A DNA stretch of 64,000 nucleotides. Source: Thermoflexales bacterium. Its GTDB lineage: Bacteria > Chloroflexota > Anaerolineae > Fen-1058. The notes below the pieces were generated by a model. That model was given only the letters and a program-made list of their open reading frames with translations, searched no databases and was not told the origin of the DNA. The translations under genes and the position numbers were made by a program. The stretch is from contig JBGSPW010000064.1 in the NCBI GenBank assembly GCA_041738395.1, forward strand, positions 1 to 64,000, in the 5' to 3' direction. Positions 1 to 64,000 of this stretch are shown in pieces (positions within the stretch are counted from its first letter, which is position 1; every line of letters begins with the position of its first letter).

Positions 1-1
1 C

Positions 2-3000
2 TTCACGGTCTACGGCGATCAAACGCTGGCGAAAAAACTGGTGGTTGCCGGCAAGAAAGCCGATCTGATCATTGGCGGGCACAGTCATACCAACTTGACC
101 AGTGCGACGGTTGTCAGCGGCACCACGGTCGTGCAAGCCTACTACGCCGGGCGCAAGGTCGGCCGCGCTGATCTGACCATCGACACGACCGCCCATACCA
201 CGCTGGTCGCATGGCAGCCAATCACGATCAGCACCTCGGGCCCCGTCGATGCACCCACCGAGGCTCGAGTCAATATGTGGGCCAACGACCCAGCCTATCA
301 AGCGCAGATCAATCAAGTAATCGGCTTCAGCAACATCGATCTGGTCCGCGACTACAACGGCGACAACTTCGTCGGCGATCTGGTCAACGACTCGATCTAC
401 AACGACCTGAACACCGATGCGGATCCAGCCAATGACGTGGACATGGTGTTCAACAACGCGGGCGGCCTACGCACCGACATCACCGACACCGTCCATCCCT
501 TCACGCTGACGTATGGTCTGCTCTTCAGCGAATTGCCGTTCGGCAATGCGACCCTCGTCGGCGACATGACCGGCGCGCAGATTGTCGATCTGCTCAACCA
601 GAGCGCCACCTTATTCAAGGGCGCGCTGCAGGTGGGCGGCGTCCGCTACAAGTTCTATCGCTACAGCGATGCGCTCCCCGGCCCGCAACCGTACGCGTGG
701 GGCGCGTACAGCATCACTGTCAAGAACCGCAGCACGAGCCTCTACGAACCACTGGTGATGACCAAGACGTACAGCGTAGGCACCAATGAATTCATGGCCC
801 CGGCTGGGAACGACGGCTTCGTTCCGTTCAAGTATGTCACCAACTACTCGTACTACGGCGACATGCTTGACGGCGTCAATCGCTGGGTGAGCAAGATGTA
901 CAGCACCACCCTGTCAGCTTACAACGGCCCGAACGGTGACGGCCTGCTGGATGGCCGCATCACGCGCAACGGCACCGACACCTACGGTGGAACCCCCACC
1001 GAAGTTGTGCCAGTCACCATGCTCCACCACAATGACTCGCACGGCCGACTGCTCGACTACCTGTATCTCACAATGCAGCCTGGCTACACCCGCCTGGCGA
1101 CCCTCATCAAGCAAGAGCGCCAACACAATCCAAGCCGCACACTCTTGCTTAGCGGTGGCGATCAGATTCAGGGCGATGCCATGATGGCCTTCTACAAAGC
1201 GGCCTTCACCGGTAAAGGCGCTGATGGAACAACGCTGCCGGTTACGTTAACCGTGAATCCGATGATGGCGGCGATGAACTCCCTGGGCTATGATGCCATG
1301 ACGCTGGGCAATCACGAGTTCAACTATGGCAGCACCATCTTCACGGGCACGCTGGGGCAGGCAACCTTCCCGCTGCTGCAAGCGAATCTCTATGATACAG
1401 GTGCCTACGGTATTGCCGCTGTCGGCGTCAAGCCGTACATCACCAAGACCCTGCCCGGTCCGGTCGGCAACATCAATCTGGCCGTGCTCGGCATTGGCAA
1501 CCACCGCGTGCCGCAGTACGAACTGCCCAGCAACATCCCCGGCTTGACGTTCACTAACCCCATCACCGAAGCGCAGAATCGCGCTCCGGCGTTGAAGGCC
1601 GCCAATGATGTCGTCGTCGCGCTGACGCACATTGGGTTCACGACCATCCCGGGTAGTGGCGAAGTTGATACCAACGTCGATACCAACCTCGCGGCGCAAA
1701 CCACTGGCATCGACGCCATCGTCGGCGCCCACAGTCACACGAACCCGACCACGGGGCAAGATCCTTATAAGTTCCTGCCGACGTACGTGGGCGCGCCGGA
1801 CAACACCCCGGTGATCATCAACCAGGCCTATCGCTATAACACCTTCTTGGGTGAAGTCGTGTTAGGCTTGCTGCCGAAGGCGGGCAGCGGCTACGAAGTG
1901 GTGTCTCGCGCCGGCCGCGACATCGCCAACACCACGAGCATACCGGAGGATTCAGCGACCAAGGCAATCGTGCAGCCCTATGACGATTTCCTGGTCACGT
2001 ACAAGATGCGCGTCGTCGGTCAGACCACCGTTCCGATCGACACGCTGCTGGCTTTCACGCAAGAGACGAACGGCGCAAACTTGCAGGCTGACGCTTCGCT
2101 GTGGAAGTTAAACTCGGCGCTGTCGCCCACGGTCCAGATCGACTTCCACTTGTCGGGCGCGACAACCAGTGCGAAGATCGCCGCCTCCGCGACCTCCACC
2201 AGCCTGGTCACACTGACGGTCAATGATATGTATTCCTTGATACCGTATGAGAATTCCCTAGTGGTATTCCGCCTGAATGGCCCACAGATCAAGACAATCC
2301 TTGAGCGCGGGTACCGGAACTATTACTACTACAAGTACGTCCCCGGGTACGGCGGGTACTCCTACTACCCGACCTGTGTGCTCGACATCAGCAAGGATGG
2401 GCAAATCACCTACTGGAATACTTATCCCAGCCTCCCGAACGGGAACAACGTTGCCAGTTTGACGTTCAACAACCGCACGATAGACTTCCTCAACGCGACG
2501 ACGTACTACACTGTCTCAACCGTCAACTACATCGCCGCCGGTTCGTGCAACTTCAACAACGACGGGGTGACGCTCTGGCCACTGGCCCAGATCGTGGCTG
2601 ACACGCAGTACTATGTACGCGATGCGGTGATCAACTACATTCCGGGTCAGACTCAGCCTATCGCGCCAGCGATCGAGGGACGATTAGTATTTGCGTCAGC
2701 CGTTCTCCCCAGCGGTATCAGCATCAGTGGCCCGACCACAGGTACCGTTGGCACCACTTACACATTCACTGCGACTGTCAGCCCGGTCACGGCGACAACG
2801 CCCATCACCTACGTGTGGCAGATCGTCGGCCAACCATCTGTGACGCATGTGGGTGGACTCACTGATACAGTTCTATTTGCTTGGCCGCCCGGCACGCAGG
2901 GCGCACAAACCGTCGACGTTTCGGCGAGCAATGCCGTGGGGACGATCACCGGCACACACACGATTATTCTTGGCCCACCCGTCAATACACTGCGCGTACG

Positions 3001-6000
3001 CGGCAACGAGCCCACCATGCTCGATCCGGCACTCGTGACCTACATCGACGAGTGGCGAGTCGCCCGTCAAACCTTCGAGGGGTTGACACGCTTGGACGAA
3101 AATCTTGAACCTCGTCCGGCGCTGGCCAGCGCGTGGAGTTACTCGCCAGATGCGCGTGTGTATACCTTCACGCTGCGCGAAGCATACTTCGCCAACGGAC
3201 GGCGCGTCGTGGCCGACGATGTAACGACCTCTTTCATGCGCGCCTTGTCGCCGACGATCAACGGCGGCAACCCGGCCGATTACGCTTCCATGCTCTACGA
3301 TATTCAGGGCGCGGCACAATATAACAGCGGCTCGATCACCGTGCCCGTCGGCATTCACGCGTTGGATGCGTCAACTGTCCGGTTCGATCTGGTCGATGTC
3401 ATGCCGCCGGGAGTGTTTCTCAAGAAGCTTACCCTGCCCATTGCGAGTCTCGTCCCCATCGAAGCAGTCAACGCCGGCGGTGTAAACTGGTGGCGTGACC
3501 CGGCGCACTATTTTGGCGCGGGGCCTTATCGGCTAACCGAGTGGCTATCCGGTTCACACATCTCGCTGATTGCCAATCCCCTCTATCTCGCCGGTAATCC
3601 GATCGGATATGGCGGCCAACTGGTGCCCGATGGTGTAACGATCTATTTCACGGATACAACGACGGCTCTGGCGGCCTTCCGCGCCGATCAGCTGGATATT
3701 GTTGAAGTTTCTTCCTCCGAGATGATGACGATTACAGCTGATCCACACCTCGCTAACAATCTGATCAGCGCGCCGGGAACGTGCACGTTCTGGTGGGCGA
3801 TGGATAACCAGACGGCGCCGTTCAATGGCGCAAACGGTCTGAAGCTGCGCCAGGCAATCGGGCACGCGCTCGACCGATCGGCCTTGGTGAGCGCGACGCT
3901 GAACAACATCGGGACCCCGGCCATCGGATTACTCCCACCATCGATCTACGGCTACAATCCCGCCTTGCAGGGTCTGCCCTTCAATCTCATTTCGGCCACT
4001 CAACGTTTAGCCGAGTCTGGCTATCTGGGCACGCCACAAATCATCCTGCGCACCGGCTTGAATCACCTGCCGAAAGCGCAAAACATTCACGATCAATTGC
4101 AAAACCATCTCGGCCTCAACATCGCCGTGCTGACCACGACTGTTTTTTCGGAGCGAGAATTACGCGGGTGGTGCGCCGATTATCCTGATCCAGAGAACTG
4201 GCTGCCCCCCCTGCTACGCAGTGATGCGACCTTCAATAGCGGTCACTATAACAATCCCATATTTGATGCTCTAGTCGATCAGGCCGGGCACACCATCACC
4301 GAGTCCGAACGATTGACGTTGTATCGTCAGGCGGAAGAGCTGGCGATGTCGGAAGGCGCGGTGATTCCTCTCTATCATTTTCAGTCCACTCTGCTCCAGT
4401 CACCGCGCGTCACCGGGCCGCTTATCGCCAACTGGCAATGGGTGTTGCCTTTTGACATGCTGCGCATCCAGGCGGGGCGCGGCGCGGCGGAAGACCTCCC
4501 TCCTGGCACGACCATCACCGATACCACCCCGATCGCCGCTTCCGCCAACTGGTATCGTGTCCCGGTCGCTCAACCCGGTTCGACATTGACCGTCACACTC
4601 GGCGAACTAGGGGAGGATTTTGATCTGTATCTGTTCGCGCCCGAAGTGGACGAAGAAACCGGCCAGCTGCGCGACATCGGGCAGATTGCCGACCTGGGGC
4701 AAATGGGCAACATCGGCCAAATGGGCAACATCGGCCAGATGGGCAACATCGGCGACTTGTTGGATCTGGGGCAAATGGGCAATATCGGACAGATGGGGAA
4801 CATCGGCCAGATGGGCAACATCGGCCAGATGGGGAATATCGGGCAAATGGGCAACATTGGCCAGATGGGGAACATCGGCACGTTGGTCGGCGTCTCCGCC
4901 AATCCGTTCACGGCCACCGAACAAATCGCTCACGATGTCCACGAACTGGCAGGGAATTATTACATCGCCGTCGCCAGCCAGTCGGCCAGTGCAGCGAGCA
5001 CCCCCTACTCGCTGACCGCCTGGATCGCCCCGCCGACACAGGCCTATCTGCCGATTACAGAGACTGTGCCGATCACGTTTACGACACCGCCCACCGACAC
5101 CGCGATCAACACGCTCATCCTGGTCAATCCGTCACGGCTCAATCGATTCTATCCGAGTGGCGAGACGATCACTTCCACGCAATTGATCAGCCGGCTGGAG
5201 ATGCTGCGAGCGCATCCGAACGTCAACGGTGAGATCATTTCGCTCGACGCGTATCCGGCGGTTGTGGCCGCCTACGATCGTTGGGATCAGCAGCCGCTCA
5301 ATCCGATGGCGGCCAATCACGTGGCGATGACGATCAAATCGCTGCTCTATCGCTTGGCTCCGGCCTATCCCAATTGGCAGTATCTCGTCATCGTCGGCGA
5401 TGATCGCGCTATTCCACAACGTCGTCTGGTCGATGAGGCGCTCATCGCCAATGAACGCACGTATGCCGGTGTGGCCTACACGCCCATCATTTCTTCGTCA
5501 TTGGGCGCGCGCTATCTCTTGAGTGATGATTATTACGCGGGCCTGCTGCCCCTGCCCTGGCGCGGGCGCGAGTTGTATCTGCCGCAAATCAGCAGCGGGC
5601 GACTGGTGGAGTCGCCGAGTGAGATCGTGGCGGCCCTCAACGCGTACCTGGCGCAGCCGGTCATCACCCCGACCAATGCGCTGGTGACCGGCTATGATTT
5701 CTTGATCGATGAAGCGAACGCCATCAGCGCGACGTTGCGCGCCGCCGGCCTGAATGACCTGCGCGGCTTGATCAGCAATGTGTGGACGGATAGCGATCTG
5801 CGCACGCAACTCTTTGGGCCGATCGCGCCTGCACTGAATTCGATCAACTCCCACTTCCAACACTATCGCCTCTTCCCGACCAACCCCTCCGGCCAGCTGT
5901 TTGCCACCGAGATCACGGCGACCACCAACTACACCGGCGCACTCTTCTTTTCGGTTGGCTGCCATTCGGGGTTGAATGTGCCCGATACGGATTCGTTCAA

Positions 6001-7825
6001 TCTTCAGACCGGCACCGATTGGCCGCAAGCCTTCCTGCGGCGCGGCGCAACGTTGATCGGCAATACGGGCTACGGCTACGGCGATTCTGATCTGGTGGCT
6101 TATTCCGAGCGCCTGATGTTGAACTTCACGCAGGCATTAGGCGATCATGCGCAAGGCGCGCCAACGGTGGGGCGCGCGCTCTTGCAAGCAAAACAGGGTT
6201 ACTACAACAGCGCCTCGGCCGGCTCGCTCAGCACCTATGATGAGAAGGTGCTGGCGGAAACAACGTTGTACGGCTTGCCCATGTTGCAAATCAATCTACC
6301 GACAGTCACGACAGCTGCTCAACCCGATCGGCCGCAGCACGTTCAAGCGCAAGACGTCTTCACCACGCGCGTGGCCTTGCCGCTGGCGTTTACGCCGCAC
6401 GCGGGCAGCCTGGGCACGTTCTACACGATCGTAGGCGAGGAGGACGCGCACGCGGCCGGCGCGCGCCCCATCGAGCCACGTACCAATCGCGACGTGCACG
6501 TCGCCGATACAATCGCGCATGGCGCGCTGCTGCTAGGCGGCACTTTCACGCAGCAGCCCATCGATCCCTTCATTTCGCGCGTCGTCACGGACGAGTTGTA
6601 TCTGCCGGACGAACCGCACTTTCCAACCGAAGCCTGGTATCCCATGCAAATGAGCGTGGTCAATCGTTTCCTGGCGATTGACGGCCAATCTCATGAGCGG
6701 CTCGTCGTCGTACCTGGCCAATTCAAGGCCACGGCCGACATCCCGGCAACCAGCGGCCTGCAACGCTTATACACTTGGCTGGATTACGAAGTCTATCATG
6801 CACCCTTCACGATGACCGACTTTATCGCGCCAAGCATCTGGAATGTGGAAGCGTACAGCACTACCAGTGCTCTGTTGTTCCGCGCGCTCGTCACCGACGA
6901 TCAATACGATCTGCGGCGCGTGGTCATTTTGTATCGCCCCTTGTCGATCAACACGTGGAGCCGCGCCGATCTGGCTTATGATCCGCTGACACATTACGCC
7001 TTCGCCAGTGTGCCGCCGTTAGCGGAAGACTTTGAATACTTCGTGCAGGCGGTCGATCAGGCGGGCAACGTCGCGCTCGCGCTCGATCACGGCAACTCCT
7101 TCCAGCAGTACTCTACGGTCGAAGCACGGCTTGAGGCAACCACGACTACCGTGACCGAAAATGCGGGTAGCGCGATTGTGGCCGTGATGTTGAGCACACC
7201 GCCCATCATCACCACCATGATCGATTATGCCACGCTCGGCGGTACGGCTCACGCCGGATCAGACTACGCGGCCGCCAGCGGTACCTTGATCTTCTCGCCG
7301 GGGATGACACGCACCACGATCAACCTGACGCTGCTGAACGACAACGTCTACGAACTCGGCGAAAACTTCACCCTCAAGTTGAGCAATCCCGTCAACGCCA
7401 GTCTGGGTGATCCCGTCCTGCTCACGTTCATGATCCTCGACGACGATGCGCTGCCGGCAGTCGCCTTTGCTTCTAGTGCAGCGACCGTCTCGGAAGCCGG
7501 CGGCAGCGCCATCATCACCGTGACGCTCGATCATCCCTCGGTGTTGACGACCACCGTCGCGTATGCCACCACCGACGGCATGGCCAATGCCGGCAGCGAC
7601 TACATCGCGACCAGTGGTACGCTGACTTTTGCGCCGCTGACCACCAGCTCAACCTTCGCGGTTGGCATTGTTAATGACGCCAAGCATGAAGTGACGGAAA
7701 CACTGACCGTGAACTTAAGCAATCCTGGCAACGCAACGTTGGGCGTACCGAATCAATTGACCCTCTTCATCGGCGATGATGATGCCGCAGGATCCAAAGT
7801 CTATTTGCCGTTGATCAGGAGATAA
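2..7825 (+). CDS. Giant multidomain secreted protein, 5'-partial (open at the window start). Domains in order: two metallophosphatase/5'-nucleotidase modules, a PKD-like domain, a family-5 solute-binding (peptide SBP) domain, a PPC domain with tandem GQMGNI repeats, a clan-CD (C25/gingipain-like) peptidase-like domain and three Calx-beta domains.
   Basis: Continuous ORF with no upstream stop in frame back to nt 2. Metallophosphatase motifs GGHSHT, GNHEFNYG and GAHSHTN. SBP_bac_5-like stretch (FEGLTRLDENLEPRPALASAWS...). PPC-like stretch (YRVPVAQPGSTLTVTLGELGEDFDLYLF...NYYIAVAS). Cys/His peptidase-like motifs (INSHFQHY, FFSVGCHSG). C-terminal repeats (GSDYxAxSGTLxFxPG) typical of Calx-beta. 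Confidence 0.7.
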   Translation, partial: FTVYGDQTLAKKLVVAGKKADLIIGGHSHTNLTSATVVSGTTVVQAYYAGRKVGRADLTIDTTAHTTLVAWQPITISTSGPVDAPTEARVNMWANDPAYQAQINQVIGFSNIDLVRDYNGDNFVGDLVNDSIYNDLNTDADPANDVDMVFNNAGGLRTDITDTVHPFTLTYGLLFSELPFGNATLVGDMTGAQIVDLLNQSATLFKGALQVGGVRYKFYRYSDALPGPQPYAWGAYSITVKNRSTSLYEPLVMTKTYSVGTNEFMAPAGNDGFVPFKYVTNYSYYGDMLDGVNRWVSKMYSTTLSAYNGPNGDGLLDGRITRNGTDTYGGTPTEVVPVTMLHHNDSHGRLLDYLYLTMQPGYTRLATLIKQERQHNPSRTLLLSGGDQIQGDAMMAFYKAAFTGKGADGTTLPVTLTVNPMMAAMNSLGYDAMTLGNHEFNYGSTIFTGTLGQATFPLLQANLYDTGAYGIAAVGVKPYITKTLPGPVGNINLAVLGIGNHRVPQYELPSNIPGLTFTNPITEAQNRAPALKAANDVVVALTHIGFTTIPGSGEVDTNVDTNLAAQTTGIDAIVGAHSHTNPTTGQDPYKFLPTYVGAPDNTPVIINQAYRYNTFLGEVVLGLLPKAGSGYEVVSRAGRDIANTTSIPEDSATKAIVQPYDDFLVTYKMRVVGQTTVPIDTLLAFTQETNGANLQADASLWKLNSALSPTVQIDFHLSGATTSAKIAASATSTSLVTLTVNDMYSLIPYENSLVVFRLNGPQIKTILERGYRNYYYYKYVPGYGGYSYYPTCVLDISKDGQITYWNTYPSLPNGNNVASLTFNNRTIDFLNATTYYTVSTVNYIAAGSCNFNNDGVTLWPLAQIVADTQYYVRDAVINYIPGQTQPIAPAIEGRLVFASAVLPSGISISGPTTGTVGTTYTFTATVSPVTATTPITYVWQIVGQPSVTHVGGLTDTVLFAWPPGTQGAQTVDVSASNAVGTITGTHTIILGPPVNTLRVRGNEPTMLDPALVTYIDEWRVARQTFEGLTRLDENLEPRPALASAWSYSPDARVYTFTLREAYFANGRRVVADDVTTSFMRALSPTINGGNPADYASMLYDIQGAAQYNSGSITVPVGIHALDASTVRFDLVDVMPPGVFLKKLTLPIASLVPIEAVNAGGVNWWRDPAHYFGAGPYRLTEWLSGSHISLIANPLYLAGNPIGYGGQLVPDGVTIYFTDTTTALAAFRADQLDIVEVSSSEMMTITADPHLANNLISAPGTCTFWWAMDNQTAPFNGANGLKLRQAIGHALDRSALVSATLNNIGTPAIGLLPPSIYGYNPALQGLPFNLISATQRLAESGYLGTPQIILRTGLNHLPKAQNIHDQLQNHLGLNIAVLTTTVFSERELRGWCADYPDPENWLPPLLRSDATFNSGHYNNPIFDALVDQAGHTITESERLTLYRQAEELAMSEGAVIPLYHFQSTLLQSPRVTGPLIANWQWVLPFDMLRIQAGRGAAEDLPPGTTITDTTPIAASANWYRVPVAQPGSTLTVTLGELGEDFDLYLFAPEVDEETGQLRDIGQIADLGQMGNIGQMGNIGQMGNIGDLLDLGQMGNIGQMGNIGQMGNIGQMGNIGQMGNIGQMGNIGTLVGVSANPFTATEQIAHDVHELAGNYYIAVASQSASAASTPYSLTAWIAPPTQAYLPITETVPITFTTPPTDTAINTLILVNPSRLNRFYPSGETITSTQLISRLEMLRAHPNVNGEIISLDAYPAVVAAYDRWDQQPLNPMAANHVAMTIKSLLYRLAPAYPNWQYLVIVGDDRAIPQRRLVDEALIANERTYAGVAYTPIISSSLGARYLLSDDYYAGLLPLPWRGRELYLPQISSGRLVESPSEIVAALNAYLAQPVITPTNALVTGYDFLIDEANAISATLRAAGLNDLRGLISNVWTDSDLRTQLFGPIAPALNSINSHFQHYRLFPTNPSGQLFATEITATTNYTGALFFSVGCHSGLNVPDTDSFNLQTGTDWPQAFLRRGATLIGNTGYGYGDSDLVAYSERLMLNFTQALGDHAQGAPTVGRALLQAKQGYYNSASAGSLSTYDEKVLAETTLYGLPMLQINLPTVTTAAQPDRPQHVQAQDVFTTRVALPLAFTPHAGSLGTFYTIVGEEDAHAAGARPIEPRTNRDVHVADTIAHGALLLGGTFTQQPIDPFISRVVTDELYLPDEPHFPTEAWYPMQMSVVNRFLAIDGQSHERLVVVPGQFKATADIPATSGLQRLYTWLDYEVYHAPFTMTDFIAPSIWNVEAYSTTSALLFRALVTDDQYDLRRVVILYRPLSINTWSRADLAYDPLTHYAFASVPPLAEDFEYFVQAVDQAGNVALALDHGNSFQQYSTVEARLEATTTTVTENAGSAIVAVMLSTPPIITTMIDYATLGGTAHAGSDYAAASGTLIFSPGMTRTTINLTLLNDNVYELGENFTLKLSNPVNASLGDPVLLTFMILDDDALPAVAFASSAATVSEAGGSAIITVTLDHPSVLTTTVAYATTDGMANAGSDYIATSGTLTFAPLTTSSTFAVGIVNDAKHEVTETLTVNLSNPGNATLGVPNQLTLFIGDDDAAGSKVYLPLIRR
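4672..4880 (+). repeat. About ten copies of an 18-bp in-frame tandem repeat (unit GGCCAGATGGGCAACATC, encoding GQMGNI), with one interruption, inside the giant protein.
   Basis: Direct reading of nt 4672-4880. Units differ only at third codon positions. Confidence 0.9.
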
Positions 7826-7942
7826 GCGTCGGGCTGTGTGCTAACCGCCTCAATCCGCCGGTCGTCCGAAGATCGATCTTTGGACGACCGGCATTTTTTA
7901 CCCCAATGTTATAATCGAGACAGTCCCCGCGCGAGATGCCCT

Positions 7943-8518
7943 ATGGCCGATCCATTCACCCACACCCGCCGCTCGATCCGGCGCTATCTCGATCGCCCTG
8001 TTCCCATGGAGTTGATCGATCAACTTCTGGAAGCGGCCACGCGTGCGCCCTCGGCTCATAATCTCCAACCGTGGCGCTTTGCGGTGATCTCCAGCCCGAT
8101 CGTTAAAGCGCAGCTCGCCGATCGAATGGGAGAACGGTTGAAAGCCGATCGGCAGCGCGAGGCCGATCGGGTAGCCGAGATCGATCGAGATGTGCAGCGC
8201 TCGCGGGAGCGCCTCAACGCCGCGCCGGTTGTGATCGTCGTGTGTCTGTCGTCGCTCGATCTGGATGAAGCGCGCGAACGAATCATGGCGATACAGAGTG
8301 TGGCCGCCTCGATCGAGAATCTGTTGTTGGCGGCGCACGAGGCAGGACTGGGCGCGTGCTGGATGGCTGCACCGCTGTACTGTCCCGACGTGGTGCGCGA
8401 CGTGTTGCAGTTGCCGGACGATTGGGAAGCACAGGCATTGATCACAGTTGGGTACCCAGCGGATAAGGTCAAGCCAAAAGCGCGCGTTGATTTTCGAGAG
8501 AAAACAATTTACCGGTAG
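7943..8518 (+). CDS. Nitroreductase-family protein. It resembles the FbiB C-terminal domain and is a possible dehydro-F420-0 reductase.
   Basis: N-terminal RRSIRRYLDRPVP...APSAHNLQPWRF matches the nitroreductase fold. The ATG at 7943 is chosen over the upstream GTG at 7838. The gene sits directly upstream of cofD and cofC. Confidence 0.6.
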   Translation: MADPFTHTRRSIRRYLDRPVPMELIDQLLEAATRAPSAHNLQPWRFAVISSPIVKAQLADRMGERLKADRQREADRVAEIDRDVQRSRERLNAAPVVIVVCLSSLDLDEARERIMAIQSVAASIENLLLAAHEAGLGACWMAAPLYCPDVVRDVLQLPDDWEAQALITVGYPADKVKPKARVDFREKTIYR

Positions 8519-8531
8519 GGGCGAGGACAAC

Positions 8532-9563
8532 ATGAACATTGTGGCCTTAGCAGGCGGCGTGGGTGGAGCAAAGTTGGCGCAGGGACTCACCCTCACCCCA
8601 GTCCTCTCCCTTGAAGGGAGAGGGAGTTTGACGATCATCGTCAACACGGGCGATGATTTTGAATGGCACGGGCTAACCATCTGCCCCGATCTCGATACAG
8701 TGACGTACACGCTGGGTGGATGGGCAAACACCGTTACTGGCTGGGGTGTGGCGGGCGATACGTTCGAGGCGATCGGTGCGCTGCAGCGGCTGGGCATCGA
8801 GCCGTGGTTCAAGATCGGCGATCGAGATTTGGCGACACATGTGTATCGCACTGAATTGCTGCGCCAGGGTCAGACCTTGACCGAAGTCACGCGCCGCATC
8901 ACCCGCGCCCTTGGCATCGAGGCAACGATCCTGCCGATGACGGATGATCGCTTGCGGACGATGATAGACACCGATCAAGGCGTGTTGGAATTTCAAGAAT
9001 ATTTCGTGCGGCGGCAGTGGCAGCCGATCATTCGCCGCATCTTCTTCGACGGTGCTGAGACGGCCCGCGCTACCCCGCAGGTCAGCAGCGCGTTGGCGCA
9101 AGCCGATGCCATCCTCATCGCTCCGTCGAATCCGTTTGTGAGCGTGGAACCGATCTTGAGCCTCACCCCCCTACCCCCTCTCCCGAAATCGTCCTTCGAC
9201 TCCGCTTCGCTCCGCTCACGCCGTACCCGCGAAGCGGCGGCGCGCTGGGCGGGAGGCGGAGTTCGGGCGAGGGGGCCGGGGGGGAGGCTTGCCGTGTCGC
9301 CCATCGTCGGCGGGCAGGCCCTCAAAGGCCCCGCGGCCAAGATGTTCCGCGAACTGGGTGTGGAACCATCGGCCTTTGCCGTGGCACAGCATTACCACGG
9401 TCTCGTCACCCACTTCGTGCTCGATCAACTCGACGCCGATCAAGAAAGTGCGATACAATCGCTGGGCATGAAAACGCTGGTGACGAATACGATCATGCCG
9501 TCGGTGGAAGATCGCGTGCGACTCGCTACAGAAGTGGTAGAATTCGTAAAACGTAATACGTAA
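8532..9563 (+). CDS. cofD: 2-phospho-L-lactate transferase (CofD/FbiA) for F420 biosynthesis. It carries an in-frame insertion of about 130 nt made of a palindromic repeat element.
   Basis: MNIVALAGGVGGAKLAQGL...IIVNTGDDFEWHGLTICPDLDTVTYTLGG is the canonical CofD N-terminus. An RBS precedes the ATG at 8532. The insert spans 9159-9289. Confidence 0.85.
   Translation: MNIVALAGGVGGAKLAQGLTLTPVLSLEGRGSLTIIVNTGDDFEWHGLTICPDLDTVTYTLGGWANTVTGWGVAGDTFEAIGALQRLGIEPWFKIGDRDLATHVYRTELLRQGQTLTEVTRRITRALGIEATILPMTDDRLRTMIDTDQGVLEFQEYFVRRQWQPIIRRIFFDGAETARATPQVSSALAQADAILIAPSNPFVSVEPILSLTPLPPLPKSSFDSASLRSRRTREAAARWAGGGVRARGPGGRLAVSPIVGGQALKGPAAKMFRELGVEPSAFAVAQHYHGLVTHFVLDQLDADQESAIQSLGMKTLVTNTIMPSVEDRVRLATEVVEFVKRNT
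9159..9289. repeat. GC-rich nested palindromic element (copy 1), inserted in-frame within cofD. Its core is shared with 40624-40766.
   Basis: Core cttcgactccgcttcgctccgctcacgccgtacccgcgaagcggcggcgcgctgggcgg is about 90% identical to 40689-40752. Flanking arms are inverted: agcctcaccccc versus gggggggaggct. Confidence 0.75.
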
Positions 9564-9598
9564 AACGTAACACCGCGCCTTACGTTTCACGTTTTATC
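9544..9598. repeat. GTAAAACGTAA/TTACGTTTCACG hairpin element (copy 1), overlapping the cofD stop. It is probably a terminator or REP-like element.
   Basis: cgtaaaacgtaatacgtaaaacgtaa...ttacgtttcacgtttt. A second copy lies at 62565-62633. Confidence 0.6.
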
Positions 9599-9607
9599 CT
9601 TCACACC

Positions 9608-10231
9608 ATGACCTTTGCCTCACCTATCTACGCCATCATCCCCGTCAAGCCGCTCCGTCGTGCTAAGAGCCGACTGGCCCGCGCTCTAAAAGCGCCGACA
9701 CGCGCCGCGCTGGTACGCTCAATTTTTTCGCGCACACTGGACATCATCGCGCAAGTGGAACGCATCGACGGCGTAATCGTCGTGAGCCGCGATCTCACCA
9801 TCCTGGAATTGGCCCGCCAGCGCCATGCGCTTGCTCTGGCCGAATCAGAGTCTGGCTTGAATTCGGCCATCACACAGGCCGCGCAGTGGGCGACCCGGCA
9901 CCACGCCCGAACGGCGATCGTCATCCCTGTGGATTTACCGCTGATCACTTCGGCCGATCTCGACGCGGTGATCGATCGGGCCGTAGAAGAGCGCTGCGTC
10001 GTTATCGCTCCCGATCGGCACGAGGATGGCACCAACGTCCTGCTCGTGCGCCCGCCCGACGCGATCCAGTTTGCCTACGGTACGTCATCGTTCAACGCGC
10101 ATCGCGCGCAGGCCATTGAACGCGGCCTGATCGTACATGAGTATCGATCACCTACGACCGCATTCGACATCGACGTGCCGGACGATTTGGAACTGTATCG
10201 TGCGCTTGACGCACAGCATATTTCGGAATAA
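9608..10231 (+). CDS. cofC: 2-phospho-L-lactate guanylyltransferase (CofC/FbiD).
   Basis: IPVKPLRRAKSRL is the hallmark CofC motif. Size is 207 aa. The gene is adjacent to cofD. Confidence 0.8.
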   Translation: MTFASPIYAIIPVKPLRRAKSRLARALKAPTRAALVRSIFSRTLDIIAQVERIDGVIVVSRDLTILELARQRHALALAESESGLNSAITQAAQWATRHHARTAIVIPVDLPLITSADLDAVIDRAVEERCVVIAPDRHEDGTNVLLVRPPDAIQFAYGTSSFNAHRAQAIERGLIVHEYRSPTTAFDIDVPDDLELYRALDAQHISE

Positions 10232-10264
10232 ACTGAATTTGACCTCACACCCAAGGAGAGTCCC

Positions 10265-11260
<996 letters not shown>

Positions 11261-11264
11261 AACA

Positions 11265-12566
11265 TTGACAGCACCACCTGTGACAATTCAGCCAGTCGCT
11301 ACGCCGCGCCAAGTGCTGCGGAACACCAATTTCACCAGACTGCTCGTGGGACAATTCATCTCCCAGCTCGGCGACGGCGTCGTCTTCCTGTCGCTGATGA
11401 TTATCCTCAACCGCATGCTGGGCGATGCCGCCGCCTCGGCCATTGGCGTGCTGCTCATTTGCCTCACCGCGCCGCGCGTCGTGCTGGGCTTGCTCTCGGG
11501 CGTATATGCCGATCGGCTGGATCGCAAGAAACTTATGATCGTCGCCGATGTCGCGCGCGGTTTCATCGCGCTGTCGTTCTTACTGGTGAAGAGTCCGGAA
11601 GACATCTGGATGATCTACATGGGCGGCTTTGCGTTGTCGGCAGTCAGCGCGATCTTTGCCCCGGCCAAAGACGCCAGCTTGCCGCAGATCGTCCAGCCCG
11701 ATCAGCTGATCCTGGCCAACAGCCTGTCGCAATCCAGTTACATCATCGCCGCGACGCTGGGCTCGGCGCTGGCCGGCATCTTGATCGGCGCATTCAACAC
11801 CGCCACACCGGCGATCGTGTTCAATGCCGCGTCGTTCTTTGTGTCCGCGGCGTTCATCGCCACCGTGCATTTGCCGCACGTGCAACGCCACGCCGAGCAA
11901 TATCCCAGTATGCGGCAGGTCTGGCATGAATTGCGCGAAGGCCTGAGCTACGTGGCGCATCAACGGCAAATGGTCGGCGCGCTGACCGGCCTCGGCGTCA
12001 CCATGCTGGGCGTCGGCGCGATCAACGTGCTGTTTGTGCCGTTCTTGTCGAATGATCTACATCTGCCGGAAACGTATCTGGGCTTTGTCGATCTGTTTCA
12101 GATGGCGGGCATGGTGCTGCTGAATGTCTTCGTGGCGAAGCTGGCGGTGCGCTTCTCGCCTGCGCAGATCATCGGCAGCGGCATCATTTTGATCGGTATC
12201 TTCCTGGGCGCAGCCGGGTTCGTGCAAGTGGCATGGGTGATCTTTCCGTTGGGCTTCATCTGGGGCTTGTGCATCGCGCCGGTTGAGGCCAGTGCCGCCA
12301 CCGTGATCCAACACGCGCCCGATCACATTCGGGGCCGCGCGGCCAGCGCTTCGCAAACGGTGATGGGCACGGCGAATGTCCTGTCGATGGCGATCGCCGG
12401 GATTGCCGGGGCCTCGTTGGGGCCGCGCCTGGCCTTTGTCGCTGGCGGCGCTTTTGCGGTCGTGGGTGGAATCCTGGCCTGGCTGATCATGCGCAGTGCT
12501 GCGCCTCAGCCAGAAGCGGCTGATCGGGTCATGCCTGAAGCAGTGCTGGCACGCAGTGAAGACTAA
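11265..12566 (+). CDS. MFS transporter.
   Basis: 433 aa with about 12 hydrophobic segments. The GxLaDRxDRKK motif is typical of MFS loop 2-3. Confidence 0.75.
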   Translation: MTAPPVTIQPVATPRQVLRNTNFTRLLVGQFISQLGDGVVFLSLMIILNRMLGDAAASAIGVLLICLTAPRVVLGLLSGVYADRLDRKKLMIVADVARGFIALSFLLVKSPEDIWMIYMGGFALSAVSAIFAPAKDASLPQIVQPDQLILANSLSQSSYIIAATLGSALAGILIGAFNTATPAIVFNAASFFVSAAFIATVHLPHVQRHAEQYPSMRQVWHELREGLSYVAHQRQMVGALTGLGVTMLGVGAINVLFVPFLSNDLHLPETYLGFVDLFQMAGMVLLNVFVAKLAVRFSPAQIIGSGIILIGIFLGAAGFVQVAWVIFPLGFIWGLCIAPVEASAATVIQHAPDHIRGRAASASQTVMGTANVLSMAIAGIAGASLGPRLAFVAGGAFAVVGGILAWLIMRSAAPQPEAADRVMPEAVLARSED

Positions 12567-12575
12567 AGGAACCTC

Positions 12576-13094
12576 ATGAATCATCCGTTTCTGGAAACGC
12601 TGTTCGCGTACGATCGCTGGGCCACGCGCACTATCCTTGAGACGTGCGCGGATTTATCGCAAGAAGAGTTCGAGCGGCCACTAGGCATCGGGCCGGGAAG
12701 TTTGGAACGCACGCTCAATCATCTGATCGGCGCGATGTTCTTTTTTGCTGATCGGCTCAATCGGCATGCGCCGCGACCGCGCTTGGAGAAAGACGGGCGC
12801 ACCAAGACGGCGGCCGAATTGCTGGAGTTGTTCGAACAGGCCGATCGGGAATTTGGCGAGGCCGTGACGCACACGATCGAAATGCACACCATGACCGATC
12901 TGCTCAACTGGACGGATACCGACGAAGGCGAAATCGATCCCGAAGATCGAATTCCGTACGCGCTGGCGCTGGCCCAGATGATCGATCACGGCATTCAACA
13001 TCGCACCCAAGCGGCGGATATGCTGGAGTTGCTGGGGAAAGGATTACCGCAGGAACTTAGTCCGTTCGTGTGGGATGAGACGCGGCACAGCTAG
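12576..13094 (+). CDS. DinB/YfiT-like (DinB_2) family protein.
   Basis: FAYDRWATRTILETCADLSQEEF...LNHLIGAM matches the DinB_2 four-helix pattern with His residues. Confidence 0.6.
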   Translation: MNHPFLETLFAYDRWATRTILETCADLSQEEFERPLGIGPGSLERTLNHLIGAMFFFADRLNRHAPRPRLEKDGRTKTAAELLELFEQADREFGEAVTHTIEMHTMTDLLNWTDTDEGEIDPEDRIPYALALAQMIDHGIQHRTQAADMLELLGKGLPQELSPFVWDETRHS

Positions 13095-13798
13095 GCGTAG
13101 ACCGTGGTCAATACGATCAGCGCTTGCCCGGTGATGTATAACACCCACACCACATCGTGCACCAGAAACCAGTCGTTGTCGCGCAATTCGCGGTTGCCGA
13201 GGATGATGTCGGAGATCAGGAAGAGCACGCCGCCGATCGCCGTCAGGGTGAAACGCGGATCGGACAGTGCCAGCGCGGTAGCCGTGCCCGCCATGATCGC
13301 AATCAACCAGCCGTAGAACAATGAGCCGATATTCAAGACGCGCGACTTGGCCGGGTTGTAGATCAGGAAAAACCACAGCAGCGCCGCGACGATCATGAAG
13401 GCCGCCCACAAGATCGATTCCGCCAAGGGATCACTCAAGCCCAACGCGCGCGCCGTTTGCGAGAAGCCGGCGATATAGCAGAGATGGCCGATCGAGAACA
13501 CGATGATGCCGCTGATCATGCGCTTGGGCAGCGGTATCACATCGGCCAGCACCAGATCGCCCAGCGCCCCAAACGTCATCCCCAGCGCGATCAACAACGC
13601 GGGCGTGCGCAGCGTCGAACTCACACTAAGAATGATCCAGGCGCACGCGACTAGAATCCATGAAGTGGACAAGCGCAGTGGCTTGATCGTGCGGCGGGTT
13701 CGCTCGGCGTTAGTGTGGCCGAAGACAAACGCGATGATCAGGATAACGGGAATCGCCGCCAGGCCAAGTACAACGAGTAAGTACGCGGGATTGAGCAC
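13091..13798 (-). CDS. YhhN-family (lysoplasmalogenase-like) integral membrane protein.
   Basis: 235 aa and highly hydrophobic with about 8 TM segments. The call is by similarity of pattern only. Confidence 0.45.
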   Translation of the reverse strand: MLNPAYLLVVLGLAAIPVILIIAFVFGHTNAERTRRTIKPLRLSTSWILVACAWIILSVSSTLRTPALLIALGMTFGALGDLVLADVIPLPKRMISGIIVFSIGHLCYIAGFSQTARALGLSDPLAESILWAAFMIVAALLWFFLIYNPAKSRVLNIGSLFYGWLIAIMAGTATALALSDPRFTLTAIGGVLFLISDIILGNRELRDNDWFLVHDVVWVLYITGQALIVLTTVYA

Positions 13799-13800
13799 GC

Positions 13801-14217
13801 TTATTCTCCTATGATCTGTGCCACGACTTCACGCTGCCGCGGGCGTGTGTCGAAATCGATGAGGATGATCTGCTGCCACGTCCCCAGGGTCAGGCGCCCG
13901 GCGACAAATGGTATACTCAACGCTGGGCCGAGTAACGCGGCGCGGACATGACTGTGGCCGTTGTCGTCGCCCCAGCGCAAATGATGTTCGTACTCGGCGT
14001 GACGCGGCGCCATTTTCTCCAACACCCGGCCCAGATCAGCAATCGCGCCGTCTTCATATTCGATGGTCGTCAAGGCGGCCGTGGAACCGACGACGAACAG
14101 CGTGATCACACCGCCGGTCAGTTGCGATTCTTTCAGCGCCCGCTCAACACCGGGCGTGATATCGATCGTGTCGCCGTTACCGCGTGTGCTCAAAGTGAGT
14201 TGTTTGGAGACGATCAT
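13801..14217 (-). CDS. YjbQ/UPF0047 family protein, annotated in this family as a secondary thiamine-phosphate synthase.
   Basis: The conserved ITxxVxxxxxxSxxxxGxxxxFxxHTTAAL-like core and the HxRxxL...GxWQ C-terminal motif. Confidence 0.75.
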   Translation of the reverse strand: MIVSKQLTLSTRGNGDTIDITPGVERALKESQLTGGVITLFVVGSTAALTTIEYEDGAIADLGRVLEKMAPRHAEYEHHLRWGDDNGHSHVRAALLGPALSIPFVAGRLTLGTWQQIILIDFDTRPRQREVVAQIIGE

Positions 14218-14324
14218 GGTGACATCCTTCTGCCGAAATTCCGCACCGGATTATACCAGCCCCGATCGGCCGGGGCGATCCCTACATTTCCCGAACTTCA
14301 CATTCTCAGAAAGGAGACAGGATC

Positions 14325-15581
14325 ATGGCAAAGACAGTGGTCATAGTGGGCGCGCTTGACACCAAGGGCGAAGAGTTTGCCTATGTCAAAGCGCTGCTCA
14401 AGAAGAAACGCGTGAAAACGATCGTGGTTGATTTTGGCGTGCTGGGTGAACCGGCCTTTGAGCCGGACATCAGCCGCAGCACCGTGGCCGCGGCGGGCGG
14501 CGGTGATCTGGAACGCTTCCGCTTTGGCGAGCACAAAGACGAAGCGATGAAGGCGATGGCCACCGGACTCGCTGTCATCGTACGCCAGCTATACGACGCC
14601 GGAAAGCTCGACGGCATCCTGAGCATGGGCGGCAGCGGCGGCACCTCGATCGCGACGAACGCGATGCGCACCCTGCCGGTGGGTGTGCCCAAGGTGATGT
14701 TGTCCACAGTCGGCGGTGGTGATGTCAGCGCGTATGCCGGCCCGAAGGACATTACCTTCATGCCGTCGATTGTCGATGTGGCGGGCTTCAATCGCATCAG
14801 CCGTACCATTTACGCCAACGCCGCGGGAGCCATCGCGGGCATGGTGAACATGAGCGAGCCGAGAGCAACCGCCAAAGACACGGCGAGCATGGTGAGCTTT
14901 AGTGTAGCAGAAGCACCAGCCGACAAGCCGCTGATCGTCGCGTCGATGTTCGGCAATACGACCAAAGCCGTTGATCACGCCCGCGGCATCATGGAGCAAA
15001 ACGGTTACGAGGTGTTAGTCTTTCACGCCACCGGCACCGGCGGCAAGACGATGGAGAGCTTGATCGCCGATGGGTTGATCGCCGGTTCGCTGGACATCAC
15101 CACGACGGAACTCGCCGATGAAGTGTGCGGCGGCGTGTTCAGCGCGGGGCCCGATCGGTGTGGGGCGGCTTCCAAGGCGGGCATCCCCGCCGTGCTCGTG
15201 CCGGGCTGCGTCGATATGGCAAATTTCGGGGGCATCGATACCGTGCCGGAAAAATACAAAGGCCGCAATCTGTATCAGTGGAATCCCAACGTGACCTTGC
15301 TGCGCACCAACGTCGAAGAGAACGTGAAGATGGGTGAGCTGATCGCTGCGGCGGCCAATGCCGCCACTGCGCCCGTCGCCATCGTGCTGCCTCTCAAGGG
15401 CGTCTCCATGCTCGATAGTGAAGGTGGCAACTTCTGGGATCCAGAAGCCGATCGGGCGTGCTTTGATGCGATCAAGCAGAATCTCAAGCCCGGCATTCCG
15501 GTGATCGAAGTCGATCACAACATCAACGATCCCGAATTCTCCGGCAAAGTCGCCGAGACGCTGTTGGAGATGTTGAAATAA
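14325..15581 (+). CDS. Tm-1-like ATP-binding protein (UPF0261).
   Basis: The MAKTVVIVGALDTKGEEFAYVK N-terminus is characteristic of UPF0261. It is paired with the downstream PEP-hydrolase-like TIM barrel gene. Confidence 0.75.
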   Translation: MAKTVVIVGALDTKGEEFAYVKALLKKKRVKTIVVDFGVLGEPAFEPDISRSTVAAAGGGDLERFRFGEHKDEAMKAMATGLAVIVRQLYDAGKLDGILSMGGSGGTSIATNAMRTLPVGVPKVMLSTVGGGDVSAYAGPKDITFMPSIVDVAGFNRISRTIYANAAGAIAGMVNMSEPRATAKDTASMVSFSVAEAPADKPLIVASMFGNTTKAVDHARGIMEQNGYEVLVFHATGTGGKTMESLIADGLIAGSLDITTTELADEVCGGVFSAGPDRCGAASKAGIPAVLVPGCVDMANFGGIDTVPEKYKGRNLYQWNPNVTLLRTNVEENVKMGELIAAAANAATAPVAIVLPLKGVSMLDSEGGNFWDPEADRACFDAIKQNLKPGIPVIEVDHNINDPEFSGKVAETLLEMLK

Positions 15582-15592
15582 CATCATCGCGC

Positions 15593-15653
15593 AGAAACCG
15601 GGTTTCTACCGTTCGGATGGAATCAAGGTCTGGAATGTAGAAACCCGGTTTCT
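15593..15653. repeat. AGAAACCGGGTTTCT inverted-repeat hairpin element, locus A.
   Basis: Arms agaaaccgggtttct and agaaacccggtttct are exact reverse complements, separated by about 31 nt. Confidence 0.85.
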
Positions 15654-15663
15654 CATCTCACAC

Positions 15664-16509
15664 ATGGAGGACAGCATGGCAGTTTCACGCGCAGAAATCT
15701 TGAAACGGCTCAACGCGCAGGTGGCCGCAGGCAAACCCATCGTCGGCTGCGGCGCGGGCACCGGCATCTCAGCCAAGATGGCCGAGGCCGGTGGCTGCGA
15801 TCTGATCATCATCTACAACAGCGGACGCTATCGCATGGCGGGACGCGGCTCACTGGCCGGGCTGTTGTCTTACGGCGATGCGAACGGCATCGTCGTCGAG
15901 ATGGCCAGCGAAGTGCTGCCCATCGTGAAGAACGTGCCGGTGCTGGCAGGCGTCAACGGCACCGATCCGTTCCGCCTGATGCCCGTATTCTTGAAGCAGC
16001 TCAAAGACATGGGCTTCAGCGGCGTGCAGAACTTTCCCACCGTCGGACTGATCGATGGCAACTTCCGCGCCAACCTGGAAGCGACCGGCATGGGCTACGA
16101 TAAAGAAATCGAAACGATCCGTCTGGCCCATGAAATCGATCTATTCACGTCGCCCTACGTCTTCGATGTCGATCAAGCTAAAGCGATGGCACAGGCGGGC
16201 GCCGATCAGCTGGTGGCGCACGTCGGCCTGACGACGGCGGGAACGATCGGCGCGGGCGTGGCGTTGACGCTGGACGAAGCGATCGAGCGGGTGCTGCAGA
16301 TCGCCGCAGCGGGTCGCGCGGTGCGCAAAGACATTCTCGTCATCTGTCACGGCGGCCCCTTCGACGAGCCGGATCAGGTCGGTAAAGCGCTGCTGCGTAT
16401 GCCGGGCATCAGCGGCTTCTTCGGCGCATCGAGTATCGAACGGCTGCCGACCGAGCGCGGCATTCGCGGACAGGTGCAGGAGTTTAAGGGGTTGAAACTG
16501 GCGAAGTAA
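15664..16509 (+). CDS. Phosphoenolpyruvate hydrolase-like TIM-barrel protein, the partner of Tm-1-like/UPF0261.
   Basis: 281 aa. Gene-pair context with UPF0261. The start could instead be the ATG at 15676. Confidence 0.6.
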   Translation: MEDSMAVSRAEILKRLNAQVAAGKPIVGCGAGTGISAKMAEAGGCDLIIIYNSGRYRMAGRGSLAGLLSYGDANGIVVEMASEVLPIVKNVPVLAGVNGTDPFRLMPVFLKQLKDMGFSGVQNFPTVGLIDGNFRANLEATGMGYDKEIETIRLAHEIDLFTSPYVFDVDQAKAMAQAGADQLVAHVGLTTAGTIGAGVALTLDEAIERVLQIAAAGRAVRKDILVICHGGPFDEPDQVGKALLRMPGISGFFGASSIERLPTERGIRGQVQEFKGLKLAK

Positions 16510-16539
16510 GCGACTGAGGGAATAGCGAAATTTGACATT

Positions 16540-16707
16540 ACCCCAGCCGCATGCTATAGTTCGGCGCGTAGGAAGTGGTAAGAACCTGAAGTGGTTGTAG
16601 CAGTTAAGATCCGCTCGGGCTTACGGGAACCTGAAGCGGATTTTTGTTACACCTCACCGGGCCTTACGGCAACCTAACATTTCAATCATTCTGAAGGAGC
16701 AGCAACC
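16540..16707 (+). promoter_or_regulatory. Long, structured 5' leader of the cold-shock gene, likely a cspA-type thermoregulatory UTR.
   Basis: About 170 nt of non-coding sequence upstream of csp. Direct repeats cctgaagtgg and cctgaagcgg are present. Confidence 0.4.
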
Positions 16708-16917
16708 GTGAGCGACAAGGTAACCGGAACCGTGAAGTGGTTCAACAATGCGAAGGGGTATGGCTTTATTTCGCAGGAGACCGGCGAGGACGTGTTCGTG
16801 CACCACTCGGCCATCGAGATGACCGGCTATCGCACGCTGAACGAAGGCCAGCGCGTGCAGTTTTCAGTTGAGCACGGCCCCAAGGGCCTGCAGGCCAAGG
16901 ACGTTAGTCCCATTTAA
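16708..16917 (+). CDS. cspA: Cold-shock protein (CspA family).
   Basis: [15 protein letters not shown]...DVFVHHSAI carries the RNP1 and RNP2 motifs. GTG start with an AAGGAG RBS. Confidence 0.95.
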
Positions 16918-17046
16918 TCCCGCAGCTGACAACTGAATAGCAGCGCCGCCCTCTAAGGGGCGGCGTTTTTGTTTCCCGCGAGTTGTTGTACAATCGCGCC
17001 CGTTATCTTACGGGAAGAATGAAAGCACTTAATTTCAAATCAACCA

Positions 17047-17108
17047 AGAAACCGGGTTTCTCCATTTTCAGAGGAATGGAACGCTTAGCGTGGAGAAACC
17101 CGGTTTCT
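17047..17108. repeat. AGAAACCGGGTTTCT inverted-repeat hairpin element, locus B.
   Basis: Same arms as locus A with a roughly 32-nt loop. It lies upstream of the LCP gene. Confidence 0.85.
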
Positions 17109-17146
17109 GGTCGGCGCTTTCCCGCTAACGCGGAAGAGCTGGAAGA

Positions 17147-18316
17147 ATGAAGACACTGATGTCAAAAAACGATTCAATCTGGAGTTCAAAGTCGCCAGCC
17201 GCGCGCTGGCAATCGCAAGAGACGCAGCCGTCGCCACGCCGGCGCGCGCAGGCAATCACCCGATCGAGCCGCCGCAAGCCGATCGGATTGTATGTGCTGA
17301 CCGGCCTGCTCACCGTGATCGTGTTCATGTGCGTCGGCACGAGCCTGGTACTCGCTGCCATCGGGCCTACCACGCTGCTGGCGCTGCGCGATCGCTGGTT
17401 GGGACGCAATGTCGAAGAAACGATCAGCACGATTGGGCAAGTTGCCAAAGTGATCGTGACCAACGACAGCGATGTCTGGCCCGCGCTGGATAATGGCCGC
17501 GTCACCGTGCTGCTGCTGGGCGTCGATTCGCGCGGTACGCTGCGCGAGGGCGGACTCAATACCGATGTGCTGACACTCGTCACGATCGATCCGATCAGCA
17601 AAACAGCGGCGCTGTTGTCCATTCCGCGCGATCTGTACGTGCCGCTGCCGGGCACAAACGTTCAGAGTCGCATCAATGCCGCCTATGCCTGGGGTGAAGT
17701 CAACCAGCTGCCCGGCGGCGGATCGGCATATGTGGAGAAGACCATCACGGACAACTTCGGTGTGCCAGTGCAGCGCTATGCCATCATCGACTTTAACGGC
17801 TTCCAGAAAATCGTCGATGCGGTCGGCGGAGTGGATATTGATGTGCCGCAGGCGATCGTCGATTACGAATATCCCACGCCCGATTATGGCACCGAAGTGT
17901 TGCAGATTCCGGCAGGGCGCATTCACATGGACGGCGATCTGAGCCTGAAGTACGTGCGCACCCGGCACGGCGACAGCGATTTTGGCCGCTTGCAGCGTCA
18001 ACAGCAGGTGATGCTGGCCATTCGCGATAAAGCGTTGAGTATTGGCTCAATCGATAAGGTGCCGGAAGTTTTGAATGCCGTGGGCGATTCACTCGCCACC
18101 GATCTCACCTTGCCGGAGATTCTGTCGCTGGCGAAGAAGTGGGGGCAGATTCCGCGCGAGAATATTCGCACCTATCGCATCGACGAGACGATGATTCAGC
18201 CGTACATCACACCGCAGGGCGGACAGGTGCTGCAGCCCGATTGGGATAAGATCGCCGAAGTCGTGGCGCAGTTCCTGGGAGAAACGCCGGTCACGCCAGT
18301 GGCCGCGCAACAGTGA
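17147..18316 (+). CDS. LytR-CpsA-Psr (LCP) family cell-envelope phosphotransferase.
   Basis: An N-terminal TM segment followed by the LCP core (LLGVDSRG...NTDVLTLVTIDP...SIPRDLYVPLPG...RINAAYAWGE). Confidence 0.8.
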   Translation: MKTLMSKNDSIWSSKSPAARWQSQETQPSPRRRAQAITRSSRRKPIGLYVLTGLLTVIVFMCVGTSLVLAAIGPTTLLALRDRWLGRNVEETISTIGQVAKVIVTNDSDVWPALDNGRVTVLLLGVDSRGTLREGGLNTDVLTLVTIDPISKTAALLSIPRDLYVPLPGTNVQSRINAAYAWGEVNQLPGGGSAYVEKTITDNFGVPVQRYAIIDFNGFQKIVDAVGGVDIDVPQAIVDYEYPTPDYGTEVLQIPAGRIHMDGDLSLKYVRTRHGDSDFGRLQRQQQVMLAIRDKALSIGSIDKVPEVLNAVGDSLATDLTLPEILSLAKKWGQIPRENIRTYRIDETMIQPYITPQGGQVLQPDWDKIAEVVAQFLGETPVTPVAAQQ

Positions 18317-18323
18317 TCGAGAG

Positions 18324-18385
18324 AAGAAACCGGGGGGCTGCCATTTGAACGGCATGACGAGCTGGAAAGGTGAAACCCGGTTTCT
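18324..18385. repeat. AGAAACCGGGTTTCT inverted-repeat hairpin element, locus C, with a degenerate left arm.
   Basis: agaaaccggggggct...tgaaacccggtttct. It lies between convergent genes. Confidence 0.7.
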
Positions 18386-18388
18386 CCA

Positions 18389-18880
18389 TCAACGATAGAA
18401 GTTAATCCACTCGATGGTAAACTTGCTCTCCTCGCTCTGCATGAAAGCTGCCGGGGCCTCGAGGTCAAAGTAGCCGGAGTTAGACGTCACATTCATCCAG
18501 TGAGCATCACCAGGGCTGAGCGCGCTGATCTGGCCCTCTTGTACCAACATTTCGCGCGTTTGAGTAGAAACCGACACCTCCACGGTTTGTGCGCCATGCT
18601 TGAATTTGAAACTCTCCAGGCCTTTGACATGCAGCCGCATCACAATCTTGGGCGGCCACTGACCAGAGGCTTTCGCAATCATTACACTGCCGATGCCGGT
18701 CGGGCTGGTGATATCGATCAGGACCATCTCATTCGAGGTCGTGAAGACAATCCTAGGATCGCCTTTCAGCGGCGTGTAACGAAACGTCGGTCGATCGATC
18801 GGGCGCGCGGGCGCGGCACAGGCCGCCAGGCTCAACAGCACAGCGCCGGACAGTAAAGCAAGCAGATAACGTCGGAACAT
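18389..18880 (-). CDS. Lipoprotein of unknown function.
   Basis: Signal peptide with a lipobox (LLSLAAC). Confidence 0.5.
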   Translation of the reverse strand: MFRRYLLALLSGAVLLSLAACAAPARPIDRPTFRYTPLKGDPRIVFTTSNEMVLIDITSPTGIGSVMIAKASGQWPPKIVMRLHVKGLESFKFKHGAQTVEVSVSTQTREMLVQEGQISALSPGDAHWMNVTSNSGYFDLEAPAAFMQSEESKFTIEWINFYR

Positions 18881-18961
18881 TTATACTGTGCTCCTAACAG
18901 GATGTGTGGTCGATTATACCCAGACAGCCAAACACCGCAATGGGTCCTTGTTCAGGCTGCG

Positions 18962-19175
18962 GACTAGTCTGAAAATGCTCACAGCCCTCGTTCCCGAGGG
19001 CGTTCCCCGCAGGCGGGGCGCGAGCGCGGAGCGTTTTCAGGCTTTGTGCTGAATGCCGTTCATGGGGTCTGATCTGAAAATGCTCACAGCCCTCGTCCCC
19101 GAGGGCGTTTCCCGCAGACGGGGCGCGAGCGCGGAGTGTTGTTAGGGGCGGGGATGAACGCCGTTCAGGCTAACT
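18962..19175. repeat. Two tandem copies of a roughly 106-nt structured, hairpin-rich element.
   Basis: ctgaaaatgctcacagccctcgttcccgagggcgttccccgcaggcggggcgcgagcgcggagcgttttcag repeats at about 92% identity. Each copy is closed by ctgaaaa/ttttcag and contains gccctcg...cgagggc and ccccgc..gcgggg stems. Confidence 0.85.
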
Positions 19176-19235
19176 ACTAAGGCTTTTCAGTCTGTCTGCA
19201 ATCGGGTAAACTACATACCTCATCAGGAGGGCGGT

Positions 19236-29877: not shown

Positions 29878-30258
29878 CGGCTGATGATGGCCTTCAAAGA
29901 CGGTGCCGCTCAGATCATCAAATTAACAACCGCAGGCCTTTCACTGATAGCGCTGCCGATGGGCTGGGTGCGTGTGAAAGCCGCGCTTGGTAATCTCCGT
30001 GGTGGGGCAGGCCTATTCACTGCTTCAAAACGAATCGGTCAACTAACGAAGTGCCCTCGGTGGGAGTCGAACCACATACATCTGATCCGACGTCAGGCGC
30101 TCAAAACACCAAACGCCCGGCGTACCGGGCGTTATAGTCGAGCTCAAGAGTGAGCACCCAAACAAAAACTACCCTGTGCCCAAATGGGATGTATATGCTT
30201 GGTAAGGCAAACCCCATGGTGCCAACAAATGCCCTTAGCGAGGATTGCTTATATTGAG

Positions 30259-30331
30259 AGCGGGAGACGAGACTCGAACTCGCGACAGCTTGCTTGGAAG
30301 GCAAGAGCTCTACCAACTGAGCTACTCCCGC
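30259..30331 (-). tRNA. tRNA-Gly (anticodon UCC).
   Basis: Reverse complement is GCGGGAGTAGCTCAGTTGGTAGAGCTCTTGCCTTCCAAGCAAG...GTTCGAGTCTCGTCTCCCGCT. The cloverleaf folds with anticodon loop cuUCCaa. Confidence 0.85.
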
Positions 30332-30336
30332 ATCAG

Positions 30337-30410
30337 TCGGGGCGGAGGGACTTGAACCCACGACCCCACGGTCCCAAACCGTGTGCGCTACCGGACTGCG
30401 CTACGCCCCG
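30337..30410 (-). tRNA. tRNA-Pro (anticodon UGG).
   Basis: Reverse complement is CGGGGCGTAGCGCAGTCCGGTAGCGCACACGGTTTGGGACCGTGG...GGTTCAAGTCCCTCCGCCCCGA with anticodon loop uuUGGga. There is one U-U mismatch in the T-stem. Confidence 0.75.
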
Positions 30411-30525
30411 AAATTACTCTAACCATCAGAGCGTGCACTACTCCCCTGCGGCTGCGCTACGCCCCGAACGGAGAGCATTGTACCTTGTCGACGCGGTTCG
30501 GTCAAGAATTTTTCATTGCCAAGAT

Positions 30526-31530
30526 TCAGACAATGGGTGTCTTCAGCCAGCCCGAGGTGTTGTGAAAATTCACCAGCGCCCCGCCCGGCGGATTAATCTG
30601 ATCGCACGCGGTGCGCTCATCGTCGCTTAACTGCATGTCCAGCACGGGCAACAGTTCCTGCAATTGCTCGATCGTGCGCGGCCCGACGATGGGCGACGTG
30701 ATACCCGGTTGATCTTTGCACCACGTCAACGCCAACTGTCCCGGCGTCTTGCCCGAGCGCTGGGCGATCTCGACGAAGCGCGTTCCCGCTTCCACGCCGC
30801 GTGGTGTAACCCGTTCGGCATAGATGCTGCCCGGTAAACGCCCCGCCCGTGAATCTGACGAATAAGGTTGATCCTTCTGATAGCGCCCGGCCAGCACGCC
30901 CTGCGCCAGCGGCGCCCATGGAATAATCGCCAGTTGATGGCGCAAGGCCAATGGGATCAGTTCATTCTCAATGCGCCGATCGAGCAAGTTGTACGGCGGC
31001 TGCTCGCTCACGTAACGCGCCAGATGCAGACGCTCACTCACCGCCAACGCTTCCATCACCAGCCAGGCCGGATGGGTAGAGCAGCCGATGTAATGCACTT
31101 TGCCCGCGCGCACCAGATCCGTCAGTGCGCCCAACGTCTCATCAACCGGAATTTCCAGGTTCGGCCGATGAATCTGATACAAGTCGATGGTGTCCGTCTG
31201 CAACCGCCGCAGCGAATCATCGCAGGCTTTCAAGATGTGCCGCCGCGAATTGCCTTCATCGTTCGGCCCGTCGCCCACCTTAAAGTGCACCTTCGTCGCC
31301 AGCACCACTTTATCGCGTCGATCGCGCAGCGCCTTGCCCACTACGATTTCGCTTTGCCCGCTGTTATACACGTTCGCCGTATCGACGAAATTGATTCCGG
31401 CTTCCAACGCCGCATGGATGATGGCGATCGAATCCGCTTCATTGGTCACACCACCGAAGTTCATCGTGCCCAGGCATAAGGGTGACACGCGCACACCCGT
31501 TCGTCCCAACAGCCGATAGTCCATCTTCAC
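30526..31530 (-). CDS. Aldo/keto reductase (Tas/YajO-like).
   Basis: [25 protein letters not shown] is the AKR N-terminal consensus. 334 aa. Confidence 0.9.
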
Positions 31531-32300
31531 CTCGCCGTATTTCCACCGTCGACGATCAACGTCGCGCCGGTCATGAAGGATGCTTCATCGCTCGCCAGAA
31601 ACAACACCGCGTTGGCGATCTCTTCCACAGTTCCCACGCGCCCAATCGGCAAGTCTTCGCCCATCGCCTTAAGCTCTGCCTCAAAGTCGCCAGACGAATG
31701 ATGCCGTTCATCGACATGCCAGCGTTCCACATCCGTATCGCCGGGACACACCGCATTCACGCGGATATGATCACGCGCCACTTCCAGTGCCACCGACTTC
31801 GTCAGCAGCACGACTGCGCCCTTACTCGCACTGTACGCCGTGTACTGCGGCCCGCCCACGATACCCCAATCCGACGCATTGTTGACGATCACGCCCCCGC
31901 CCAGTTGACGCATGATCGGCAGCACCAACTTCGTCATCAGATACGTGCCCTTCACGTTCACGTCGAATGTCCGCTGCCAATCTTCTTCGCTCGTCTCCTC
32001 TAGTGTTCCCTGGGTGACGACGCCCGCGTTGTTGAACAAGATATCAATGCGCCCGTAGGCCGCGATCGTGGCTTCGATCGATCGGCGGCAGTCCTCAACC
32101 CGAGTAACATCGGCGGCGATAAAGATCGCTTCACCACCCGCTGGTGTGATCTGCGCGACTACGGCCTCACCCAACTCTGCTCGCCGTCCGGTTATCGCCA
32201 CGCGCGCACCCTCACGTGCAAACAACTTCGCCGTCGCCTCACCAATCCCTGAGGTACCGCCCGTTATCAACGCAACTTTGGTTGACAAACGCAACGTCAT
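31527..32300 (-). CDS. SDR-family short-chain dehydrogenase.
   Basis: [15 protein letters not shown] (Rossmann TGxxxGxG), NNAG motif and a YxxxK-type catalytic motif (YSASK). Start taken at MTLRL. Confidence 0.85.
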
Positions 32301-32370
32301 ATGAGCATCCTTGCCAGCATGAACGTGTTGCGTATTGCGTAACTCCGTTTCACGCACCACGCAATACGCA

Positions 32371-33630
32371 CTACGCTGTCGTATCCAGCGCCGCCGCAAA
32401 AATCTTCAGCGCCTCATCCATCTCCGACTCACTGACGATCAGCGGCGGAATCCAGCGGATGACGTTATCGTACGTGCCGCACGTCAGCAGCATCAAACCT
32501 CGATCGAACGCCGCTTTCACCACGGCTTTTGAAGTAGCCGTATCCGGTTCGCCATCCTTGGTAAACTCAGTCGCCACCATCAGGCCCTTACCGCGCACAT
32601 CGCCGATGACCGGGAACTCTTGCTGCAACTTTCGCAAGCCAGTCAGCAATTGTTTACTGCGGGCATTGACGTTGTCCAGCAAGCGCTCCTCTTTGATCAC
32701 GCGCAGGGTTGCCACGGCCGCCGCGCACGCCACCGCATTGCCGCCATACGTTCCGCCATGCGAGCCTGTCGTCCACTTGGCCATCAAATCTTTCCGGGTG
32801 ACCAACACACTCAATGGCATGCCCGAAGCGAGGCCCTTCGCCGTGATCAACACATCGGGCTGCACGCCGAAGTGCTCCATGGCAAACCATACGCCCGTGC
32901 GCCCGACGCCGCTCTGCACTTCGTCGGCCACCAGCAGAATGCCGTATTGATCACACAAGGCGCGTAGTTCCTGCACGAACTCAACGGGCGGCACCACATA
33001 GCCGCCCTCGCCCAATACCGGTTCCATCACGATGCACGCCGTTTCTTCGGGCGCGCTCTGGCTCTTGAGCAAGCGCTTCAATTCGTGCAGGCAGTAGTCG
33101 GTGGTCTCGGCCTCGCTCAGCTTCAGTTGATACGCGTACGGATAGGGGGTGACGAAGATACCGGAGGGCAACGGCTGATAGCCAATCCGATAGATCGTCT
33201 TGCTCGTCGTCATCGCCATCGTCAAATGCGTGCGGCCATGAAACGCGCCGCTAAACACGATGGTATTCTGGCGCTTCGTCGCATGTTTGGACAACTTCAC
33301 GGCTGCTTCGACAATTTCCGCGCCACTGTTGCTGAAGAAGTATTCGCTGAGTTCCGGCCACACCACGATCGAGCTCAGTTCGTCGATCAAGTCCATCATC
33401 GGTTGGTGATAGACAATGTTGGCCTGACCGTGGATCAGCTTCGTCGCCTGCTCGGCGATGGCCTGCGCCACTTGGGGATGTGCGTGGCCGGTGCTCGTCA
33501 CGCCGATGCCCGACGTGAAGTCAAGGTAACGTCGTCCCTCCGTATCGATGAGATAAACCCCTTCACCGCGCTCCACCATGACGTTGAACGCGCGACCCCA
33601 GACGGTTCCGATGTGTTCGACGCTGGACAT
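32371..33630 (-). CDS. Class III PLP-dependent aminotransferase (4-aminobutyrate/omega-aminotransferase-like).
   Basis: YLDFTSGIGVTSTGHAHP, DEVQSGVGRTG and a PLP-lysine region (TAKGLASG). Confidence 0.85.
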   Translation of the reverse strand: MSSVEHIGTVWGRAFNVMVERGEGVYLIDTEGRRYLDFTSGIGVTSTGHAHPQVAQAIAEQATKLIHGQANIVYHQPMMDLIDELSSIVVWPELSEYFFSNSGAEIVEAAVKLSKHATKRQNTIVFSGAFHGRTHLTMAMTTSKTIYRIGYQPLPSGIFVTPYPYAYQLKLSEAETTDYCLHELKRLLKSQSAPEETACIVMEPVLGEGGYVVPPVEFVQELRALCDQYGILLVADEVQSGVGRTGVWFAMEHFGVQPDVLITAKGLASGMPLSVLVTRKDLMAKWTTGSHGGTYGGNAVACAAAVATLRVIKEERLLDNVNARSKQLLTGLRKLQQEFPVIGDVRGKGLMVATEFTKDGEPDTATSKAVVKAAFDRGLMLLTCGTYDNVIRWIPPLIVSESEMDEALKIFAAALDTTA

Positions 33631-33719
33631 GGCGACTCCTTGTGACTCTGCGAATTCATACAAGAAAGGGGCCAGGGTGAATCCCCTAACCCCTCTACCG
33701 CGACGATTTTTCCCGGACG

Positions 33720-35000
33720 TTACTGCTTGATCTCCGTCCAGATCTGATCGTACAACGGCGTTGCATCGCCCACGTCCTCAATACGATGCCCCTTTTTCAG
33801 ATCTTCGAGCGGCGTATTGGTTGTGGATGATTCCGTGTAAGCCTTGTATAGATCAGCTAAGGCAATCTCGTTGCCATCGGCGTCTTTCACCTTGAAATCG
33901 CTGCTCCTCGCGAATTCCAAGGCACCCTTACTGGGATTGGTGTACGGGAAGTCGCGCAGTATCATCCAAAAGAGATCGGGCTGCATGGTGTAATTGATCC
34001 AGGCATAAGCCGCATCCGGATGCGGTGCGTCTTTGGGCATGGCGTAATTGTCTTGCCAAAGGATAGCGCCTTCTGTGGGGTACACGTATTTGATCGCCGG
34101 ATTTTCACGGCTGGCGAGTTCAACTTCACCTGTCCAGACAATGCCTAGGTCGGCATCGTCAGCGATTAGCGCACTCTTTGGACTATCGCTGTCGTACAGC
34201 TTGACGCCCTTGGCAAGTTCGGCAAGTTTAGCCTTAGCTTCGGCTAACTGCTTCTCATCCTTTGTATTCGGATCATAGCCGAGCGTCAGCAGTGTCGCAC
34301 CAATGATTGCGCGTGAGTCGTCCAGCATGATCATGCGCTTGGCATTGATGAATTCCGGATTCCACAAATCAGCATACGCCTTGGGTGCATCCTTCACCTT
34401 GTCTGAGTTATACACGATCGCGTCAGTGCCGACCAGATACGGAATGGTGTACTCATTGTTCGGATCGAACGGCAGATTGAGATAGTTGGGATCGAAATAC
34501 TGCATCACGGGCAGTTTGCTCTTCTCGAGCTTCTGCAGCAAACCTTGGCGGATCATCAGGCTGACAAGGTAATCTGTCGGCTGCACTAGGTCGTAAATGT
34601 TGCTGCCCGCGGTCAGGCTGGCGTACATCTCTTCATTAGATGAATATTCTTTGCGATTGACCTTCACGCCGTAAACCAGCTCAAAGCAGTCCAGCGCATC
34701 TTGCGGAATATACTCCGTCCACACAAACAGATTCAACTCGGTGGACTTCACGTCCAACTTCTGCTGCGGCGTGGGGCATGCAAAGCCGCTGGACGTGGTC
34801 TTGCCGCTAGGCGTGGACACAAACGCGCCAGACACCGCCGCTTCCGTCGGCTTTTCCGCCGGGGCCTGCGTCGCTTTCAGTGCCGAGGTTGCGGGCGCAG
34901 CACCGCCACCGCAAGCCGTCAGCACCAAACTGGCAATCACCACCAACACCAATCCCGTCCAGATTGTTCTACACGATTTCAACATCTTCTCCTCCTTCAA
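33720..35000 (-). CDS. potD: Polyamine (spermidine/putrescine) ABC transporter substrate-binding lipoprotein, PotD/PotF-like.
   Basis: Signal peptide with a lipobox (LVLTACGG). SBP_bac_1-like sequence. Directly downstream of potABC. Confidence 0.75.
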   Translation of the reverse strand: MKEEKMLKSCRTIWTGLVLVVIASLVLTACGGGAAPATSALKATQAPAEKPTEAAVSGAFVSTPSGKTTSSGFACPTPQQKLDVKSTELNLFVWTEYIPQDALDCFELVYGVKVNRKEYSSNEEMYASLTAGSNIYDLVQPTDYLVSLMIRQGLLQKLEKSKLPVMQYFDPNYLNLPFDPNNEYTIPYLVGTDAIVYNSDKVKDAPKAYADLWNPEFINAKRMIMLDDSRAIIGATLLTLGYDPNTKDEKQLAEAKAKLAELAKGVKLYDSDSPKSALIADDADLGIVWTGEVELASRENPAIKYVYPTEGAILWQDNYAMPKDAPHPDAAYAWINYTMQPDLFWMILRDFPYTNPSKGALEFARSSDFKVKDADGNEIALADLYKAYTESSTTNTPLEDLKKGHRIEDVGDATPLYDQIWTEIKQ

Positions 35001-35080
35001 GATTGAGAGATCTTTATATGATCCGAACGGTCAACCGTTCGAACTCAGCCCCCGATCGGCCGGCGTGGCTCGATCGGGGT

Positions 35081-35920
35081 TTACGCTACCCGCCGCTGCA
35101 CGCGGTTCGACACGAACAGCGCCACCAATACCATCAGAATCCACATTGTCGACAGCGCGTTGACCTCCGGGGTCACGGTGCGCCGCAGCAAACCGTACAC
35201 ATAGATCGGCAGCGTGGTGGAGCCCGGTCCATTCGTGAAGAATGTGATGATGAAGTCATCCAACGACAGCGTGAACGCCAGCATCGCCCCGGCCAATATG
35301 CCGGGCATAATCAGCGGCAGCGTGATGCGGCGGAACGTCGTCCAGGCATTCGCACCCAGATCGGCGGCGGCTTCTTCCACCGCCCGATCGAAACTGTGCA
35401 GACGCGTGCGTACCGTCAAGGTGACAAAGGGCACGCTGAACGCCACATGCGAGATGATCACGGTTCCCAATCCCAGACCCAGCCGTTGCGCCGGAGCCAG
35501 ATCGAGCGTGGTGTTGACGAACTTGAACAGCGCATTGAACAGCACTAAAATGCCGATGCCCATGACGATCTCAGGAATCACGATGGGGATATACAGCGAG
35601 GTCTCGGCAAACAGTTTCAACTTGAAGGTGTGGCGCTGCAAAGCCAGCGCCGCCATCGTGCCGATGACGGTGGCAATCACCGTGGAAGTGAGGGCGATCT
35701 TGAGCGTGTTGACGGACGCATCCAGCGCGTCCTGATTCTGGAATACCTTGCAGAACCAGTAAAACGGGCCGCACGGATCGCGATTGACGATGCCTTCAAA
35801 CACCACATTCTGCCGCGACGAGTTGAAGGCAAAGACCACCAGCACCACGATGGGCAGGTACAGGAAACCGTAAACCAGAATGGCCGACAGGGTCAACCAA
35901 GGCGATCGGCGATTGCTCAT
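35081..35920 (-). CDS. potC: Polyamine ABC transporter permease PotC.
   Basis: Six TM segments with an EAA-like loop motif ([21 protein letters not shown]). Confidence 0.8.
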
Positions 35921-36777
35921 GTGATCGCCACCTCCTCGCCGAAGCCGAACTTCCGCGTATAGATGATCATCACGATCAATGTCATGCCCATCAAAATAAT
36001 CGAAGCCGCCGAGCCAAAGGTGGGATCGCGCGCGTCCAGGAACTGCCGCTGAATCAGATTTCCCACCAGCACAAACTGCTTGCCGCCCAGAATATCGGAG
36101 ACGACAAAAGTGCCCATCACCGGCACAAAGACCAGCAGCGTTCCGGCGACCACGCCCGGTAGCGACAGGGGCAGTGTCACCTTCAAAAACGTCTTCAACG
36201 AATTCGCGCCCAGGTCGGCCGCCGCCTCATACAACGACGGATCGATCTTTTCCAGCGAAGTGTACATTGGCAGGATCATGAACGGGATGAATTCATAAAT
36301 CATGCCCACCAGTACCGCTTGCGGCGTGTACAGCAGGTCAAAGGCGCGCAGGATGCGAATCCACGCATAGACGCGGATGACGAAGTTGGTCCACAAAGGA
36401 ACGAGGATTAAAAATAGCAGCATGTTGCGCCGCCGGGCAGGCGCGCGAGCTACGTAGTAAGCCAGCGGGTAGCCCAGCACGATCGTGAAAATCGTAGTGA
36501 CCAACGCCAGCCCCACCGAACGCACTAGAATGTCCAGATACAACGAATTAAAGCAGGTGGCGGCTCCATCCGCGCAATTTGTCTCGAAACCCGCCAGCCG
36601 GATGTAGTTATCCAGCGTAAAGGTATAGATGACGTTGCCGTCCGGATCACGCTGCCCGAAGGAGGTGACCACAATCAGGATCAGCGGCACAATCAACAGC
36701 GCGATCATCCATAGCAGCGCAGGTGAGGCGAGCAGCGTCCCTTGCAATGATTTGTTCTCACGTAGTTTCTGAAGCAT
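35917..36777 (-). CDS. potB: Polyamine ABC transporter permease PotB.
   Basis: EAA motif ([21 protein letters not shown]). Its end overlaps the potC start by 4 nt. Confidence 0.8.
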
Positions 36778-36782
36778 GATCT

Positions 36783-37925
36783 TTACTCCGTGAGGATCCG
36801 GCCCGCCGCAATGGCAAAACTCACGCTGACTTCTTCGCCGACATTCGCCAGCGGGCGTGAGCCGGGCATGTTGTTCTGCTCGCGGACTCTCACCCTCTGG
36901 CCGCCTGCCAGCTCAATGCCATAGTGGGTGTCCGTGCCGATGTAAACCACGTTGATCACGCGCCCCTTGAACGCATTCTCCAGTTCCCGTGTGCCGGCCG
37001 CGTTGACGTGCATCTTCTCCGGGCGGACCGCCACACTGACTTCGGTGCCGGCCGGGAGCAGTTGTTCGCAGTCGGCGCGCAAGATCAATCCAGCGCCGAC
37101 GCCGACTTCAGCCACCCGGGCCTGCTGGGCCTTGATTTTGCCATTGATGAAATTGGTGTCGCCGATGAAGTCGGCCACAAAGCGGCAGTGGGGACTTTCG
37201 TAGATGTCGCTGGAATTGCCGAGCTGCAGCAGTTGCCCCTTGTTCATCACGCCAATCCGATCGGACATGGTGAGCGCTTCTTCCTGATCGTGCGTGACGT
37301 AGATGAAGGTAATGCCCACTTCGCGCTGGAGCGTTTTCAATTCCAACTGCATCTCTTTGCGCAATTTCAAATCCAACGCGCCGAGGGGTTCGTCCAGCAG
37401 CAGCACTTCCGGCCGGTTGACCAGGGCGCGCGCTAGGGCCACGCGCTGCTGCTGACCGCCGGACAGCTGCTTGGGTTTGCGGTTTTCATAGCCGGGCAAG
37501 CGCACCATGGTCAGCGCTTCTTTCACGCGCGGCGCGATGTCACTCTTGGAAACACCCTTCATTTGCAAACCAAACGCCACGTTGTCAAAGATGGTCATAT
37601 GGGGAAACAGCGCGTAACTTTGGAAGACAGTATTCACGAGGCGTTGATAGGGCGGGGTCTTGCCCATCGCCTTGCCGTGAATGAAAACCTCGCCGGAGGT
37701 GGGAAGTTCAAATCCCGCGATCATCCGCAGCGAGGTCGTTTTGCCACAGCCCGAAGGGCCTAATAATGAGAAGAATTCGCCGTCATTGATTTGAAGATCG
37801 ACGTGGTTGACGGCGGCGAACGCCTCGCCTTTTTTCTCCGGCTCGGCAAATTCCTTGACCACGTCCCTTAATTCGACTGCAATCTCGGCCATTTCACCTC
37901 CTGCGTGTGCGGCTGAGGACCGCAC
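36783..37925 (-). CDS. potA: Polyamine ABC transporter ATPase PotA.
   Basis: Walker [10 protein letters not shown], signature [15 protein letters not shown] and Walker B LLLDEPL. There is a C-terminal TOBE-like domain. The start may be the internal ATG at 37892. Confidence 0.9.
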
Positions 37926-38155
37926 ATCGTCACCAAGAAATTGGCGCGATTATAGCATCGCGGGGGGTGCGGTGCAATACCCGAACGCACCATCTTAACC
38001 AACCTTAACATTCACGGCCTGCCGCGCAACGTGGGTTTTCCAAGCACAAATGGGCAACTCTTACACCACAATTTCAAGCCAGAACGGCTGGAACATTCCG
38101 CACCCCTCCAGCGTCCAATCAGTAGAAACGCCCAAACAAACGCTGGAGGTGTATC

Positions 38156-38293
38156 ATGGCAATCTGGCTTCCGCTGCTCCTCGTCGTCCTCGTCTTTAGC
38201 TGCGCGCGCAAGACCGGCGCCGGCCGCCGCTGCGATTTGGGTCTCGTCGTCGTAATGCTGTCGGTGGCGCTGATTGCCACGCAATTGCAGTGA
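38156..38293 (+). CDS. Possible small hydrophobic protein of 45 aa. Speculative.
   Basis: GGAGGTG RBS followed by ATG. The product MAIWLPLLLVVLVFSCARKTGAGRRCDLGLVVVMLSVALIATQLQ is TM-like. Confidence 0.2.
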   Translation: MAIWLPLLLVVLVFSCARKTGAGRRCDLGLVVVMLSVALIATQLQ

Positions 38294-38542
38294 TACGAAA
38301 AATAAGAACCTACCGCATGAGCGGTTAGCATTCAGCAACCAACACTCAGCCGCCAGTGAGAGAATCCCTCGCTGGCGGCGTTTTGTCTGGCGGAAACTAC
38401 CTGAGTTAGTTCGTCCAGAAATTAAGCCGCTGCATTTTTGCGAGGCGGTGCTGGGTCACAGAAAACGAAAGAAGACGCTGGCTGAAACCAGCATCTTCTC
38501 TCGATTCATTTCTGACGCTTTCAATCCCGCACGAATTGCGCG

Positions 38543-39157
38543 TTACTCTGCCTGATCGAGCGAATCGATCGGATGGAAGGAATGCTGGCAAGCCTCGCAG
38601 ATGATCGCGCTGTTGTCGAGTACCGCGCGGTTCACCAAAATCACACGGGCGGGCAAACACAGACAGCAGGCCAGCACGCGATCCCCGGCCGCGGCTTCGC
38701 CGAGGTTCTCGATCAGATCGGCGGCCAGAATCAGGCCGACGTTGTGTTCGATCGCGGTTGCCAGCGGCGCGAACAACGCCTGCCAGCGCTGCTTGGTCTC
38801 GGGCGATAAGGTCCAGTAGCCGCGATCGGTCACGGGATCGTGCGCCAGAATCAAGCCGCACGGCTGCGCATAGGTCGGCGAGTAACGCCCCACCGCGTCA
38901 ACCACCTCCAACAGCATATTCGCCACAATCGTTTCCGCGGCGCGATCGGGCGCGTTGAGATCGGCGCCGTCGAACAATGAAAGCAAATCGGGCAAATCAG
39001 GAATGACGTCATACGCGCGGCACATCGCCAACCAGGCGTGCTGCAGCGCATCGAGCAGATCGATCGACGAATCGGCATCCGAGCGCCCGATCGGCAGATC
39101 ATTCTTCCCCGGCCCCGGGCGCGTGGTGGGCGGGCCGAGGGGTTTATGGGTATACAT
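38543..39157 (-). CDS. Hypothetical protein whose start overlaps the last codons of hdrCB by 14 nt.
   Basis: 204 aa with a C-terminal CEACQHSFHP motif. No confident family. Confidence 0.4.
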   Translation of the reverse strand: MYTHKPLGPPTTRPGPGKNDLPIGRSDADSSIDLLDALQHAWLAMCRAYDVIPDLPDLLSLFDGADLNAPDRAAETIVANMLLEVVDAVGRYSPTYAQPCGLILAHDPVTDRGYWTLSPETKQRWQALFAPLATAIEHNVGLILAADLIENLGEAAAGDRVLACCLCLPARVILVNRAVLDNSAIICEACQHSFHPIDSLDQAE

Positions 39158-40601
39158 CGGTTAATCCCCCTCTGTTGAGGGGATGAGCTTCCCCCCCTTG
39201 TGCGACGGAATAGCTTAACCCCTTCGCTTCCAGCATCGGTCGTGGATCAACCAGGTTCTTGTTCAACGCCGCTTTCTCCGGCACACCCAACGCCAGCGCC
39301 ATCAATTGCGTGAAGTACAACACCGGCAGTGGTTCGGCTAATTTCATCTGGAATTGGCGCGCGTCGAGATTCGAATGGCACATGGGGCACGCGACGGCGA
39401 TTGCATCGGCGCCCGCCTCACGCGCATGCTCGATCAGATCGCTGCTCAACTTCAGCACGATGTCCGGTCGCGTGAGTGAATGAGCCGCGCCGCAACACGA
39501 CGTCTTGTATGACCAATCGCGCACCTCGGCGCCCAGCGCCACCATCAACTGATCCATGTCCGTCGGATTTTCAGGATGCGGCGCTTCGGTGACTTGCGGC
39601 GGACGGGTAAGCAAACAGCCGTAGTAACACACCACGCGCAGGCCCGTCAACGGCTGCTTGACCGCCGCCGCGACCTGCTCTACGCCGATATGCCGGGTGA
39701 TCGATTCGATGAGAGTGGTGACCTGCACCGTGTCGCGGTACTCATAGCCGATCGTCTCACTCACCTCAGCGCGCTGTTCGTCGTTGTGCCGGATTTCGAA
39801 CTGCGCGGCTTTGTGGCGATTGAAGCAGGCCGCGCACGGCATCGTCACTTCCTTGAAGCCGCTCTGCTCGATGAGCGCGAGATTTTCGATCGGCAGGCGC
39901 AGGGCCGCCTCGGGATCGGTGCGATGCGCGGCCGAACTGCCGCAGCACACCCAGCCCCTCGGTTCGATCACGTTCAAGCCCAACGCTTCACACACGGCGC
40001 GCGTGGAGATATCAAATTCAGGCGCGGTGGAATGTAGCGAACAACCGGGATAGTAGGCGACGGCCTCCGTCGCACCGGCGACCGGTTTGGCCCGGTGCGG
40101 CATGCGTGTGGGATGCGGCAGCAAAGAGATTTTATGCTTGCGCAGCATCTTCACGCCCAGGTCCATGTCGCCCAAAATGTTGCGCGTGCGGAGCTTCATC
40201 TCGGCCATCAAGCCCAGTTCATACGCGCGGCCCCACAACTGCACCTCGCGCATGAACGCGACATTGAAGGTATTCACCTCGGGCACTTGCGGCTTGATGC
40301 CACGCGCCCTGGCCTCGCGCGTGAGGAACTCCATAATCGCCGTGATGTCCAATCCTTGTGGACAACGTGTCGTACAAGTCTGGCACGACGCGCACAGCCA
40401 CGGCGTCTGGGAATGCAGCGCCACATCTTCCTGCCCCAGTTGCAAGGCGCGCATCACCTGATTCGGCTGCCAATCGAAGAATTCAGACACAGGGCAGCCA
40501 CTGGTGCACTTCACGCACTGATAACACAGAAAGACATTCTGCCCGGTTTCGTCTTGCACACGTCGCGCAAGCTCAGAATTGACTGGCGTTGCTTCGTCCA
40601 T
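39144..40601 (-). CDS. hdrD: HdrC-HdrB fusion (HdrD/GlpC-like) Fe-S protein with two [4Fe-4S] ferredoxin motifs and two CCG domains.
   Basis: CYQCVKCTSGCP and CASCQTCTTRCP motifs. CCG motifs VCCGSSAAH and SCCGAAHSL. AGGAGG RBS before the ATG at 40601. The upstream Met codons are encoded by the repeat element. Confidence 0.8.
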   Translation of the reverse strand: MDEATPVNSELARRVQDETGQNVFLCYQCVKCTSGCPVSEFFDWQPNQVMRALQLGQEDVALHSQTPWLCASCQTCTTRCPQGLDITAIMEFLTREARARGIKPQVPEVNTFNVAFMREVQLWGRAYELGLMAEMKLRTRNILGDMDLGVKMLRKHKISLLPHPTRMPHRAKPVAGATEAVAYYPGCSLHSTAPEFDISTRAVCEALGLNVIEPRGWVCCGSSAAHRTDPEAALRLPIENLALIEQSGFKEVTMPCAACFNRHKAAQFEIRHNDEQRAEVSETIGYEYRDTVQVTTLIESITRHIGVEQVAAAVKQPLTGLRVVCYYGCLLTRPPQVTEAPHPENPTDMDQLMVALGAEVRDWSYKTSCCGAAHSLTRPDIVLKLSSDLIEHAREAGADAIAVACPMCHSNLDARQFQMKLAEPLPVLYFTQLMALALGVPEKAALNKNLVDPRPMLEAKGLSYSVAQGGEAHPLNRGGLTDVYP

Positions 40602-40623
40602 ATGCGCCTCCTGATTCATCAAC

Positions 40624-40766
40624 GTCATTGCGAGCATCTTTTCGCGAAGCAATCTCAGGCTCGATTAGCGGGGATTGCTTCGTCGCATTCTTCGACTTCG
40701 CTGCGCTCCGCTCACGCCGTATCCGCAAAGCGGCGGCGCGCCGGGCGGAACGCTCCTCGCAATGAC
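40624..40766. repeat. GC-rich nested palindromic element (copy 2) between hdrCB and metF.
   Basis: Perfect 11-bp terminal inverted repeats (gtcattgcgag/ctcgcaatgac). Inner inverted repeat gcgaagcaatc/gattgcttcg. Core shared with 9192-9255. Confidence 0.8.
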
Positions 40767-40776
40767 GGCCCTACCA

Positions 40777-41787
40777 CTACACGATCGGTCGGGGCAGCAA
40801 GCCCGCGCCTTCCACGATCGGCTTGACGGCTTCTTCCCACTCGATCGCCATGATGTGCACCCCGGCCACGCCTTCAATCTCGCGCAGCTGTTGGATCAGT
40901 TCGATGCAAATTTTCATGCCTTCGGCCTGCCACGCACCCGATCGGGCTTTCTTGTCTTCCTTGGTCAGCTCGTCTTTCGACTTGTTCGCCCACGGCGCAC
41001 CGGCTTGCGTCATGCGCTCGATGAGTGGATCGGGGATCCGCAGGCCCGGCACGTTGTCTTTCATGTAGCGCGCCATCGTCGGGCTTTTGAGCGGCCCGAC
41101 CCCCGCCAGGAGGTAGACTTTTTCGTGCAGGCCCAGTTCACGCACCTTCGCCATGAAGGTCTTGAAGCCGTCGATGTCGTAGATGAGCTGCGTCTGAATG
41201 AAGCTCGCACCCGCCTGCACTTTCTTGGCGAGCCGATACGGGCGAAAGTCGATCGGGCTGGCGAAGGGCGACTCCGCAGCTCCGACGAAGAAGCGCGGCT
41301 CTTGTCCCTTGATCGCTTCACCGCACTGGAAGGCGTGCTGATCGCGCAGGGCCGTCACCATCTGCACCATCTGGATCGAATCCATGTCGAAGACGTTCTT
41401 CGCATTGGGATGGTTGCCAAAGGTCTGATGATCGCCCGACAGGCACAGCAGGTTGCGCATGCCCAGCGCATACGCGCCCAGTAGATCGCTCTGCATGGCG
41501 AGACGATTGCGATCGCGGCACGTCATCTGGATGATAGGCTCCAATCCTTCCTGCACCACGAGCGTGCCCGCGCCGATGCTGGACATGCGCACGATGGCCG
41601 TCTGGTTGTCAGTGATGTTCACCGCATCGCAGTTGCCTTTGAGCAGTTTTGCTTTCTTCCGAATCACCTCGACATCAGCGTTTTGCGGCGGGCCAAGTTC
41701 ACCCGTGACGGCAAAGTGGCCGTTCTTCAACACCTTCTCCAGATTCGATCCAGACAGATAGCCGTTGCCGTTAGGTTGTGGAGTCAT
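40777..41787 (-). CDS. metF: Methylenetetrahydrofolate reductase MetF.
   Basis: MTPQPNGNGYLS...FAVTGELGPP...SIQMTCRD... matches the MTHFR fold. GGAGGCA RBS 5 nt before the ATG at 41787. Confidence 0.85.
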   Translation of the reverse strand: MTPQPNGNGYLSGSNLEKVLKNGHFAVTGELGPPQNADVEVIRKKAKLLKGNCDAVNITDNQTAIVRMSSIGAGTLVVQEGLEPIIQMTCRDRNRLAMQSDLLGAYALGMRNLLCLSGDHQTFGNHPNAKNVFDMDSIQMVQMVTALRDQHAFQCGEAIKGQEPRFFVGAAESPFASPIDFRPYRLAKKVQAGASFIQTQLIYDIDGFKTFMAKVRELGLHEKVYLLAGVGPLKSPTMARYMKDNVPGLRIPDPLIERMTQAGAPWANKSKDELTKEDKKARSGAWQAEGMKICIELIQQLREIEGVAGVHIMAIEWEEAVKPIVEGAGLLPRPIV

Positions 41788-41799
41788 CGATGCCTCCTG

Positions 41800-41872
41800 A
41801 ATTCGGAATGTGGAATGCGGAATACGGAATGCCCCATTCCGAGTTCCAAATTCTGCATTCCGAATTAATCTA
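41800..41872. repeat. Palindromic element built from GGAATG/CATTCC heptamer-like units in the metV-metF spacer.
   Basis: gaattcggaatgtggaatgcggaatacggaatgccccattccgag...cattccgaatt. Confidence 0.8.
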
Positions 41873-42556
41873 TCATTCTTCTTCCGCTGCCAGTCGCAGA
41901 TCAGGCCGAACAATTTTACGCGGGCCGCCGTCACGTGACGTGCGCCAATTCTTGGGCGGCTGGATCTCCAACAGCCGATCAAGCTTGCCCATGTGATCCA
42001 GCCGATCGTAGATGAGCTGCCACGCGCAGGGAATCTCGTCGTTGATCTCGCAGTGCCCGTCTTCCGATCCGCCGCACGGGCCATTGAGCAGCGACTTCGA
42101 GCAGCGCGCGATCGGACAGATGCCGCCCGTCAAACCGAGGATGCAATCGCCGCAGGCCGCGCAGCGCTCCGTCCACACGCCCTGCTCCACCGGCAGGCCG
42201 AGGAACTTGGTGTTGAGGCCGGGCACGATCCAGGCATCGGGAAAATGCTCGGCCAGCGCCTGCACGCCGATGCCGCAGCCCAGCGACAGCACCACGTCGA
42301 CGACGCCCACTTGCTCGGCAATCTCGTCGAGGTATTCCCATTCGCACTGGCGCTGTACGGTCACATCGGTCACGTCCTTGGCGCCGCCGTCGAGTTTGGT
42401 CGCCATGCGCAATGACGCCGCGACAATCGCGGCTTCGCGCGCGCCGCCCGCAAAGCAGACAGTCACACAGGTGCCACAGCCCGCGACCAGCACCTTCTGC
42501 GCGTCGCCGATCAACGTCTTGATTTCTGCTAAGGGTTTCTGTTCGGCTACGATCAT
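41873..42556 (-). CDS. metV: MetV-like protein (MTHFR C-terminal-domain, Cys-rich zinc-binding), the small subunit partner of MetF.
   Basis: Cys clusters CGTCVTVC, CAACGDCILGLTGGICPIARCSKSLLNGPCGG and CEINDEIPC. GGAGAG RBS before the ATG at 42556. Confidence 0.7.
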   Translation of the reverse strand: MIVAEQKPLAEIKTLIGDAQKVLVAGCGTCVTVCFAGGAREAAIVAASLRMATKLDGGAKDVTDVTVQRQCEWEYLDEIAEQVGVVDVVLSLGCGIGVQALAEHFPDAWIVPGLNTKFLGLPVEQGVWTERCAACGDCILGLTGGICPIARCSKSLLNGPCGGSEDGHCEINDEIPCAWQLIYDRLDHMGKLDRLLEIQPPKNWRTSRDGGPRKIVRPDLRLAAEEE

Positions 42557-42630
42557 GGCTCTCTCCATTTCTGAATGTTGATTGCGGATTTCTGATTGCC
42601 GATTGGTCTTCAATCAACAATCAGCATTCA

Positions 42631-43065
42631 TCAATCAGCAATTCGCAGAGGATTTGCTCCCAACGCCTCAATCTTTTCTGTCATTTCCGTTGTCGCCGTC
42701 ACAAACTGATTGGCCATCGCCGACGACAGATTGAACATAGCGACTCGCTCCGGTTCAAGTCCAATCTGCCTGAGCAAGTCCTTCACGTACGCCACTCGGC
42801 GTTTGGCGTTAGCATTACCTTCCAGGTAATGACAGTCGCCGGGCAGTCAACCCGCCACCATGATGCCGTCCGCGCCGTCTTCTATCGCACGGAGTACGGT
42901 CAGCACATCCATCCGGCCTGTGCACGGTATCTGCACGATCTTGATCGCGGGCGGGTATTGCATCCGCAACCCGCCGGCTAGATCGGCGGCCGCGTAGGCG
43001 CAGTGCTCGCAGCAATAGGCGATGATGTTGAGTTGGTTAGCACGTACAGATGCAACGTCGTTCAT
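42631..43065 (-). CDS. mvhD: MvhD-family [2Fe-2S] protein with an in-frame TGA (42847-42849) at the conserved Cys position. Putative selenoprotein.
   Basis: ...PCTGRMDVLTVLRAIEDGADGIMVAG-[TGA]-LPGDCHYLEGNANAKRR... aligns with MvhD consensus GADGVLVAGChxGDCHY. A hairpin (cattaccttccaggtaatg) lies 15 nt downstream of the TGA, at plus 42814-42832. The open frame continues to a TGA stop at 42631. Confidence 0.7.
42814..42832 (-). promoter_or_regulatory. Putative bacterial SECIS hairpin downstream of the mvhD copy-1 UGA.
   Basis: Perfect 7-bp stem CAUUACC/GGUAAUG with a 5-nt loop, starting 15 nt 3' of the UGA. Confidence 0.55.
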
Positions 43066-43155
43066 CTACTTCACCACAGTCATTGCGTTCGCGATGTCTT
43101 CGGCGATCATCTTGTTAAGCTTCTCGTTACTTTGCCAGAACAGTTTCTCCTGAGA

Positions 43156-43932
43156 TCATCTTGAATTGAACAAAGCCATTTCGATATCACATGGCCGAAA
43201 CTTGGACTCGATATTCTCCCCAGCAGCATCAACGTCATTGAAAGTAAGACGCGCGTTGTTTAGCGCTGCTGCCTCTGCCTGCAAAAAGGGAACATATTCC
43301 GTGTAGTACTTATTGATGTTCACGCTTAGATCGCTGATATAGCCATCTTCCGTTCGGAGACTGAGCGTAGTAATACCATTTTTCTGTGTGAAATCATTGA
43401 CGACGTGCTTATCCATGATGCCATAATCATTCGGATACAAGAAACGAAGAAATGCTGTTGCAGTAGGGATTCTCACACCACCAATCCGGAACTTTTTTAG
43501 ACTTGACTCTCTGTATGCGTCAAGCAATTGCACATGTGCATCTTGTGCCCATTTTGCGCGCACATTCTCGACACTGCGTGATGTTCTGGATTTCTGCGAG
43601 GCCATTTTCCAATGCACAATTGCGCAGGTCACGCTCTTTAGGTTGCCAAGACGATCGCCTGTCCATTGACCACTCTCGTTAGCGCGACTACAGTCTTCAA
43701 AGACTGATCGGCTTATTACTTCAAACTTCCGCAAATTGACCCCACGCGGATAGCTCTGAGGAATGGCGGCCGGAAATATACCCGCGAATGTCCCAACATA
43801 CGGCAAGTCGTCAGTTTGAATGACTGTAAATTGCACTTCGCAGTCTCGGTAGTTATAGGCTTGTCTTTGCGCGACGTAACTGTTCAGAGGGATAAGGGTC
43901 ATAGGTATACTCCATCTACATACCCAAGCCAA
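43156..43932 (-). CDS. Hypothetical protein encoded by an AT-rich (about 45% GC) insert between hdrL1 and mvhD. Possible defense or restriction-related protein.
   Basis: GC content drops sharply relative to the 62% flanks. 258 aa with no confident family. The only motif noted is YPNDYGIMDKHVV. Confidence 0.45.
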   Translation of the reverse strand: MAWVCRWSIPMTLIPLNSYVAQRQAYNYRDCEVQFTVIQTDDLPYVGTFAGIFPAAIPQSYPRGVNLRKFEVISRSVFEDCSRANESGQWTGDRLGNLKSVTCAIVHWKMASQKSRTSRSVENVRAKWAQDAHVQLLDAYRESSLKKFRIGGVRIPTATAFLRFLYPNDYGIMDKHVVNDFTQKNGITTLSLRTEDGYISDLSVNINKYYTEYVPFLQAEAAALNNARLTFNDVDAAGENIESKFRPCDIEMALFNSR

Positions 43933-43936
43933 TCTC

Positions 43937-46900
43937 TTATCTGGTAGCTACAGTTTCTTTCACGGGCATGAATCGGCCCGATGGCTCCAACAACGCCTGC
44001 ACCTTCATCACCATCTGCGCATCCGTGTAGTGCATCAACTGAATCGCTTGCGCGGGACATTCGGCCACGCACGAGCCGCAACCCTGGCAGATCGCCGCTT
44101 CGATGTAGGCCGCACCCATAATGCTGCCCACGCCCGTCAAGTTCGCTTTGATCTTCGGCACGCCGAACGGGCAGATGCGCACGCACGTCAAGCAGCCGGT
44201 GCACTTCGCGTCATCCACTACTGCGACACGCCCACCCGCGACTAAAGACTCACGACTCAACACGCGCGCGGCGCGTGCGGCGGCGGCCTGCGCTTGAATC
44301 ATCGTCTCATCCAGCAGCTTCGGATAATGCGCCATACCCGCCATGAACACGCCATCGGATGCAAAATCGACCGGGCGCAGTTTGACGTGCGCTTCGAGGA
44401 AGAAGCCGTCGGCGTCGAGCGCGACTTTGAACAATTTCGCCACCTCGTGCGCATCGTCGCGTGGCACGACGGGCATGGACAGGACGACGAGATCGGGCTG
44501 CAGGGTGATGGTGCGCTGCAAGATGGAATCCCATGCTTGAACGACGATTGGGGAACTCGGAATTTGGAATTCGGAATTCGGATTGTTGATAATCACTTCC
44601 GGTTTATGATTGTCATCGTAGTGGACAAACAACACGCCACGTTCACGCGCGGTGGTATATATCCGTTCTTTGAAGCCATACGTCTGAATGTCTTTGTAGA
44701 GAATGACCACCTGCGCTGCGGGATTGAGTTCTTTGAATTGGATCGCGTTCTTGAGTGCGACGGTGCAGCAAATGCGGCTGCAGTATTTTTCCGCCGGGCC
44801 GACGCATTGGATCATGACGACTGAATGCGGAATGCGGAATGCGGAATGCGGAATGGAAAGCAACGACTCGAATTGCTGTTGAGTGATGATGTTCGGATGA
44901 GTGCCGAATCCATAATCCGGGCCGCGATATTCCTGTGCGCCTGTTGCTAGAATCGTGACGCCGTGCTGTATTTCTTGCATCTTGCATCCTACATCTTGCA
45001 TCTTGCATCCTGCATCTTGCTTCCCGCCTCTTGCATCCTGCGAAGCGTCCCCGTGGGATTGTATCTTGCTGATAAAATTGCCCATGAAGCCCGTCGTCGC
45101 TGCGACCTGGCTGTCGAGATAAACCGTGATGGAAGAGTTGTGCTCAACTTGATCAATCAGTTGCTTCAAGACGATTTGCGGATCTTGGGTCCCCTCTTCC
45201 ATCCCCCTCGCACGCGGGAGGGAAACCAGGACCCGCCGCAGATTGCCGCCGAGTTCATGCGCCTGCTCGACGAGATGAACGGGGAAGCCTTGATCGGCCA
45301 GCGACACAGCCGCGGTCATGCCGGCCGCGCCCCCGCCGACGATCAGGGCAGCGCGCTTCACCGGCACATCGATCAGGTGCTGCGGTTCAAGCAGCGCTGC
45401 GCGCGCCACCGCCATACGCACCAGGTCTTCAGCCTTCGCAGTGGCAACGTCCCAATCATGCGAATGAACCCACGAGCACTGATTGCGGATGTTCGCCATC
45501 TCGAACAGATAGGGATTCAAGCCGGCGTTGCGCAGGCAATCCTGAAACAGCGGCTGATGCGTCAAGGGAGTGCAGCTGGCCACCACCACGCGATTGAGAT
45601 GCTGCTCTTTGATCTGTTCGACGATGTGCTTGATGCTGTCTTGCGAGCACGCATACAAATTTGACTCGGCGTGAACCACGCCCGGCAGCGTCTTCGCATG
45701 GGCGGCAACCTGGGGCACATCGAGGAAGCCTGCGATATTCGAGCCGCAGTGGCACACAAACACGCCGATGCGCGGCTCTTCTTCGCGCACATCTCGCTCC
45801 GCTGGAAATTCCGGGCGCGTGGTCAACGCGAAGCGCGCCGTGCCGAGGCGTGTGGCAGCGGCGGCGGCGGCTCCGCTCGCTTCCACGACCGATTCAGGAA
45901 TATCCTTCGGTTCGCGGAACGGCCCGACGGCGTAGATGCCCGGTCGGCTAGTTTCCAACGGATTGAACTGCACCGTGTGACAGAAACCATATTCGTCGAG
46001 TTCGATCCCCAGGCGTTTGCCCAACGCGCGCACTGATTCGGAAATCTTCATACCGACGGATAACACGACCAGATCAAATTGTTCTTCGACAAGATCGAGT
46101 CCGGCGTCATTGCGAGGAGCGCTTCCTGAGCGGAGCAGAGCGTAGTCGAAGGACAGCGACGAAGCAATCTCCGGCTGTTCGGGACTGAGATTGCTTCGCA
46201 TCCTTCGACTACGCGGCGAACAGATGCCGCTCCACTCAGGACGCTCGCAATGACGGGCATCGGACTGATACCGAACGATCAGATTGTGAGTCTGTGGATT
46301 TTCATGCAGCTCGCTGATGCGACAGCGCGTGTAGTGAATACCGTACCGATCGCGCGCCCGTTCGAAGTAAGACCAGTAGCCCTTGCTGAACGCGCGCATG
46401 TCCATCATGAAGACCTGCACGTCCAGATCAGGTTGATGCTCTTTGGCGATCACTGCTTCTTTGGTCGCATACATGCAGCACACCGCCGAGCAGTAATCGT
46501 GCGTTTGATCGCGCGAGCCGACACATTGCAGGAAGGCAATCCGCTTTGGCGCTGCGCCATCCGATGGACGCCGTACCTGTCCCAGCGTCGGACCGGACGC
46601 CGACAACAACCGCTCGAATTGCAGCGCCGTGACCACGTTCGGATAACGACCGAAGCCATATTCGCGCGACAATGCCGCTTGATACACCTGATAGCCTGGA
46701 GCAAGGATGACAGCGCCGACGTCGATCTTTTCCTCGCGCGCGACCATGTTGTGATCGATCGCATCAACGCCGCAGGCATACACACACGCCAGGCACTCTG
46801 AGCAGATACCGCACTGCAGGCAGCGCTGCGCTTCGGCGCGGGCCTGCTGCTCGGTCAGCCCCAGCACCACCTCGCGGAAGCTGGTCACGCGTTCGGCCAT

Positions 46901-48724
46901 CGGTAGTAAGGCCGGTTGCGCCTTCGGCTGCAAGCGAATCTCTCCGCGCTGCACACGCTGCGTGATCTCTTCGCGCGTGAACTTCGCCACGGGCAGCGCC
47001 GGACGCGCCGGTTGATCGAGCGCCTCATGCTGCAAGTAACGCTGAATCGAAACCGCCACGCGATGCCCCAGCGCCACCGCCTCGATAATGTAGCTGGCTC
47101 CGGTCTTGCGGCCACCAACCACGAAGAGGCCGGGAATCTTGCTAGCCAAGGTCTTGTGATCGACGGCGAGATCGTCGAAGGCCGGATCGAGGAAGTTCAA
47201 ATCCGAGAATTGCCCCACCGTGACGATCACCGTATCCAGTTCCAGCGTGAACTCGGTGCCGGCCTCGATGGTCGGCCGGCGGCGGCCATGCGCATCCGTC
47301 GTCAGGCCACTGCCCGTCTGCGCCAGTTCCACGCCGGCCACCTTTCCGTTCTTCGCTAGAATGCGCGTGACCGTCGTATGTTCATGCAAATGAATGCCCT
47401 CGCTCTCGATGGCCGCCATCTCCCATTCATACGCCGGGATTTCGCCGCGGGGCCGATCGAGCACCAGGTAGACTTCAGCCGCGCCCAAACGTCGCGCGAC
47501 AGCTGCCGCATCCAACGCCGTGATGCCGCCGCCGATCACCGTTACGCGATTACCGATCACGATCGGTTCGCCGAGATTGATCTTGCGCAGGAAGGTGGCG
47601 GCCGAAATCACACCTGCGGCGTCTTCACCCTCAAGCCCGATCGCTGGATCACGCGACGAGATCCCCGTCGCCAGGCAGACGGCGTTGTAGCCCTGCTTCA
47701 ACAGTTGCGCCGGGTCCTTGATCGGCGAGTTGGTCTTGAGCACCACACCCAACGCCAGGATGTCGTCGATGTCCTGCTGCAGCACGCCCTTGGGCAGGCG
47801 ATGCGCGGGAATGCCGACCCGCATCATGCCACCGGCCACCGGCAGCGCTTCGTAGACGGTGACGCCGTAACCTTGCTTTACCAGATCATGCGCCGCCGTC
47901 AGACCGGCCGGGCCGGCCCCGATCACGGCCACCCATTCGGGACGCGTACGCGCGATCGGGGTGACCGGTTCACGCCCATAGGCCAGCGCATAATCCATCA
48001 CGAAGCGCTTGAGCGACATGATGCCTACCGCTTCATCGGCCAAGGCGCGCGTGCAATGTCCCTCGCAGGGATGATGACATGTGCGGCCACACACGCTGGG
48101 GAATGGATTGTCTTCTTTGATCGTGCGGAAGGCCTCGCGATAACGGCCCTGTGCGATCAACGCGATGTAACCTTGCGCGCGCTGTCCAGCCGGACAAGCA
48201 TCACGACACGGCGCGACACCGCGTTTCTCAATCGCATAAGCCGACGGCACCGCCTGAGCATACAGCCGATAAGCTGCCCGGCGATCCTTCAGCCCTTCTT
48301 CGTAGAGATCGGGCAACACGATCGGGCAAACCTTGGCGCAATCGCCGCAGCCTACACATTTGGTCACATCGATGTAACGCGGCCTGCGGCGCACGGATAC
48401 CGTGAAGTTTCCGGCCTGCCCTTCGACGCCCAGCACGTCGGTATCGGTGAGAATGTCGATGTTGAGATGACGTCCGGTTTCGACCAGGCGCGGGCTGATA
48501 TTGCACATCGCGCAATCGTTGGTGGGGAACGTCTTGTCCAACTGTGCCATGTGCCCGCCGATGGCCGACTTCTCTTCGACGAGATAGACCTTGAAGCCCT
48601 GATCGGCGAGATCGAGCGAAGCCTGCATGCCGGCAATCCCACCGCCGACGACCATCACCGCGCCGACTGGTGTCGATTGGCTTCGAGGTATTTGATTCAC
48701 GTCGATTGGACTTGTGATGTCCAT
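43937..48724 (-). CDS. hdrL: HdrL-type giant flavoprotein (1595 aa). It comprises an HdrA-like N-terminal FAD/Fe-S module, a GltD-like NAD(P)H-binding domain, a full HdrA core, a second FAD-binding module and a C-terminal di-cluster ferredoxin.
   Basis: VVGGGIAGMQASLDLA...TFPTNDCAMC. CVGCGDCAKVCP. GltD-like CPAGQRAQGYIAL...AVIGAGPAGLTAAHDL. CLQCGICSECLACVYAC...FLQCVGSRD...CSAVCCMYATKEA. C-terminal CTGCLTCVRICP...CQGCGSCVAECP. Confidence 0.8.
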   Translation of the reverse strand: MDITSPIDVNQIPRSQSTPVGAVMVVGGGIAGMQASLDLADQGFKVYLVEEKSAIGGHMAQLDKTFPTNDCAMCNISPRLVETGRHLNIDILTDTDVLGVEGQAGNFTVSVRRRPRYIDVTKCVGCGDCAKVCPIVLPDLYEEGLKDRRAAYRLYAQAVPSAYAIEKRGVAPCRDACPAGQRAQGYIALIAQGRYREAFRTIKEDNPFPSVCGRTCHHPCEGHCTRALADEAVGIMSLKRFVMDYALAYGREPVTPIARTRPEWVAVIGAGPAGLTAAHDLVKQGYGVTVYEALPVAGGMMRVGIPAHRLPKGVLQQDIDDILALGVVLKTNSPIKDPAQLLKQGYNAVCLATGISSRDPAIGLEGEDAAGVISAATFLRKINLGEPIVIGNRVTVIGGGITALDAAAVARRLGAAEVYLVLDRPRGEIPAYEWEMAAIESEGIHLHEHTTVTRILAKNGKVAGVELAQTGSGLTTDAHGRRRPTIEAGTEFTLELDTVIVTVGQFSDLNFLDPAFDDLAVDHKTLASKIPGLFVVGGRKTGASYIIEAVALGHRVAVSIQRYLQHEALDQPARPALPVAKFTREEITQRVQRGEIRLQPKAQPALLPMAERVTSFREVVLGLTEQQARAEAQRCLQCGICSECLACVYACGVDAIDHNMVAREEKIDVGAVILAPGYQVYQAALSREYGFGRYPNVVTALQFERLLSASGPTLGQVRRPSDGAAPKRIAFLQCVGSRDQTHDYCSAVCCMYATKEAVIAKEHQPDLDVQVFMMDMRAFSKGYWSYFERARDRYGIHYTRCRISELHENPQTHNLIVRYQSDARHCERPEWSGICSPRSRRMRSNLSPEQPEIASSLSFDYALLRSGSAPRNDAGLDLVEEQFDLVVLSVGMKISESVRALGKRLGIELDEYGFCHTVQFNPLETSRPGIYAVGPFREPKDIPESVVEASGAAAAAATRLGTARFALTTRPEFPAERDVREEEPRIGVFVCHCGSNIAGFLDVPQVAAHAKTLPGVVHAESNLYACSQDSIKHIVEQIKEQHLNRVVVASCTPLTHQPLFQDCLRNAGLNPYLFEMANIRNQCSWVHSHDWDVATAKAEDLVRMAVARAALLEPQHLIDVPVKRAALIVGGGAAGMTAAVSLADQGFPVHLVEQAHELGGNLRRVLVSLPRARGMEEGTQDPQIVLKQLIDQVEHNSSITVYLDSQVAATTGFMGNFISKIQSHGDASQDARGGKQDAGCKMQDVGCKMQEIQHGVTILATGAQEYRGPDYGFGTHPNIITQQQFESLLSIPHSAFRIPHSVVMIQCVGPAEKYCSRICCTVALKNAIQFKELNPAAQVVILYKDIQTYGFKERIYTTARERGVLFVHYDDNHKPEVIINNPNSEFQIPSSPIVVQAWDSILQRTITLQPDLVVLSMPVVPRDDAHEVAKLFKVALDADGFFLEAHVKLRPVDFASDGVFMAGMAHYPKLLDETMIQAQAAAARAARVLSRESLVAGGRVAVVDDAKCTGCLTCVRICPFGVPKIKANLTGVGSIMGAAYIEAAICQGCGSCVAECPAQAIQLMHYTDAQMVMKVQALLEPSGRFMPVKETVATR
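44976..45040. repeat. About nine copies of the CATCYTG heptanucleotide tandem repeat inside hdrL1 coding sequence. Three units (21 nt) encode one heptapeptide unit (KQDAGCKMQDVGCKMQ).
   Basis: Plus strand catcttgcatcctacatcttgcatcttgcatcctgcatcttgcttcccgcctcttgcatcctg. Further CGGAATG/GGAATTC tracts lie at 44563-44588 and 44824-44856. Confidence 0.9.
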
Positions 48725-48786
48725 GTTACTTCTTCGCTTCGTGCACCGACATTCATTTATGAATTGTTAGGTGCATTGACAACGAT

Positions 48787-49683
48787 TTAACTGCACCGAT
48801 CAGCACGAAAAGATAACGGTGATAGGTTAAACGTATCGACAAAGTCATCCGTAGTGTACTGAGTAAGTAACGGATGCTGAGAGATAGCTGATCTAACCAC
48901 GCAGAGAACAAAGTGCTGGTCAATCTGCGCTTGTTTCACTTCACGTGCAGTAATAATGAATGACTCTATGTCGCCTCTGACGCCTTTGACCTCGACATGC
49001 TTGAATTCAGATCCCTTTTCACAAAGAAGATCAAACCCGCGTTTATCAACTTCTACTGATTGCACTTTCCAGCCGTGTGACTCATAATGCTTCTTGACAA
49101 TAGTGATTGCCGCTTGTTCAACTCTCCGATTGCTCTCTGGTGAGCCAAATCCAGCTCCGACCTTGGTTGCCTGCCCGTTATTCTCGACAAGGTCTACTTT
49201 TGCCTGAATAGGCATGCTTTTAGCTGGCAATGGACGATCCAAAAAATGCGCCCAGTCTCGTTCAAGCTGCTCAGCAATATCTTCTGGAATAGTCCTACCA
49301 GATGCCCGTGGCTCCCAATTCATCCTTGAGTAGATGCCGCTGTTTAGCCGTTCTCTTGGAAATATTCCTTTGTGAGGGTCAAGAATGGTATCAAAGTCCA
49401 CATCTATGTATAAAGCGGATTTACCCTTCTTGCGCGCTGCCGGATTCCAATGCGGTCCCGGACTGACTTTTTCGCTTGTCACTACCCCGGAGGCCATAAT
49501 ACCGCGAGGAGGCTCTTTACCTAGCTTGATGAGAAACACGCGATCGCCTTGAACAATCTTCTTCGTCACACCGCAACTCCAAGAGTCGGAAAGATAGCCA
49601 TATTTTTCAATCTCCTGAATATCTTTCTGAAGACGCTTCCACGGCGTTAGTACTTTATTCCATGTCAGTAGGTAAGTCGCCAT
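48787..49683 (-). CDS. PUA/EVE-like N-terminal domain fused to a DUF3883 (NOV_C, restriction-endonuclease-like) domain. Candidate modification-dependent restriction or defense protein. The gene is AT-rich (about 45% GC).
   Basis: N-terminus LTWNKVLTPW...IVQGDRVFLIKLGKEPPRGIMASGVVTSE is EVE/PUA-like. C-terminus ...KRGFDLLCEKGSEFKHVEVKGVRGD...FIITAREVKQA matches the DUF3883 GyDi...iEVK...E pattern. Confidence 0.5.
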   Translation of the reverse strand: MATYLLTWNKVLTPWKRLQKDIQEIEKYGYLSDSWSCGVTKKIVQGDRVFLIKLGKEPPRGIMASGVVTSEKVSPGPHWNPAARKKGKSALYIDVDFDTILDPHKGIFPRERLNSGIYSRMNWEPRASGRTIPEDIAEQLERDWAHFLDRPLPAKSMPIQAKVDLVENNGQATKVGAGFGSPESNRRVEQAAITIVKKHYESHGWKVQSVEVDKRGFDLLCEKGSEFKHVEVKGVRGDIESFIITAREVKQAQIDQHFVLCVVRSAISQHPLLTQYTTDDFVDTFNLSPLSFRADRCS

Positions 49684-49909
49684 ATCTTTGCTCCACTTTG
49701 AGGTATTACGCCCGACTACTTCTTCACTTACGCCTCATCCATCGCCATCCATTCGCGCCGCCATCAATGTGTCATGCTGAGCGCATTTTGCGAAGCATCT
49801 CTCTCACGGCAGGCCACGTTTGCCAGTCAGAGGTAGAGATTCCTCGCTTCGCTCGGAATGACACACCACATGACGTTTATTCCGCACTCCGCACTCCCCA
49901 TTCCGCATT

Positions 49910-51103
49910 CTACGAATCCGTTGCCATCCATTCGCGCCGCCGCATTTCCGGTGTCTGCAAATTGCGCGGAATGATGACCGTGAAGCGTGTGCCTGAACCA
50001 CTTTCATCCGTCGTCACCTTGACGACAATCTGCCCGCTATGCGCATCCATGATTTTTTTGGCGATGGATAAGCCGAGGCCGGTGCCCGGTGTCTCGCCGA
50101 CATTGTCGGCGCGGAAGAAATCTTCAAAGATGTGCGGCAGATCATCGGACGGGATACCGGGGCCTTCGTCGTCGACCTCGAAGGTCAATGAGTCCGGTTC
50201 GTACCGCGCGCGAAAGGTCACCGTACTATCGGGCGGCGCGAACTTGATGGCGTTGTTCAGCAGATTGGTCAAGACCTGCCGCATCCTCCGGCGCGCCCCC
50301 ACGATCGGCTCAAACTTGGGCGGCGGCTCCACCTTGATCCGCACGCCTTTTTCGGCCGCGGCCAAGCGCACATCTTCCAAGGATTCGGTGCCCGCCTCGC
50401 CGGGATCGAACCATTCGAAATCGGCCTGAATCTGCTCCGGGCGCATCCGCGCCAGATCGACCACGTCGCCAATCAGGCCACGCAATTCGACCACGCGCAG
50501 AATGCTGCGCCGCACCATGCGCTGCTGCTTTTCATTCAACTCGCCCGCATAACCGCCGAGGATGGTCTGCAAGTAATTCTCAACGGCGGCCAACGGCCCG
50601 CGCAGTTCGTGCGAGACGATGGACAGAAAATACGTGAGCGTGTCGGTGGCATGCCGATACCGATCGCTGATCAGCGCGGCCTGCCGGTACATCACTTTGA
50701 AGCCCGCTTCGGGATGCGCCCACAGATAAGCGCGCAGCGGCGCACCATCGACCGCGATCACGCGCGCCGGTTCGAGGCACACCGCCGAAGTCGTGTAGGT
50801 ATACGGCGGGGTCAGCGTCGAGAAGCCCGCCATCTCGCCCGGCTCGACGTAGGCGATCGTCGCGTTGCGCGCCGTCGAATGCCGCCCAATCTGGATTTTC
50901 TTTTCCAGCGCCAGTTTGCCCCGTTCGACGATATACATGATCTCGGCCGGTTCGCCTTCCAGCAGCACGGTATCGCCGTCGCGATAAGTCTCTTCGCGGC
51001 AAAACTCCGCAATGGCCGCCAGATCCGTCTCGGAGAGTTCACCGAAAATCTCCGAGCGGCGCAGCCGTTCAGCGGCAATCGACAACGGTGTGACCTTAAG
51101 CAT
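49910..51103 (-). CDS. Sensor histidine kinase with an N-terminal cNMP-binding domain.
   Basis: cNMP-binding-like stretch (IFGELSETDLAAIAEFCREETYRDGDTVLLEGEPAEIMYIVERGKLAL). HisKA H-box (SIVSHELRGPLAA). HATPase motifs (NLLNNAIKF, GTGLGLSIAKKI). Confidence 0.85.
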   Translation of the reverse strand: MLKVTPLSIAAERLRRSEIFGELSETDLAAIAEFCREETYRDGDTVLLEGEPAEIMYIVERGKLALEKKIQIGRHSTARNATIAYVEPGEMAGFSTLTPPYTYTTSAVCLEPARVIAVDGAPLRAYLWAHPEAGFKVMYRQAALISDRYRHATDTLTYFLSIVSHELRGPLAAVENYLQTILGGYAGELNEKQQRMVRRSILRVVELRGLIGDVVDLARMRPEQIQADFEWFDPGEAGTESLEDVRLAAAEKGVRIKVEPPPKFEPIVGARRRMRQVLTNLLNNAIKFAPPDSTVTFRARYEPDSLTFEVDDEGPGIPSDDLPHIFEDFFRADNVGETPGTGLGLSIAKKIMDAHSGQIVVKVTTDESGSGTRFTVIIPRNLQTPEMRRREWMATDS

Positions 51104-51491
51104 GCACGCTCAACAATCTCTCGACGCGACGGAGCAAATCATCCGGTCGGGCCGGTTTCTGGACGTAGTCCTGCACATCCATCGCCATGCCGGTTTCCAA
51201 TTCGTAGCGCCGGCGGCTGGCATCTTCGACGACGGTCGTGAGCACCAGGATCGGCACGGTGGCATAGCGCGGCTCGCTGCGCATCTCGCGGATCACGCCC
51301 CAGCCATCCATACGCGGCATCAACAAATCCAGGATTAAGAGATCCGGCACTTCTTTGGCAACGAGCGCCATGCACTTCTTGCCATCGGGGGCGGTGGCCA
51401 GCCGATAGGGCTGCGATTCCAGGATAGTCGTGATGCCTTCGAGAATGTCGGGGTCATCGTCGACGATCAGAATATACGGTTGATGTTCCAT
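51096..51491 (-). CDS. Single-domain response regulator (REC).
   Basis: ILIVDDDPDILEGI...DLLILDLLMPRMDGWGV. GGAAGG RBS before the ATG at 51491. Confidence 0.85.
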   Translation of the reverse strand: MEHQPYILIVDDDPDILEGITTILESQPYRLATAPDGKKCMALVAKEVPDLLILDLLMPRMDGWGVIREMRSEPRYATVPILVLTTVVEDASRRRYELETGMAMDVQDYVQKPARPDDLLRRVERLLSVHA

Positions 51492-51542
51492 GACTACCCT
51501 TCCTATTCCTGCGCGTACCGTCATTGCGCCGAAGCCATAACG

Positions 51543-51986
51543 TTACTCACTTGCCTTTTCCTGCGCGCCGTTGAGCCTGAGCGGATTGGGACCCAGGCGT
51601 TCAATCTCCGCGGTCAACTCGGCGGCCGACCACGCGAACTGGCCGCCCATCGCCGATGACAGATTGATCATCTGCGCGCGGCGGCCTTCCAGACCGATCT
51701 CTTCCAGCAGCTTTTGCGCGTATTCAATTCGCCGGCGGGCGTTGAGATTACCTTCCAGGTAATGGCAGTCGCCTTCCAGTCAACCCGCCACCAGCACGCC
51801 ATCGGCGCCATCCTCAAAAGCGCGCAGCACATAGAGCACGTCGAGCTTGCCGGTGCACGGCAATTCGATCACCTTAATCGAGGTGGGATACTCCAGTCGC
51901 AGCGCACCGGCCAGATCGGCCGCGGCATACGCGCAGTAACGGCAGCAGAACGCGACAATTTCGGGATTGAAGTGGTCGGACGTCAT
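51543..51986 (-). CDS. mvhD: MvhD-family protein, second copy, with an in-frame TGA (51780-51782) at the conserved Cys position. Putative selenoprotein. Its ATG overlaps the hdrL2 stop codon (ATGA).
   Basis: ...ELPCTGKLDVLYVLRAFEDGADGVLVAG-[TGA]-LEGDCHYLEGNLNARRR... A hairpin (attaccttccaggtaat) lies at plus 51747-51763. Confidence 0.7.
51747..51763 (-). promoter_or_regulatory. Putative SECIS hairpin downstream of the mvhD copy-2 UGA.
   Basis: Same AUUACC-UGGAA-GGUAAU hairpin as in copy 1. It is conserved despite divergence in the flanking codons. Confidence 0.55.
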
Positions 51987-54900
51987 CGTGATACCTCGAT
52001 CTGTTCAATCGGAATGAAGCTGCTCACGTGAGAGGTTTCGTTAAACAACGCATCAATCTTGATCATCGTTTGCGCATCGGTGTAGTGCATCAATTGGATC
52101 GCGTGGGCCGGACATTCGGATGCGCACGAGCCGCAGCCCTGACAAATGGCCGGCTCGATATACGCCGCCCCGATAATACCCCCCGCCCCTGTAAAGTTAC
52201 TTTGCACCTTCGGCACGTCGTAAGGGCAGATGCGCACGCAAGTGAGGCAGCCCGTGCACTTGAGCGGATCGACCACCGCCACGCGCGCATTGCTCAACAT
52301 CGACTCTTGCGACAAGAGGCGCGCGGCGCGTGAAGCCGCGGCTTGCGCCTGCGCGATCGTCTCATCCAGAAATTTCGGATAGTGCGCCATGCCAGCCATG
52401 AATACACCATCGGCCGCAAAATCGATCGGGCGCAGTTTGACGTGCACTTCCAGGAAGAACCCGTCCATGTCCATGGACACTTTGAGCAACGTGCCCAGAC
52501 TACGTGCTCCCGGTGATGGGACGATGGGCGTGCTCAGTACGAGCAGATCGGGATGCAGTTCCAGATCGCGGTTAAGGACCGGTTCGTGAACCCGAATGAT
52601 GATTTTGGAATTCGGAATTCGGAATTCGGATTCCCGATCACTGATCACCGATCCCTGATCTCTGATCTCCACCTCCGGCTTGTGATCGAAATCGAAATGG
52701 ATGAAGCGCACGCCAGCTCGTCGCGCTTCCGTGTACAGCCGTTCCTTGAAGCCATACGTGCGGATGTCGCGATAGATGATCGTGACGTCGGCCGCCGGAT
52801 TCAGCTCTTTGATCTTGAGCGCATTCTTAAGTGCCGTGGTGCAGCACAGGCGGCTGCAGAATTTCTCGGCCGGGCCAACACACTGGATCATGACGATTGA
52901 TTTTTGATTTTGGATTTCTGATTTTGGATTGGCCAGAAACGACTCGAACTCCAACTGGGTCATGATGCCCGGATGCTGACCGTATTTGTATTCTTTGCCT
53001 TTATATTCAACACCGCCCGTAGCGACGATCGTTACGCCGTGGCCTACTTCCTGTATCCTGCCTCCTGCATCCCGCAACTTGCTGGTGAAGTTGCCCTTAA
53101 AGCCACCCAGGCCGATCAGTTCCGTGTTCAGATGCACATCGATCAGCGGATGCTGCTCGACCTTCGTTACGATCTTTTCCAGATAGTTCTGTGGCGTCAG
53201 TGCGGTCCCGTCTCCGTGCAGCGGCACAAAATAGCGCAGCTGGCGCAGATTGCCCCCCAGCGCCTCGGCACGTTCGATCAGATGGACGGGGAAGCCCTGA
53301 TCGGCCAGGGTGAGCGCCGCCGTCATGCCGGCCGCCCCTCCACCGATGATCAACGCCGCCTTGTTGATCGGCACCAGCGAGGTCTTCAACGGTTCGAGCC
53401 GCAGCGCGCGCGCCGCGGCCATGCGCACCAACGCTTCAGCCTTCACCGTTGCGCCGTCTCGATCGCCCGCGTGAACCCACGAACATTGATTGCGGATGTT
53501 TGCCATCTCGAACAAATAAGGATTGAGACCGGCCTGGCGAATGGCATCCTGAAAGAGCGGTTCATGCGTAAGTGGCGTGCACGACGCCACCACTACCCGA
53601 TTGAGCCCCAGCACCTTCACTTGATCGATGATGTGGGCGATCGTATCTTGTGAGCACGTGTATAAGTTGTCTTCCGCATGGACCACGCCGGGCAGCGATC
53701 GCGCATACTCGGCCACCGCGGGCACATCCAGATAGCCGCCGATGTTAGTGCCACAGTGACAGACGAACACGCCAACGCGCGACGTTTCATTAGCCACATC
53801 TCGTTCCGCCGGATACTCTTGAACGCGCGTCAGCGTATGCCGGGCCGGATACAGGATCTGCGCCGCCGCGGCAGCCGCGCCACTCGCTTCGATCACGGAT
53901 TCTGGAATATCCTTCGGTTCGCGGAATGGCCCGGCCACGTAGATGCCCGCGCGGCTGGTCTGCAACGGATCGAACAACGTGGTGTGGCAGAAGCCGTAGG
54001 AATCGAGCTCGATCCCCAGGTTGCGTCCCAGCCGCTTGACGGATTCGGATATCTCCATGCCCACCGACAGCACTACCAGATCGAACTCTTCCTCGATTAG
54101 CTGACTCGATCCTTCATACGGCGCGGCATAACGCACGCGAAGATTCCGCGTGACTGGATCTTCTTTCACATCGCTGAGACGACAGCGAGTGTACTTCACG
54201 CCGTACTTCTTCTCGGCGCGCTGATAGTATTCTTCATAGCCCTTGCTGAAAGCGCGCGTATCCATGAAGAAGACCTGGCACGTGACCTGACCTGCGCCGC
54301 TGCCAGAACGGTCCTCGGCCAACGCATGCTCCATCGTCATGATCGCTTCCTTGGCCGCGTACATGCAGCACACCGACGAGCAATAATCATGGCTTTGATC
54401 GCGGCTGCCCACACATTGCAAGAAGGCAATGCGCTTTGGCTTGGCGCCATCGGCGGGACGCTGGACGTGACCGAAGGTTGGGCCGCTGGCCGATAACATC
54501 CGTTCATATTGCAGCGCAGTCACCACATTGGGATAACGGCCCAATCCATACTCTTCCGACAGATGTGCTTGGTAGACTTCGTAACCCGGCGCGAGGATGA
54601 CGGCCCCGACGTTGATCTTTTCTTCGCGCGCGACCATGTTGTGATCGATCGCATTCGTACCGCAGGCGAACGTGCAGCTCATGCACTCCGAGCAAATCCC
54701 GCAGGCCAGGCAACGCGCGGCTTCTCTTTGCGCCGATTGATCATCGTAGCCCCCTTCGACCTCTACGAAGTTGTCGATGCGCTGCTCGACCGGCAGTTCG
54801 GGCAGCGGCACTCGCGTCTGACGTTTGATCTCGCCCCGCGCGATACGGGCTTCGATCTCTGCGTGTGTCAGCTTCACCACCGGTAATTCGGGATGATGCA

Positions 54901-56674
54901 ACGGTTCCAGATGTTCGCCCTGCAAATAGCGCAGAATCGATCGGGCCACGGTATGGCCGCTGTTTACCGCCTCGATCACAAACGCGGTGCCCGAGACACT
55001 ATCACCCGCCGCGAACACCCCTTCGCGCGTCGCCGCCAGCGTGTTGGGATTCACCGCAATCAACTTGCGGCCCGTCAAGCCCACGCCCGCATCGTCGGGG
55101 ATAAACGCCAGACCCGCACGCTGGCCTACCGAGAAGATCACGGTATCGCATGCGATGACGTGCGTGGAGTCGGGCACTTTCTCCACGTTGAGACGCCCGG
55201 TCTCGTCGAAGCTAAACGAAGCCACGCGCAGGCACTCGACGCCGCGCACGTGGCCGTGTTCGTCGCTGAGGATGCGTTCAAAGGTGCGGCCCTCATGCCA
55301 GACGATGCCTTCTGCTTGCGCGGCCTGCACTTCCCACGCATGCGCAGGCATCTTGTCGCCGCTCTCGAGACACGCCATCTCGACGTGACGACCCAACCGC
55401 ACGGCGCTGCGGGCGCAATCGATGGCGACGTTGCCGCCGCCGAGCACTAGCACTCGTTTACCCAATCGTGCATCGTACCCGTCGCCTTCTGCCTCCTGCA
55501 TCGTGCTTCCTGCCTCTTGCATCCTGCTTCCTGCATACTTTCCCAGTCGCACATCGCGCAAGAAGTGAGTGTTGATGATCACGCCCTCCAGGTTCGCACC
55601 CGGAATCGGCAGGCGAATACCTTCGTGCGCGCCGACGGCGATCAGCACCGCCTCGAAGCCCGCGTCGAAAATGTCGTCGAGGTTGTCGATGCGATGATTC
55701 AAGCGCAGATCGACGCCAAGGTCGACGATGTCCTGCACTTCGCGCTCGATGATGTTCGTCGGCAAGCGATATTCCGGAACGCCGAGACGCAGCATGCCGC
55801 CGGCCACCGGCATCGCTTCAAACACGGTGACGCCATAGCCCTCGCGCACGAGGTCTTGCGCCGCCGTCAAGCCGCACGGCCCTGCGCCGATAATGGCCAC
55901 GCGCTGATCGAACCGTCGGGGAAGAGGCTCGATCGGTGGGCGCGGCTCCGCGTAGACTTTATCGGTCACAAAGCGCTTGAGGGCGCGGATGTTGATCGGT
56001 TCGTCCACCAGTCCGCGGTTGCAGGCGTCTTCGCAGCGATGATTGCAGATGCGGCCGCAGATGCCGGGAAAGGGATTGTCCATCTTGATGACGCGCAGCG
56101 CATCCTGCCAGCGGCCTTCGCGAATCAACGCGATGTAGCCCTGCGCGCGCTGACTGGCGGGACAGGCATCCCGGCACGGCGCGATGCCGCGCTTCTCGAT
56201 GGCGTACGCATTGGGCACGGCTTGCGGATAGAGTTTGTAGATCGCGTGCCGTGGCGCGAGTGTTTCGTTGAAGGTATCGGGGACGATCACCGGACAGACC
56301 TTGGCGCAGTCGCCACATCCCACGCATTTGCTCAGATCGATGTAACGCGGCTGATGCTGCACACGCGCGACAAAGTCTCCGGCCTGTCCCGCCACATCCC
56401 AGACTTCGGTGTTGGTCATGATCGTGATGTTGGGATGGCCGCCTGTCTCGATGAGACGCGGCGAGATGGTGCACATCGCGCAGTCGTTGGTGGGGAAGGT
56501 CTTGTCGAGCTGCGCCATGTGCCCGCCGATGGCGGACTTGGTTTCGACCAGATACACCTTGAAACCCTGCTCGGCCAGATCGAGCGAGGCCTGCATCCCG
56601 GCAATGCCGCCGCCGACGACCATGACCGCGCCGATGGGTTGTTTATTCGTAGAGGGATCGGTTATCTGAGTCAT
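51983..56674 (-). CDS. hdrL: HdrL-type giant flavoprotein, paralog 2 (1563 aa).
   Basis: Collinear with hdrL1: VVGGGIAGMQASLDLAEQGFKVYLVE, CVGCGDCAKVCP, a GltD-like domain, CLACGICSECMSCTFAC, FLQCVGSRD and C-terminal CTGCLTCVRICP/CQGCGSCASECP. Contains heptamer tracts at 52604-52672, 52898-52931, 53046-53073 and 55484-55545. Confidence 0.8.
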   Translation of the reverse strand: MTQITDPSTNKQPIGAVMVVGGGIAGMQASLDLAEQGFKVYLVETKSAIGGHMAQLDKTFPTNDCAMCTISPRLIETGGHPNITIMTNTEVWDVAGQAGDFVARVQHQPRYIDLSKCVGCGDCAKVCPVIVPDTFNETLAPRHAIYKLYPQAVPNAYAIEKRGIAPCRDACPASQRAQGYIALIREGRWQDALRVIKMDNPFPGICGRICNHRCEDACNRGLVDEPINIRALKRFVTDKVYAEPRPPIEPLPRRFDQRVAIIGAGPCGLTAAQDLVREGYGVTVFEAMPVAGGMLRLGVPEYRLPTNIIEREVQDIVDLGVDLRLNHRIDNLDDIFDAGFEAVLIAVGAHEGIRLPIPGANLEGVIINTHFLRDVRLGKYAGSRMQEAGSTMQEAEGDGYDARLGKRVLVLGGGNVAIDCARSAVRLGRHVEMACLESGDKMPAHAWEVQAAQAEGIVWHEGRTFERILSDEHGHVRGVECLRVASFSFDETGRLNVEKVPDSTHVIACDTVIFSVGQRAGLAFIPDDAGVGLTGRKLIAVNPNTLAATREGVFAAGDSVSGTAFVIEAVNSGHTVARSILRYLQGEHLEPLHHPELPVVKLTHAEIEARIARGEIKRQTRVPLPELPVEQRIDNFVEVEGGYDDQSAQREAARCLACGICSECMSCTFACGTNAIDHNMVAREEKINVGAVILAPGYEVYQAHLSEEYGLGRYPNVVTALQYERMLSASGPTFGHVQRPADGAKPKRIAFLQCVGSRDQSHDYCSSVCCMYAAKEAIMTMEHALAEDRSGSGAGQVTCQVFFMDTRAFSKGYEEYYQRAEKKYGVKYTRCRLSDVKEDPVTRNLRVRYAAPYEGSSQLIEEEFDLVVLSVGMEISESVKRLGRNLGIELDSYGFCHTTLFDPLQTSRAGIYVAGPFREPKDIPESVIEASGAAAAAAQILYPARHTLTRVQEYPAERDVANETSRVGVFVCHCGTNIGGYLDVPAVAEYARSLPGVVHAEDNLYTCSQDTIAHIIDQVKVLGLNRVVVASCTPLTHEPLFQDAIRQAGLNPYLFEMANIRNQCSWVHAGDRDGATVKAEALVRMAAARALRLEPLKTSLVPINKAALIIGGGAAGMTAALTLADQGFPVHLIERAEALGGNLRQLRYFVPLHGDGTALTPQNYLEKIVTKVEQHPLIDVHLNTELIGLGGFKGNFTSKLRDAGGRIQEVGHGVTIVATGGVEYKGKEYKYGQHPGIMTQLEFESFLANPKSEIQNQKSIVMIQCVGPAEKFCSRLCCTTALKNALKIKELNPAADVTIIYRDIRTYGFKERLYTEARRAGVRFIHFDFDHKPEVEIRDQGSVISDRESEFRIPNSKIIIRVHEPVLNRDLELHPDLLVLSTPIVPSPGARSLGTLLKVSMDMDGFFLEVHVKLRPIDFAADGVFMAGMAHYPKFLDETIAQAQAAASRAARLLSQESMLSNARVAVVDPLKCTGCLTCVRICPYDVPKVQSNFTGAGGIIGAAYIEPAICQGCGSCASECPAHAIQLMHYTDAQTMIKIDALFNETSHVSSFIPIEQIEVSR

Positions 56675-56734
56675 AGCGTTTCGATTGTGACAATAAGTAA
56701 CGAATAATGCGTAAAGAATGAATCCATCGCCGAG

Positions 56735-57130
56735 TTATTTGAGGGCAGCGATAACGGCGTCACGCCACGGCAACAGCAGCGCGACGAGCGCGATCACATC
56801 AAACACCGCGCCGACCTTTGCACCGGGTGCGACAGTATTCCACCACGGCATGATGACGATCAACGATACGATGGCTTGCGCAACTGCTAACATCGGCCAC
56901 CAAGTTTGCTGCATCGCCAGTCCAATGCCCGCGCCCACGGAGCAAATCGCTACGATAAGCCACAACAGCCCGAAGATGTGCCCCACTCCGCTGTGCAATG
57001 TGACCCCTGTCGACAACACCCACGGTCTATTCGAGAACCCAGAGGTATTCTTCGTCCATGACGCCATGAACCCGCTCAGGTGAGCGAGACCGTGCATGAT
57101 AAACGCAGCGATAACAATGAAGTGCAGCAT
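56735..57130 (-). CDS. Small integral membrane protein (four TM segments) between mvhD and hdrL2.
   Basis: 131 aa and hydrophobic. Confidence 0.45.
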   Translation of the reverse strand: MLHFIVIAAFIMHGLAHLSGFMASWTKNTSGFSNRPWVLSTGVTLHSGVGHIFGLLWLIVAICSVGAGIGLAMQQTWWPMLAVAQAIVSLIVIMPWWNTVAPGAKVGAVFDVIALVALLLPWRDAVIAALK

Positions 57131-57153
57131 CTCCGCGACTCCTCTTTCGCTTC

Positions 57154-57654
57154 CTATGTGGTGCGCCTTCCGCGAAATCCTTCCTCTTCATCCGTCTCTT
57201 GTTCCGCAGTCCGCATTCCGAATTCCCCGTTTCCTTTCAGCGGATTCGGCCCCAACTCGCGGATGCGCTCCGTCATCGTTTGAGCCGCGTTCGCAAAAAC
57301 CTGCGCCTGACTGCCCGACATGAAGAACATCTCGAGTCGCTCGCCGCCGATGCCGATCTCGTCCAGAATTTTCTTGGCCCGGCGCAAGCGCGCGCGCCCG
57401 CGTTCATTGCCGCGCACATGATGACAGTTGCCGATCGGGCAGGCCACCACATACACGCCATCCGCGCCCTGCTCAAAGGCTTCCAGCAAATAGCGCACAT
57501 CGGTCTTGCCCGTGCACGGCATCCGCACGAACTTCACGTTGGCCGGATACTGAACCTCCAGCGTGCCCGCCGTGTCCGCGGCCATGTATCCGCAGTAGAT
57601 GCAGTAGAAGGCGGTGATTTCAGGCTCGAATGAATGTGTTATTTGAGATGTCAT
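57154..57654 (-). CDS. mvhD: MvhD-family protein, third copy, of the Cys type with no TGA.
   Basis: CTGKTDVRYLLEAFEQGADGVYVVACPIGNCHHVRGNERG. GAGG RBS before the ATG at 57654. Confidence 0.8.
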   Translation of the reverse strand: MTSQITHSFEPEITAFYCIYCGYMAADTAGTLEVQYPANVKFVRMPCTGKTDVRYLLEAFEQGADGVYVVACPIGNCHHVRGNERGRARLRRAKKILDEIGIGGERLEMFFMSGSQAQVFANAAQTMTERIRELGPNPLKGNGEFGMRTAEQETDEEEGFRGRRTT

Positions 57655-57773
57655 ATTCCTCACGGTAACGTGCTGTGTGGTTCGTTCATAACGAGTAATG
57701 AGTAACGAGTAATAGGACCATTGAGCCGGATCACACCGTTGCGATACGACCTTTACTCATTACTTGTTACTCG

Positions 57774-60700
57774 TTACGCCGCCCAACTTCCGAGTCCGCC
57801 AATCGTCTTAAGCATCATCTGCTCATCCGTGTAATTGATCAGCTGAATCGCATTGGCGGGACATTCTCCGGTGCAGGTGCCGCAGCCCTGACACTGCGCC
57901 GGATCGATGTAGGCCGCGCCGCCCAATCCGCCCACGCCCGATCGACCTTCCTGCTGGATGATTTGCGGAATGGCAAAGGGACACGTGCGTGTGCACGTCA
58001 AGCAGCCCACACACTTCTGCGGATCGACCCAGGCCACCACGCCGCCCAGATACAGCGATCCCTGCGAGAGCAGCGTCAACGCGCGCGCCGCCGCCGCCAA
58101 CGCATGGCTGATGCTCTCTTCGACAAACTTCGGATAGTGCGCCATGCCGGCCAGGAAGATGCCCTCGCGCATGAAGTCCATCGGGCGCAGCTTGAGCTGC
58201 GCTTCCTGGAAGAAACCCTCACCCGTTATCGGCACGCGCAGCAGAGCGGCCAACTCCGGTGCGGCTTCGGATGACGCAATCGCCATGCTGAGCGGCACCA
58301 GGTCGGCGGGCAGCGTCAACCAGCGATTCAACGTGAGATCGCGCACGCGCACCACCAACCGATCGCCCTCGGCGGCCCCCAGAAGGGCGACGACGGGCGG
58401 TTCGTCATCGGTAAAGCGGACAAACACGATACCGTGCCGCCGTGCTTCGGTGTAGTATTCTTCACGAAAACCATACGTCACGATGTTCTTGTACAACACG
58501 CTGACGCGGCAAGCGGGGTTAAACAACTTGATGCGGATGGCATTTTTCAGCGCGTTCGTGCAGCACACGCGCGAGCAATACTCAGGCATCCCATCCGGCC
58601 GCACGCACTGAATCATCACCACATCTTTCAACGCCGCGATCTCTTCCGGCCGATGAATGATCTTCTCTTCCAGTTCGTGCTGCGTGATCACATGCGGCAA
58701 ATCCAACAGTGGATGCTCGCGGGTCTCGCGGCCGCCCGTTGCCACGATCGTCACGCCATGCGCGATATGAAATTCGTCGAGGGTGCCGTCGGGATACTTC
58801 ATACGCAGTTCGGCCTGAAAATTGCCCACGTGCCCAATGTGGCGCGTCACTTCGGTGCGCATGTGCACGACGATGCGCCGGTGAGCGCGTACGCGATTCA
58901 CGAGGTCGCGCAACAACCGTTGGGGATCGTAGCCCTCGGCCACGTAGTACAGATTGGCCAGATTCCCGCCCAACATCTCAGTGCGCTCAACCAGATGTAC
59001 ATCGTAACCGCTGTCGGCGATGGCTAACGCAGCCGTCATGCCGCTCACGCCGCCGCCGATGATCAACGCCGCCGGTTGACATTGATTTACATCTTTGTGA
59101 ACAGGTTGTGCCGCCAGCACCCGCCCGACCGCTACCCGCAGCAACTCCTGCGCTTTGCGATTTGCCAACGCCTGCTGCTGTTGATGGACGCGGCTGCACT
59201 GTTCGCGCAGGTTGACCAATTCGAGCAGATAGGGATTGAGTCCCGTCAGGCGCAGGGTGCGCTGGAAGAGCGCTTCATGTGTCCGATTACTGCACGCGGC
59301 AATTACCACACGGTTCAGATTCGCGTCCTGAATGCGCGTCTGAATCTGTGCCAGTGTTTCGGGAAAACACGCGAAGTCGATGGCTTCGGCCAGCACGACA
59401 TTCGGCCACTGCGCCGCGCGCTGCACCAGCGCCGGAAGATTGATCACACCTCCGATCGTCGATCCGCACGAACAGGCGAAGACGCCGACACGCGGCGGCT
59501 CATCCGTCACATCGCGTTCAGGCGGCAGACCATCGGCGGAGAGGAACGGCCACTCGCGGGTGTAGACGTGCGTGCGCAGTTGATCGTTGAGCAGGCGCAT
59601 CACCTCGGCCGCCGCGCCGCTGGCATCGATGATGGTCTCGACGATCTCTTTGGGCGATGAGAACGCGCCGCACACAAACACGCCCGGGCGCGACGTTTGT
59701 AACGGCGTAAATTTATCGGTCTGGCAGAAGCCGTGTTCGTTCAAGTCGATGCCCAACAATTCGGCCAGCAGCGGGGCCGAGTCGGGCGGCTGCAAGCCAG
59801 TCGCCAGCACCACAGTCTCGAAGCGTTCCTCACGCTGCTGTCCCGTGGCATCGGCATAGCGCAAGAGCAAATCGCGCGTGGCGGGATCTTCATGCACGTT
59901 GGAGACGCGGCAGCGCACATAGCGAATGCCATGCTGTTCGCGCGCGGTGGCAAAATACGAGTGATACTCTTTGTTGAAGGCGCGCTCGTCCATGATAAAG
60001 ATGCAGCAATCCACCTCCTCGCCCAGACGTTGCTTGGCGAGGATGGCTTCTTTGGTGGCATACATGCAGCAGATCGACGAACAGAAGGTGTTGGTCTGAT
60101 CGCGCGAGCCGACGCATTGGAGCCAGGCAATCGAGCGGGGTGGCCGCCCATCCGATCGGCGGGTGATAAGTCCCTCGGTCGGACCGGAACGGCTCGCTAA
60201 ACGCTCATACTGCATCGCGTGCAGGACATTGGAGTAACGTCCGTAACCCAGCTCAGCTAAGGGAGTTGGATCATAAACCTGGAAGCCCACCGCCAGAATG
60301 ATCGCGCCAACTTCGACGGTCAACAGACGAGGCTGCTCATCCAGATCGATGGCGTGGCTGGGGCAAATGTCCGCGCACTTTCTGCAGGCGTCGCAATACG
60401 GGCCGCGATCGATCACGTACGCATCGGGGGCCGCGCGCGCCGCAACTTTGTAGGCGGCCTTGCGCATGGTCAGGCGCTGCTGGTATTCGTCCGGCATCTC
60501 GATCGGACAGACTTCGGCACAGCGGCCGCAATCGATGCAGCGCGCCACATCAATGTAACGCGGTTCCTGGCGCAACGAAATCGTGAAATCGCCGGCCTGC
60601 CCTGCCACGTCGATGAGTTGGGTATCGGTCAGAATTTCAATGTTGGGGTGCTGGTTATGCCGACTGTATGCTGGAGATATAGATGGCCGAGTACAGCCAT

Positions 60701-60926
60701 AACCATGATCGGGAGTGCCACGACATAGGACGCAATCGTGTTGGGGGAACATGTAACCGAGTTGGGCCACGCGGCCGCCCAGACAGGGCGTTTGTTCGAC
60801 GAGGTAAACCTTGAGGCCGGCATCAGCCAAATCGAGCGCAGCGCGCATTCCACTGATGCCGCCGCCAATAACCATGACCGCAGCAACCGGCGCTTTGCGA
60901 AGATGCCCTGCTCTAAAAGCGGACAT
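57774..60926 (-). CDS. hdrA: HdrA-like flavoprotein (1050 aa) with two FAD-binding modules and N- and C-terminal ferredoxin motifs.
   Basis: VIGGGISGMRAALDLADAGLKVYLVE. CIDCGRCAEVCP. WLQCVGSRDQ...CSSICCMYATKEA. Second module IIGGGVSGMTAALAIA. C-terminal CVGCLTCTRTCP...CQGCGTCTGECP. Confidence 0.8.
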   Translation of the reverse strand: MSAFRAGHLRKAPVAAVMVIGGGISGMRAALDLADAGLKVYLVEQTPCLGGRVAQLGYMFPQHDCVLCRGTPDHGYGCTRPSISPAYSRHNQHPNIEILTDTQLIDVAGQAGDFTISLRQEPRYIDVARCIDCGRCAEVCPIEMPDEYQQRLTMRKAAYKVAARAAPDAYVIDRGPYCDACRKCADICPSHAIDLDEQPRLLTVEVGAIILAVGFQVYDPTPLAELGYGRYSNVLHAMQYERLASRSGPTEGLITRRSDGRPPRSIAWLQCVGSRDQTNTFCSSICCMYATKEAILAKQRLGEEVDCCIFIMDERAFNKEYHSYFATAREQHGIRYVRCRVSNVHEDPATRDLLLRYADATGQQREERFETVVLATGLQPPDSAPLLAELLGIDLNEHGFCQTDKFTPLQTSRPGVFVCGAFSSPKEIVETIIDASGAAAEVMRLLNDQLRTHVYTREWPFLSADGLPPERDVTDEPPRVGVFACSCGSTIGGVINLPALVQRAAQWPNVVLAEAIDFACFPETLAQIQTRIQDANLNRVVIAACSNRTHEALFQRTLRLTGLNPYLLELVNLREQCSRVHQQQQALANRKAQELLRVAVGRVLAAQPVHKDVNQCQPAALIIGGGVSGMTAALAIADSGYDVHLVERTEMLGGNLANLYYVAEGYDPQRLLRDLVNRVRAHRRIVVHMRTEVTRHIGHVGNFQAELRMKYPDGTLDEFHIAHGVTIVATGGRETREHPLLDLPHVITQHELEEKIIHRPEEIAALKDVVMIQCVRPDGMPEYCSRVCCTNALKNAIRIKLFNPACRVSVLYKNIVTYGFREEYYTEARRHGIVFVRFTDDEPPVVALLGAAEGDRLVVRVRDLTLNRWLTLPADLVPLSMAIASSEAAPELAALLRVPITGEGFFQEAQLKLRPMDFMREGIFLAGMAHYPKFVEESISHALAAAARALTLLSQGSLYLGGVVAWVDPQKCVGCLTCTRTCPFAIPQIIQQEGRSGVGGLGGAAYIDPAQCQGCGTCTGECPANAIQLINYTDEQMMLKTIGGLGSWAA

Positions 60927-61157
60927 CGCGCCACCTCCCTGCTACTGAATCTGCATGAAAAGCGCGATGTCTCCTACAACCACTTGGCTGGCTTTATTAT
61001 AAGGTGGATTTCTATTATTAGTCAATTATGAGAAAGTTTTCACAAGGCGGGGAGGCATTTGATCCCTGAACCTTTCCTCCAGAACGCGCTGTCCCGATCG
61101 AGCTTGATCGGGACAGCTGCTTAATTGCAACCATCAGACCCCAAATCGCTTCATTCC

Positions 61158-61793
61158 TCAGTCGGCCAACGCGAATGTGGTCGCGTCGAGTTCGACCAAG
61201 GTGATCTGGTTCAACGTAAAAATAAACATCTCGCGCACAGTGTAGCGATCGAGTACCGTGTGCGAGATTTGGTTTTCCAAGAGCAATGTGACGAAGCCGT
61301 GAATGAGCGCCCAGACACTCACCGCGGAAAGATCAGGTGCGCCTTGACGCAAGATGCCGGCCTGCTGGCACTGAGCGACGACCTCGACGACCAAACCAAA
61401 CGTCTGCCGGGCCGTTTCCACAAAGGCCGGATAATCCTGTTCCTTTTCGATCATGTCCGAGAGGGTGACCTTGAAGTGATCAGGCTCATCGAGCGCGAAT
61501 TGGACGTATGCCCAGGAGGATTCAATCAACCGGCGCAACGGATCCATTCGATGCCGCTCAGCCACTTGTGCGATTTGCCCGTAGAGTTTCTTGTAGCCTT
61601 CTGTGGAGATGGCGGCAATGAGGGCTTGCTTGTCGGCGAAGTGAGCATAGGGGGCCGCGTGACTGACCCCCGCCTTCTGCGCGACCTTCCGCAGGCTGAG
61701 CGCGCTCACGCCTTCTTTTGAAAGCAGGTCGGCTCCGGCTTCGATCAAGGCGTTCTTCAAATCGCCGTGGTGATAGCTCTTCTTCTTGGGCAT
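61158..61793 (-). CDS. TetR/AcrR-family transcriptional regulator.
   Basis: N-terminal HTH region LSLRKVAQKAGVSHAAPYAHF. Confidence 0.9.
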   Translation of the reverse strand: MPKKKSYHHGDLKNALIEAGADLLSKEGVSALSLRKVAQKAGVSHAAPYAHFADKQALIAAISTEGYKKLYGQIAQVAERHRMDPLRRLIESSWAYVQFALDEPDHFKVTLSDMIEKEQDYPAFVETARQTFGLVVEVVAQCQQAGILRQGAPDLSAVSVWALIHGFVTLLLENQISHTVLDRYTVREMFIFTLNQITLVELDATTFALAD

Positions 61794-61809
61794 GGCTGAC
61801 TTTCTAAAT

Positions 61810-61863
61810 TCAATCTTGACACTGTTAAGATTCTATAGCATAATCTTTACAGTGTCAAGATTT
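61810..61863. promoter_or_regulatory. Perfect 14-bp inverted repeat (putative TetR operator) overlapping a divergent sigma70-like promoter (TTGACA...TATAGCAT/CATAAT).
   Basis: aatcttgacactgt N24 acagtgtcaagatt. It lies between the tetR gene and the aldolase gene. Confidence 0.6.
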
Positions 61864-61880
61864 TCCACGGAGTAGCCAAC

Positions 61881-62567
61881 ATGAGCCAGCATCAACGCCC
61901 CAGGCAGCAAGTTGTCGAAACCGCGCAGCGCTTAGTCGAAAAAGGCTATCTCATGGCGACGGGCGGGAATCTCTCAATCCGCATCCCCGGTCAGGCCGCG
62001 TTTGCCGTGACCCCGTCCAATTACGATTATTGCAAGATGACGCCCGACGATGTGTGCATTCTCGATTTCGATCTGAACGTCATTGAAGGCGCGTTGAAAC
62101 CCTCGGTGGAGAGCGCGCTGCACGCCGGAGTCTACGTGACCCGCGCCGATGTGCAGGCCGTCGTGCACACCCATCAAGTCTATGCCAGCACCCTGGCGCT
62201 GATCAACGCCCCCATCCCGGCTCTATTCGACGAGCAAGTGCGTTTTCTTGGCCGCTCGGTTGAGATCATTCCGTATGCGCCCTCGGGCACCGGCTTCCTG
62301 AAGAACGCCATCGTCAAGCACATCAAGAATCACAACAACGCCTACATCCTGCAGAACCACGGCGCATTGTGCTTCGGCCACGATGTGGAACGCGCCGCAC
62401 ACAACGTCGAAATTCTGGAGAAGTGCGCGCTGGCCTATCTGCTGGCATTGTGCAGCGAACGCCAAACCTCAAAAATTCCCCTGCCCATCCGCGAGATCGC
62501 CTTTGCCAAGTTGCGCAAAGATCAGAAGAAAGCAGAGCGCGGGGAAATCAGCGCGAGCGGAGAGTAA
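61881..62567 (+). CDS. Class II aldolase/adducin-family protein.
   Basis: LMATGGNLSIRIP...AFAVTPSNYDY...VVHTHQVYAS matches the class II aldolase fold and metal-ligand pattern. Confidence 0.8.
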   Translation: MSQHQRPRQQVVETAQRLVEKGYLMATGGNLSIRIPGQAAFAVTPSNYDYCKMTPDDVCILDFDLNVIEGALKPSVESALHAGVYVTRADVQAVVHTHQVYASTLALINAPIPALFDEQVRFLGRSVEIIPYAPSGTGFLKNAIVKHIKNHNNAYILQNHGALCFGHDVERAAHNVEILEKCALAYLLALCSERQTSKIPLPIREIAFAKLRKDQKKAERGEISASGE

Positions 62568-62633
62568 AACGTAAAGCGTAAAACGTAAGGGGTTTTGTTA
62601 CGCACTACGCTTTACGTTTCACGTTTCACGCAT
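62565..62633. repeat. GTAAAACGTAA/TTACGTTTCACG hairpin element, copy 2.
   Basis: gtaaaacgtaaagcgtaaaacgtaa...ctttacgtttcacgtttcacg. Related to 9544-9598. Confidence 0.6.
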
Positions 62634-62653
62634 CACCTGTGAAGGAAGCAACC

Positions 62654-64000
62654 ATGACCAACACGCCATCCTACGCCATCTCTGAATATCCCAACGCCGA
62701 CGAAGTTCTGGCACGCCTGAAGGAACTGACGAAACAGCCGTTAAGGCCCATCAAGCGCGATCGGATGCAGGACTTCTTGAACTATTTCGAGACGAAATGC
62801 GTCAAATCAAAAACGCTGATCGAAGAGGCCAAACAGATCATCCCCGGCGGCGTGCAGCACAATCTGGCTTTTAATTATCCGTTCCCGCTGGCGATCGAGA
62901 AAGCGCGCGGCGCGCATATGTGGGACGTGGATGGCAATCGCTACATCGATTTTCTGCAAGCCGGCGGCCCGACCGTCCTCGGCAGCAACTACGCGCCCGT
63001 ACGCGAGAAGGTCTTTGAACTGTTGCAAGACTGCGGGCCTGTGACCGGTCTGTTCCACGAATACGAATTGAAGTTGGCGCAATTGATTCAGCGCTACATG
63101 CCCTCGATCGAGATGTTCCGCATGTTGGGGTCCGGCACCGAAAGCGTGATGGCCGCCATCCGCGCCGCACGCGCGTTCACGCACAAGAAGAAAGTGATCA
63201 AGGTCGGCGGCGCATATCACGGCTGGAGCGATCAGATGGTGTACGGTCTGCACATTCCGGGCACGGGCCGCCGCGAAGCCACCGGCATTCCGCGCGGATC
63301 GAGCGGGCACACGCAGGAAGTATTCCCGAACGATCTCGGCGCGCTCCGCCAGTTGCTGATGTTCAATCGGGTGCGAGGTGGAACCGCCGCCGTGATCGTC
63401 GAACCGGTGGGGCCGGAAAGCGGCACACGTCCGGTGCCCTACGACTACAATCAAAAAGTGCGCGAACTCTGCGACGAATTCGGCGCGCTGTTGATCTTCG
63501 ACGAAGTGGTGACGGGCTTTCGTTTGGGCATGGGCGGCGCGCAGGGCTACTTCAACGTCAAACCTGATCTGACGATCTTCGGCAAGTGCGTGACCGGCGG
63601 TTATCCGATGGCGGGCGGCGTGGGCGGCCGGCGTGAGGTGATCATGCGCTTTGCGGCCGGCATCGGCGGCACGGGCGAGCGGGCCTACATCGGCGGCACG
63701 TTGAGCGCGAATCCGTTGTCGTGCGTGGCAGGCTACTATGCCCTGCTCGAAATGGAGCGCACCAATGCGCCAGTCATCGCCGGCCGCGCGGGCGATCGCT
63801 TAACCAAGGGGTTGCAGCAGATCATCGAAAAATACCGCCTGCCGTTTGTGGCCTTCAATCAAGGCTCGATCTGCCATCTCGAAACCTCGGGCGTGATGCT
63901 GCTGGACATGAAGAATCCGCTCAAACTGCTGCGCGAAATGAAGCCGCGCAAACACATGCTGGAAGAGATGGGCGCGGCCTACATGGCGCAGGGTCTCATC
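62654..64000 (+). CDS. Class III aminotransferase (glutamate-1-semialdehyde aminomutase-like), 3'-partial, open to the window end.
   Basis: DEVVTGFRLGMGG...TIFGKCVTGGYPMAGGVGG (PLP-lysine region) is typical of HemL-like class III enzymes. There is a roughly 100-aa N-terminal extension. Confidence 0.8.
   Translation, partial: MTNTPSYAISEYPNADEVLARLKELTKQPLRPIKRDRMQDFLNYFETKCVKSKTLIEEAKQIIPGGVQHNLAFNYPFPLAIEKARGAHMWDVDGNRYIDFLQAGGPTVLGSNYAPVREKVFELLQDCGPVTGLFHEYELKLAQLIQRYMPSIEMFRMLGSGTESVMAAIRAARAFTHKKKVIKVGGAYHGWSDQMVYGLHIPGTGRREATGIPRGSSGHTQEVFPNDLGALRQLLMFNRVRGGTAAVIVEPVGPESGTRPVPYDYNQKVRELCDEFGALLIFDEVVTGFRLGMGGAQGYFNVKPDLTIFGKCVTGGYPMAGGVGGRREVIMRFAAGIGGTGERAYIGGTLSANPLSCVAGYYALLEMERTNAPVIAGRAGDRLTKGLQQIIEKYRLPFVAFNQGSICHLETSGVMLLDMKNPLKLLREMKPRKHMLEEMGAAYMAQGLI

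Follow-up and report, generated by a model that had tools for sequence, protein, structure and literature searches.

Palindromic DNA in three places, two of them inside genes

The window, a 64,000-nt stretch of a Thermoflexales (Chloroflexota) contig, carries three palindromic elements in its 64 kb, one intergenic, 9 nt past the metF stop, and two intragenic, so that two of its ~55 genes are affected, those for the F420-biosynthesis enzyme CofD and for a large HdrA-like flavoprotein (Table 1).

Table 1. Coordinates in the window of the palindromic elements, their parts and the neighbouring gene features
Feature	Position	Strand	Remarks
cofD (2-phospho-L-lactate transferase) CDS	8532-9563	+	343 aa; carries two palindromic inserts
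9-bp perfect hairpin (CCTCTCCCT tga AGGGAGAGG), CofD loop 1	8603-8623	+	inside 8589-8633, encoding TLTPVLSLEGRGSLT
Composite nested palindrome, CofD loop 2 (aa 210-253)	9159-9289	+	131 nt; DNA fold z = -5.9
Left outer arm, older hairpin (AGCCTCACCCCCCTACCCCCTCTCCCGAAA)	9159-9188	+	conserved in orthologue L003, interior there different
67-nt unit (K-unit), cofD copy (CGTCCTTCGACT...GGCGGGAGG)	9190-9256	+	covariance-model match 9186-9262, 84 bits
Innermost 32-nt hairpin (CGCCGTACCCGCGAAGCGGCGGCGCGCTGGGC)	9219-9250	+	REP-sized; present or absent as a block
Right outer arm (TTCGGGCGAGGGGGCCGGGGGGGAGGCT)	9262-9289	+	partner of left arm; seen in orthologue comparison
Probable true hdrCB start	40599-40612	-	ATG 40601-40599 and AGGAGG 40612-40607; read from sequence
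Palindromic element, metF-hdrCB spacer	40623-40767	.	145 nt; fold z = -3.7
K-unit in right half of spacer element	40686-40752	+	covariance-model match 40682-40758, 87.5 bits
metF stop codon	40777-40779	-	9 nt upstream of spacer element on mRNA strand; MTHFR domain
Palindromic element in HdrA-like gene 43937-48724	46105-46255	-	151 nt; same 12-nt ends as spacer element; fold z = -9.9

A composite insert in loop 2 of CofD

The host protein is readily recognised as CofD, with a Pfam match of 3.6e-41 whose domain alignment ends at aa 212, a match of 2.8e-57 to PDB 3C3D, and all invariant residues of a 42-sequence CofD alignment kept; its orthologues sit in a nitroreductase-cofD-cofC-luciferase neighbourhood that is syntenic with the window. 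The linker between the EPIL and AVSPIV motifs is 44 aa long here and 14 aa in the M. mazei CofD of 3C3D; in three homologues that have no insert (P0108, P0118 and P0119) it measures 13-19 aa. A preliminary description of this DNA had placed an in-frame nested palindrome of ~130 nt inside cofD and had it add about 44 residues. The palindrome is borne out, at 131 nt and with the reading frame kept, as is the 44-aa linker, but since insert-free linkers already measure 13-19 aa the net gain is ~30 aa.

We find that this segment, folded as single-stranded DNA, reaches -50.6 kcal/mol against -34.1 ± 2.8 kcal/mol for shuffled sequences, none of 200 of which equals it. Its outer arms (9159-9177 and 9271-9289) are 79% complementary and its inner arms (9199-9223 and 9238-9262) 72%; it encodes SLTPLPPLPKSSFDSASLRSRRTREAAARWAGGGVRARGPGGRL and is free of stop codons in four of the six frames. 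What had been described as a single element is, however, a composite: the insert is made up of an older hairpin, also present in two orthologues, L003 and L120, and of a 67-nt unit that begins with CGTC and sits in the loop of that hairpin. At the position of the 67-nt unit, L120 shows the hairpin without interruption, CCCCCTCTCCCGAAAT...ATTTCGGGAGAGGGGG, and between the window and L003 the interior of the hairpin is swapped at a total length of 138 nt in both.

An AlphaFold model of the window protein has pLDDT below 50 only at aa 219-250 and in two short loops, and the model compares with 3C3D at a TM score of 0.85, normalised to the target. We thus view the insert as a predicted disordered surface loop on an enzyme whose modelled fold is intact. 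This agrees with the surface-loop position that the preliminary description had proposed to look for by modelling, and the ortholog alignment it had proposed for lineage-specificity likewise comes out in its favour, as the segment is not plain coding sequence in close relatives, which have other palindromic inserts at that site. In a set of 120 CofD homologues, at least three types of repeat occupy loops 1 and 2 (CHSE..RND in 27, KHSERS.. in 12, GEG-like in 48), with loop sequences that are unrelated between lineages; insert-free CofDs exist, and in distant homologues both loops are short and plain. Loop 1 is the second hypervariable, repeat-occupied site among the homologues, and the window's own 9-bp hairpin there, taken alone, does not fold beyond chance (z = -1.7).

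The 67-nt unit is read in several frames and both orientations

In the cofD copy of the 67-nt unit, the initial CGTC is at 9190-9193 and the 3' tag is GAGG, as against GACG in other copies. By blastn, 9194-9252 matches 40690-40748 in the metF-hdrCB spacer with 91.5% identity over 59 nt, in keeping with the 60-nt core of ~90% identity first described, and a 23-mer common to both copies gives two matches where none is expected by chance. A covariance model of the unit finds exactly these two copies in the window, the next match scoring 13 bits. About a dozen copies lie elsewhere in Anaerolineae / Thermoflexales MAGs and metagenomes, and exact-word scans yield only ~15 copies in the public genomes and metagenomes scanned, which makes the unit low-copy. 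Those in L001, L009 and L119 are bounded by CGTCC...GGACG, and copies nested in 80-nt elements start with CATT or CATC instead of CGTC. Within the unit the innermost hairpin behaves as a block: one arm of the element at 46105-46255 is homologous except for these 32 nt, which it lacks, and at the corresponding position the CofD proteins P0041 and P0043 have 11 aa fewer than P0091. For such smaller blocks we infer the direction of the change, insertion as opposed to deletion.

The same DNA reads differently from one host to the next. Window CofD reads it as SLRSRRTREAAARWAGG; a LigA DNA ligase (L009), whose adenylation domain it splits, reads it in frame as APLTPYPRSGGALGG; and the HemW-like protein P0123, the one useful hit among three matches to a concatenated six-peptide query, reads it in frame as LRSAHAVPAKRRRAGR. 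In the CofD of L119 the unit is inverted, again in frame, and is read as RRAAASRTRRER. Because all three forward frames and the reverse strand are used, the repeat exists at the level of DNA and is no peptide module.

The spacer and HdrA-like elements belong to a wider palindrome family

The spacer element has perfect 12-nt ends, CGTCATTGCGAG at 40623-40634 and CTCGCAATGACG at 40756-40767, and its architecture recurs in L012, L015 and L020. It is a member of a wider family of ~80-nt CGTCATTGCGAG-ended palindromes, here carrying the 67-nt unit; basic 80-nt elements in L003 and L006 are without it. The perfect inverted ends reported at first therefore stand, with the lengths revised from 143 nt and 11 bp to 145 nt and 12 nt, but the cofD insert and the spacer element are not two copies of one thing: they share the nested unit only.

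Downstream, the longest hdrCB open reading frame (Pfam domains CCG and Fer4) begins at a TTG (40652-40650) within the element and reads MLREKMLAMTLMN, so that the apparent N-terminal extension of HdrCB noted earlier does appear as an open reading frame. AGGAGG lies 5 nt upstream of the ATG at 40601-40599, and to judge from this sequence context that ATG is probably the likelier start, the TTG and the ATGs of the element ends being spurious upstream starts; gene callers can mistake the ATG and TTG triplets in the element ends for the start of hdrCB. No terminator-like or promoter-like site was found at the spacer element.

The third element lies in frame in the HdrA-like gene, encodes RHCERPEWSG...SAPRND, and, by alignment, is absent from both HdrA-like paralogues in the window; in the paralogue comparison the repeat spacing falls from 8007 to 7860, a difference of 147 nt. 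Searched at the protein level, its 50-aa peptide shares no words with anything, and a full HMMER search returns TPR and satellite-like false positives only. This element and the spacer element both start with CGTC and end with GACG.

Each half of a family member has the form CGTC-ATTGCGAG...CGAAGCAAT followed by a tail of 3 nt, and between the two opposed halves lies a variable centre. The 8-nt, AT-starting ATTGCGAG follows CGTC, its partner CTCGCAAT lies 58-127 nt away, and units measure 67-151 nt; in the CGTCATTGCGAG-ended elements the RHCE..RND phase is open in both orientations. One scan of viral contigs gives 117 distinct elements with a conserved inner motif, CGAAGCAATCC / GGATTGCTTCG, and matches to the wider family also occur on Methylosinus and Aulosira plasmids. 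The tail after GCAAT is CCA in 71 of 96 wider-family elements; copies from the window and from Chloroflexota have CTC there. Between the arms of an element the tails co-vary: 24 pairs match in full, where shuffling gives a mean of 8.4 and at most 18. Half-elements of the 80-nt palindrome, folded by themselves as REP monomers, do no better than shuffles (z ~0), and a description as dimers of REP monomers is for this reason not secure.

Next to the viral-contig copies lie open reading frames for terminase, portal and tail proteins of phage or gene-transfer-agent-like type, with no transposases among them. Of 22 open stretches that span such copies, 21 look like spurious GC-rich ORFs and were set aside; only L102 spans a real gene (Mu portal and Mu F).

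Searches for mobilising machinery

We compared filled and empty sites and found no target-site duplication at 40623-40767, at 46105-46255 or at the 67-nt unit. The RAYT-like Y1 protein of L006, used as a tblastn query against ~1.2 Mb of loci, has no match in the window or the other loci; its own gene is flanked by CCGACTTTAGTCGG-type hairpins, which are unrelated to the elements described here. Incidentally, no parent insertion sequence with matching ends was noticed in the window or the 120 loci. Rfam, at gathering thresholds over the whole window and by E-value over 9100-9350, returns two tRNAs and chance-level miRNA matches only. The terminal sequences of the elements meet only primer coincidences in the papers searched, and PMC3733652 has them neither in its text nor in its supplements.

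An intein, an intron or a bypassed insert was considered and is improbable: all inserts are open and in frame, at 15-50 aa they fall far below intein size, and Rfam returned no intron family. That every insert seen is open and in frame argues for translation and not for ribosomal skipping.

Discussion

A model of nested, dispersed hairpins

We consider it likely, at a probability of roughly 0.72, that the elements of the window are non-autonomous, hairpin-forming dispersed DNA repeats of the REP/RPE kind that insert into hairpin loops. The earlier suggestion of a REP-like dispersed family tolerated inside a biosynthetic gene gains support from the HdrA-like element, from LigA and the HemW-like protein, and from another CofD; it is from this distribution that we infer mobility. 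Two layers would be involved, a widespread ~80-nt palindrome and a rarer 67-nt CGTC-started unit with its 32-nt inner hairpin. New copies would land preferentially in the single-stranded loop of an existing hairpin, and palindromes would thereby grow by nesting, with the 67-nt unit entering the apical loop of the older hairpin in cofD and, in the metF-hdrCB spacer, one half of the 80-nt element. The nesting itself follows from filled and empty sites, namely the L120 hairpin, the L003 and L006 elements, and the arm of 46105-46255 without the inner 32 nt.

Within genes, a copy would survive only if it landed in a surface loop that tolerates it, was a multiple of three nucleotides long and was free of stop codons, and since GC-rich palindromes are open in most frames such survival would be easy. 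The cofD insert would then be transcribed and presumably translated as a disordered loop, and the spacer copy would act as an intercistronic hairpin like a classical REP. Insertion is probably single-stranded and hairpin-directed, by a putative trans-acting enzyme.

A bolder version of this model, speculative and on balance unlikely, is that CGTC-started units specifically target existing hairpin loops, so that each settled palindrome becomes a landing pad and the putative enzyme builds protein segments in a self-reinforcing way. If true, it would explain why at least three unrelated repeat types occupy the same two CofD loops across an Anaerolineae-like clade, and how loop 2 of CofD came to receive the 67-nt unit on two or more occasions and in opposite orientations. 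The machinery that mobilises CGTC-type repeats, so far missing, might also be traced in this way.

Alternative explanations

The rival that survives best, which we nonetheless judge unlikely, dispenses with transposition: the palindromes would grow in place by template-switching (quasipalindrome correction), together with ectopic gene conversion, and no dedicated enzyme would be needed. That neither a transposase nor a target-site duplication was found fits this, as do the sharing of a fragment, not of a whole terminal-repeat element, between cofD and the spacer, the co-variation of element arms as if mutually copied, and the swapped interior of the cofD hairpin relative to L003 at unchanged total length. 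It is at odds with the sharp CGTCC...GGACG bounds of the unit in LigA, in the HemW-like gene, in two CofD contexts and in intergenic DNA. Occurrence in both orientations and in different organisms is also hard to reach by local switching, and conversion needs a homologous landing pad.

Distinctly less probable is that the hairpins have been domesticated, for mRNA stabilisation, for processing of metF/hdrCB or for translational pausing in cofD. The spacer copy does lie at a REP-typical site (PMC3733652), between the metF stop and the hdrCB ribosome-binding site and close to both; in variant L013 two stem positions change from G-C to G-T, a kind of change tolerated in RNA; and the CofD clade, more than 100 homologues, has some hairpin at both loops. 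Yet there is no Rfam family and no terminator-like tail, the loop sequences are unrelated between lineages with insert-free CofDs among them, and the same 67-nt unit sits in unrelated genes at unrelated positions.

An ordinary lineage-specific Arg/Pro/Gly-rich CofD loop with incidental palindromy, or an assembly artefact, would suit the intact cofD frame and the good conservation of the remainder of the gene, but is barely credible given the fold z of -5.9, a core 91.5% identical to non-coding DNA, the presence of the same DNA in other proteins, where it is read in three further frames or strands, the lack of structure that AlphaFold sees in the insert, and the analogous insert carried identically by the independent assemblies L003 (NCBI) and L004 (JGI).

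Significance and comparison with known systems

For annotation, such elements inflate protein lengths, break Pfam matches (CofD), create false N-termini (HdrCB) and can fuse adjacent ORFs. The filled and empty pairs, the clean CGTCC...GGACG bounds and the nesting rule together offer a handle on how CGTC-type repeats move.

The elements RPE-1 to RPE-10 of Rickettsia (Ogata et al. 2000) are, as PMC10969869 and PMC3733652 present them, palindromes of ~100-150 nt that have entered unrelated housekeeping genes in frame and are translated as additional loops which the fold can accommodate; two of them, RPE-4 and RPE-6, have CGTC at the end and, going by the same accounts, no dedicated transposase for RPEs is known. 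Copies inside genes are on record for CGTC- and GTAG-tagged REPs and for RPEs, DNA ligase included (PMC3733652; PMC10969869). The in-frame, fold-compatible palindromes of CofD, the HdrA-like protein, LigA and the HemW-like protein resemble RPEs in the features so described. Against those accounts, the hosts differ, an obligate intracellular alphaproteobacterium there and free-living Chloroflexota here; the present elements are modular and nested, a unit in a hairpin in a hairpin; and RPE families are described with a conserved peptide frame, whereas the 67-nt unit uses three frames and the reverse strand.

CGTC-tagged REPs, which include Neisseria dRS3 (Di Nocera, De Gregorio and Rocco 2013), are 20-40 nt long, have a stem of 8-9 bp that begins with AT right behind the tag, a loop of 4-5 nt and a short unpaired tail with the consensus CCA, form mostly head-to-head dimers, have no associated transposase known, and lie mainly between co-directional genes near the upstream stop, with intragenic copies that include DNA ligase; PMC3733652 reports no CGTC repeats in Chloroflexi. 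Our elements share the terminal CGTC followed by an AT-starting segment and the inverted pairing with a variable spacer. The tail gives a mixed picture, with CCA in most wider-family members and CTC in the window. The elements differ in that ATTGCGAG pairs with the far end of an 80-150-nt element (tail-to-tail) and the halves do not self-fold, only the innermost 32-nt hairpin being REP-sized.

With REP/BIME and REPIN elements (RAYT, Y1/HUH) they have in common that the hairpins lack target-site duplications, that the mechanism is probably single-stranded and that dimers build larger hairpins; unlike in RAYT-mobilised REPs, the tag is CGTC, not GTAG, and no RAYT is linked. MITEs such as Correia, ERIC, RUP and Nezha are likewise small, have perfect terminal inverted repeats, now and then lie in frame within genes and give a transcribed hairpin, whereas the elements here are GC-rich and nested, and no target-site duplication was found.

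In Magnusiomyces mitochondria, the GC-rich 'byp' inserts are skipped by the ribosome, and the frame need not hold. Mitochondrial genes of Nematomorpha contain palindromes within their coding sequence (PMC6649704). Both resemble the present case in that hairpin-forming inserts persist in protein-coding genes, and both differ in being organellar, the inserts here being all open and in frame. The window thus holds a real new example of a known phenomenon: in-frame palindromic colonisation of housekeeping enzymes, best known in Rickettsia, is also common in a free-living Chloroflexota lineage.

A palindromic insert in cofD and related elements in the window

We find that cofD, which encodes 2-phospho-L-lactate transferase in a conserved nitroreductase-cofD-cofC-luciferase-like neighbourhood, carries a GC-rich nested palindrome that keeps the reading frame, with outer arms 79% and inner arms 72% complementary and a predicted folding energy as single-stranded DNA of -50.6 kcal/mol, versus -34.1 +/- 2.8 for dinucleotide shuffles (z = -5.9). 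The Pfam CofD match in the window protein ends at residue 212, and the linker between the flanking motifs is 44 residues long, compared with 14 in the closest solved structure, M. mazei CofD (3C3D), and 13-19 in the insert-free homologues P0108, P0118 and P0119, a net gain of ≈30 residues. The core of the insert (9194-9252) aligns with 40690-40748 across 59 nt at 91.5% identity, and the two loci have a 23-mer in common where chance predicts 0 matches. The latter lies in a palindrome in the metF-hdrCB spacer that begins 9 nt past the metF stop codon and overlaps the hdrCB ORF in its longest form, where a TTG start codon at 40652 adds a MLREKMLAMTLMN extension; on sequence grounds ATG 40601-40599, which has AGGAGG 5 nt ahead of it, seems the better start. 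The preliminary description had reported an in-frame palindrome in cofD, a related spacer copy and false start codons donated by that copy, and the linker lengths, core identity, inverted ends and hdrCB start thus bear out all of its factual statements.

The ends of the spacer element recur in an HdrA-like flavoprotein/ferredoxin gene, where the element forms a clean in-frame insert (RHCERPEWSG...SAPRND) that is absent by alignment from both window paralogues (which share 60% and 48% identity with this host gene) and across which the spacing of paralogous repeats shifts by 147 nt, so that two genes in the 64 kb carry such inserts.

Positions of the elements and their host genes in the window.
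Feature	Position	Strand	Description
cofD	8532-9563		2-phospho-L-lactate transferase; Pfam CofD, 3.6e-41
GC-rich nested palindrome	9159-9289		within cofD, between conserved EPIL and AVSPIVGG motifs
67-nt unit in cofD	9190-9256		starts CGTCCTTCGACT, ends GGCGGGAGG
Spacer palindrome	40623-40767		145 nt; perfect 12-nt inverted ends CGTCATTGCGAG and CTCGCAATGACG
HdrA-like gene, first paralogue	43937-48724	minus	1595 aa; host of the 46105-46255 element
HdrA-gene palindrome	46105-46255		151 nt; same 12-nt ends as spacer element; fold z = -9.9
HdrA-like gene, second paralogue	51983-56674		1563 aa
HdrA-like gene, third paralogue	57774-60926		1050 aa

Several other features were noted around these genes. 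The HdrA-like paralogues belong to repeated gene clusters ≈8 kb and 5.7 kb apart that adjoin hdrCB and metF. Heptanucleotide tandem repeats (GAATGCG, TCTTGCA, GCCTCCT) lie within the paralogues and the 5' part of the metF ORF (44823-44855, 44973-45041, 55484-55534, 52899-52930 and 41790-41866); they appear in the paralogue alignment as short lineage-specific peptides, e.g., DAGCKMQDVGCKMQ and SIPHSAFRIPHS, and 41800-41866 forms a heptamer-built hairpin with 32-nt arms. Hairpins of ACGTAAA- or TAACGAG-type heptamers mark gene ends at 9541-9600, 57689-57776 and 62564-62622, the first overlapping the last cofD codons (VKRNT-stop; orthologues end in VKRKA, VTSNE or VMSDE). In some relatives (L005:11780-12139 and the P0062 locus) cofC and the luciferase-like gene are separated by a PF05635 gene for an Avd-like 23S rRNA intervening-sequence protein; it is absent from the window and may be another small mobile gene.

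Composite structure and nesting

Comparison with relatives resolves the interior of both elements. A cofD orthologue 78% identical in amino acids to that of the window (L003/L004, identical in NCBI and JGI assemblies) conserves the outer arms AGCCTCAYCCCCCTACCCCC...GGGGGCCGGGGGGKGAGG around a different interior of two other hairpins, and the L120 orthologue has an uninterrupted hairpin, CCCCCTCTCCCGAAAT-CCGCTTTTCG-ATTTCGGGAGAGGGGG, whose window counterpart is CCCCCTCTCCCGAAAT-(67 nt)-CGGAGTTCGGGCGAGGGGG; the cofD insert is a composite, its outer arms common to orthologues and its interior variable. Plain 80-82-nt versions of the spacer element are intergenic in L003 and L006, with the layout CGTCATTGCGAG-x-CGACGAAGCAATCTC-loop-GAGATTGCTTCG-x'-CTCGCAATGACG. 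The 67-nt unit sits between GAGATTGCTTCG and the right end in the window spacer copy, L012, L015 and L020, and the spacer element, too, is a composite, of this unit within an element of the plain type.

The 67-nt unit spans CGTCC to GGACG in L001, L009 and L119 and thus bears the CGTC tag on either strand. Scans of genome and metagenome collections with 21-23-mers taken from its core yield about a dozen true copies, in MAGs of Anaerolineae and Thermoflexales and in environmental contigs, making it low-copy in public data. A 14-copy covariance model scores just two sites in the window, at 84 and 88 bits (next match, 13 bits), and picks up all the other copies. The HdrA-gene element has an arm homologous to the insert of the spacer element minus the insert's innermost 32 nt, CGCCGTAYCCGCRAAGCGGCGGCGCGCYGGGC, and the CofD loops of P0091 and P0041/P0043 differ by the same 11 residues as this block. 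The filled and empty pairs (L120 and window cofD, plain and spacer elements, with and without the innermost 32 nt) therefore define three nesting levels, and in every pair the extra block occupies the loop of an older hairpin; each pair is formally compatible with insertion or deletion of the block. At L055:8929-9092 five tandem copies of CCCAGACTGCTTATGG enlarge the apical loop of a CGTCATTGCGAG-ended element, and the centre of these palindromes therefore takes other kinds of insert too.

Reading frames and CofD loops

The 67-nt unit is used in frame in window CofD (SLRSRRTREAAARWAGG), in the NAD-dependent DNA ligase of L009 (APLTPYPRSGGALGG), splitting the Pfam adenylation domain, in the HemW-like radical-SAM protein P0123 (LRSAHAVPAKRRRAGR), interrupting YEISNWA...SRHNLVYW, and, in opposite orientation, in L119 CofD (RRAAASRTRRER), where it occupies the same loop as in the window within a different outer hairpin. 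Coding use thus extends over three forward frames plus the reverse strand, so the unit is an element of DNA rather than a peptide module. The window cofD insert is stop-free in four of six frames and CGTCATTGCGAG-ended elements, whichever way round they lie, have an open RHCE...RND phase; such open frames lower the barrier to survival within genes.

The 120 CofD homologues examined (55-100% identity) are hypervariable, in length as in sequence, at two sites, loop 1 after AQGL and loop 2 after EPIL, and both sites are occupied by repeat-derived peptides: a CHSE...RND type in loop 1 (27/120; DNA TGTCATTCCGAG...CTCGGAATGACA, confirmed in L119), a KHSERS...SAQ type in loop 2 (12/120), and a Pro/Ser...GEG type from CCCTCTCC/GGAGAGGG hairpins (48/120). 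Window loop 1 has a perfect 9-bp hairpin at 8603-8623, and both loops are short and plain in the remotest homologues. The relatives do not carry the window segment as an ordinary stretch of coding DNA that lacks copies elsewhere.

An AlphaFold model of window CofD from a 42-sequence alignment has a mean pLDDT of 80.7, falling below 50 at residues 219-250 (the insert) and in two short loops, with confident flanks (helix 206-211, strand 253-257). Because the insert has low pLDDT, the model matches 3C3D (Foldseek E = 3e-26; TM 0.85, normalised to the crystal structure) and all invariant residues of the alignment are present, the insert, if translated, is most simply read as a tolerated, disordered surface excursion.

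A wider palindrome family

A viral-contig scan for the two 12-nt ends spaced 45-75 nt apart returned 97 loci with 117 distinct elements. The inner motif CGAAGCAATCC / GGATTGCTTCG is conserved in these though it lies outside the scan pattern, CCA follows GCAAT in 71/96, and arm tails co-vary (24 full matches; shuffled mean 8.4, maximum 18), with CGAA and CGCG variants in matched as well as mixed arm pairs. Neighbouring genes encode phage or gene-transfer-agent-like terminase, portal and tail proteins, and the 80-nt element is also found on Methylosinus and Aulosira plasmids; given this spread of hosts, the 80-nt palindrome crosses phyla.

In many of the viral contigs (L028, L030, L035, L057 and others), the 80-nt element lies between terminase-like and portal-like genes, in what resemble alphaproteobacterial head modules of gene-transfer agents or prophages. 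On a Mu-like phage contig, a CGTCATTGCGAG-ended element (L102:3128-3204) and a second partial copy ≈100 nt downstream both lie between portal (PF06074) and Mu F (PF04233) domains within a single continuous 719-aa ORF, which reflects a gene fusion mediated by the element or else a trap for annotation.

Other repeats were also noted. In an insert-free relative, a RAYT-like Y1 transposase gene (L006:3206-3853; RRLPHW...NHVHVL) has CCGACTTTAGTCGG-type hairpins on both sides and looks like a REP-RAYT module whose REPs are unrelated to the present elements. The window holds two copies (15593-15653, 17047-17108) of a perfect 17-18-nt inverted repeat, AGAAACCGGGTTTCT...AGAAACCCGGTTTCT, another small family in which each arm is itself palindromic; an 18-nt tandem array of 12 copies (4642-4915), encoding a GQMGNI-like hexapeptide repeat within a 2594-aa ORF (41-7825); and an intergenic tandem duplication of a 105-nt unit (18968-19167; 86% identity) with many internal hairpins.

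Origin of the elements

The elements have a defined anatomy, nest in hairpin loops and are dispersed with constant boundaries, in several frames and both orientations, and the cofD insert lies in a surface loop. We infer that the units travel, or are duplicated, in the form of single-stranded hairpins that enter loops of further hairpins by means of an activity supplied in trans, and that selection would retain only in-frame, stop-free copies in tolerant loops. Caution is due here: we found no transposase for the elements, the one RAYT-like gene seen, in L006, is bordered by unrelated REPs and has no homologue in the window or ≈1.2 Mb of loci, no target-site duplication is visible at the elements, the 67-nt unit has few copies in public data, and the filled and empty pairs fit insertion and deletion alike. 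That insertion is loop-targeted and self-reinforcing, and so builds protein loops, seems doubtful. The main rival, a transposase-free origin by template switching and gene conversion, is rather improbable. A domesticated regulatory role for the spacer copy is possible but unsupported, and this copy lacks a terminator tail. An origin of the cofD insert as ordinary coding sequence or assembly artefact is effectively excluded.

Comparison with known repeats

The CGTC-tagged REP superfamily, defined by CGTC, a stem starting AT and a CCA tail, is most frequent in Alphaproteobacteria, includes R. conorii RPE-4 and RPE-6 and has intragenic members, including in DNA ligase, with no dedicated transposase known (Di Nocera et al., PMC3733652). 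The sequence of the present elements is in neither the text nor the supplements of that study, nor was it found in the searchable literature. The elements resemble these REPs in their CGTC tag, AT start, inverted pairing and gene-proximal position; most of the wider family has a CCA tail. They differ in lacking the 8-9 bp stem and 4-5 nt loop, in halves that do not fold on their own, in a tail-to-tail arrangement and in the CTC tail of Chloroflexota copies. Their in-frame behaviour is that of Rickettsia palindromic elements (PMC10969869). The earlier proposal of a REP-like dispersed family tolerated in a biosynthetic gene is supported with refinements, the inserts being composite and nested and copies lying in other genes, and the elements are a new, nested member, in Chloroflexota, of the known intragenic palindromic-repeat class (RPE or CGTC-REP-like).

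Follow-up and report, generated by a model that had tools for sequence, protein, structure and literature searches.

Three intergenic sites in the DNA analysed here (the window, a stretch of 64 kb) carry the same long inverted repeat, all within 2.8 kb and nowhere else along the stretch, which raises the question of whether they serve the host's RNAs, bind a regulator or are mobile DNA. We assign the 15-mer doublets (AGAAACCSGGTTTCT) to a REP/REPIN family of a RAYT (REP-associated tyrosine transposase) system, a new instance of a kind already known. Very probably, the three copies are REP-type inverted doublets (REPINs), non-autonomous hairpin mobile DNA spread by a RAYT, a single-stranded-DNA transposase of the HUH/Y1 kind. 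The "small transposable" reading that an earlier note on this DNA had offered is supported, in the sharper form of REPINs of a RAYT-type Y1/HUH transposase. The copies and their neighbouring genes are:

15593..15653, no strand assigned: REP doublet (REPIN) A, with arms at 15593-15607 (centre G) and 15639-15653 (centre C)
17047..17108, no strand assigned: REP doublet (REPIN) B, with arms at 17047-17061 and 17094-17108
18325..18385, no strand assigned: decayed REP doublet C, with left arm 18325-18339 (AGAAACCGGGgggCT) and right arm 18371-18385 (tGAAACCCGGTTTCT)
14325..16509, + strand: gene pair UPF0261 (14325-15581) and PEP_hydrolase-like (15664/15676-16509), with element A in the intercistronic gap
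16708..18316, + strand: csp (16708-16917) and LytR_cpsA_psr (LCP, 17147-18316) genes, flanking elements B and C

The arm unit is the 15-mer A-GAAACC-S-GGTTTC-T, which is itself a palindrome, so that the inverted arrangement of a doublet is marked by the centre base alone, which is G in the left arm and C in the right. Elements A and B share the same pair of arms, AGAAACCGGGTTTCT (15593-15607 in A) and AGAAACCCGGTTTCT (15639-15653 in A), with a gap of 31 nt in A and 32 nt in B. Two exactly reverse-complementary 15-mers had been claimed at all three loci; this holds for A and B but not for C, where the left arm (AGAAACCGGGGGGCT) carries three mismatches and the right arm (TGAAACCCGGTTTCT) one, only about 10 bp can pair, and the left arm begins at 18325 instead of 18324. 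The perfect stems of A (15593-15609 with 15637-15653) and B extend to 17 and 18 bp, respectively. These extensions are local, as the 111 unique doublets compared among the matches listed below have no systematic pairing or conservation outside the 15-mer (pairing immediately outside the arms is 0.19, and immediately inside them 0.36-0.46). Searching the window for the 15-mer at two or fewer mismatches gives 10 matches (five sites, both strands counted) against 0.07 expected. The GGAATGG-like loop motif of the earlier note proves weak: a short TGGAA recurs in each of the three loops of the window and in certain further copies from Chloroflexota (L030, L074 and site C of L126), but the loops are otherwise unrelated to each other and those of cyanobacterial copies lack TGGAA.

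All three copies are intergenic, in the gene context that had been described, A and B lying between + strand genes and C between convergent genes. Element A starts 11 nt past the UPF0261 stop codon (15581) and ends 22 nt before the likely start of the PEP_hydrolase-like gene, an ATG at 15676 with GGAGGA at 15666-15671. Element B follows the csp terminator (16942-16967) and precedes the LCP ORF start (17147) by 38 nt, while element C sits between the stop of LCP (18316, +) and that of a convergent 163-aa gene (18389, −). Rfam covariance models have no match on the elements at gathering score, nor at E values up to 1 over 15500-18500. The sole Rfam matches are two tRNAs and a sub-threshold cspA leader.

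We scanned public genomes, one per species, for two GAAACCSGGTTTC units 20-50 nt apart and found the same doublet in at least 117 stretches. The earlier note had named as a refuting condition that only these three copies exist; this is true of the 64-kb window and false for the family. Among the matches listed, about 100 are from cyanobacteria, mostly filamentous, nine are from Chloroflexota, and Gemmataceae and Obscuribacterales contribute one stretch each; several loci can occur in one genome (for example Lyngbya CCY1209, Calothrix PCC 7716 and Oscillatoria HE19RPO). The 111 unique doublets among these matches have arms 45-54 nt apart from start to start and centre bases that are consistently G and then C, and they keep A at −1 in 108 cases and T at +1 in 107. 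The units are short, palindromic and mostly extragenic, as is typical of REPs: ORFs of 120 aa or longer contain 23 of the 141 doublets among the matches listed, whereas 73% of random positions fall inside one. Their pairing as inverted units around a spacer to form a hairpin is the architecture of a REPIN. The 15-mer carries no 5′ GTAG (or CGTC) tag in the 111 doublets from the matches listed (position −2: A35/C34/G17/T25; position −3: A26/C41/G10/T34), which makes this an untagged REP type. The 15-mer also occurs in tandem, in arrays that reach 10 or more units. A CRISPR-like reading of these arrays was rejected, as the 'spacers' recur within an array, whose period is 83-87 nt. A literature search for the 13-mer and the 15-mer verbatim returned no paper with either, in a comparison that covered families other than the small dispersed repeats (SDR) of Nostoc reportedly described by Elhai et al. 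2008.

The transposase link comes from loci where the repeat surrounds a gene. L072 has a 186-aa ORF with a tandem array of the element on either side; this ORF is recognised by Pfam Y1_Tnp (8.9e-12), scores 81.6 bits with the NCBIfam equivalog REP_Tyr_transpos (cut-off 80), and carries NHYH as its HUH motif and YIHLNP as its Y-x3-NP motif. Both motifs are invariant in 32 homologues, which places these proteins among the class-2 Y1 transposases by the Y---NP criterion (PMC6006769). The best match to a solved structure is E. coli TnpA_REP, 4ER8 (E = 0.0011, a weak sequence similarity). All six RAYT loci examined with this 15-mer (L072, L118, L120, L121, L122 and L127) are flanked by it on both sides, within about 100 nt; besides L072, these are four homologues (Kamptonema, Nostoc PCC 7524, Capilliphycus and Calothrix parasitica) and the metagenomic L127, in which the flanking 15-mer is exact or has one mismatch. 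Neither the 64-kb window nor 116 other repeat loci contain a RAYT, as searched by tblastn and a 120-sequence HMM, and the cognate RAYT would be expected elsewhere in the source genome. The Y1_Tnp gene of one relative, L124 (5458-5895), is a classic IS200-type TnpA not flanked by the repeat, and is unrelated.

Repeat and transposase vary together, since more distant RAYTs (41-63% identity) are flanked by 15+3+15-nt hairpins of other sequence (AGAAACCAGGTTTCT, AGAAGCTAACCTTCT, AGACCTCCGAGGTCT, AGGTGCGACGCACCT and others). Among the RAYT-flanking hairpins, 13 of the 15 stem positions vary on both sides and the end pairs A1-T33 and T15-A19 are kept; in this set of 31 hairpins, part of the high percentage of paired positions follows from the way they were selected. 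A RAYT whose NCBI name is Chloroflexi/Anaerolineaceae (L207) has AGAAACCAGGTTTTT-cta-AAAAACCTGGTTTCT on both flanks, a repeat that differs from the window sequence at 2 of 15 positions.

Homologues place the window in an uncultured Thermoflexales-like Chloroflexota; one of its proteins, looked up as an exact sequence, has no record. Evidence for mobility comes from four syntenic relatives (L123, L124, L125 and L126), in all of which site B, filled in the window, is empty, indicating an insertion. L124-L126 have the UPF0261/PEP_hydrolase-like pair in synteny, and the same gap is present in L123, where the contig starts within the upstream gene. Alignment to the closest relatives delimits the following feature:

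17021..17147, no strand assigned: window-only stretch around B of 127-128 nt, absent from L123 and L124

This stretch consists of 26 nt, REPIN B (62 nt) and a further 39 nt. The two copies of an imperfect 17-nt direct repeat, GGAAGAATGAAAGCACT (17013-17029) and GGAAGAATGAAGACACT (17141-17157), lie on either side, so that the exact boundaries of the insertion are ambiguous. B is not a clean 62-nt insertion: the extra 26 and 39 nt and the direct repeat are not predicted by simple Y1 transposition. The polymorphism of site B and the absence of target-site duplications (k = 2-8) in the 111 copies compared are evidence of mobility without such duplication, the latter being what Y1 transposition predicts; the extra flanks and the direct repeat at B are a caveat. 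On this reading, copy B is a lineage-specific insertion in the LCP leader, A and C are older copies shared with a relative, and C is decaying.

Two units that lie 31-35 nt apart and have complementary centre bases pair into a 15-bp stem. If the system works as IS200/IS605 TnpA and E. coli TnpA_REP do, the doublet would fold while the DNA is single-stranded. The cognate RAYT may then bind the hairpin and cut and rejoin the single strand, so that the doublet would be excised or inserted without target-site duplication. Inserted doublets would be transcribed as strong RNA hairpins, in the intercistronic gap (A), in a 5′ leader (B) and at convergent 3′ ends (C). E. coli REPs stabilise upstream mRNA or attenuate transcription, and the hairpins here would probably act secondarily in the same way, as exonuclease barriers or partial terminators.

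These potential effects on RNA bring us to the alternative that the elements are host-selected RNA elements, such as intrinsic or bidirectional terminators or 3′-end stabilisers, and that their repeat nature is incidental. We consider this unlikely, although the window elements have very stable computed folds on both strands (on the + strand, −35.6 kcal/mol and z = −6.05 for A, −38.7 kcal/mol and z = −6.12 for B, and z = −1.88 for C) and a strong hairpin of some kind is present at sites A and C in every relative, the site C hairpin of L123-L125 being GC-rich, followed by a T-run and located between convergent genes. None of the three window stems, with their loops of 27-35 nt, is followed by the T-run of an intrinsic terminator (the sequences after them are CATCTCAC, GGTCGGCG and CCATCAAC). 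A terminator scan calls only the csp terminator at 16942-16967, although its silence on the elements says little, since it is blind to loops longer than 8 nt. Element B comes after that terminator and within a 5′ leader; terminating there would shut off LCP. The relatives' hairpins are also REP-type doublets, of the sort that other RAYTs have on their flanks, and the same 15-mer is found in tandem arrays around transposase genes. A function in RNA is best taken as a possible secondary role and not as an alternative origin; a role at RNA 3′ ends is plausible given the T-run hairpins at site C in three relatives.

We regard as very unlikely that the palindromic 15-mers are operators, two to a promoter, of a dimeric transcription factor for GAAACC-N-GGTTTC. 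In favour of this, each 15-mer is a perfect dyad, the pairs of the window are spaced 46-47 bp from centre to centre, and A and B lie upstream of genes. Yet C lies between convergent 3′ ends and A inside an operon, just past a stop codon; the sites come and go among close relatives having the same genes; and in several phyla the unit forms long tandem arrays and has unrelated neighbour genes. The order of the centre bases, G then C, also speaks for pairing between arms, and variants preserve it at the expense of the dyad, as in AGAAACCAGGTTTTT with AAAAACCTGGTTTCT and AAAAACCCGGTTTCT with AGAAACCGGGTTTTT. The "GAAACC-recognising regulator" that the earlier note had proposed is not supported as a regulon: across phyla the 15-mer turns up in tandem arrays and at unrelated intergenic sites, which are insertion-polymorphic, and the protein most plausibly recognising it is the transposase.

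Least credible, and rejected here, is the MITE half of the "REP/MITE-like" pattern first noted, in which the 15-mers would be terminal inverted repeats derived from a DDE-type insertion sequence: 15-bp inverted repeats at the ends of dispersed, extragenic, insertion-polymorphic elements of about 60 nt would suit it, but the target-site duplications that were to be looked for are absent in the 111 copies among the matches listed (k = 2-8 nt, offsets 0-2), the conserved unit ends exactly at the 15-mer, and the repeat consistently brackets a single kind of gene, a Y1/HUH RAYT and not a DDE transposase.

Taken as REPINs, the elements can be compared with the REPIN-RAYT systems of Pseudomonas fluorescens SBW25 and other Proteobacteria (Bertels & Rainey 2011, PMC3116915; Bertels et al. 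2017, PMC5581495). As in those systems, two short inverted palindromic units and a spacer form a long hairpin, the copies are extragenic, dispersed and sometimes in tandem clusters, the RAYT gene has these repeats on its own flanks, and repeat and RAYT co-vary between lineages. Unlike there, the unit is only 15 nt long, is a perfect dyad without GTAG and spans Cyanobacteria and Chloroflexota in identical form, and the window has no RAYT. The E. coli REP/BIME elements and TnpA_REP (structure 4ER8; reviewed by Quentin et al. 2018, PMC6006769) likewise combine a Y1/HUH enzyme bearing Y-x3-NP with extragenic hairpin repeats in intercistronic gaps and at 3′ ends, but E. coli REPs are imperfect palindromes of 20-40 nt that require a 5′ GTAG guide, whereas the flanks here are conserved only as A...T.

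The untagged type has a parallel in the TIRYT or 'TIRtron' repeats, among them the self-complementary TIR repeats of Stenotrophomonas maltophilia (Di Nocera et al. 2013, PMC3733652), in which RAYT-like genes are accompanied by untagged inverted repeats, some self-complementary, in closely spaced dimers or clusters; the published motif GGGGWSAS is absent from this repeat. The motifs of the RAYTs described here (NHYH, WE and YIHLNP) resemble the list for TnpA_Y1 subclass 2.1 (NH[YF]H, W[EQ] and Y[IV]HLNP), a likeness from motifs alone. Proteins of that subclass are described as longer, with a median of 238 aa, a C-terminal HTH domain and no REP-like sequences nearby (Quentin et al. 2018, PMC6006769), whereas those found here are about 186-190 aa long and clearly flanked by hairpin repeats. 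Short dispersed palindromic repeats are also known from filamentous cyanobacteria as the REPs GTAG-12, -15 and -16, which differ from this family in being GTAG-tagged (Di Nocera et al. 2013, PMC3733652).

The present family widens the range of such systems to Chloroflexota and filamentous cyanobacteria, with an unusually compact and perfectly symmetric unit of 15 nt. To our knowledge, work on REPIN-RAYT systems has dealt almost only with Proteobacteria, in which they have been argued to be long-lived, vertically inherited partners of their hosts. The sharing of one 15-mer by several phyla bears on the horizontal movement of these systems. For annotation, these hairpins should be labelled REP-type repeats, not terminators or regulator sites.

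Two wider readings follow, which we put forward jointly and tentatively, as a possibility to which we give less than even credence. The first is that a RAYT clade (about 186-190 aa, NHYH, YIHLNP) present in Cyanobacteria, Chloroflexota and other, unassigned metagenomic contigs uses an undescribed repeat grammar, A-N13-T 15-mers arranged as inverted doublets with a loop of 3 nt or about 33 nt; an identical 15-mer across phyla would then imply horizontal spread of the repeat-transposase pair. The second is that REP families of this grammar share the same intergenic 'slots' in sister lineages of a Thermoflexales-like clade. GAAACC copies at sites A and C are common to the window and L126, while L123-L125 have other REP-type hairpins there. 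Across the relatives, site A is occupied by a GAAACC, AGACCTC or AGACCTG type, and site C by a GAAACC or AACCTCCCGGAGGCT type, with both alleles in both sub-clades. Such occupancy suggests either that insertion may target pre-existing REP or terminator hairpins, one family replacing another, or that the host may need a hairpin at these slots and recruit whichever REP is active. As syntenic relatives carry different REP families at the same sites, the targeting of existing hairpins by REPINs is directly testable.

The copies shared with L126 also record events after insertion. At site C, L126 carries an ortholog of element C in which the loop (GCATGACG.GCTGGAAAGG) is homologous and the arm that has decayed is the other one. 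Its site A has an orthologous copy with the same flanks in which the central 11 nt of the loop are inverted: relative to the window, they match at 0 of 11 positions directly and at 11 of 11 as the reverse complement, while the outer loop matches directly at 16 of 20. This inversion within a directly matching loop is a signature of template switching or recombination at a hairpin, and suggests that the hairpin forms in vivo.

We report that the hairpin loci A, B and C of the window are best explained as REPINs, pairs of inverted REP units with a spacer, moved by a cognate REP-associated tyrosine transposase (RAYT), an HUH/Y1 enzyme. The repeat is associated with RAYT genes and co-varies with them, its insertion is polymorphic at site B, and it leaves no target duplications. 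The REP/MITE-like mobile element suggested in the earlier note thus takes a more specific form.

Hairpin loci in the window (arms and gene setting)
Locus A: left arm AGAAACCGGGTTTCT, 15593-15607; right arm AGAAACCCGGTTTCT, 15639-15653; the UPF0261 stop codon lies 11 nt before it and the PEP_hydrolase-like start 22 nt after it
Locus B: arms AGAAACCGGGTTTCT, 17047-17061, and AGAAACCCGGTTTCT, 17094-17108; after the csp terminator and before the LCP-family (LytR_cpsA_psr) gene
Locus C: left arm AGAAACCGGGGGGCT, 18325-18339, 3 mismatches; right arm TGAAACCCGGTTTCT, 18371-18385; in the gap where the LCP gene and a 163-aa gene converge

The paired 15-mers first noticed at A and B are exact, and the stems are even longer than described: perfect inverted repeats span 17 nt (A) and 18 nt (B). 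On the + strand they fold at -35.6 (A) and -38.7 kcal/mol (B), z ~ -6 against shuffled controls, and on the - strand they likewise fold far better than such controls. Exact complementarity does not extend to locus C, where the stem is ~10 bp (z = -1.88, + strand): C is a decayed copy of the doublet. Chance does not account for the 15-mer: the window holds 10 matches (5 sites, both strands counted) against 0.07 expected; no further credible copies beyond A, B and C were found within the 64 kb. Each 15-mer is by itself a dyad, GAAACC-S-GGTTTC, and the inverted rather than direct arrangement of a pair is marked by the centre base only, which is G in the left arm and C in the right. The dyad centre of every 15-mer, CCSGG (containing CCGG; for example, window 15598-15602), has the form of a type II restriction/methylation site.

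The intergenic placement proposed earlier holds for all three loci, including that of C between convergent genes, and all three lack the T-run typical of intrinsic terminators. Other features of the window include a strong sigma-70-like promoter (TTGACA-17-TATAGT, 16532-16560), a sub-threshold Rfam match to the cspA thermoregulator at 16589-16971 (48.2 bits vs a gathering score of 78, E = 1.5e-10) that spans the csp leader and coding region, and a tandem pair of 105-nt units (84% identical, 18958-19167) between the 163-aa gene (-) and a zinc-ribbon gene at 19236 (+), each copy containing the GC-rich inverted repeats CCCTCGTTCCCGAGGG and CCCCGCAGGCGGGG.

Searching a single genome of each species for pairs of GAAACCSGGTTTC units separated by 20-50 nt identified at least 117 stretches carrying such doublets. 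Among the matches listed, ~100 are from filamentous cyanobacteria (Microcoleus, Oscillatoria, Lyngbya, Calothrix and others), 9 from Chloroflexota (Anaerolineae, Thermoflexales, Ardenticatenaceae, Chloroflexaceae) and one each from Gemmataceae and Obscuribacterales. Across 111 unique G...C doublets, unit starts lie 45-54 nt apart (mode 50; 45-47 nt in the window and other Chloroflexota copies), and the conserved unit has exact bounds, with A at -1 in 108/111 and T at +1 in 107/111. In the same set we found no systematic pairing immediately outside or inside the arms and no target-site duplication of 2-8 nt, the flanking signature that the earlier note had proposed looking for. Doublets are strongly extragenic: 23/141 fall within an ORF of 120 aa or longer, compared with 73% of random positions. 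Some genomes carry tandem arrays with a period of 83-87 nt. No Rfam family matches the elements, and the unit sequence was not found verbatim in the literature searched. A GC-rich variant without the A/T ends, GGGGAAACCGGGTTTCCCC, occurs at two loci (L068, 4228-4640, and L095, 302-356; Chloroflexaceae MAG H28_384): in L068 as same-centre (G...G) units ~61-68 nt apart, with one gap of 142 nt, that do not form inverted doublets, and in L095 as a single G...C inverted pair. In a Gemmataceae MAG (L065, 6085-6165), four units forming two nested tight doublets directly adjoin the 3' end of a tRNA-like sequence.

A weak point of the RAYT reading is that the 64-kb window contains no RAYT gene. Elsewhere, a 186-aa ORF lies between two element arrays in Oscillatoria sp. 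HE19RPO (L072); it matches Pfam Y1_Tnp and the NCBIfam equivalog model for REP-associated tyrosine transposases (81.6 bits, cut-off 80), contains NHYH, the HUH motif, and YIHLNP, the class-2 tyrosine motif (by the criterion of PMC6006769), and has E. coli TnpA_REP (4ER8) as its closest solved structure. Its homologues number in the thousands. All four named ones that we examined (Kamptonema animale, Nostoc sp. PCC 7524, Capilliphycus salinus and Calothrix parasitica) have the 15-mer, exact or with 1 mismatch, on both flanks within ~100 nt, arranged in wide doublets or in tight ones whose units are 3 nt apart. Scanning metagenomes with alignment A1, built from these RAYTs, yielded 80 further loci. 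The nearest (L127) has the exact 15-mer on its flanks, three others (L128, L132, L137; 50-58% identity, GC 57-64%) the centre-variant AGAAACCWGGTTTCT, and more distant ones 15+3+15-nt hairpins of very different sequence, such as AGAAGCTAACCTTCT, AGACCTCCGAGGTCT and AGGTGCGACGCACCT. A RAYT named Chloroflexi/Anaerolineaceae by NCBI (P0268, locus L207) has on both flanks the variant AGAAACCAGGTTTTT/AAAAACCTGGTTTCT, 2 mismatches from the exact 15-mer. At this locus (533-8573), the RAYT and doublets lie between a PLD/SNF2-helicase gene and an MmeI-type methyltransferase/Eco57I gene, neighbours that resemble a defence-type pair; further doublets fall in the called helicase (2447-2480) and methyltransferase (8060-8093) genes.

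In 31 RAYT-flanking hairpins of 15+3+15 nt, the stem varies on both sides at 13/15 positions, and the terminal pairs A1-T33 and T15-A19 are fixed. The way the hairpins were selected accounts in part for their high percentage of paired positions; the informative part of the set is that the repeat sequence follows the RAYT lineage and that variants retain inter-arm pairing, as in AGAAACCAGGTTTTT with AAAAACCTGGTTTCT, where the dyad in each arm is weaker and the long stem is kept.

The layout of repeat and transposase seen here is the canonical one for REP-RAYT systems (Bertels & Rainey 2011, PMC3116915; Bertels et al. 2017, PMC5581495; Di Nocera et al. 2013, PMC3733652), and the kind of element, REP/REPIN with RAYT, is already known. 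Compared with described REPs, the repeat here is a compact 15-nt perfect dyad without a GTAG tag, follows an A-N13-T doublet grammar, and occurs as an identical unit in both Cyanobacteria and Chloroflexota. Judged by motifs alone, the RAYTs resemble subclass 2.1, which was reported without REPs nearby (PMC6006769). By analogy with IS200/IS605 and E. coli TnpA_REP, from which we infer the catalytic steps, the doublet would fold in single-stranded DNA, be recognized by the cognate RAYT and be moved by Y1/HUH cut-and-rejoin chemistry that would leave no target duplication.

Going by its LCP protein (best match 88% identical; named matches "Thermoflexales bacterium" and "Anaerolineae bacterium"), the window belongs to an uncultured Thermoflexales/Anaerolineae-like lineage. 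Four relatives, L123-L126, have the genes in the same order, YhhN-YjbQ-UPF0261-PEP_hydrolase-(csp)-LCP-164 aa (in L123, a short contig, from UPF0261 onward), and protein identity groups the window with L123 and L124, and L125 with L126. Among these five, site B is occupied in the window only, by a 127-128-nt insertion relative to L123 and L124 (17021-17147) in which the 62-nt doublet is accompanied by unrelated sequence, 26 nt on one side and 39 nt on the other. Imperfect 17-nt direct repeats (17013-17029 and 17141-17157, 15/17 identical) bracket the insertion; they include a ribosome-binding-like GGAAGA and an ATG, and the LCP gene therefore keeps a start region after the insertion. The extra sequence and the direct repeats are not what simple Y1 transposition predicts, a further weak point of the reading. 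Upstream of the syntenic block, L124 carries an inserted IS200-type TnpA (5458-5895, -; 145 aa; YDLKYHLVW, HIHLL, YIESQ), absent from the window and without a flanking GAAACC repeat.

At site A, L126 has the same doublet and flanks as the window (8904-8964 vs 15593-15653). The outer loop matches directly at 16/20 positions and the central 11 nt are inverted (0/11 direct, 11/11 reverse-complement), which suggests template switching or recombination at a DNA hairpin. At site C, L126 has an orthologous doublet with a homologous loop, GCATGACG.GCTGGAAAGG, decayed on the opposite arm from the window. The other relatives carry different REP-type doublets at these GAAACC-type positions (L125:8653-8685, 11161-11193 and 14511-14543; L124:8985-9048; L123:3491-3527). 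Site A holds a tight AGACCTCSGAGGTCT-type doublet in L125, the type flanking the RAYT in L134, a wide AGACCTGWCAGGTCT doublet in L124 and other hairpins in L123; site C holds in all three AACCTCCCGGAGGCT-type doublets, the type flanking the RAYT in L149. Of most interest here is that one REP family seems to have taken the place of another at the same intergenic positions. Where the elements lie, together with the presence of some hairpin at A and C in every relative, makes it plausible that they act secondarily as RNA hairpins, protecting 3' ends or attenuating transcription.

Follow-up and report, generated by a model that had tools for sequence, protein, structure and literature searches.

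The window, by which we mean the whole 64,000-nt stretch of DNA analysed here, contains in the spacer between two divergent genes a direct head-to-tail repeat with a period of 105 nt, the two parts of which (18958-19062 and 19063-19167 in the register of the repeat search) are 84% identical without gaps. To the right of the repeat and on the same strand lies a gene of 446 aa (19236-20576), which has hundreds of homologues among Anaerolineae/Chloroflexota, and to the left, on the opposite strand, lies a gene of 163 aa. An earlier reading made from the sequence alone (hereafter the sequence-only reading) had described two tandem elements of roughly 100 nt upstream of a zinc-ribbon protein gene. 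Both parts of this description hold: the 446-aa protein has CxxC zinc-ribbon motifs, though its Pfam matches are all below the gathering score, and, in addition to the direct repeat itself, there are exactly two occurrences of the 22-mer CTGAAAATGCTCACAGCCCTCG in the 64-kb window, one at 18969 and one at 19074, while 0 are expected from shuffles.

We set the boundaries of the two units by phasing them on a dispersed family of related copies, described below, and not by the raw register of the repeat search. With these boundaries, the features of the spacer are as follows.

18881-18946, minus strand: native left spacer block, conserved by alignment in relatives without the element; TATAAT at 18918-18913, TTGCGG at 18940-18935
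18950-18967, plus strand: left flank GTTCAGGCTGCGGACTAG, which, as read from the sequence, resembles the end of unit 2 (GTTCAGGCTAACTACTAAG, 19160-19178)
18968-19072, plus strand: unit 1, 105 nt, the better preserved (TCTGAAAATGCTC ... GTTCATGGGGTCTGA); covariance model R1 scores 100 bits over 18964-19073
19073-19177, plus strand: unit 2, 105 nt, core intact, 3' arm and tail decayed; R1 scores 90.7 bits over 19069-19178
18969-18980 (unit 1) and 19074-19085 (unit 2), plus strand: 5' arm of the closing helix, CTGAAAATGCTC (repeat search and folding)
18984-19028 (unit 1) and 19089-19133 (unit 2), plus strand: variable interior with hairpins GCCCTCG/CGAGGGC, CCCCG/CGGGG and CGC/GCG (folding)
19029-19040 (unit 1) and, degenerate, 19134-19145 (unit 2), plus strand: 3' arm GAGCGTTTTCAG, then a T-rich stretch
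19049-19063, plus strand: tail palindrome of unit 1, CTGAATGCCGTTCAT, 9 nt before the CTGA end of the unit; family consensus GTGAACGCAGTTCAT
19154-19168, plus strand: tail palindrome of unit 2, ATGAACGCCGTTCAG (repeat search and palindrome scan)
Outer ends of the element: 5' TCTGAAAATGCTC..., 3' ...GTTCATGNNGTCTGA
19181-19235, plus strand: native right spacer block; TTTTCA at 19184-19189, 17 nt, TAAACT at 19207-19212, AGGAGG at 19225-19230; start codon ATG at 19236

Units 1 and 2 are 94% identical over their first 68 nt and 80% identical over the whole unit, the tails having diverged, and searches of the 64-kb window with the units (BLAST and nhmmer) found no further copies inside it. The two units share a 6-nt insertion, CGCGAG, and a variant of the second hairpin, CCCGCAGRCGGGG, both of which are absent from all other copies of the family. 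Because these derived characters are exclusive to units 1 and 2, the pair are sister copies that result from a local duplication, or from insertion of a dimer, and not from two independent insertions. The array is either about 2.2 units long or is bordered by GTTCAGGCTGCGGACTAG as a flank repeat, with a register of exactly 2 x 105 nt. The likeness of the left flank to the end of unit 2 fits no simple model; for a flank repeat (GTTCAGGCT...) we considered simple tandem duplication and one-step recombination, and neither fits the observed order of the tails. A native TTTTCAGTCTG block also resembles the 3' arm of the element (repeat families D2, D3 and I7).

Unit 1 has a predicted fold of -48.8 kcal/mol (z = -2.7), and 6 of 200 shuffles fold equally well. 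In this fold, a closing helix of 12-15 bp, in which CUGAAAAUGCUC (18969-18980) pairs with GAGCGUUUUCAG (19029-19040), encloses the GC-rich hairpins GCCCUCG-uucc-CGAGGGC (18984-19001) and CCCCG-cagg-CGGGG (19005-19018) and a small hairpin, CGC-gagc-GCG (19019-19028). The sequence-only reading had given each copy a long-range closing helix, two internal GC-rich hairpins and a palindrome at its end. The palindrome is found in both copies, and unit 1 folds as described, with the small CGC/GCG hairpin as a third. The closing helix is confirmed for unit 1 but not for unit 2, in which the 3' arm is degenerate (GAGUGUUGUUAG; 11 of 12 pairs by inspection, three of them G-U) and the minimum-energy fold is different and unexceptional (z = -1.65); both this arm (GAGTGTTGTTAG) and the tail of unit 2 have drifted relative to unit 1.

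If the repeat were a conserved part of its locus, we would expect to find it in the spacers of relatives. We examined 20 orthologous loci, 17 from GTDB species representatives (the best of the 17 is 90% identical, from the Anaerolineae MAG fen_1063) and 3 from ENA contigs, and found no match to the element in any of them with nhmmer, BLAST or the covariance model. Three relatives (L018, L019 and L020; 84-81% protein identity) have the gene order of the window, with the 163-aa gene upstream on the opposite strand, and can be aligned with it both at the spacer's left end (...GATTATACCCAGAC...) and across the block that immediately precedes the start codon (ATCGGGTAAACTAC...AGGAGG...ATG). Two further stretches, CAAACGCCGCAA to the left and GCTTTTCAGTCTGTC.GCA to the right, are common to the window, L018 and L020 but missing from L019, and about 210 nt in the middle of the spacer is missing from all three alike. 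Since these clean empty-site relatives are only 81-84% identical in protein, the exact boundaries of the insertion are fuzzy. Gene maps of the two closest JGI relatives, used in place of DNA, give spacer lengths of 150 and 134 nt, compared to 355 nt in the window, a difference of about two units. At the equivalent position in its spacer, L020, which is without the element, has GTGAATG...GGTTCATG.

The alignment thus places the element upstream of the conserved blocks that adjoin each divergent gene. The TATAAT of the left block, on the minus strand, sits 35 nt from the 163-aa gene, and TATAAT/TTGCGG may be the promoter of that gene, a pair that the promoter scan did not flag. On the right, TTTTCA-17-TAAACT, which precedes the ribosome-binding site, is a putative promoter of the 446-aa gene, with 8 of 12 matches, below the threshold of the scan. 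If the blocks are read as two divergent promoters, the units occupy the gap between them and belong to neither transcription unit.

Related copies were found elsewhere by three routes. A metagenome scan with a single 20-mer, GAAAATGCTCACAGCCCTCG, yielded nine contigs, three of which were coincidences in coding sequence, while six (L022, L023, L024, L026, L027 and L028) hold the whole unit, including the tail, between unrelated flanks, the L023 copy being cut by the end of its contig. The covariance model R1, which was built from seven copies and scores family copies at 62-120 bits, revealed a second copy in L026. Finally, the antisense translation of the element is open, and a search of a protein collection with this pseudo-peptide returned a spurious 63-aa 'protein' that led to a copy in L043; the 20-mer had missed L043 because of one substitution, so the sample of copies is incomplete. 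The search for further copies that the sequence-only reading had proposed thus gave eight more at seven other loci, for a total, with the two in the window, of at least 10 copies at 8 loci, all of them intergenic. Pairwise identity among copies with the standard interior is 70-95%, unit 1 of the window is 78-85% identical to the complete ones among these, and the length of the unit ranges from 84 to 151 nt. The sole internal reading frame of the element is broken by loop indels among the copies; a small peptide (MLTALV...) was rejected on these frame shifts and on its lack of a ribosome-binding site.

Three of the copies are in one MAG, GCA_003154575.1 (contigs PMDR01000163 and PMDR01000290). 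The nearest named relatives of its CheR are in Thermoflexales, Anaerolineae and Chloroflexota, and the search with CheR places the host of this Anaerolineae-type MAG in the Anaerolineae/Thermoflexales. Several of the copy-bearing contigs come from Stordalen-Mire-type samples, as does the nearest relative of the window. The density of copies is low, with 2 in the 64-kb window and 2 in 22 kb of L037. A 36-nt pattern had 0 matches in a genome-contig collection that excludes the genome of the window, and the viral contigs scanned gave zero or chance matches only. Two candidate empty sites were set aside: for L026 copy A, L041 is not a clean one, since the difference there amounts to about 300 nt, more than the element, and for copy B the nearest relative found through CheR homologues is only 68% identical.

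The copies share conserved arms and a conserved tail around an interior that varies. Across the family, the 5' arm is (CTGA)TCTGAAAATGCTC, the 3' arm is GAGCGTTTTCAKG followed by a T-rich stretch, and the tail, GTGGTGAACGCAGTTCATGrnGTCTGA, is part of a conserved 37 nt with the small palindrome and the CTGA end. The GAAAATGCTC bases are identical in 10 of 10 copies, an invariance that is partly forced because they belong to the search pattern that found six of the copies; this pattern imposed identity of the 5' arm and first hairpin on those six, so that conservation is overstated there and the power to detect covariation is low. Seven of the 9 complete copies have an unchanged GAGCGTTTTCA. The interior is modular and consists of one to three GC-rich hairpins, two in most copies. 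The third hairpin of the window copies derives from the 6-nt insertion common to both units, L023 and L024 have an additional hairpin inserted in the first loop, the extra hairpins of L023 and L027 show a compensatory difference (CCCTC/GAGGG versus CCTTC/GAAGG), and in L026 copy B the whole interior is replaced by a single perfect hairpin. A tRNA-like cloverleaf was rejected, since the three-hairpin junction is peculiar to the window copies and the others have one to three interior hairpins.

The ends of the element are marked by a constant tetranucleotide. CTGA lies directly 5' of the unit in 6 of 10 copies (the exceptions include unit 1, with CTAG, L022, with CCGC, and the truncated L027), and, of the 9 complete copies, 5 have CTGA as the end of the unit itself. 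None of the copies is flanked by a variable target-site duplication; the flanks share only the constant CTGA. The inverted arms are 12-13 nt long, and the 3' arm is not at the extreme end, being followed by the 37-nt tail, while the extreme ends themselves show only weak GATCT/AGGTC pairing.

Standard pairs fill 95.7% of the pair cells in the model alignment, but double changes occur at five pairs only: three trace to the hairpin that replaces the interior of copy B, and the other two lie in the tail hairpin; in L028, the tail palindrome has one compensatory change from G-C to A-U. Compensatory substitutions, which had been suggested as a check, are therefore present but too sparse to tell an RNA constraint from a DNA-hairpin constraint. 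The hairpins are clearly maintained, as judged from the aligned copies, and this is consistent equally with constraint on RNA, on a DNA hairpin or on a dyad site. In 9 of 9 complete copies, the strand that begins TCTGAAAATG has a fold 4-11 kcal/mol more stable than that of its complement, largely because of an invariant U-G pair (A-C on the other strand); as the copies share ancestry, this asymmetry should be weighed as one or two characters rather than nine tests.

The orientation of the element with respect to genes is also suggestive. It is co-oriented with both neighbours in all four same-direction contexts (L024, L026 copies A and B, and L043; p ~0.06), and it ends 28-60 nt before a same-strand start codon in the window, L024, L028 and L043, while in L026/L037 it lies 160-186 nt upstream of the start codon. 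The neighbours of the other copies are unrelated (NACHT-FGE, EcsC-like, collagen-like and kinase genes), and three of the eight loci adjoin DGR-target-type genes (NACHT-FGE and kinase-FGE). Copy B in L037 starts 23 nt past the stop codon of cheR and is flagged as a terminator-like structure in which a 20-bp stem precedes TGTTGTGTGG, and a 10/12 promoter match (TTGACC-18-TACAAT) lies between this copy and the next gene. From the terminator flag and the promoter downstream of it, copy B looks like the end of a transcription unit and not like the leader of the next gene. The same scan did not flag the window units as terminators, since their branched interior falls outside its definition of a terminator. 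When transcribed, the core of the element, an A-tract, GC-rich hairpins and a U-tract, could plausibly act as an intrinsic terminator or as an RNA-stabilising stem, and such a role would account for the orientation bias.

The sequence-only reading had offered a duplicated small RNA, a riboswitch or leader, and a REP-type element as possible identities. Of these, a dedicated cis-regulatory leader or riboswitch of the 446-aa zinc-ribbon gene, tandemly duplicated, would fit the position of the units upstream of that gene on the same strand and the good fold of unit 1, yet it is very improbable: the element is absent from the 20 orthologous loci, including the three with the same gene order and spacer ends, homologous copies lie beside unrelated genes, and the conserved TTTTCA-17-TAAACT block is downstream of the element. 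Nor does Rfam lend it a family. At the gathering threshold the whole window yields two tRNAs only, and at E values up to 10 the region 18800-19300 yields only a chance match of 13 bits to a snoRNA, so that the proposed scan of covariance models returned no relevant family at either threshold. With no Rfam match, absence from orthologues and a position upstream of the conserved blocks, the leader reading is rejected. A duplicated small RNA is conceivable, though nothing requires the units to be one. Still less can be said for a purely local tandem duplication of native spacer without relatives elsewhere, a reading that suits two adjacent sister copies and has next to no chance of being correct, as it is refuted by the eight further copies at seven loci and by relatives whose native spacer is without the sequence. 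It is also improbable that the units form an operator array, in which a dimeric regulator of the divergent genes would occupy TGAAC-N3-GTTCA sites spaced 105 bp, or ten helical turns, apart, and the element would carry this operator to new genes. Within the tail, the palindrome has been preserved best and shows one symmetric (compensatory) change, and the GTGAATG...GGTTCATG of L020 lies at the equivalent spot without the element; against this, the window shows no enrichment of the palindrome (6 matches versus 4.6 expected, with only poor ones outside the units), the conserved 70-nt hairpin core is left unexplained, no regulator was identified and the spacing is unlike that of LexA-type boxes. 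Such boxes have the form GAAC-N4-GTTC, and a LexA/Cheo box was rejected on its N4 spacing compared to N3 here. Similarly, attC sites of integrons carry an R'' box (RYYYAAC) and an R' box (GTTRRRY) at the base of a hairpin, downstream of cassettes near intI; the arms of the element read GAAAATG and CGTTTTC, GTTTTCA does not fit GTTRRRY and there is no integrase in the scanned ORFs, and we rejected an attC site as well.

The main alternative, or a possible co-existing function, is that the copies are a family of functional RNA modules (portable terminators, 5' stabilising or gating stems, or a multicopy small RNA) whose spread is secondary. Here the sense strand is always the better folder and has the invariant U-G pair, the arms are conserved around variable interior hairpins as they are in terminators, the element is co-oriented with its neighbours in 4/4 same-direction contexts and stands 28-60 nt upstream of the start codon at four loci (the window, L024, L028 and L043), and L037 copy B is terminator-like directly 3' of cheR. 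In the window, by comparison, the genes on either side of the element are divergent and need no terminator between them, the element is outside the conserved promoter-proximal blocks, its copies are not flagged as terminators, and unit 2 is decaying. The family has no counterpart in Rfam, the orientation bias has a p of ~0.06, and the 70-95% identity of copies at unrelated loci points to recent spread and not to an old conserved RNA. On balance, we regard functional RNA modules as unlikely to be the primary explanation. The orientation bias and the closeness to start codons (28-60 nt at four loci) could nevertheless indicate a selected RNA function.

We consider it probable that the two units are copies of a non-autonomous interspersed repeat of about 105 nt, which belongs to Anaerolineae-class Chloroflexota and is tandemly duplicated here. 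The copies are dispersed, are absent from orthologous sites, and have conserved ends, a modular interior and a retained potential to form hairpins. We envisage that one copy entered the spacer between the divergent genes, upstream of both conserved promoter-proximal blocks, and was then duplicated in tandem, and that unit 2 is now decaying, as expected of DNA under little selection. We infer that the element moves or moved, using an enzyme encoded elsewhere. Transposases among the 29 window ORFs scanned with Pfam are limited to an IS1595 fragment (29171-29860) 10 kb away, none of these ORFs matches Y1_Tnp, TnpA, TnpB, RAYT or integrase, and no separated arms of a full-length parent element occur in the DNA examined (the window and the collected loci).

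A constant, non-palindromic CTGA, hairpins that are sub-terminal, an asymmetry between the strands and no variable target duplication together suggest single-strand (HUH-type) or site-specific insertion next to CTGA, a route that would differ from that of a classical cut-and-paste MITE. By such a route, head-to-tail insertion would also be possible for an element that restores its target at its own end. A bolder version of this reading, to which we give only a slender chance, is that the element is a strand-specific, CTGA-adjacent HUH or recombinase element with a route undescribed in Chloroflexota, and that it serves as a portable terminator or stabilising stem and rewires transcription, including that of DGR-target-type genes.

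The family can be compared to several known types of small repeat. By the usual traits of a MITE, it is short, non-coding and dispersed (84-151 nt, 10 copies, 8 loci) and differs in presence or absence at orthologous sites (absent from L018-L020 and 17 further loci), but copy-specific target-site duplications were not found. In being short, non-coding, dispersed and intergenic, with hairpin-forming arms and differences in presence or absence, it resembles Correia/NEMIS elements of Neisseria, ERIC and RUP. When transcribed, Correia/NEMIS-, ERIC- and RUP-type MITEs can act as terminators or RNase targets. Unlike classical MITEs, the family has arms that are not terminal on the 3' side (the 37-nt tail), has no variable target duplication and has no known matching IS. 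The same genomes also hold MITEs, about 100 nt long, in which terminal inverted repeats and target duplications are clear (28943-29057 in the window and 13300-13425 in L037), and these look different. MITE-like stem-loop arrays have been reported near DGR loci (10.1101/2023.09.22.558884).

Both the bcr repeats and Correia-/ERIC-type MITEs are close to the family in behaviour, the bcr repeats being the closest. These are intergenic and are predicted to fold into stable RNA structures. We know of no description of modular swapping of interior hairpins as a bcr feature. In the Bacillus cereus group, bcr1-bcr18 are lineage-restricted repeats of 100-400 bp with a few to more than 100 copies per genome, and their mobility has been linked to a constant end motif, TTTAT, and not to a variable target duplication (PMC6542083). 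The family described here differs from them in sequence, in phylum and in end motif, which is CTGA.

With IS200/IS605-derived (PATE-like) and other HUH elements, the family may share a lack of terminal inverted repeats and target duplications and a fixed non-palindromic tetranucleotide on the left, and it resembles them in its strand asymmetry and in sub-terminal hairpins, which in the geometry of IS608 are set back by about 17 nt on the left and about 10 nt on the right. The ends of IS608-type elements carry hairpins that are similar to each other; unlike these, the left (GCCCTCG stem) and right (TGAAC stem) hairpins here are unrelated, and no TnpA, TnpB or RAYT was found in the scanned ORFs. 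Moreover, compared to the fixed flank of IS200/IS605 elements, the CTGA rule holds in just 6/10 copies on the left and 5/9 on the right. The REP-type identity stands in the broad sense, as the copies are dispersed in unrelated intergenic contexts and, like REPs and REPINs, are extragenic palindromic repeats able to form larger hairpins, but not in the strict sense: REPs are 20-40 nt long, have a GTAG or CGTC head and usually number hundreds of copies (PMC3733652), while the unit here is 105 nt, begins TCTGAAAATG, has a low copy count and lacks a GTAG or CGTC head. On the best reading, the family is therefore a new one within the small structured interspersed repeats (MITE-, bcr- and Correia-like) and belongs to no named family.

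The analysis removes a false lead, in that the element in the window is not a new riboswitch or leader, and it adds a defined family of small repeats, with a covariance model and a consensus, for the poorly studied and mostly uncultured Anaerolineae of wetlands. Such repeats break assemblies, yield spurious ORFs (a 63-aa protein has been recorded from this one) and can mislead searches for non-coding RNA. Should the CTGA rule and the orientation bias prove to be genome-wide, the family would provide a handle on an unidentified transposition system of Chloroflexota and would bear on how mobile hairpins supply terminators.

The order of genes around the gene for the 446-aa zinc-ribbon protein, which lies downstream of the two tandem units of the element, is not fixed. 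In fen_1063, the closest genome representative (90% identity; L001, 1547-4341), a paralogous zinc-ribbon gene lies 20 nt upstream of the 446-aa gene, and the divergent 163-aa gene that bounds the spacer on its other side in the window is absent beside it; gene order is therefore variable among close relatives. The preceding paralogue encodes 424-477 aa (L001, 1547-4341, and the locus of P0003). The spacer itself also differs in L020 (610-770), an orthologous locus without the element, where an unrelated insertion of its own, ~85 nt long, separates the conserved GGGTAAACTAG block from the start codon. Thus, the spacer upstream of the 446-aa gene is a recurrent insertion site in the lineage.

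Native sequences at this site resemble the arms of the element. Ahead of the 446-aa gene, the conserved block TTTTCAGTCTGTCTGC (window 19184-19199) matches the 3' arm and the bases that follow it, TTTTCAGGCTTTGTGC, at 13 of 16 positions, and codons 1-4 of the gene, GTCTGAAAGTG (19238-19248), match the 5' arm at 10 of 11. Pairing between the two motifs, UUUUCAG with CUGAAAG, would be possible across the ribosome-binding site. By a rough estimate, the significance of this whole pattern is marginal after multiple testing.

Several loci of the element adjoin genes of the type targeted by diversity-generating retroelements (three of eight; two NACHT-FGE and one Ser/Thr kinase-FGE, at L026/L037/L042 and L027). 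L041, a 653-kb contig compared with one copy of the element as a possible empty site, has at 8120-10000 what looks like such a retroelement. There, a reverse transcriptase gene is succeeded by a stretch (GGCTCCTGGAACAACAAT...GGGTTTCGG) that is rich in adenine and resembles a template; in the adjoining NACHT proteins, the C-terminal FGE-sulfatase/C-type-lectin region corresponds to this stretch. The association of element loci with genes of this type may be a coincidence, since the genomes are rich in them.

Other palindromic or candidate mobile sequences were found in the window and on contigs that carry copies of the element:

Window 28943-29057: palindromic element, ~101 nt, arms 28950-28997 and 29007-29054, 77% complementary
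Window 29171-29860, minus strand: ORF with transposase domain DDE_Tnp_IS1595 (E = 2e-27)
L037, 13300-13425: MITE, ~105 nt, with a 16-bp perfect terminal inverted repeat, TTACTACTCAGCCGTC / GACGGCTGAGTAGTAA
L043, 2380-2500, minus strand: palindromic repeat distinct from the element, ACGTCATTGCGAGCG ... AGATTGCTTCGTCGCTGGGAAGCGCTCCTCGCCATGACGG

The palindromic element in the window lies immediately upstream of the start of mutS (26316-28937, minus strand). The direct repeat ATTSGATCTAGGCC (14 nt) flanks it, which gives it the look of a classical MITE within its target-site duplication. It matches the covariance model of our family weakly (24.9 bits) because both share an architecture of AT-rich arms, GCTC/GAGC and a GC hairpin; its sequence differs from the family. 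The IS1595-family ORF (230 aa, probably truncated) lies between this element and two tRNA genes (30259-30410); a search around the ORF for terminal inverted repeats found none.

The L043 repeat, directly upstream of the copy of the element at that locus, seems to resemble a widespread repeat that yields spurious 'LLRFARNDG'-type ORFs in many bacteria. The L037 MITE separates an ORF of 139 aa from a CopC/CopD gene and is bounded on either side by a 9-bp direct repeat, CGTTCACTG; there are therefore several families of 100-nt mobile hairpins in these Anaerolineae genomes.

Follow-up and report, generated by a model that had tools for sequence, protein, structure and literature searches.

An Anaerolineae gene cluster predicted to encode a Moorella-type methylene-tetrahydrofolate reductase with giant fused HdrA/NfnB-like proteins and selenocysteine MvhD

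The window, which is the whole 64-kb stretch of DNA analyzed here, contains a gene cluster conserved in Anaerolineae (Chloroflexota), running over ~22 kb of the minus strand from 60926 to 38543. Judged by its sequence, the cluster probably encodes a Moorella-type methylene-tetrahydrofolate (methylene-THF) reductase, in which giant fused HdrA/NfnB-like proteins, partnered by selenocysteine (Sec)-containing MvhD, stand in for the HdrA subunit. The gene order on the minus strand is a tandem hdrA, a Cys-type mvhD, hdrL1 with its mvhD, hdrL2 with its mvhD, metV, metF, a fused hdrCB and a small Cys-rich ORF (Table 1). Such a cluster is an elaborate variant of a known, poorly understood enzyme class. 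Chance is ruled out by the E-values and by the conservation across 80 related loci. The gene content, domain architecture, conserved cofactor-binding residues, synteny, Wood-Ljungdahl neighborhood in relatives and Sec/SECIS signature are direct observations.

Table 1. Features of the cluster and its borders, in the direction of reading.
Feature	Position	Strand	Details
Promoter-like site TTGACT-18-TATAAT	60996..61025	-	11/12 consensus matches; consensus match alone, putative
Tandem-fused HdrA-like flavoprotein, 1050 aa, without NfnB insert	57774..60926	-	two FAD modules and ferredoxin domains
Cys-type MvhD (FlpD), 169 aa	57154..57663	-	PF02662, E=2e-42
Hydrophobic/membrane ORF, 131 aa	56735..57130	-	lineage-specific insertion between Cys-mvhD and hdrL1
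HdrL1, 1563 aa	51983..56674	-	HdrA match and NfnB/GltD-like insert
First mvhD with in-frame TGA, predicted selenoprotein, 147 aa	51543..51986	-	TGA codon 51782-51780
SECIS-like hairpin CAUUACC-UGGAA-GGUAAU	51747..51764	-	15 nt 3′ of first Sec-mvhD UGA
Receiver-only response regulator, 142 aa	51096..51524	-	PF00072
Soluble histidine kinase, 397 aa	49910..51103	-	N-terminal cNMP-binding domain; PF00027, PF00512, PF02518
NOV_C/DUF3883-like ORF, 298 aa	48787..49683	-	low-GC lineage-specific insertion; PF13020, E=1e-11; GC 0.52
HdrL2, 1595 aa, HdrL1 paralog	43937..48724	-	same architecture as HdrL1
Palindromic MITE-like element, ~149 nt	46106..46254	.	in frame within hdrL2; terminal repeats GTCATTGCGAG / CTCGCAATGAC
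ORF, 258 aa	43156..43932	-	low in GC; inserted between hdrL2 and its mvhD
Second mvhD with in-frame TGA, predicted selenoprotein, 144 aa	42631..43065	-	TGA codon 42849-42847
SECIS-like hairpin of second Sec-mvhD	42814-42831	-	
MetV, 227 aa	41873..42556	-	Fe-S subunit of MetFV-type methylene-THF reductase; PF12225, E=2.5e-38
MetF, 336 aa	40777..41787	-	methylene-THF reductase catalytic subunit; PF02219, E=1e-34
Palindromic MITE-like element, second copy	40624..40766	.	metF-hdrCB spacer
Fused HdrC-HdrB, about 485 aa	39144..40601	-	PF13534 (Fer4) and PF02754 twice
Hypothetical, Cys-rich, 204 aa	38543..39157	-	four invariant C-terminal Cys (CxC...CxxC)
Terminator-like hairpin	38466..38503	-	17-bp stem and T run

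The cluster is bracketed by the promoter-like site, ~70 nt 5′ of the tandem hdrA, and by a strong terminator, the hairpin of which begins 40 nt 3′ of the last gene; no strong terminator was found between the modules inside. Co-transcription is uncertain, since three foreign genes and several repeat elements break up the operon. An earlier note on this DNA had placed metF, metV, hdrCB, hdrL, mvhD and hdrA-like genes here on one strand, and all of them are present where it put them, on the minus strand throughout. The domain searches that it set as a test bore out every proposed family assignment, including three MvhD copies, one Cys-type and two with TGA. Its account of the core content holds, but it overlooked the two-component system, three lineage-specific genes and the in-frame palindromic and heptamer repeats. 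The last gene of the span is a Cys-rich hypothetical rather than an hdr/mvh member, and the start/stop overlaps described as frequent occur at only 3 of 14 junctions.

The two giant proteins have close to the expected size of about 1600 aa, and the domain searches give both an HdrA-like part with a GltD/NfnB-like insert, in agreement with their proposed HdrL type. They share 56% BLASTP identity (60% over conserved alignment columns), and both match the HdrA of PDB 5odc in four stretches (E=5e-178), with the insert of ~500 aa lying at about residues 160-670. In HdrL1, the first TrxR-like module comprises residues 17-162 and 661-~950; this HdrL module carries the Cys194/Cys197 motif and an inserted ferredoxin domain, itself split by the NfnB/GltD-like module with two [4Fe-4S] clusters, FAD and an NAD(P)H site. 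The N-terminal domain, the second TrxR-like module and the C-terminal ferredoxin domain occupy residues 963-1547. Each HdrL is a single-chain pseudo-dimer of HdrA, mimicking an asymmetric HdrA dimer. The 41 Cys conserved across 99 homologs, all kept in HdrL2, are enough for about nine [4Fe-4S] clusters, next to three GxGxxG FAD sites and one NAD(P)H site. Matches to HdrL1 at 72-89% identity include more than 120 clusters labelled Anaerolineae; HdrL2 groups with other second-copy HdrLs in a clade of 13 members and carries repeat insertions, all in frame. The nucleotide site reads ACLE in HdrL1 and LVLDRPR in HdrL2 (LDRPR in its clade), CLE being found in 71 of 78 first or single copies, while the NADPH enzymes 4ylf, 5jca and 9bov have YRR. 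Because Glu or Asp stands where NADPH enzymes have Arg-Arg, NADH is predicted as the electron donor of HdrL, a preference read from this fingerprint.

Each hdrL had been described as followed by its own mvhD. Both mvhD genes are real, but the inserted 258-aa ORF parts hdrL2 from its copy. The two genes are absent from the ORF listing because each contains an in-frame TGA. The start of the first overlaps the hdrL1 stop (ATGA), and its TGA aligns with a conserved MvhD Cys and with a non-standard residue 'X' of PDB 9sfi_K. Across relatives, the mvhD that follows HdrL has TGA in 82 cases versus Cys in 10. Among 81 distinct TGA-type genes, 80 share the downstream hairpin letter for letter apart from the fifth base of the loop, synonymous sites included. 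Its codons CAT, TAC, GGT and AAT are invariant in all 81, while nearby Gly, Cys and Ala codons vary synonymously. Of the 10 Cys-type homologs, 9 have lost the hairpin. Since an in-frame TGA is followed by this conserved hairpin, which is read as a SECIS element, both HdrL-linked MvhD are predicted selenoproteins. Genes for selA/B/C/D and tRNA-Sec were not found within the 64-kb window.

The matches to PF02219 and PF12225 confirm the metF and metV assignments. MetV is 65-96% identical in nearly all relatives, with one outlier of 56% (L075); no related solved structure was found for it. The HdrCB protein joins a 2x[4Fe-4S] domain to two intact CCG domains, in which both CCG...CxxC motifs are readable, and its ORF call from TTG 40652 starts within a palindromic repeat element. 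The 204-aa Cys-rich ORF overlaps hdrCB by 14 nt.

The best explanation of the cluster overall, held with somewhat more confidence than doubt, is a methylene-THF reductase that is linked to NADH, probably bifurcates electrons and has alternative HdrA-type modules. From the features above, we infer complex formation, NADH use, bifurcation, a reaction direction and roles for the paralogs and regulators. NADH would be oxidized at the NfnB-like module of HdrL, and the two [4Fe-4S] clusters of this module would hand the electrons on to the HdrA flavin(s). From there, a first route would lead by way of the [2Fe-2S] cluster of Sec-MvhD and MetV to the MetF flavin, where methylene-THF would be reduced to methyl-THF; the second would reach another partner by way of either HdrCB or the ferredoxin domains. 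Both routes together would constitute flavin-based bifurcation, or its reverse. Three alternative input modules (tandem HdrA/Cys-MvhD, HdrL1/Sec-MvhD and HdrL2/Sec-MvhD) would serve one shared MetVF-HdrCB core, and the response regulator and cNMP-domain kinase between the HdrL modules probably choose which module is made. The odd stoichiometry of one HdrCB per three HdrA-type proteins counts against this explanation. All three modules might conceivably act in one 'multi-module' enzyme.

The comparison set comprises 80 related loci (L001-L080), nearly all labelled Chloroflexota, from 80 species-level genomes of fens, groundwater, lakes and sludge. Twenty-three relatives carry the cluster inside acsD-acsC-RACo-acsE...DUF3786-cooC-fhs, on the same strand. 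The acs neighbors are absent from the closest relatives, L001 and L002, and no other Wood-Ljungdahl genes were found within the 64-kb window, which counts against the preferred explanation; in the window and in these relatives alike, the surroundings are sugar, amine and transport genes. Such surroundings would suit an enzyme working mainly in the oxidative direction, from methyl-THF to methylene-THF, confurcating electrons of ferredoxin and methyl-THF onto NAD+ and serving methyl-group or acetate oxidation or methionine-related C1 metabolism only, rather than acetogenic CO2 fixation. The oxidation of methyl-THF with NAD+ is endergonic (E0′ about -200 mV versus -320 mV; PMC5861303) and would need coupling, and the source lineage includes fen MAGs, such as L002. 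The acsCDE/RACo/cooC/fhs setting of the 23 relatives fits either direction of the Wood-Ljungdahl pathway, and nothing in the sequence fixes the direction of the reaction. This oxidative role is a serious but clearly less probable alternative.

The likeness to the Moorella MetFV-HdrABC-MvhD genes, proposed in the earlier note, is strengthened by the acs neighborhoods and by the order hdrL-mvhD-metV-metF-hdrCB, which 55 of 61 informative relatives keep; the remaining six are doubles truncated at contig ends. Wherever the sequence extends far enough, mvhD-metV-metF-hdrCB comes after HdrL, and MetV stands behind the last HdrL in 55 of 61 loci. The full set of MetV, MetF and HdrCB occurs in 31 of 33 loci. 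Single-HdrL loci number 41 versus 20 double-HdrL loci (plus about 7 truncated doubles); the doubled version is found in ~1/3 of the loci. The two HdrLs, claimed to stand in tandem, are not adjacent here: mvhD, the response regulator, the cNMP-binding histidine kinase and the inserted NOV_C-like gene intervene. The response regulator occupies the same position in double-HdrL relatives (66-94% identity), the kinase overlaps it by 8 nt, and the pair is conserved in these relatives.

The 1050-aa double-FAD HdrA-like protein with a Cys-type mvhD, expected upstream, was also recovered by the domain searches. Its first module has FxxxDCxxC and no N-terminal domain, the second includes the N-terminal domain along with the C-terminal ferredoxin domain, and the protein shares 47% identity with HdrL1 when the NfnB insert is set aside. 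Its best NCBIfam match, HdrA2, gives 788 bits and does not reach the cut-off of 1100; the HdrA-like proteins of the cluster score under the NCBIfam equivalog cut-offs. The adjoining MvhD has the motif VVAC-PIGNCHHVRGNE and a C-terminal tail derived from heptamer repeats, and Cys stands at the Sec-equivalent position in 45 of 45 homologs that follow a tandem HdrA. A tandem HdrA homolog lies directly 5′ of HdrL in 33 of 54 informative relatives. Because the hdrA-mvhD pair is deleted in L002, the nearest relative, and missing in ~40% of informative relatives (21 of 54), it is dispensable and may have another function.

These losses favor separate, co-located enzymes, in which only the HdrL next to mvhD-metVF-hdrCB would belong to the reductase, and the tandem HdrA/Cys-MvhD and HdrL1/Sec-MvhD would each work on their own as NADH/ferredoxin/thiol oxidoreductases, a role suggested for the HdrL-MvhD of sulfate reducers. 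The HdrL-MvhD units of D. autotrophicum and S. fumaroxidans adjoin dsr or hdrABC, not metF (PMC2702500, PMC5947623), and regulators and inserted genes stand between the modules here. However, an HdrL1-type protein directly precedes mvhD-metVF in single-HdrL relatives, which marks HdrL1, by gene context, as a bona fide MetVF partner, and the module order is kept on one strand with no strong internal terminator. Separate enzymes are considered rather unlikely.

A close biochemical parallel to the preferred NADH-linked reductase is the Moorella thermoacetica enzyme (Mock et al. 2014, as reviewed in PMC5861303, PMC8578096), which uses NADH and the HdrA of which has two FAD and diaphorase activity. 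Shared with it are the subunit families (MetF, MetV, MvhD, an HdrA-type flavoprotein and HdrB/C with CCG domains), the local order mvhD-metV-metF (Moth_1193-1191), a pyridine-nucleotide site on the HdrA-type subunit and the Wood-Ljungdahl association, here in relatives. In contrast to the Moorella HdrA, compared by description only, the HdrA-type subunit has ~1550 aa, with a tandem HdrA and an NfnB-like insert. Two HdrL paralogs, a third, insert-less tandem HdrA, fused HdrC-HdrB, three MvhD copies (two Sec) and the embedded two-component system are further differences. The Moorella complex has never been shown to bifurcate, and a second acceptor was not found (PMC8578096); it oxidizes NADH, reduces methylene-THF only via dyes and reduced no ferredoxin (PMC8578096, PMC5861303). 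By this precedent, and as HdrL carries its own NAD(P)H module, the cluster could encode a non-bifurcating NADH-dependent reductase, with HdrL as a diaphorase or electron wire like RnfC2 of Acetobacterium woodii, and with HdrCB and the extra ferredoxin domains structural or vestigial. The strict conservation of the 41 Cys, both CCG domains and three flavin sites across 99 homologs is hard to explain for a wire, and in all characterized relatives it is at NfnB- and HdrA-type flavins that electrons bifurcate (PMC5861303), which makes such a simple reductase improbable.

The components themselves are already known: HdrL since 2009, the Anaerolineae hdrABC-mvhD-metVF cluster since 2017 and ANME HdrA fusions since 2022. 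The HdrL of Desulfobacterium autotrophicum HRM2 (Strittmatter et al. 2009, PMC2702500) and the HdrABC/HdrL of S. fumaroxidans (PMC5947623) share the large HdrA/glutamate-synthase-like fusion, the NADH-binding site with proposed NADH oxidation, and a selenoprotein MvhD after each hdrL. Theirs are tied to dsr or hdrABC genes and sulfate reduction rather than to metVF, and in Desulfobacterium, compared by description only, two of three HdrLs are themselves selenoproteins, whereas HdrL is all Cys here. Marine Anaerolineae single cells and MAGs (DscP3, An-B22, SM23_63) carry a Moorella-type hdrABC-mvhD-metVF cluster with fused hdrCB and two-component genes flanking metF, within the same bacterial class (Sewell et al. 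2017, PMC5736913). In the passages of that paper retrieved by term search, giant HdrL, its duplication and Sec-MvhD are not mentioned, and the cluster is called unique to marine members, whereas the habitats listed above are fens, groundwater, lakes and sludge. Among the ANME HdrA paralogs (Chadwick et al. 2022, PMC9012536), fused HdrA-HdrA has a complementary N-terminal domain and Cys197 in a single-chain heterodimer, and ANME-1 HdrA (HdrA9-11) has an NfnB-like insertion of ~500 aa in the inserted ferredoxin domain. Fusion and insert are described there in different proteins, with the N-terminal-domain module first; here they are joined in one bacterial protein linked to MetVF, in reversed order. 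The methanogen MvhAGD-HdrABC and FdhAB-HdrABC complexes (5odc, 7bkb, 8rvu, 9sfi) are the best structural templates (MvhD E=2e-40), and 9sfi_K has a non-standard residue at the MvhD Sec position, but they differ in having a hydrogenase or formate dehydrogenase partner and a homodimer instead of a fused pseudo-dimer; the scores obtained here do not reach the NCBIfam HdrA equivalog cut-offs.

The copy in the window bears several insertions. The 131-aa ORF, which separates hdrL1 from the Cys-mvhD, matched no family in the domain searches and has no homolog in L001-L080; L001 has a PIN toxin-antitoxin pair at this spot. The NOV_C-like ORF gives a weak match to the HmaA C-terminus and is absent at the matching junction of L001 and L002. 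The 258-aa ORF matched no known family in the domain searches; the hdrL2-mvhD junction spans only 29 nt in L002 and holds a DUF3303 gene in L001. Decay into a non-functional copy, as the three lineage-specific ORFs, the two to three palindromic elements (one in hdrL2) and the 16 period-7 heptamer arrays of the cluster might suggest, is very improbable, as no core ORF is broken, the insertions all keep the frame and fall in loops variable in relatives too, and none of the 41 conserved Cys and neither SECIS hairpin has been lost. The MITE-like element of hdrL2 has a DNA fold z of -9.7 and is absent from the L002 ortholog.

The minus strand carries every gene of the methylene-THF reductase cluster between 60926 and 38543, as had been claimed in the earlier note made from the sequence alone. 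Family matches place metV and metF beside hdrCB and mvhD, and the 1050-aa HdrA-like protein with its Cys-type MvhD is present upstream as described. The claim that one of three mvhD genes is of the Cys type also holds in the DNA, where the two others contain an in-frame TGA; the listing of open reading frames hides both of these genes, and they are revealed by reading the DNA. All genes named in that note were found, but the two-component system and three extra ORFs had gone unnoticed. The remark that start and stop codons often overlap was too strong, with overlaps at 3 of the 14 junctions. Each of the two giant genes, hdrL1 and hdrL2, has its own mvhD downstream, with an inserted ORF intervening in the case of hdrL2. 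The consensus scans for promoters and terminators were overall not above the shuffled expectation; the two sites which flank the cluster are weak evidence.

Features of the predicted methylene-THF reductase cluster and of the repeats within it, with genes in order of transcription
Feature	Position	Strand	Remarks
Promoter-like site	61025-60996	-	upstream border; consensus match only
Tandem HdrA-like protein, 1050 aa	57774-60926	-	first in transcription order
Cys-type MvhD	57154-57663	-	PF02662, E=2e-42
Hydrophobic/membrane ORF, 131 aa	56735-57130	-	no family match
HdrL1, 1563 aa	51983-56674	-	
First mvhD with in-frame TGA	51543-51986	-	ATG overlaps hdrL1 stop
Receiver-only response regulator	51096-51524	-	
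cNMP-binding histidine kinase	49910-51103	-	
NOV_C/DUF3883-like ORF, 298 aa	48787-49683	-	
HdrL2, 1595 aa	43937-48724	-	
Orphan ORF, 258 aa	43156-43932	-	no family match
Second mvhD with in-frame TGA	42631-43065	-	
MetV	41873-42556	-	PF12225, E=2.5e-38
MetF	40777-41787	-	PF02219
Fused HdrC-HdrB	after metF	-	2x[4Fe-4S] domain and two CCG domains, both CCG...CxxC motifs intact
Cys-rich ORF, 204 aa	38543-39157	-	last in transcription order
Terminator, 17-bp stem	38503-38466	-	downstream border; consensus match only
Heptamer arrays, examples	44823-44855, 44973-45041, 52607-52667, 52897-52930, 55484-55534, 57689-57777		
Palindromic MITE-like element, ~145-149 nt	46106-46254		in frame in hdrL2, adds about 45 aa
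MITE-like element, second copy	40624-40766		metF-hdrCB spacer
MITE-like element, third copy	near 49852		degenerate

The two giant proteins are 56% identical to each other, and HdrL1 shares 47% identity with the 1050-aa protein outside an insert of ~490 aa. HdrL1 matches Methanothermococcus HdrA (PDB 5odc, E=5e-178) in four pieces, in which residues 17-162 correspond to HdrA 146-291, 661-888 to 293-510, 963-1135 to 2-174, and 1385-1547 to 496-653. Residues ~160-670 match NfnB, GltD and their kin (including 9bov, 9n5u and 8oh5), and the insert searched alone retrieves 4ylf_B (E=6e-69) and 5jca_L (E=2e-65). The insert contains a Fer4_20 two-cluster domain together with FAD and NAD(P)H Rossmann domains. 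The HdrL family scores are 493 bits for PRK12771 and 297 bits for the gltA family, and the protein contains three motifs for FAD and one for NAD(P)H. The HdrA and GltD-like domains proposed earlier for the giant proteins are thus confirmed by domain as well as structure matches.

Taken together, the four-piece map and the NfnB/GltD match divide each HdrL into two parts. The first is a TrxR-like module 1 with an NfnB-like unit splitting its inserted ferredoxin domain; this unit is predicted to hold FAD, two [4Fe-4S] clusters and an NAD(P)H site. The other part consists, by the same alignments, of the HdrA N-terminal domain, a TrxR-like module 2 and a C-terminal two-cluster ferredoxin domain. 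In HdrL1, module 1 carries C65/C68 in the motif FPTNDCAMC (equivalent to HdrA Cys194/Cys197) and is without the N-terminal domain; in module 2 (963-1135) the N-terminal domain is present and the FPTNDCxxC motif is absent. Chadwick et al. described such complementarity of motif and N-terminal domain in fused ANME HdrA and read it as a single-chain heterodimer (PMC9012536). The window HdrLs resemble the ANME HdrA3/4 fusions in this respect, although the order of the modules is opposite. In ANME-1, an NfnB insert of ~500 aa occupies the same ferredoxin domain of HdrA9-11 (PMC9012536). An alignment of 99 HdrLs contains 41 conserved Cys, all of which are kept in both window paralogs, a number that suffices for about nine [4Fe-4S] clusters. 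None of the three HdrA-type window proteins reaches the NCBIfam HdrA/HdrA2 equivalog cut-offs (896, 886 and 788 bits for NF040770 with a cut-off of 1100; 672, 666 and 625 bits for NF041778 with a cut-off of 1400). By these scores the three are HdrA-like but do not count as orthologs of the methanogen enzyme.

Both HdrL-linked mvhD genes have TGA in place of the Cys codon in '...VAG[C]xxGxCH...', and the solved chain 9sfi_K has a non-standard residue, 'X', at the equivalent position. The methanococcal VhuD is a selenoprotein. The hairpin CAUUACC-UGGAA-GGUAAU lies fifteen nucleotides past the UGA. Within the related loci, 82 of the MvhD copies that follow an HdrL have TGA and 10 have Cys, and all 45 copies after the tandem HdrA have Cys. 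The hairpin codons CAT, TAC, GGT and AAT occur in 81 of 81 distinct TGA genes and CTG in 80, the one exception having the same stem with another loop. In those genes, the nearby conserved Gly, Cys and Ala codons show free synonymous variation, and the motif is lost in nine of the ten Cys-type homologs (CHYQLGN, CHFQQGN and similar). Such invariance beside synonymously variable neighbors, together with the loss in Cys-type genes, indicates a constraint at the RNA level, and the hairpin is read as a putative bacterial SECIS element. The Rfam search over the window gave no SECIS family match and two tRNAs only, ARAGORN found no tRNA-Sec in it, and none of selA, selB, selD and tRNA-Sec lies within the 64 kb. 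An example of a change at this position is the closest relative, locus L002 (PMCF01000148), where the first HdrL-linked mvhD has TGT (Cys) at position 6356 and the SECIS-like hairpin is intact, which points to a recent Sec-to-Cys replacement. In L001, a related locus on a JGI contig, the gene caller breaks each Sec-MvhD in two, one fragment of 68 aa and one of 58 aa.

The relatives of HdrL1 form more than 120 clusters at 90% identity, with 72-89% identity and lengths of about 1515-1620 aa throughout, and the clusters are labeled Anaerolineae, Anaerolineales, Promineifilaceae or Chloroflexi. Scanning one genome for each species yielded 215 relatives, of which 79 loci were kept, and these were annotated using the proteins of the window. 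Almost all are from Chloroflexota MAGs of fens, groundwater, lakes, sludge and sediments; the few records that bear other phylum labels are taken as deposited. The best relative in the scan is Anaerolineae bacterium fen_1063 (93%). The single form of the cluster, (tandem hdrA-mvhD[Cys])-hdrL-mvhD[Sec]-metV-metF-hdrCB, is present in 41 loci. The doubled form of the window is found in 20 loci and in about 7 more that are ended by contig edges, and the two-component system of doubled loci sits between the HdrL modules. L001 (76% identity) has the identical double gene order.

The last HdrL is followed by MetV in 55 of the 61 informative loci, the remaining six being doubles that end at a contig edge, and the mvhD directly upstream of metV, as in the window, is likewise kept in 55 of 61 relatives. 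MetV, MetF and HdrCB are all found in 31 of the 33 loci with sufficient downstream sequence. Of 54 upstream-informative loci, 33 have the tandem hdrA-mvhD pair; in L002 (93% HdrL1 identity), the tandem hdrA and Cys-mvhD have been deleted, with remnants left in 1-1450. Seven loci (L048, L050, L052, L056, L067, L072 and L079) have a different two-component pair at this place behind the first mvhD, consisting of a kinase and then a response regulator of ~259 aa with an output domain. At least one of them, L048, has no second HdrL. The 204-aa protein at the end of the cluster overlaps the end of hdrCB and has four invariant Cys (CxC...CxxC). It gave no family and no fold match, has 29 database clusters only, and stands directly after hdrCB in 9 relatives.

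The position of the cluster relative to other pathway genes differs between the loci. In 23 relatives, it sits amid Wood-Ljungdahl genes of the same strand in the order acsD-acsC-RACo-acsE-(malic enzyme)-(TrxR-like)-[cluster]-DUF3786-cooC-cooC, and fhs is close by. Such embedding strongly argues that the cluster family is tied to the Wood-Ljungdahl pathway. The 64-kb window contains no other Wood-Ljungdahl genes, and L001 and L002 have no acs neighbors. On one side the window cluster borders on a TetR regulator and a class II aldolase, and its neighbor on the opposite side is a PotA-like ABC transporter. Elsewhere in the window are genes for F420 biosynthesis, MutS, peptidases and the like.

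Many elements of this arrangement are known from other systems. The Moorella MetFV-HdrABC-MvhD enzyme shares with the window the adjacent metV and metF, the HdrB and HdrC subunits and an mvhD upstream of metV; its HdrA-type flavoprotein with an extra flavin/NADH site has a counterpart, by domain content, in the window HdrLs, whereas HdrB and HdrC are fused into one protein in the window. By architecture, the window HdrLs fit the HdrL type, which is defined by HdrA and a GltD/NfnB-like NAD(P)H domain in one polypeptide. The pairing of an HdrL with a downstream Sec-MvhD was defined in D. autotrophicum (PMC2702500) and has also been seen in S. fumaroxidans (PMC5947623). Marine Anaerolineae have been reported to carry an hdrABC-mvhD-metVF cluster in which hdrCB is fused and two-component genes lie alongside (PMC5736913). 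The building blocks are therefore known. Four aspects appear to be new, in that no description of them was found in the literature searched: both HdrA modifications in one MetVF-linked protein, the HdrL duplication accompanied by a third paralog that lacks the insert, the strict division of the MvhD types into Sec and Cys, and the breadth of the cluster across non-marine Chloroflexota. No solved structure covers MetV, a relative of MetV or such a complex, and the structure matches of MetF are canonical MTHFRs only, and distant.

The choice of pyridine nucleotide can be approached through the residues past strand beta2. The NADPH-dependent NfnB/GltD structures all have '...V(Y)RR...' there; YRR is absent in the window, where HdrL1 has 'CLE' and HdrL2 has 'LDR'. 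'ACLE' is found in 71 of 78 first or single HdrLs, with Glu at the classical NAD fingerprint distance from GxGxxA, and the 13-member HdrL2 clade of the window has 'LVLDRPR', with Asp at that distance. With an acidic residue at the fingerprint position, both window paralogs look NADH-type, in line with the Moorella enzyme, which depends on NADH (PMC5861303, PMC8578096). A division of HdrL1 and HdrL2 into an NADH- and an NADPH-specific enzyme was rejected for the window because both are acidic at the fingerprint, and it stands for eight relatives only. In these (L024, L027, L028, L036, L038, L041, L046 and L061, of 21 with double HdrL, in two further groups or clades), the second HdrL alone has kept 'YRR' and the first copy has 'CLE'. 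The pattern points to repeated diversification of the nucleotide site in second copies. Such diversification suggests that the duplication may serve alternative electron donors or acceptors, controlled by the embedded regulators.

A mechanism can be proposed by homology to the methanogen complex structure (5odc) and the Moorella enzyme (PMC5861303, PMC8578096). NADH would be oxidized at the NfnB-like flavin, and the split inserted ferredoxin domain would relay electrons to the HdrA flavin. MvhD would link to MetV and the MetF flavin for the reduction of methylene-THF, and a second partner would be served by HdrCB or by the C-terminal ferredoxin domain. Rival readings are a plain NADH-dependent reductase, a set of independent enzymes that only share a location, and an enzyme that runs oxidatively. 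A fourth, that the window copy is decaying, is unlikely in view of its ORFs and cofactor ligands, which are all intact. A broader and rather doubtful reading makes the doubled cluster a regulated dual-input redox hub, not a single enzyme. The cNMP-sensing two-component system would then switch among HdrL paralogs diverged at the pyridine-nucleotide site, so that the methylene-THF step could be driven by, or give electrons to, NADH or NADPH. The HdrL pair might perhaps even function as a transhydrogenase of the Nfn/Stn kind with C1 reduction coupled to it. In this reading of the cluster as a hub, the selenium-dependent MvhD would be the obligatory connector.

Energy conservation and the second electron partner of MetFV-HdrABC-MvhD-type enzymes have been a standing question since 2014, and the methylene-THF step decides whether many acetogens and acetate oxidizers survive at the thermodynamic limit. 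The version of the Anaerolineae has a wide distribution (at least 80 species-level genomes). Its HdrA is by nature a single-chain asymmetric fusion, which occurs singly or doubled and with nucleotide sites that have diverged, and it would provide a set of variants for structural and biochemical work. The cluster is also a clear marker for annotating C1 metabolism in this abundant, mostly uncultured class, in which present annotations call the giant proteins only 'FAD-dependent oxidoreductase' and break the selenoprotein MvhD into two fragments.

The HdrL genes are also sites of repeats and insertions. Tandem repeats of period 7 are by far the commonest in the related loci (263 arrays), and the HdrL ORFs of the 80 relatives hold about 120 of them in about six recurrent loops, with heptamer units that differ between genomes and between paralogs. 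In the window, 16 of about 20 heptanucleotide arrays (3-10 copies) lie in the cluster (41799-57777), many of them in frame in hdrL1 and hdrL2. Neighboring arrays are often mutual reverse complements and so would form hairpins. The MITE-like element has the terminal inverted repeats GTCATTGCGAG/CTCGCAATGAC and a DNA fold of z=-9.7, and its insertion in hdrL2 is missing from the 92%-identical L002 ortholog. Rickettsia palindromic elements are in-frame insertions, and the in-frame palindromic insertions of the window recall them. The operon spacers have received three lineage-specific ORFs, the 131-aa, 298-aa and 258-aa ORFs, two of which lie in stretches with a GC content of 0.52-0.54 against about 0.59. 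In the relatives, these junctions are empty or hold a PIN toxin-antitoxin pair or DUF3303. With PADLOC, the NOV_C-like ORF matched only the HmaA C-terminus, and weakly.

Several features were observed elsewhere in the window. A giant ORF at 41-7825 (at least 2594 aa, as its start is close to the window edge) brings together 5'-nucleotidase/metallophosphatase, SBP_bac_5, collagen-like and Calx-beta domains and contains an 18/72-nt tandem repeat at 4660-4879. A 477-aa protein (22933-24366) weakly matches PF11978, the shoulder domain of the major vault protein (E=3e-6), which is unusual in bacteria. An intergenic direct repeat of 105 nt (1.9 copies, 86% identical) lies at 18968-19167, and an IS1595-family transposase gene (29168-29860) adjoins tRNA-Gly and tRNA-Pro (30258-30410).

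Follow-up and report, generated by a model that had tools for sequence, protein, structure and literature searches.

The locus studied here raises the question of whether two short genes on one strand of a Chloroflexota contig are truncated, or whether the stop codon that ends each of them is read as an amino acid. The window, a stretch of 64,000 nucleotides from a Thermoflexales bacterium that we analysed as a whole, contains two short minus-strand ORFs, at 42847-43065 and 51780-51986, both of which end at a TGA; the reading frame stays open beyond this codon, on to 42631 and 51543 respectively. An earlier note on this DNA had proposed that both genes encode a selenocysteine form of MvhD. Our analysis leads us to the same reading: with a probability of roughly 0.93, mvhD1 and mvhD2 encode full-length MvhD proteins in which an invariant Cys codon is replaced by UGA, decoded as selenocysteine (Sec).

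Two mvhD genes with an in-frame TGA at a conserved cysteine position

The coordinates and frames of the two interrupted ORFs are as the earlier note described them, each frame continuing past its TGA through the C-terminal half of MvhD. The first gene, mvhD1 (42631..43065, minus strand), translates into 144 amino acids plus a stop, with U at residue 73; its in-frame UGA lies at 42847..42849 and is followed by a C. The second, mvhD2 (51543..51986, minus strand), gives 147 amino acids plus a stop, with U at residue 69 (UGA at 51780..51782, a codon that is also a stop in most of its orthologues), and its ATG overlaps the stop codon of the preceding hdrL2 gene (ATGA). There is a single in-frame TGA in each gene, at an invariant Cys position. 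When this TGA was read as Cys for profile matching, the Pfam family PF02662 (FlpD/MvhD) spanned both products from end to end across the TGA (model positions 1-123 of 123, E-values of 9e-49 for mvhD1 and 1.8e-45 for mvhD2), and the closest PDB chains were the MvhD/VhuD subunits 7bkb_F, 9sfi_K and 5odc_D, with E-values of 1e-30 to 1e-37.

The alignment of the TGA with a conserved MvhD Cys was borne out by comparison with the best 120 homologues in the protein database, where the position is Cys in 116 and 'W' in four, and by the structure 9sfi_K, where it corresponds to the second of two residues given as X. These 120 homologues are MvhD proteins, mostly unnamed, and the named ones come mostly from Chloroflexi/Anaerolineae metagenome-assembled genomes (MAGs). 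The four 'W' entries are cases in which TGA was translated as Trp; the one that we checked at the DNA level has a TGA and, after it, the hairpin described below. A scan of the window for ORFs that read through a TGA gave, at the level of that scan, no other convincing selenoprotein candidate.

Recurrence of the TGA and selection on the sequence beyond it

Protein databases under-represent the TGA forms of this gene because gene callers truncate them, and the survey of relatives was therefore made at the DNA level. A scan of one genome per GTDB species gave 80 loci, nearly all from Chloroflexota (Anaerolineae, Anaerolineales, Promineifilaceae, Aggregatilineales, Thermoflexus and others), and the addition of L001 brought the set to 81. 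A stop stands at the Sec codon in 76 of these 81 loci, which are species representatives and mostly Chloroflexota/Anaerolineae MAGs. Across HdrA, HdrL, MvhD, MetV, MetF and HdrCB in the 81 loci it is the sole recurrent in-frame stop, the orthologues of HdrL, HdrA, MetV, MetF and HdrCB showing none. A parallel scan of metagenomes returned 75 loci that could be scored, with TGA at the Sec codon in 74 and Cys in one.

The sequence 3' of the TGA behaves as coding sequence in the 145 TGA orthologues. No stop occurs in the 65 codons that follow, and the orthologues share 66% of their amino acids with the window protein downstream of the TGA, compared with 75% upstream. Variation past the TGA is distributed over the three codon positions as 0.24, 0.15 and 0.44, for first, second and third positions respectively. 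These comparisons indicate that purifying, coding-type selection extends beyond the TGA. The base after the UGA is also constrained, being C in 137 of the 145 orthologues.

A hairpin within the HYLEGN codons has the properties of a bacterial SECIS

Downstream of each TGA the RNA is predicted to fold into a short hairpin. The candidate SECIS of mvhD1 covers 42805..42840 on the minus strand, with its core at 42814-42830 (AUUACC-UGGAA-GGUAAU), and that of mvhD2 covers 51738..51773 on the same strand, with its core at 51747-51763; both are found by folding of the individual sequence and of the alignment. The spacer from the TGA to the core hairpin is 16 nt, such that the hairpin occupies nucleotides 20-36 counted from the U of the UGA. 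In mvhD1 an extra C-G pair (42831/42813) extends the stem to 7 bp, CAUUACC/GGUAAUG. The earlier note had described the same perfect hairpin after both TGAs; the 6-bp AUUACC/GGUAAU stem and the loop are indeed shared, with a possible U-A closing pair in addition, but the 7-bp stems are not identical, as mvhD2 reads GGUAAUC. In mvhD1 the segments 42837-42840 and 42805-42808 may pair as a lower helix, GGCG/CGCC, which has a counterpart in mvhD2; it is paired in 89% of cells, with no compensatory changes, and we keep it as an optional element.

Several lines of evidence were used to assess the hairpin. Folding of the sequence after each TGA, a check that the earlier note had suggested, does yield the hairpins, yet they are only modestly more stable than shuffled sequences (z of -2.4 for mvhD1 and -1.9 for mvhD2). 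The window contains two instances of the combined pattern TGA-N16-ATTACCTGGAAGGTAAT, where shuffles give an expectation of 0.00. The codons that encode HYLEGN follow the pattern CAT TAC CTG GAR GGT AAT: among 73 distinct TGA sequences CAT, TAC, GGT and AAT are each used in 73/73, and CTG in 72/72. At flanking Gly, Asp, Cys and Ala residues that are likewise invariant, the codon choice in these sequences varies freely among two to four synonyms, and the frozen bases coincide with both arms of the stem. RNAalifold applied to these sequences predicts this hairpin alone, with all six core pairs invariant and one compensatory change, at the loop-closing pair, in a single locus (L025). Covariation is almost nil because the hairpin does not vary, and the support for it comes from suppressed synonymous change, not from compensatory change. 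The conservation of the predicted hairpin in about 145 independent loci is far beyond chance.

Bacterial SECIS elements in general have a spacing of 16-37 nt and a G within the first two positions of the loop, as implemented in bSECISearch. The mvhD hairpin, with a loop that starts 22-23 nt after the UGA and a G at the loop start, presumably fits this geometry. It resembles the fdhF-type bacterial SECIS in lying inside the ORF soon after the UGA and in having an apical loop that begins with G; it differs in its short stem of 6-7 bp, the lack of a bulged U, and the lack of an Rfam match. No SECIS-like Rfam family was found, either in the whole window at the gathering threshold or around the first copy at E ≤ 10, the output consisting of two tRNAs and one chance match. 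We interpret the hairpin as a bacterial SECIS, situated within the conserved HYLEGN motif and held under an RNA-level constraint that is linked to the UGA.

Cysteine forms of MvhD

A third gene, mvhD3 (57154..57654, minus strand), was correctly recognised in the earlier note as a copy with a true Cys codon: it belongs to the family by its translation and Pfam match and reads VVACPIGNCHH, with TGC at the position in question, and its homologous codons form no hairpin. The accompanying suggestion of a Sec/Cys paralogue pattern did not hold in the sense of one isoform backing up the other. The mvhD3 genes are a separate orthologous group, which is always Cys (32/32 relatives), is 45-50% identical to the Sec copies and has another HdrA-like partner; the same three observations rule out mvhD3 as a selenium-free back-up isoform. 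The Cys paralogues from the same genomes use a mixture of CAT/CAC, GGN and AAT/AAC, by which only one to three of the six stem pairs are possible.

Rare Cys forms also occur among the orthologues of the Sec genes. Four of these, L023, L048, L063 and L094, have relaxed hairpin codons, while two, L037 and L004, retain a 'fossil' hairpin. The latter look like recent conversions from Sec to Cys with a remnant SECIS, a situation that has been described before (PMC1794560).

Position of the selenocysteine within the protein family

Comparison with VhuD, an experimentally verified selenoprotein with two Sec residues (PMC13188914), locates the UGA-encoded residue within the family. Chain 9sfi_K is a VhuD with two X residues, the first aligning with Cys22 and the second with residue 73 of MvhD1. 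Both window copies and 147/147 TGA orthologues have Cys at residue 22, with TGC or TGT as the codon, which rules out a second Sec at the N-terminal CxxU position. The Chloroflexota proteins are predicted to contain only one Sec, at the second of the VhuD positions. A recent review (2026) gives the N-terminal CxxU motif for the MvhD/VhuD/FrhD family; the mvhD1 and mvhD2 products lack it and use only the second of the two positions. They score 157 and 154 bits against NF045873, the archaeal VhuD 'exception' model, and are not strict VhuD orthologues because these scores fall under the cut-off of 215 bits.

The Sec position corresponds to Cys67 in the numbering of the methanogen proteins, where the local motif is C67-H68-x-G-D71-C72. 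The sequences that we compared have five conserved Cys positions in common, among them Cys16, which a 2026 structural paper describes as an 'additional' conserved Cys between the cluster and the FAD (PMC13580544). By elimination, as Cys16 is the non-ligand among the five, residue 73 is probably a ligand of the [2Fe-2S] cluster; we found no explicit statement of the MvhD [2Fe-2S] ligands in the searchable literature.

Genomic context of the mvhD genes

The mvhD genes lie in a minus-strand cluster with the order hdrA-like, mvhD3(Cys), hdrL2, mvhD2(Sec), response regulator, histidine kinase, hdrL1, mvhD1(Sec), metV, metF, hdrCB, orf204. Directly upstream of mvhD1 is hdrL1 (43937..48724, minus strand), which encodes a 1595-residue fusion of HdrA-like and GltD/NfnB-like NAD(P)H-binding modules by its Pfam and NCBIfam matches and contains no in-frame TGA; a second HdrL-type fusion of 1563 residues, hdrL2 (51983..56674, minus strand; Pfam and synteny), stands in the same relation to mvhD2, and this pairing is kept in relatives. 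Between the two hdrL–mvhD units (49910..51524, minus strand) are a response regulator (51096-51524) and a cNMP-binding histidine kinase (49910-51103), both identified by their domains and found at the same place in relatives. The partner of the Cys-type mvhD3 is an HdrA-like protein of 1050 residues (57774..60926, minus strand), assigned by Pfam, NCBIfam and synteny. Neither PADLOC nor NCBIfam returned a match for the inserted orf258.

Downstream of mvhD1, all on the minus strand, are metV (41873..42556), a DUF5981 methylene-THF reductase C-terminal-type subunit (PF12225, E-value 2.5e-38, with synteny); metF (40777..41871), a methylenetetrahydrofolate reductase (PF02219, E-value 1.2e-34); and a fused hdrC/hdrB-like gene (39144..40652) with a 4Fe-4S dicluster and two CCG domains, which is conserved downstream of metF. 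The start of metF is uncertain and probably lies about 30 codons inward, as the tblastn alignments of relatives begin at about residue 28-36.

The order hdrL–mvhD–metV–metF–hdrCB is kept in most of the 80 genome loci. Seven relatives (L054, L055, L058, L060, L066, L078 and L081) share the two-unit order, and most other loci have the one-unit order hdrA–mvhD(Cys)–hdrL–mvhD(Sec)–metV–metF–hdrCB. To judge by homology and by synteny with hdrL, metV, metF and hdrCB, MvhD1 would serve as the [2Fe-2S] adaptor of a methylene-THF reductase that is linked to NAD(P)H and is probably electron-bifurcating.

Alternative readings of the UGA

The alternative that fares best beside selenocysteine is that the same hairpin recodes the UGA to Cys or to some other amino acid, for instance by means of a tRNASec-like tRNACys(UCA) and a second SelB. 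Syntrophobacterales and Desulfobacterales are known to have a SelB paralogue and a selC*-type tRNACys whose anticodon is UCA (PMC5389517), and the window does not show which aminoacyl-tRNA is delivered at the UGA. We nevertheless regard this reading as very unlikely: the tRNACys(UCA) system belongs to Deltaproteobacteria and Nitrospirae-like contigs, not to Chloroflexi, and is always found beside a complete Sec system (PMC5389517), while the same position in the protein is occupied by genuine Sec in VhuD (PMC13188914). Sec-FDH and Sec-specific elongation factors (SelB) are on record for single-cell genomes of Anaerolineales and for A. thermophila (PMC4959059), and tRNASec itself occurs in Chloroflexi (PMC5389517). 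A point against the selenocysteine reading is that selA, selB, selD and the tRNA-Sec gene are found neither in the 64-kb window nor in 160 related loci; ARAGORN likewise detects no tRNA-Sec in the window or the 81 loci. A tblastn search of the window and loci with E. coli SelB and SelD sequences as queries gave no match, in flanks that amount to about 0.9 Mb and are too small to be informative.

That the TGAs are true stops, leaving mvhD truncated, pseudogenised or made as two separate halves, is less likely still. It would agree with the behaviour of standard gene callers, which end both ORFs at the TGA, and with the weak folding statistics of the individual hairpins, but it does not account for a TGA that about 150 independent loci keep at one and the same codon, nor for the conservation of L-P/E-G-D-C-H-Y right after it, with no start codon between and no later stops; a pseudogene would be expected to gather stops and frameshifts. 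Error in sequencing or assembly, or a code in which TGA is sense (code 4 or 25), is just as negligible, for although some JGI gene calls give Trp at this position, the codon is seen in two independent window copies and about 150 loci in unrelated assemblies, it is the sole recurrent in-frame TGA in the cluster and aligns with Cys, not with Trp or Gly, and TGA is an ordinary stop in the window, where 18 of the 49 long ORFs, some of them with full-length Pfam matches, terminate with it where the protein is expected to end.

Truncation, pseudogenisation, sequencing error and a TGA-sense code are excluded for practical purposes by the recurrence of the TGA, the open frame and coding selection that follow it, and the normal use of TGA as a stop. 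Taken together, the recurrence, the coding selection beyond the TGA, the frozen synonymous sites and the correspondence with the VhuD position uphold the proposal of the earlier note that two genes here encode selenocysteine MvhD, both followed after the UGA by a SECIS-like hairpin and accompanied by a Cys paralogue.

Discussion

We propose that when a ribosome reaches the UGA at codon 73 of mvhD1 or codon 69 of mvhD2, the SECIS hairpin 16 nt downstream, with its stem AUUACC/GGUAAU and apical loop UGGAA written in the H-Y-L-E-G-N codons, would recruit SelB·GTP·Sec-tRNASec, presumably through binding of SelB. The product would carry the motif G-U-L-[PE]-G-D-C-H-Y, in which Sec takes the place equivalent to Cys67 of methanogen MvhD and would probably serve as one of the four [2Fe-2S] ligands. 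As a small [2Fe-2S] adaptor subunit, MvhD would dock onto HdrA-type flavoproteins. HdrL1, MetV, MetF and the fused HdrCB, together with MvhD1, would constitute the Chloroflexota version of the Wood-Ljungdahl HdrABC–MvhD–MetVF methylene-tetrahydrofolate reductase, in which HdrL itself contains a GltD-like module that binds NAD(P)H; by homology and synteny, MvhD2 would serve the second HdrL.

The nearest characterised counterpart is VhuD, which shares with the window proteins the PF02662 domain, the size and a Sec at the position of the UGA, and whose role as a [2Fe-2S] adaptor to HdrA is matched by that predicted for the window MvhD (PMC13518236, PMC6019823). The two differ in that VhuD has a further Sec in its N-terminal CxxU, where 147/147 TGA orthologues have Cys, and in that the partner of VhuD is a [NiFeSe] hydrogenase or FDH, whereas the mvhD cluster is without hydrogenase genes. 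The recoding signal also differs from the archaeal SECIS, which lies in the 3' UTR; the mvhD hairpin is of the bacterial type, inside the coding region.

Among bacteria, a close parallel in gene arrangement is Desulfobacterium autotrophicum HRM2, in which HdrL is an HdrA/GltD fusion, each hdrL is followed by mvhD, mvhD stands beside nearly every hdrA/hdrL locus, and four genes encode Sec-MvhD (PMC2702500). Syntrophobacter fumaroxidans has eight genes for Sec-FrhD (PMC1794560). The window resembles both in having a giant HdrL followed by mvhD and several copies of the latter, some with Sec and some with Cys. D. autotrophicum belongs to the Desulfobacterota and has two HdrL proteins with Sec, unlike the HdrL genes here, which have no in-frame TGA. 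A protein search with Desulfobacterium MvhD, made for the Sec position in Desulfobacterota, returned only Cys forms.

In Moorella thermoacetica (HdrABC–MvhD–MetVF) and in marine Chloroflexi (hdrABC-mvhD-metVF), as in the window, mvhD adjoins metV, metF and hdr genes, and an hdrC/hdrB fusion like that found here has been reported for Chloroflexi DscP3 (PMC5736913). The Chloroflexota cluster described here departs from both in the replacement of HdrA by an HdrL fusion with an NAD(P)H module and in the duplication of the unit. The selenoproteome of Moorella includes one FrhD and one HdrA (PMC1794560), while the paper on the Chloroflexi hdrABC-mvhD-metVF cluster makes no mention of Sec in MvhD (PMC5736913). 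A further bacterial Sec-containing homologue of MvhD is BamF, a [2Fe-2S] subunit of the class II benzoyl-CoA reductase of Geobacter metallireducens, whose cluster feeds an HdrA-like bifurcating flavoprotein (bioRxiv 10.64898/2026.04.10.717634). Its Sec19 is at the position of the non-ligand Cys16 (residue 22 in MvhD1, a Cys), whereas the Sec of the window proteins is at the Cys67 equivalent. The redox-active CxxU position is the site of Sec in BamF, and in VhuD it is Sec together with the Cys67-equivalent position.

Sec-MvhD, under the name 'FrhD', was the third largest family of bacterial selenoproteins in 2006, with up to eight copies per genome, and was represented in Moorella and other Clostridia as well (PMC1794560). 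The remark in the earlier note that tandem Sec-MvhD copies are unusual in this context fails, because the family has been recognised since at least that date and multi-copy cases are known (PMC2702500, PMC1794560); the same two-copy order is moreover present in seven relatives. The mvhD genes of the window add one more ordinary case to a selenoprotein family that has long been known. They involve no new Sec mechanism, as the family, the VhuD-like Sec position and the multi-copy HdrL/MvhD context have all been described.

What may be under-appreciated is the near-universal occurrence of the Sec form in Anaerolineae-type genomes, the placement of Sec at the presumptive cluster-ligand position only, and the use of one invariant SECIS within the HYLEGN codons; a review from 2026 states that Sec-containing hydrogenase subunits, including MvhD/VhuD, are exclusive to sulfate reducers and methanogens. 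A broader generalisation, which we put forward tentatively and with considerable doubt, is that nearly every MvhD of the HdrL–MetVF module in Anaerolineae-type Chloroflexota contains Sec (about 150 of 160 loci), as one residue only, which occupies the Cys67 equivalent, the presumptive [2Fe-2S]-ligand position, and not the redox-active CxxU.

There are practical consequences for the annotation of these genomes. Standard gene callers leave an mvhD stub of 68-72 residues, so that the gene looks missing or broken in Chloroflexota MAGs, and this can distort the reconstruction of the Wood-Ljungdahl/HdrL–MetVF module. The invariant 17-nt hairpin, taken with the TGA upstream of it, provides a simple DNA signature for such genes, TGA-N16-ATTACCTGGARGGTAAT. 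A requirement for selenium by this module is implied for many Anaerolineae, which is relevant to their cultivation. [quoted passage not shown]

Low-GC genes and open reading frames within the cluster

Two stretches of low GC content lie within the hdrL–mvhD gene cluster. A 258-aa ORF on the minus strand (43156-43932) lies between hdrL1, one of the two HdrA-like/GltD-like fusion genes, and mvhD1, the first of the MvhD genes with an in-frame TGA; its GC content is 0.45-0.49, compared with approximately 0.54-0.62 in the neighboring stretches of sequence. Searches of this ORF against Pfam, NCBIfam, and PADLOC returned no match. In the closest relative, locus L002, there is no counterpart between the hdrL1 and mvhD1 positions, and because of this absence the ORF looks like a foreign insertion within the operon. 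Beyond its TGA stop the frame runs on for 30 further codons to a TAG adjoining the mvhD1 ATG; this in-frame extension is probably a coincidence.

On the other side of hdrL1, a minus-strand gene encoding a protein with a NOV_C/DUF3883-type C-terminal domain (48787-49683) is inserted between hdrL1 and the histidine kinase gene, while in the relatives these two genes adjoin directly. The inserted gene also has a low GC content (about 0.46-0.49), and PADLOC gives a weak match to the C-terminus of HmaA.

The gap between the Cys paralogue mvhD3 and hdrL2 (56675-57153) is about 480 nt long, compared with 30-250 nt in the relatives. It contains a called ORF of 131 aa (56735-57130), for which a homologue was found in none of the related loci; this ORF is probably not a gene.

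Other features of the window

Elsewhere in the window, a giant plus-strand ORF of at least 2594 aa (41-7825) carries 5'-nucleotidase/metallophosphoesterase domains along with SBP_bac_5 solute-binding and Calx-beta domains; as it reaches the left-hand end of the window, it may in fact begin outside the window. This is followed on the plus strand by a cofactor F420-related cluster (7838-11260) encoding a nitroreductase-family protein, CofD, CofC, and a luciferase-like oxidoreductase. An IS1595-family transposase gene on the minus strand (29168-29860) adjoins genes for tRNA-Gly(TCC) and tRNA-Pro(TGG) (30258-30410), the whole region spanning 29168-30410.

The TGA and hairpin in related loci

In three loci (L010, L033, and L069) the TGA, the hairpin, and the hdrL–mvhD–metVF synteny all recur, but the records are titled as MAGs from outside the Chloroflexota (Acidobacteriota or Acidimicrobiia); either these contigs are mis-binned, or the cluster was horizontally transferred.

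Only in one sequence, L025 (3380-3439), have both bases of the hairpin's loop-closing pair changed, from U-A to A-U (CTG GAA to CAG GAT); the pair is preserved at the price of two amino-acid substitutions. Two orthologues have Cys in place of Sec and keep all six stem pairs: in L037 (position 2574, TGT) the hairpin sequence is unchanged, and in L004 (position 971, TGC) a single C-to-T change turns one C-G pair into a U-G wobble. Both appear to have switched from Sec to Cys recently, leaving a remnant SECIS.
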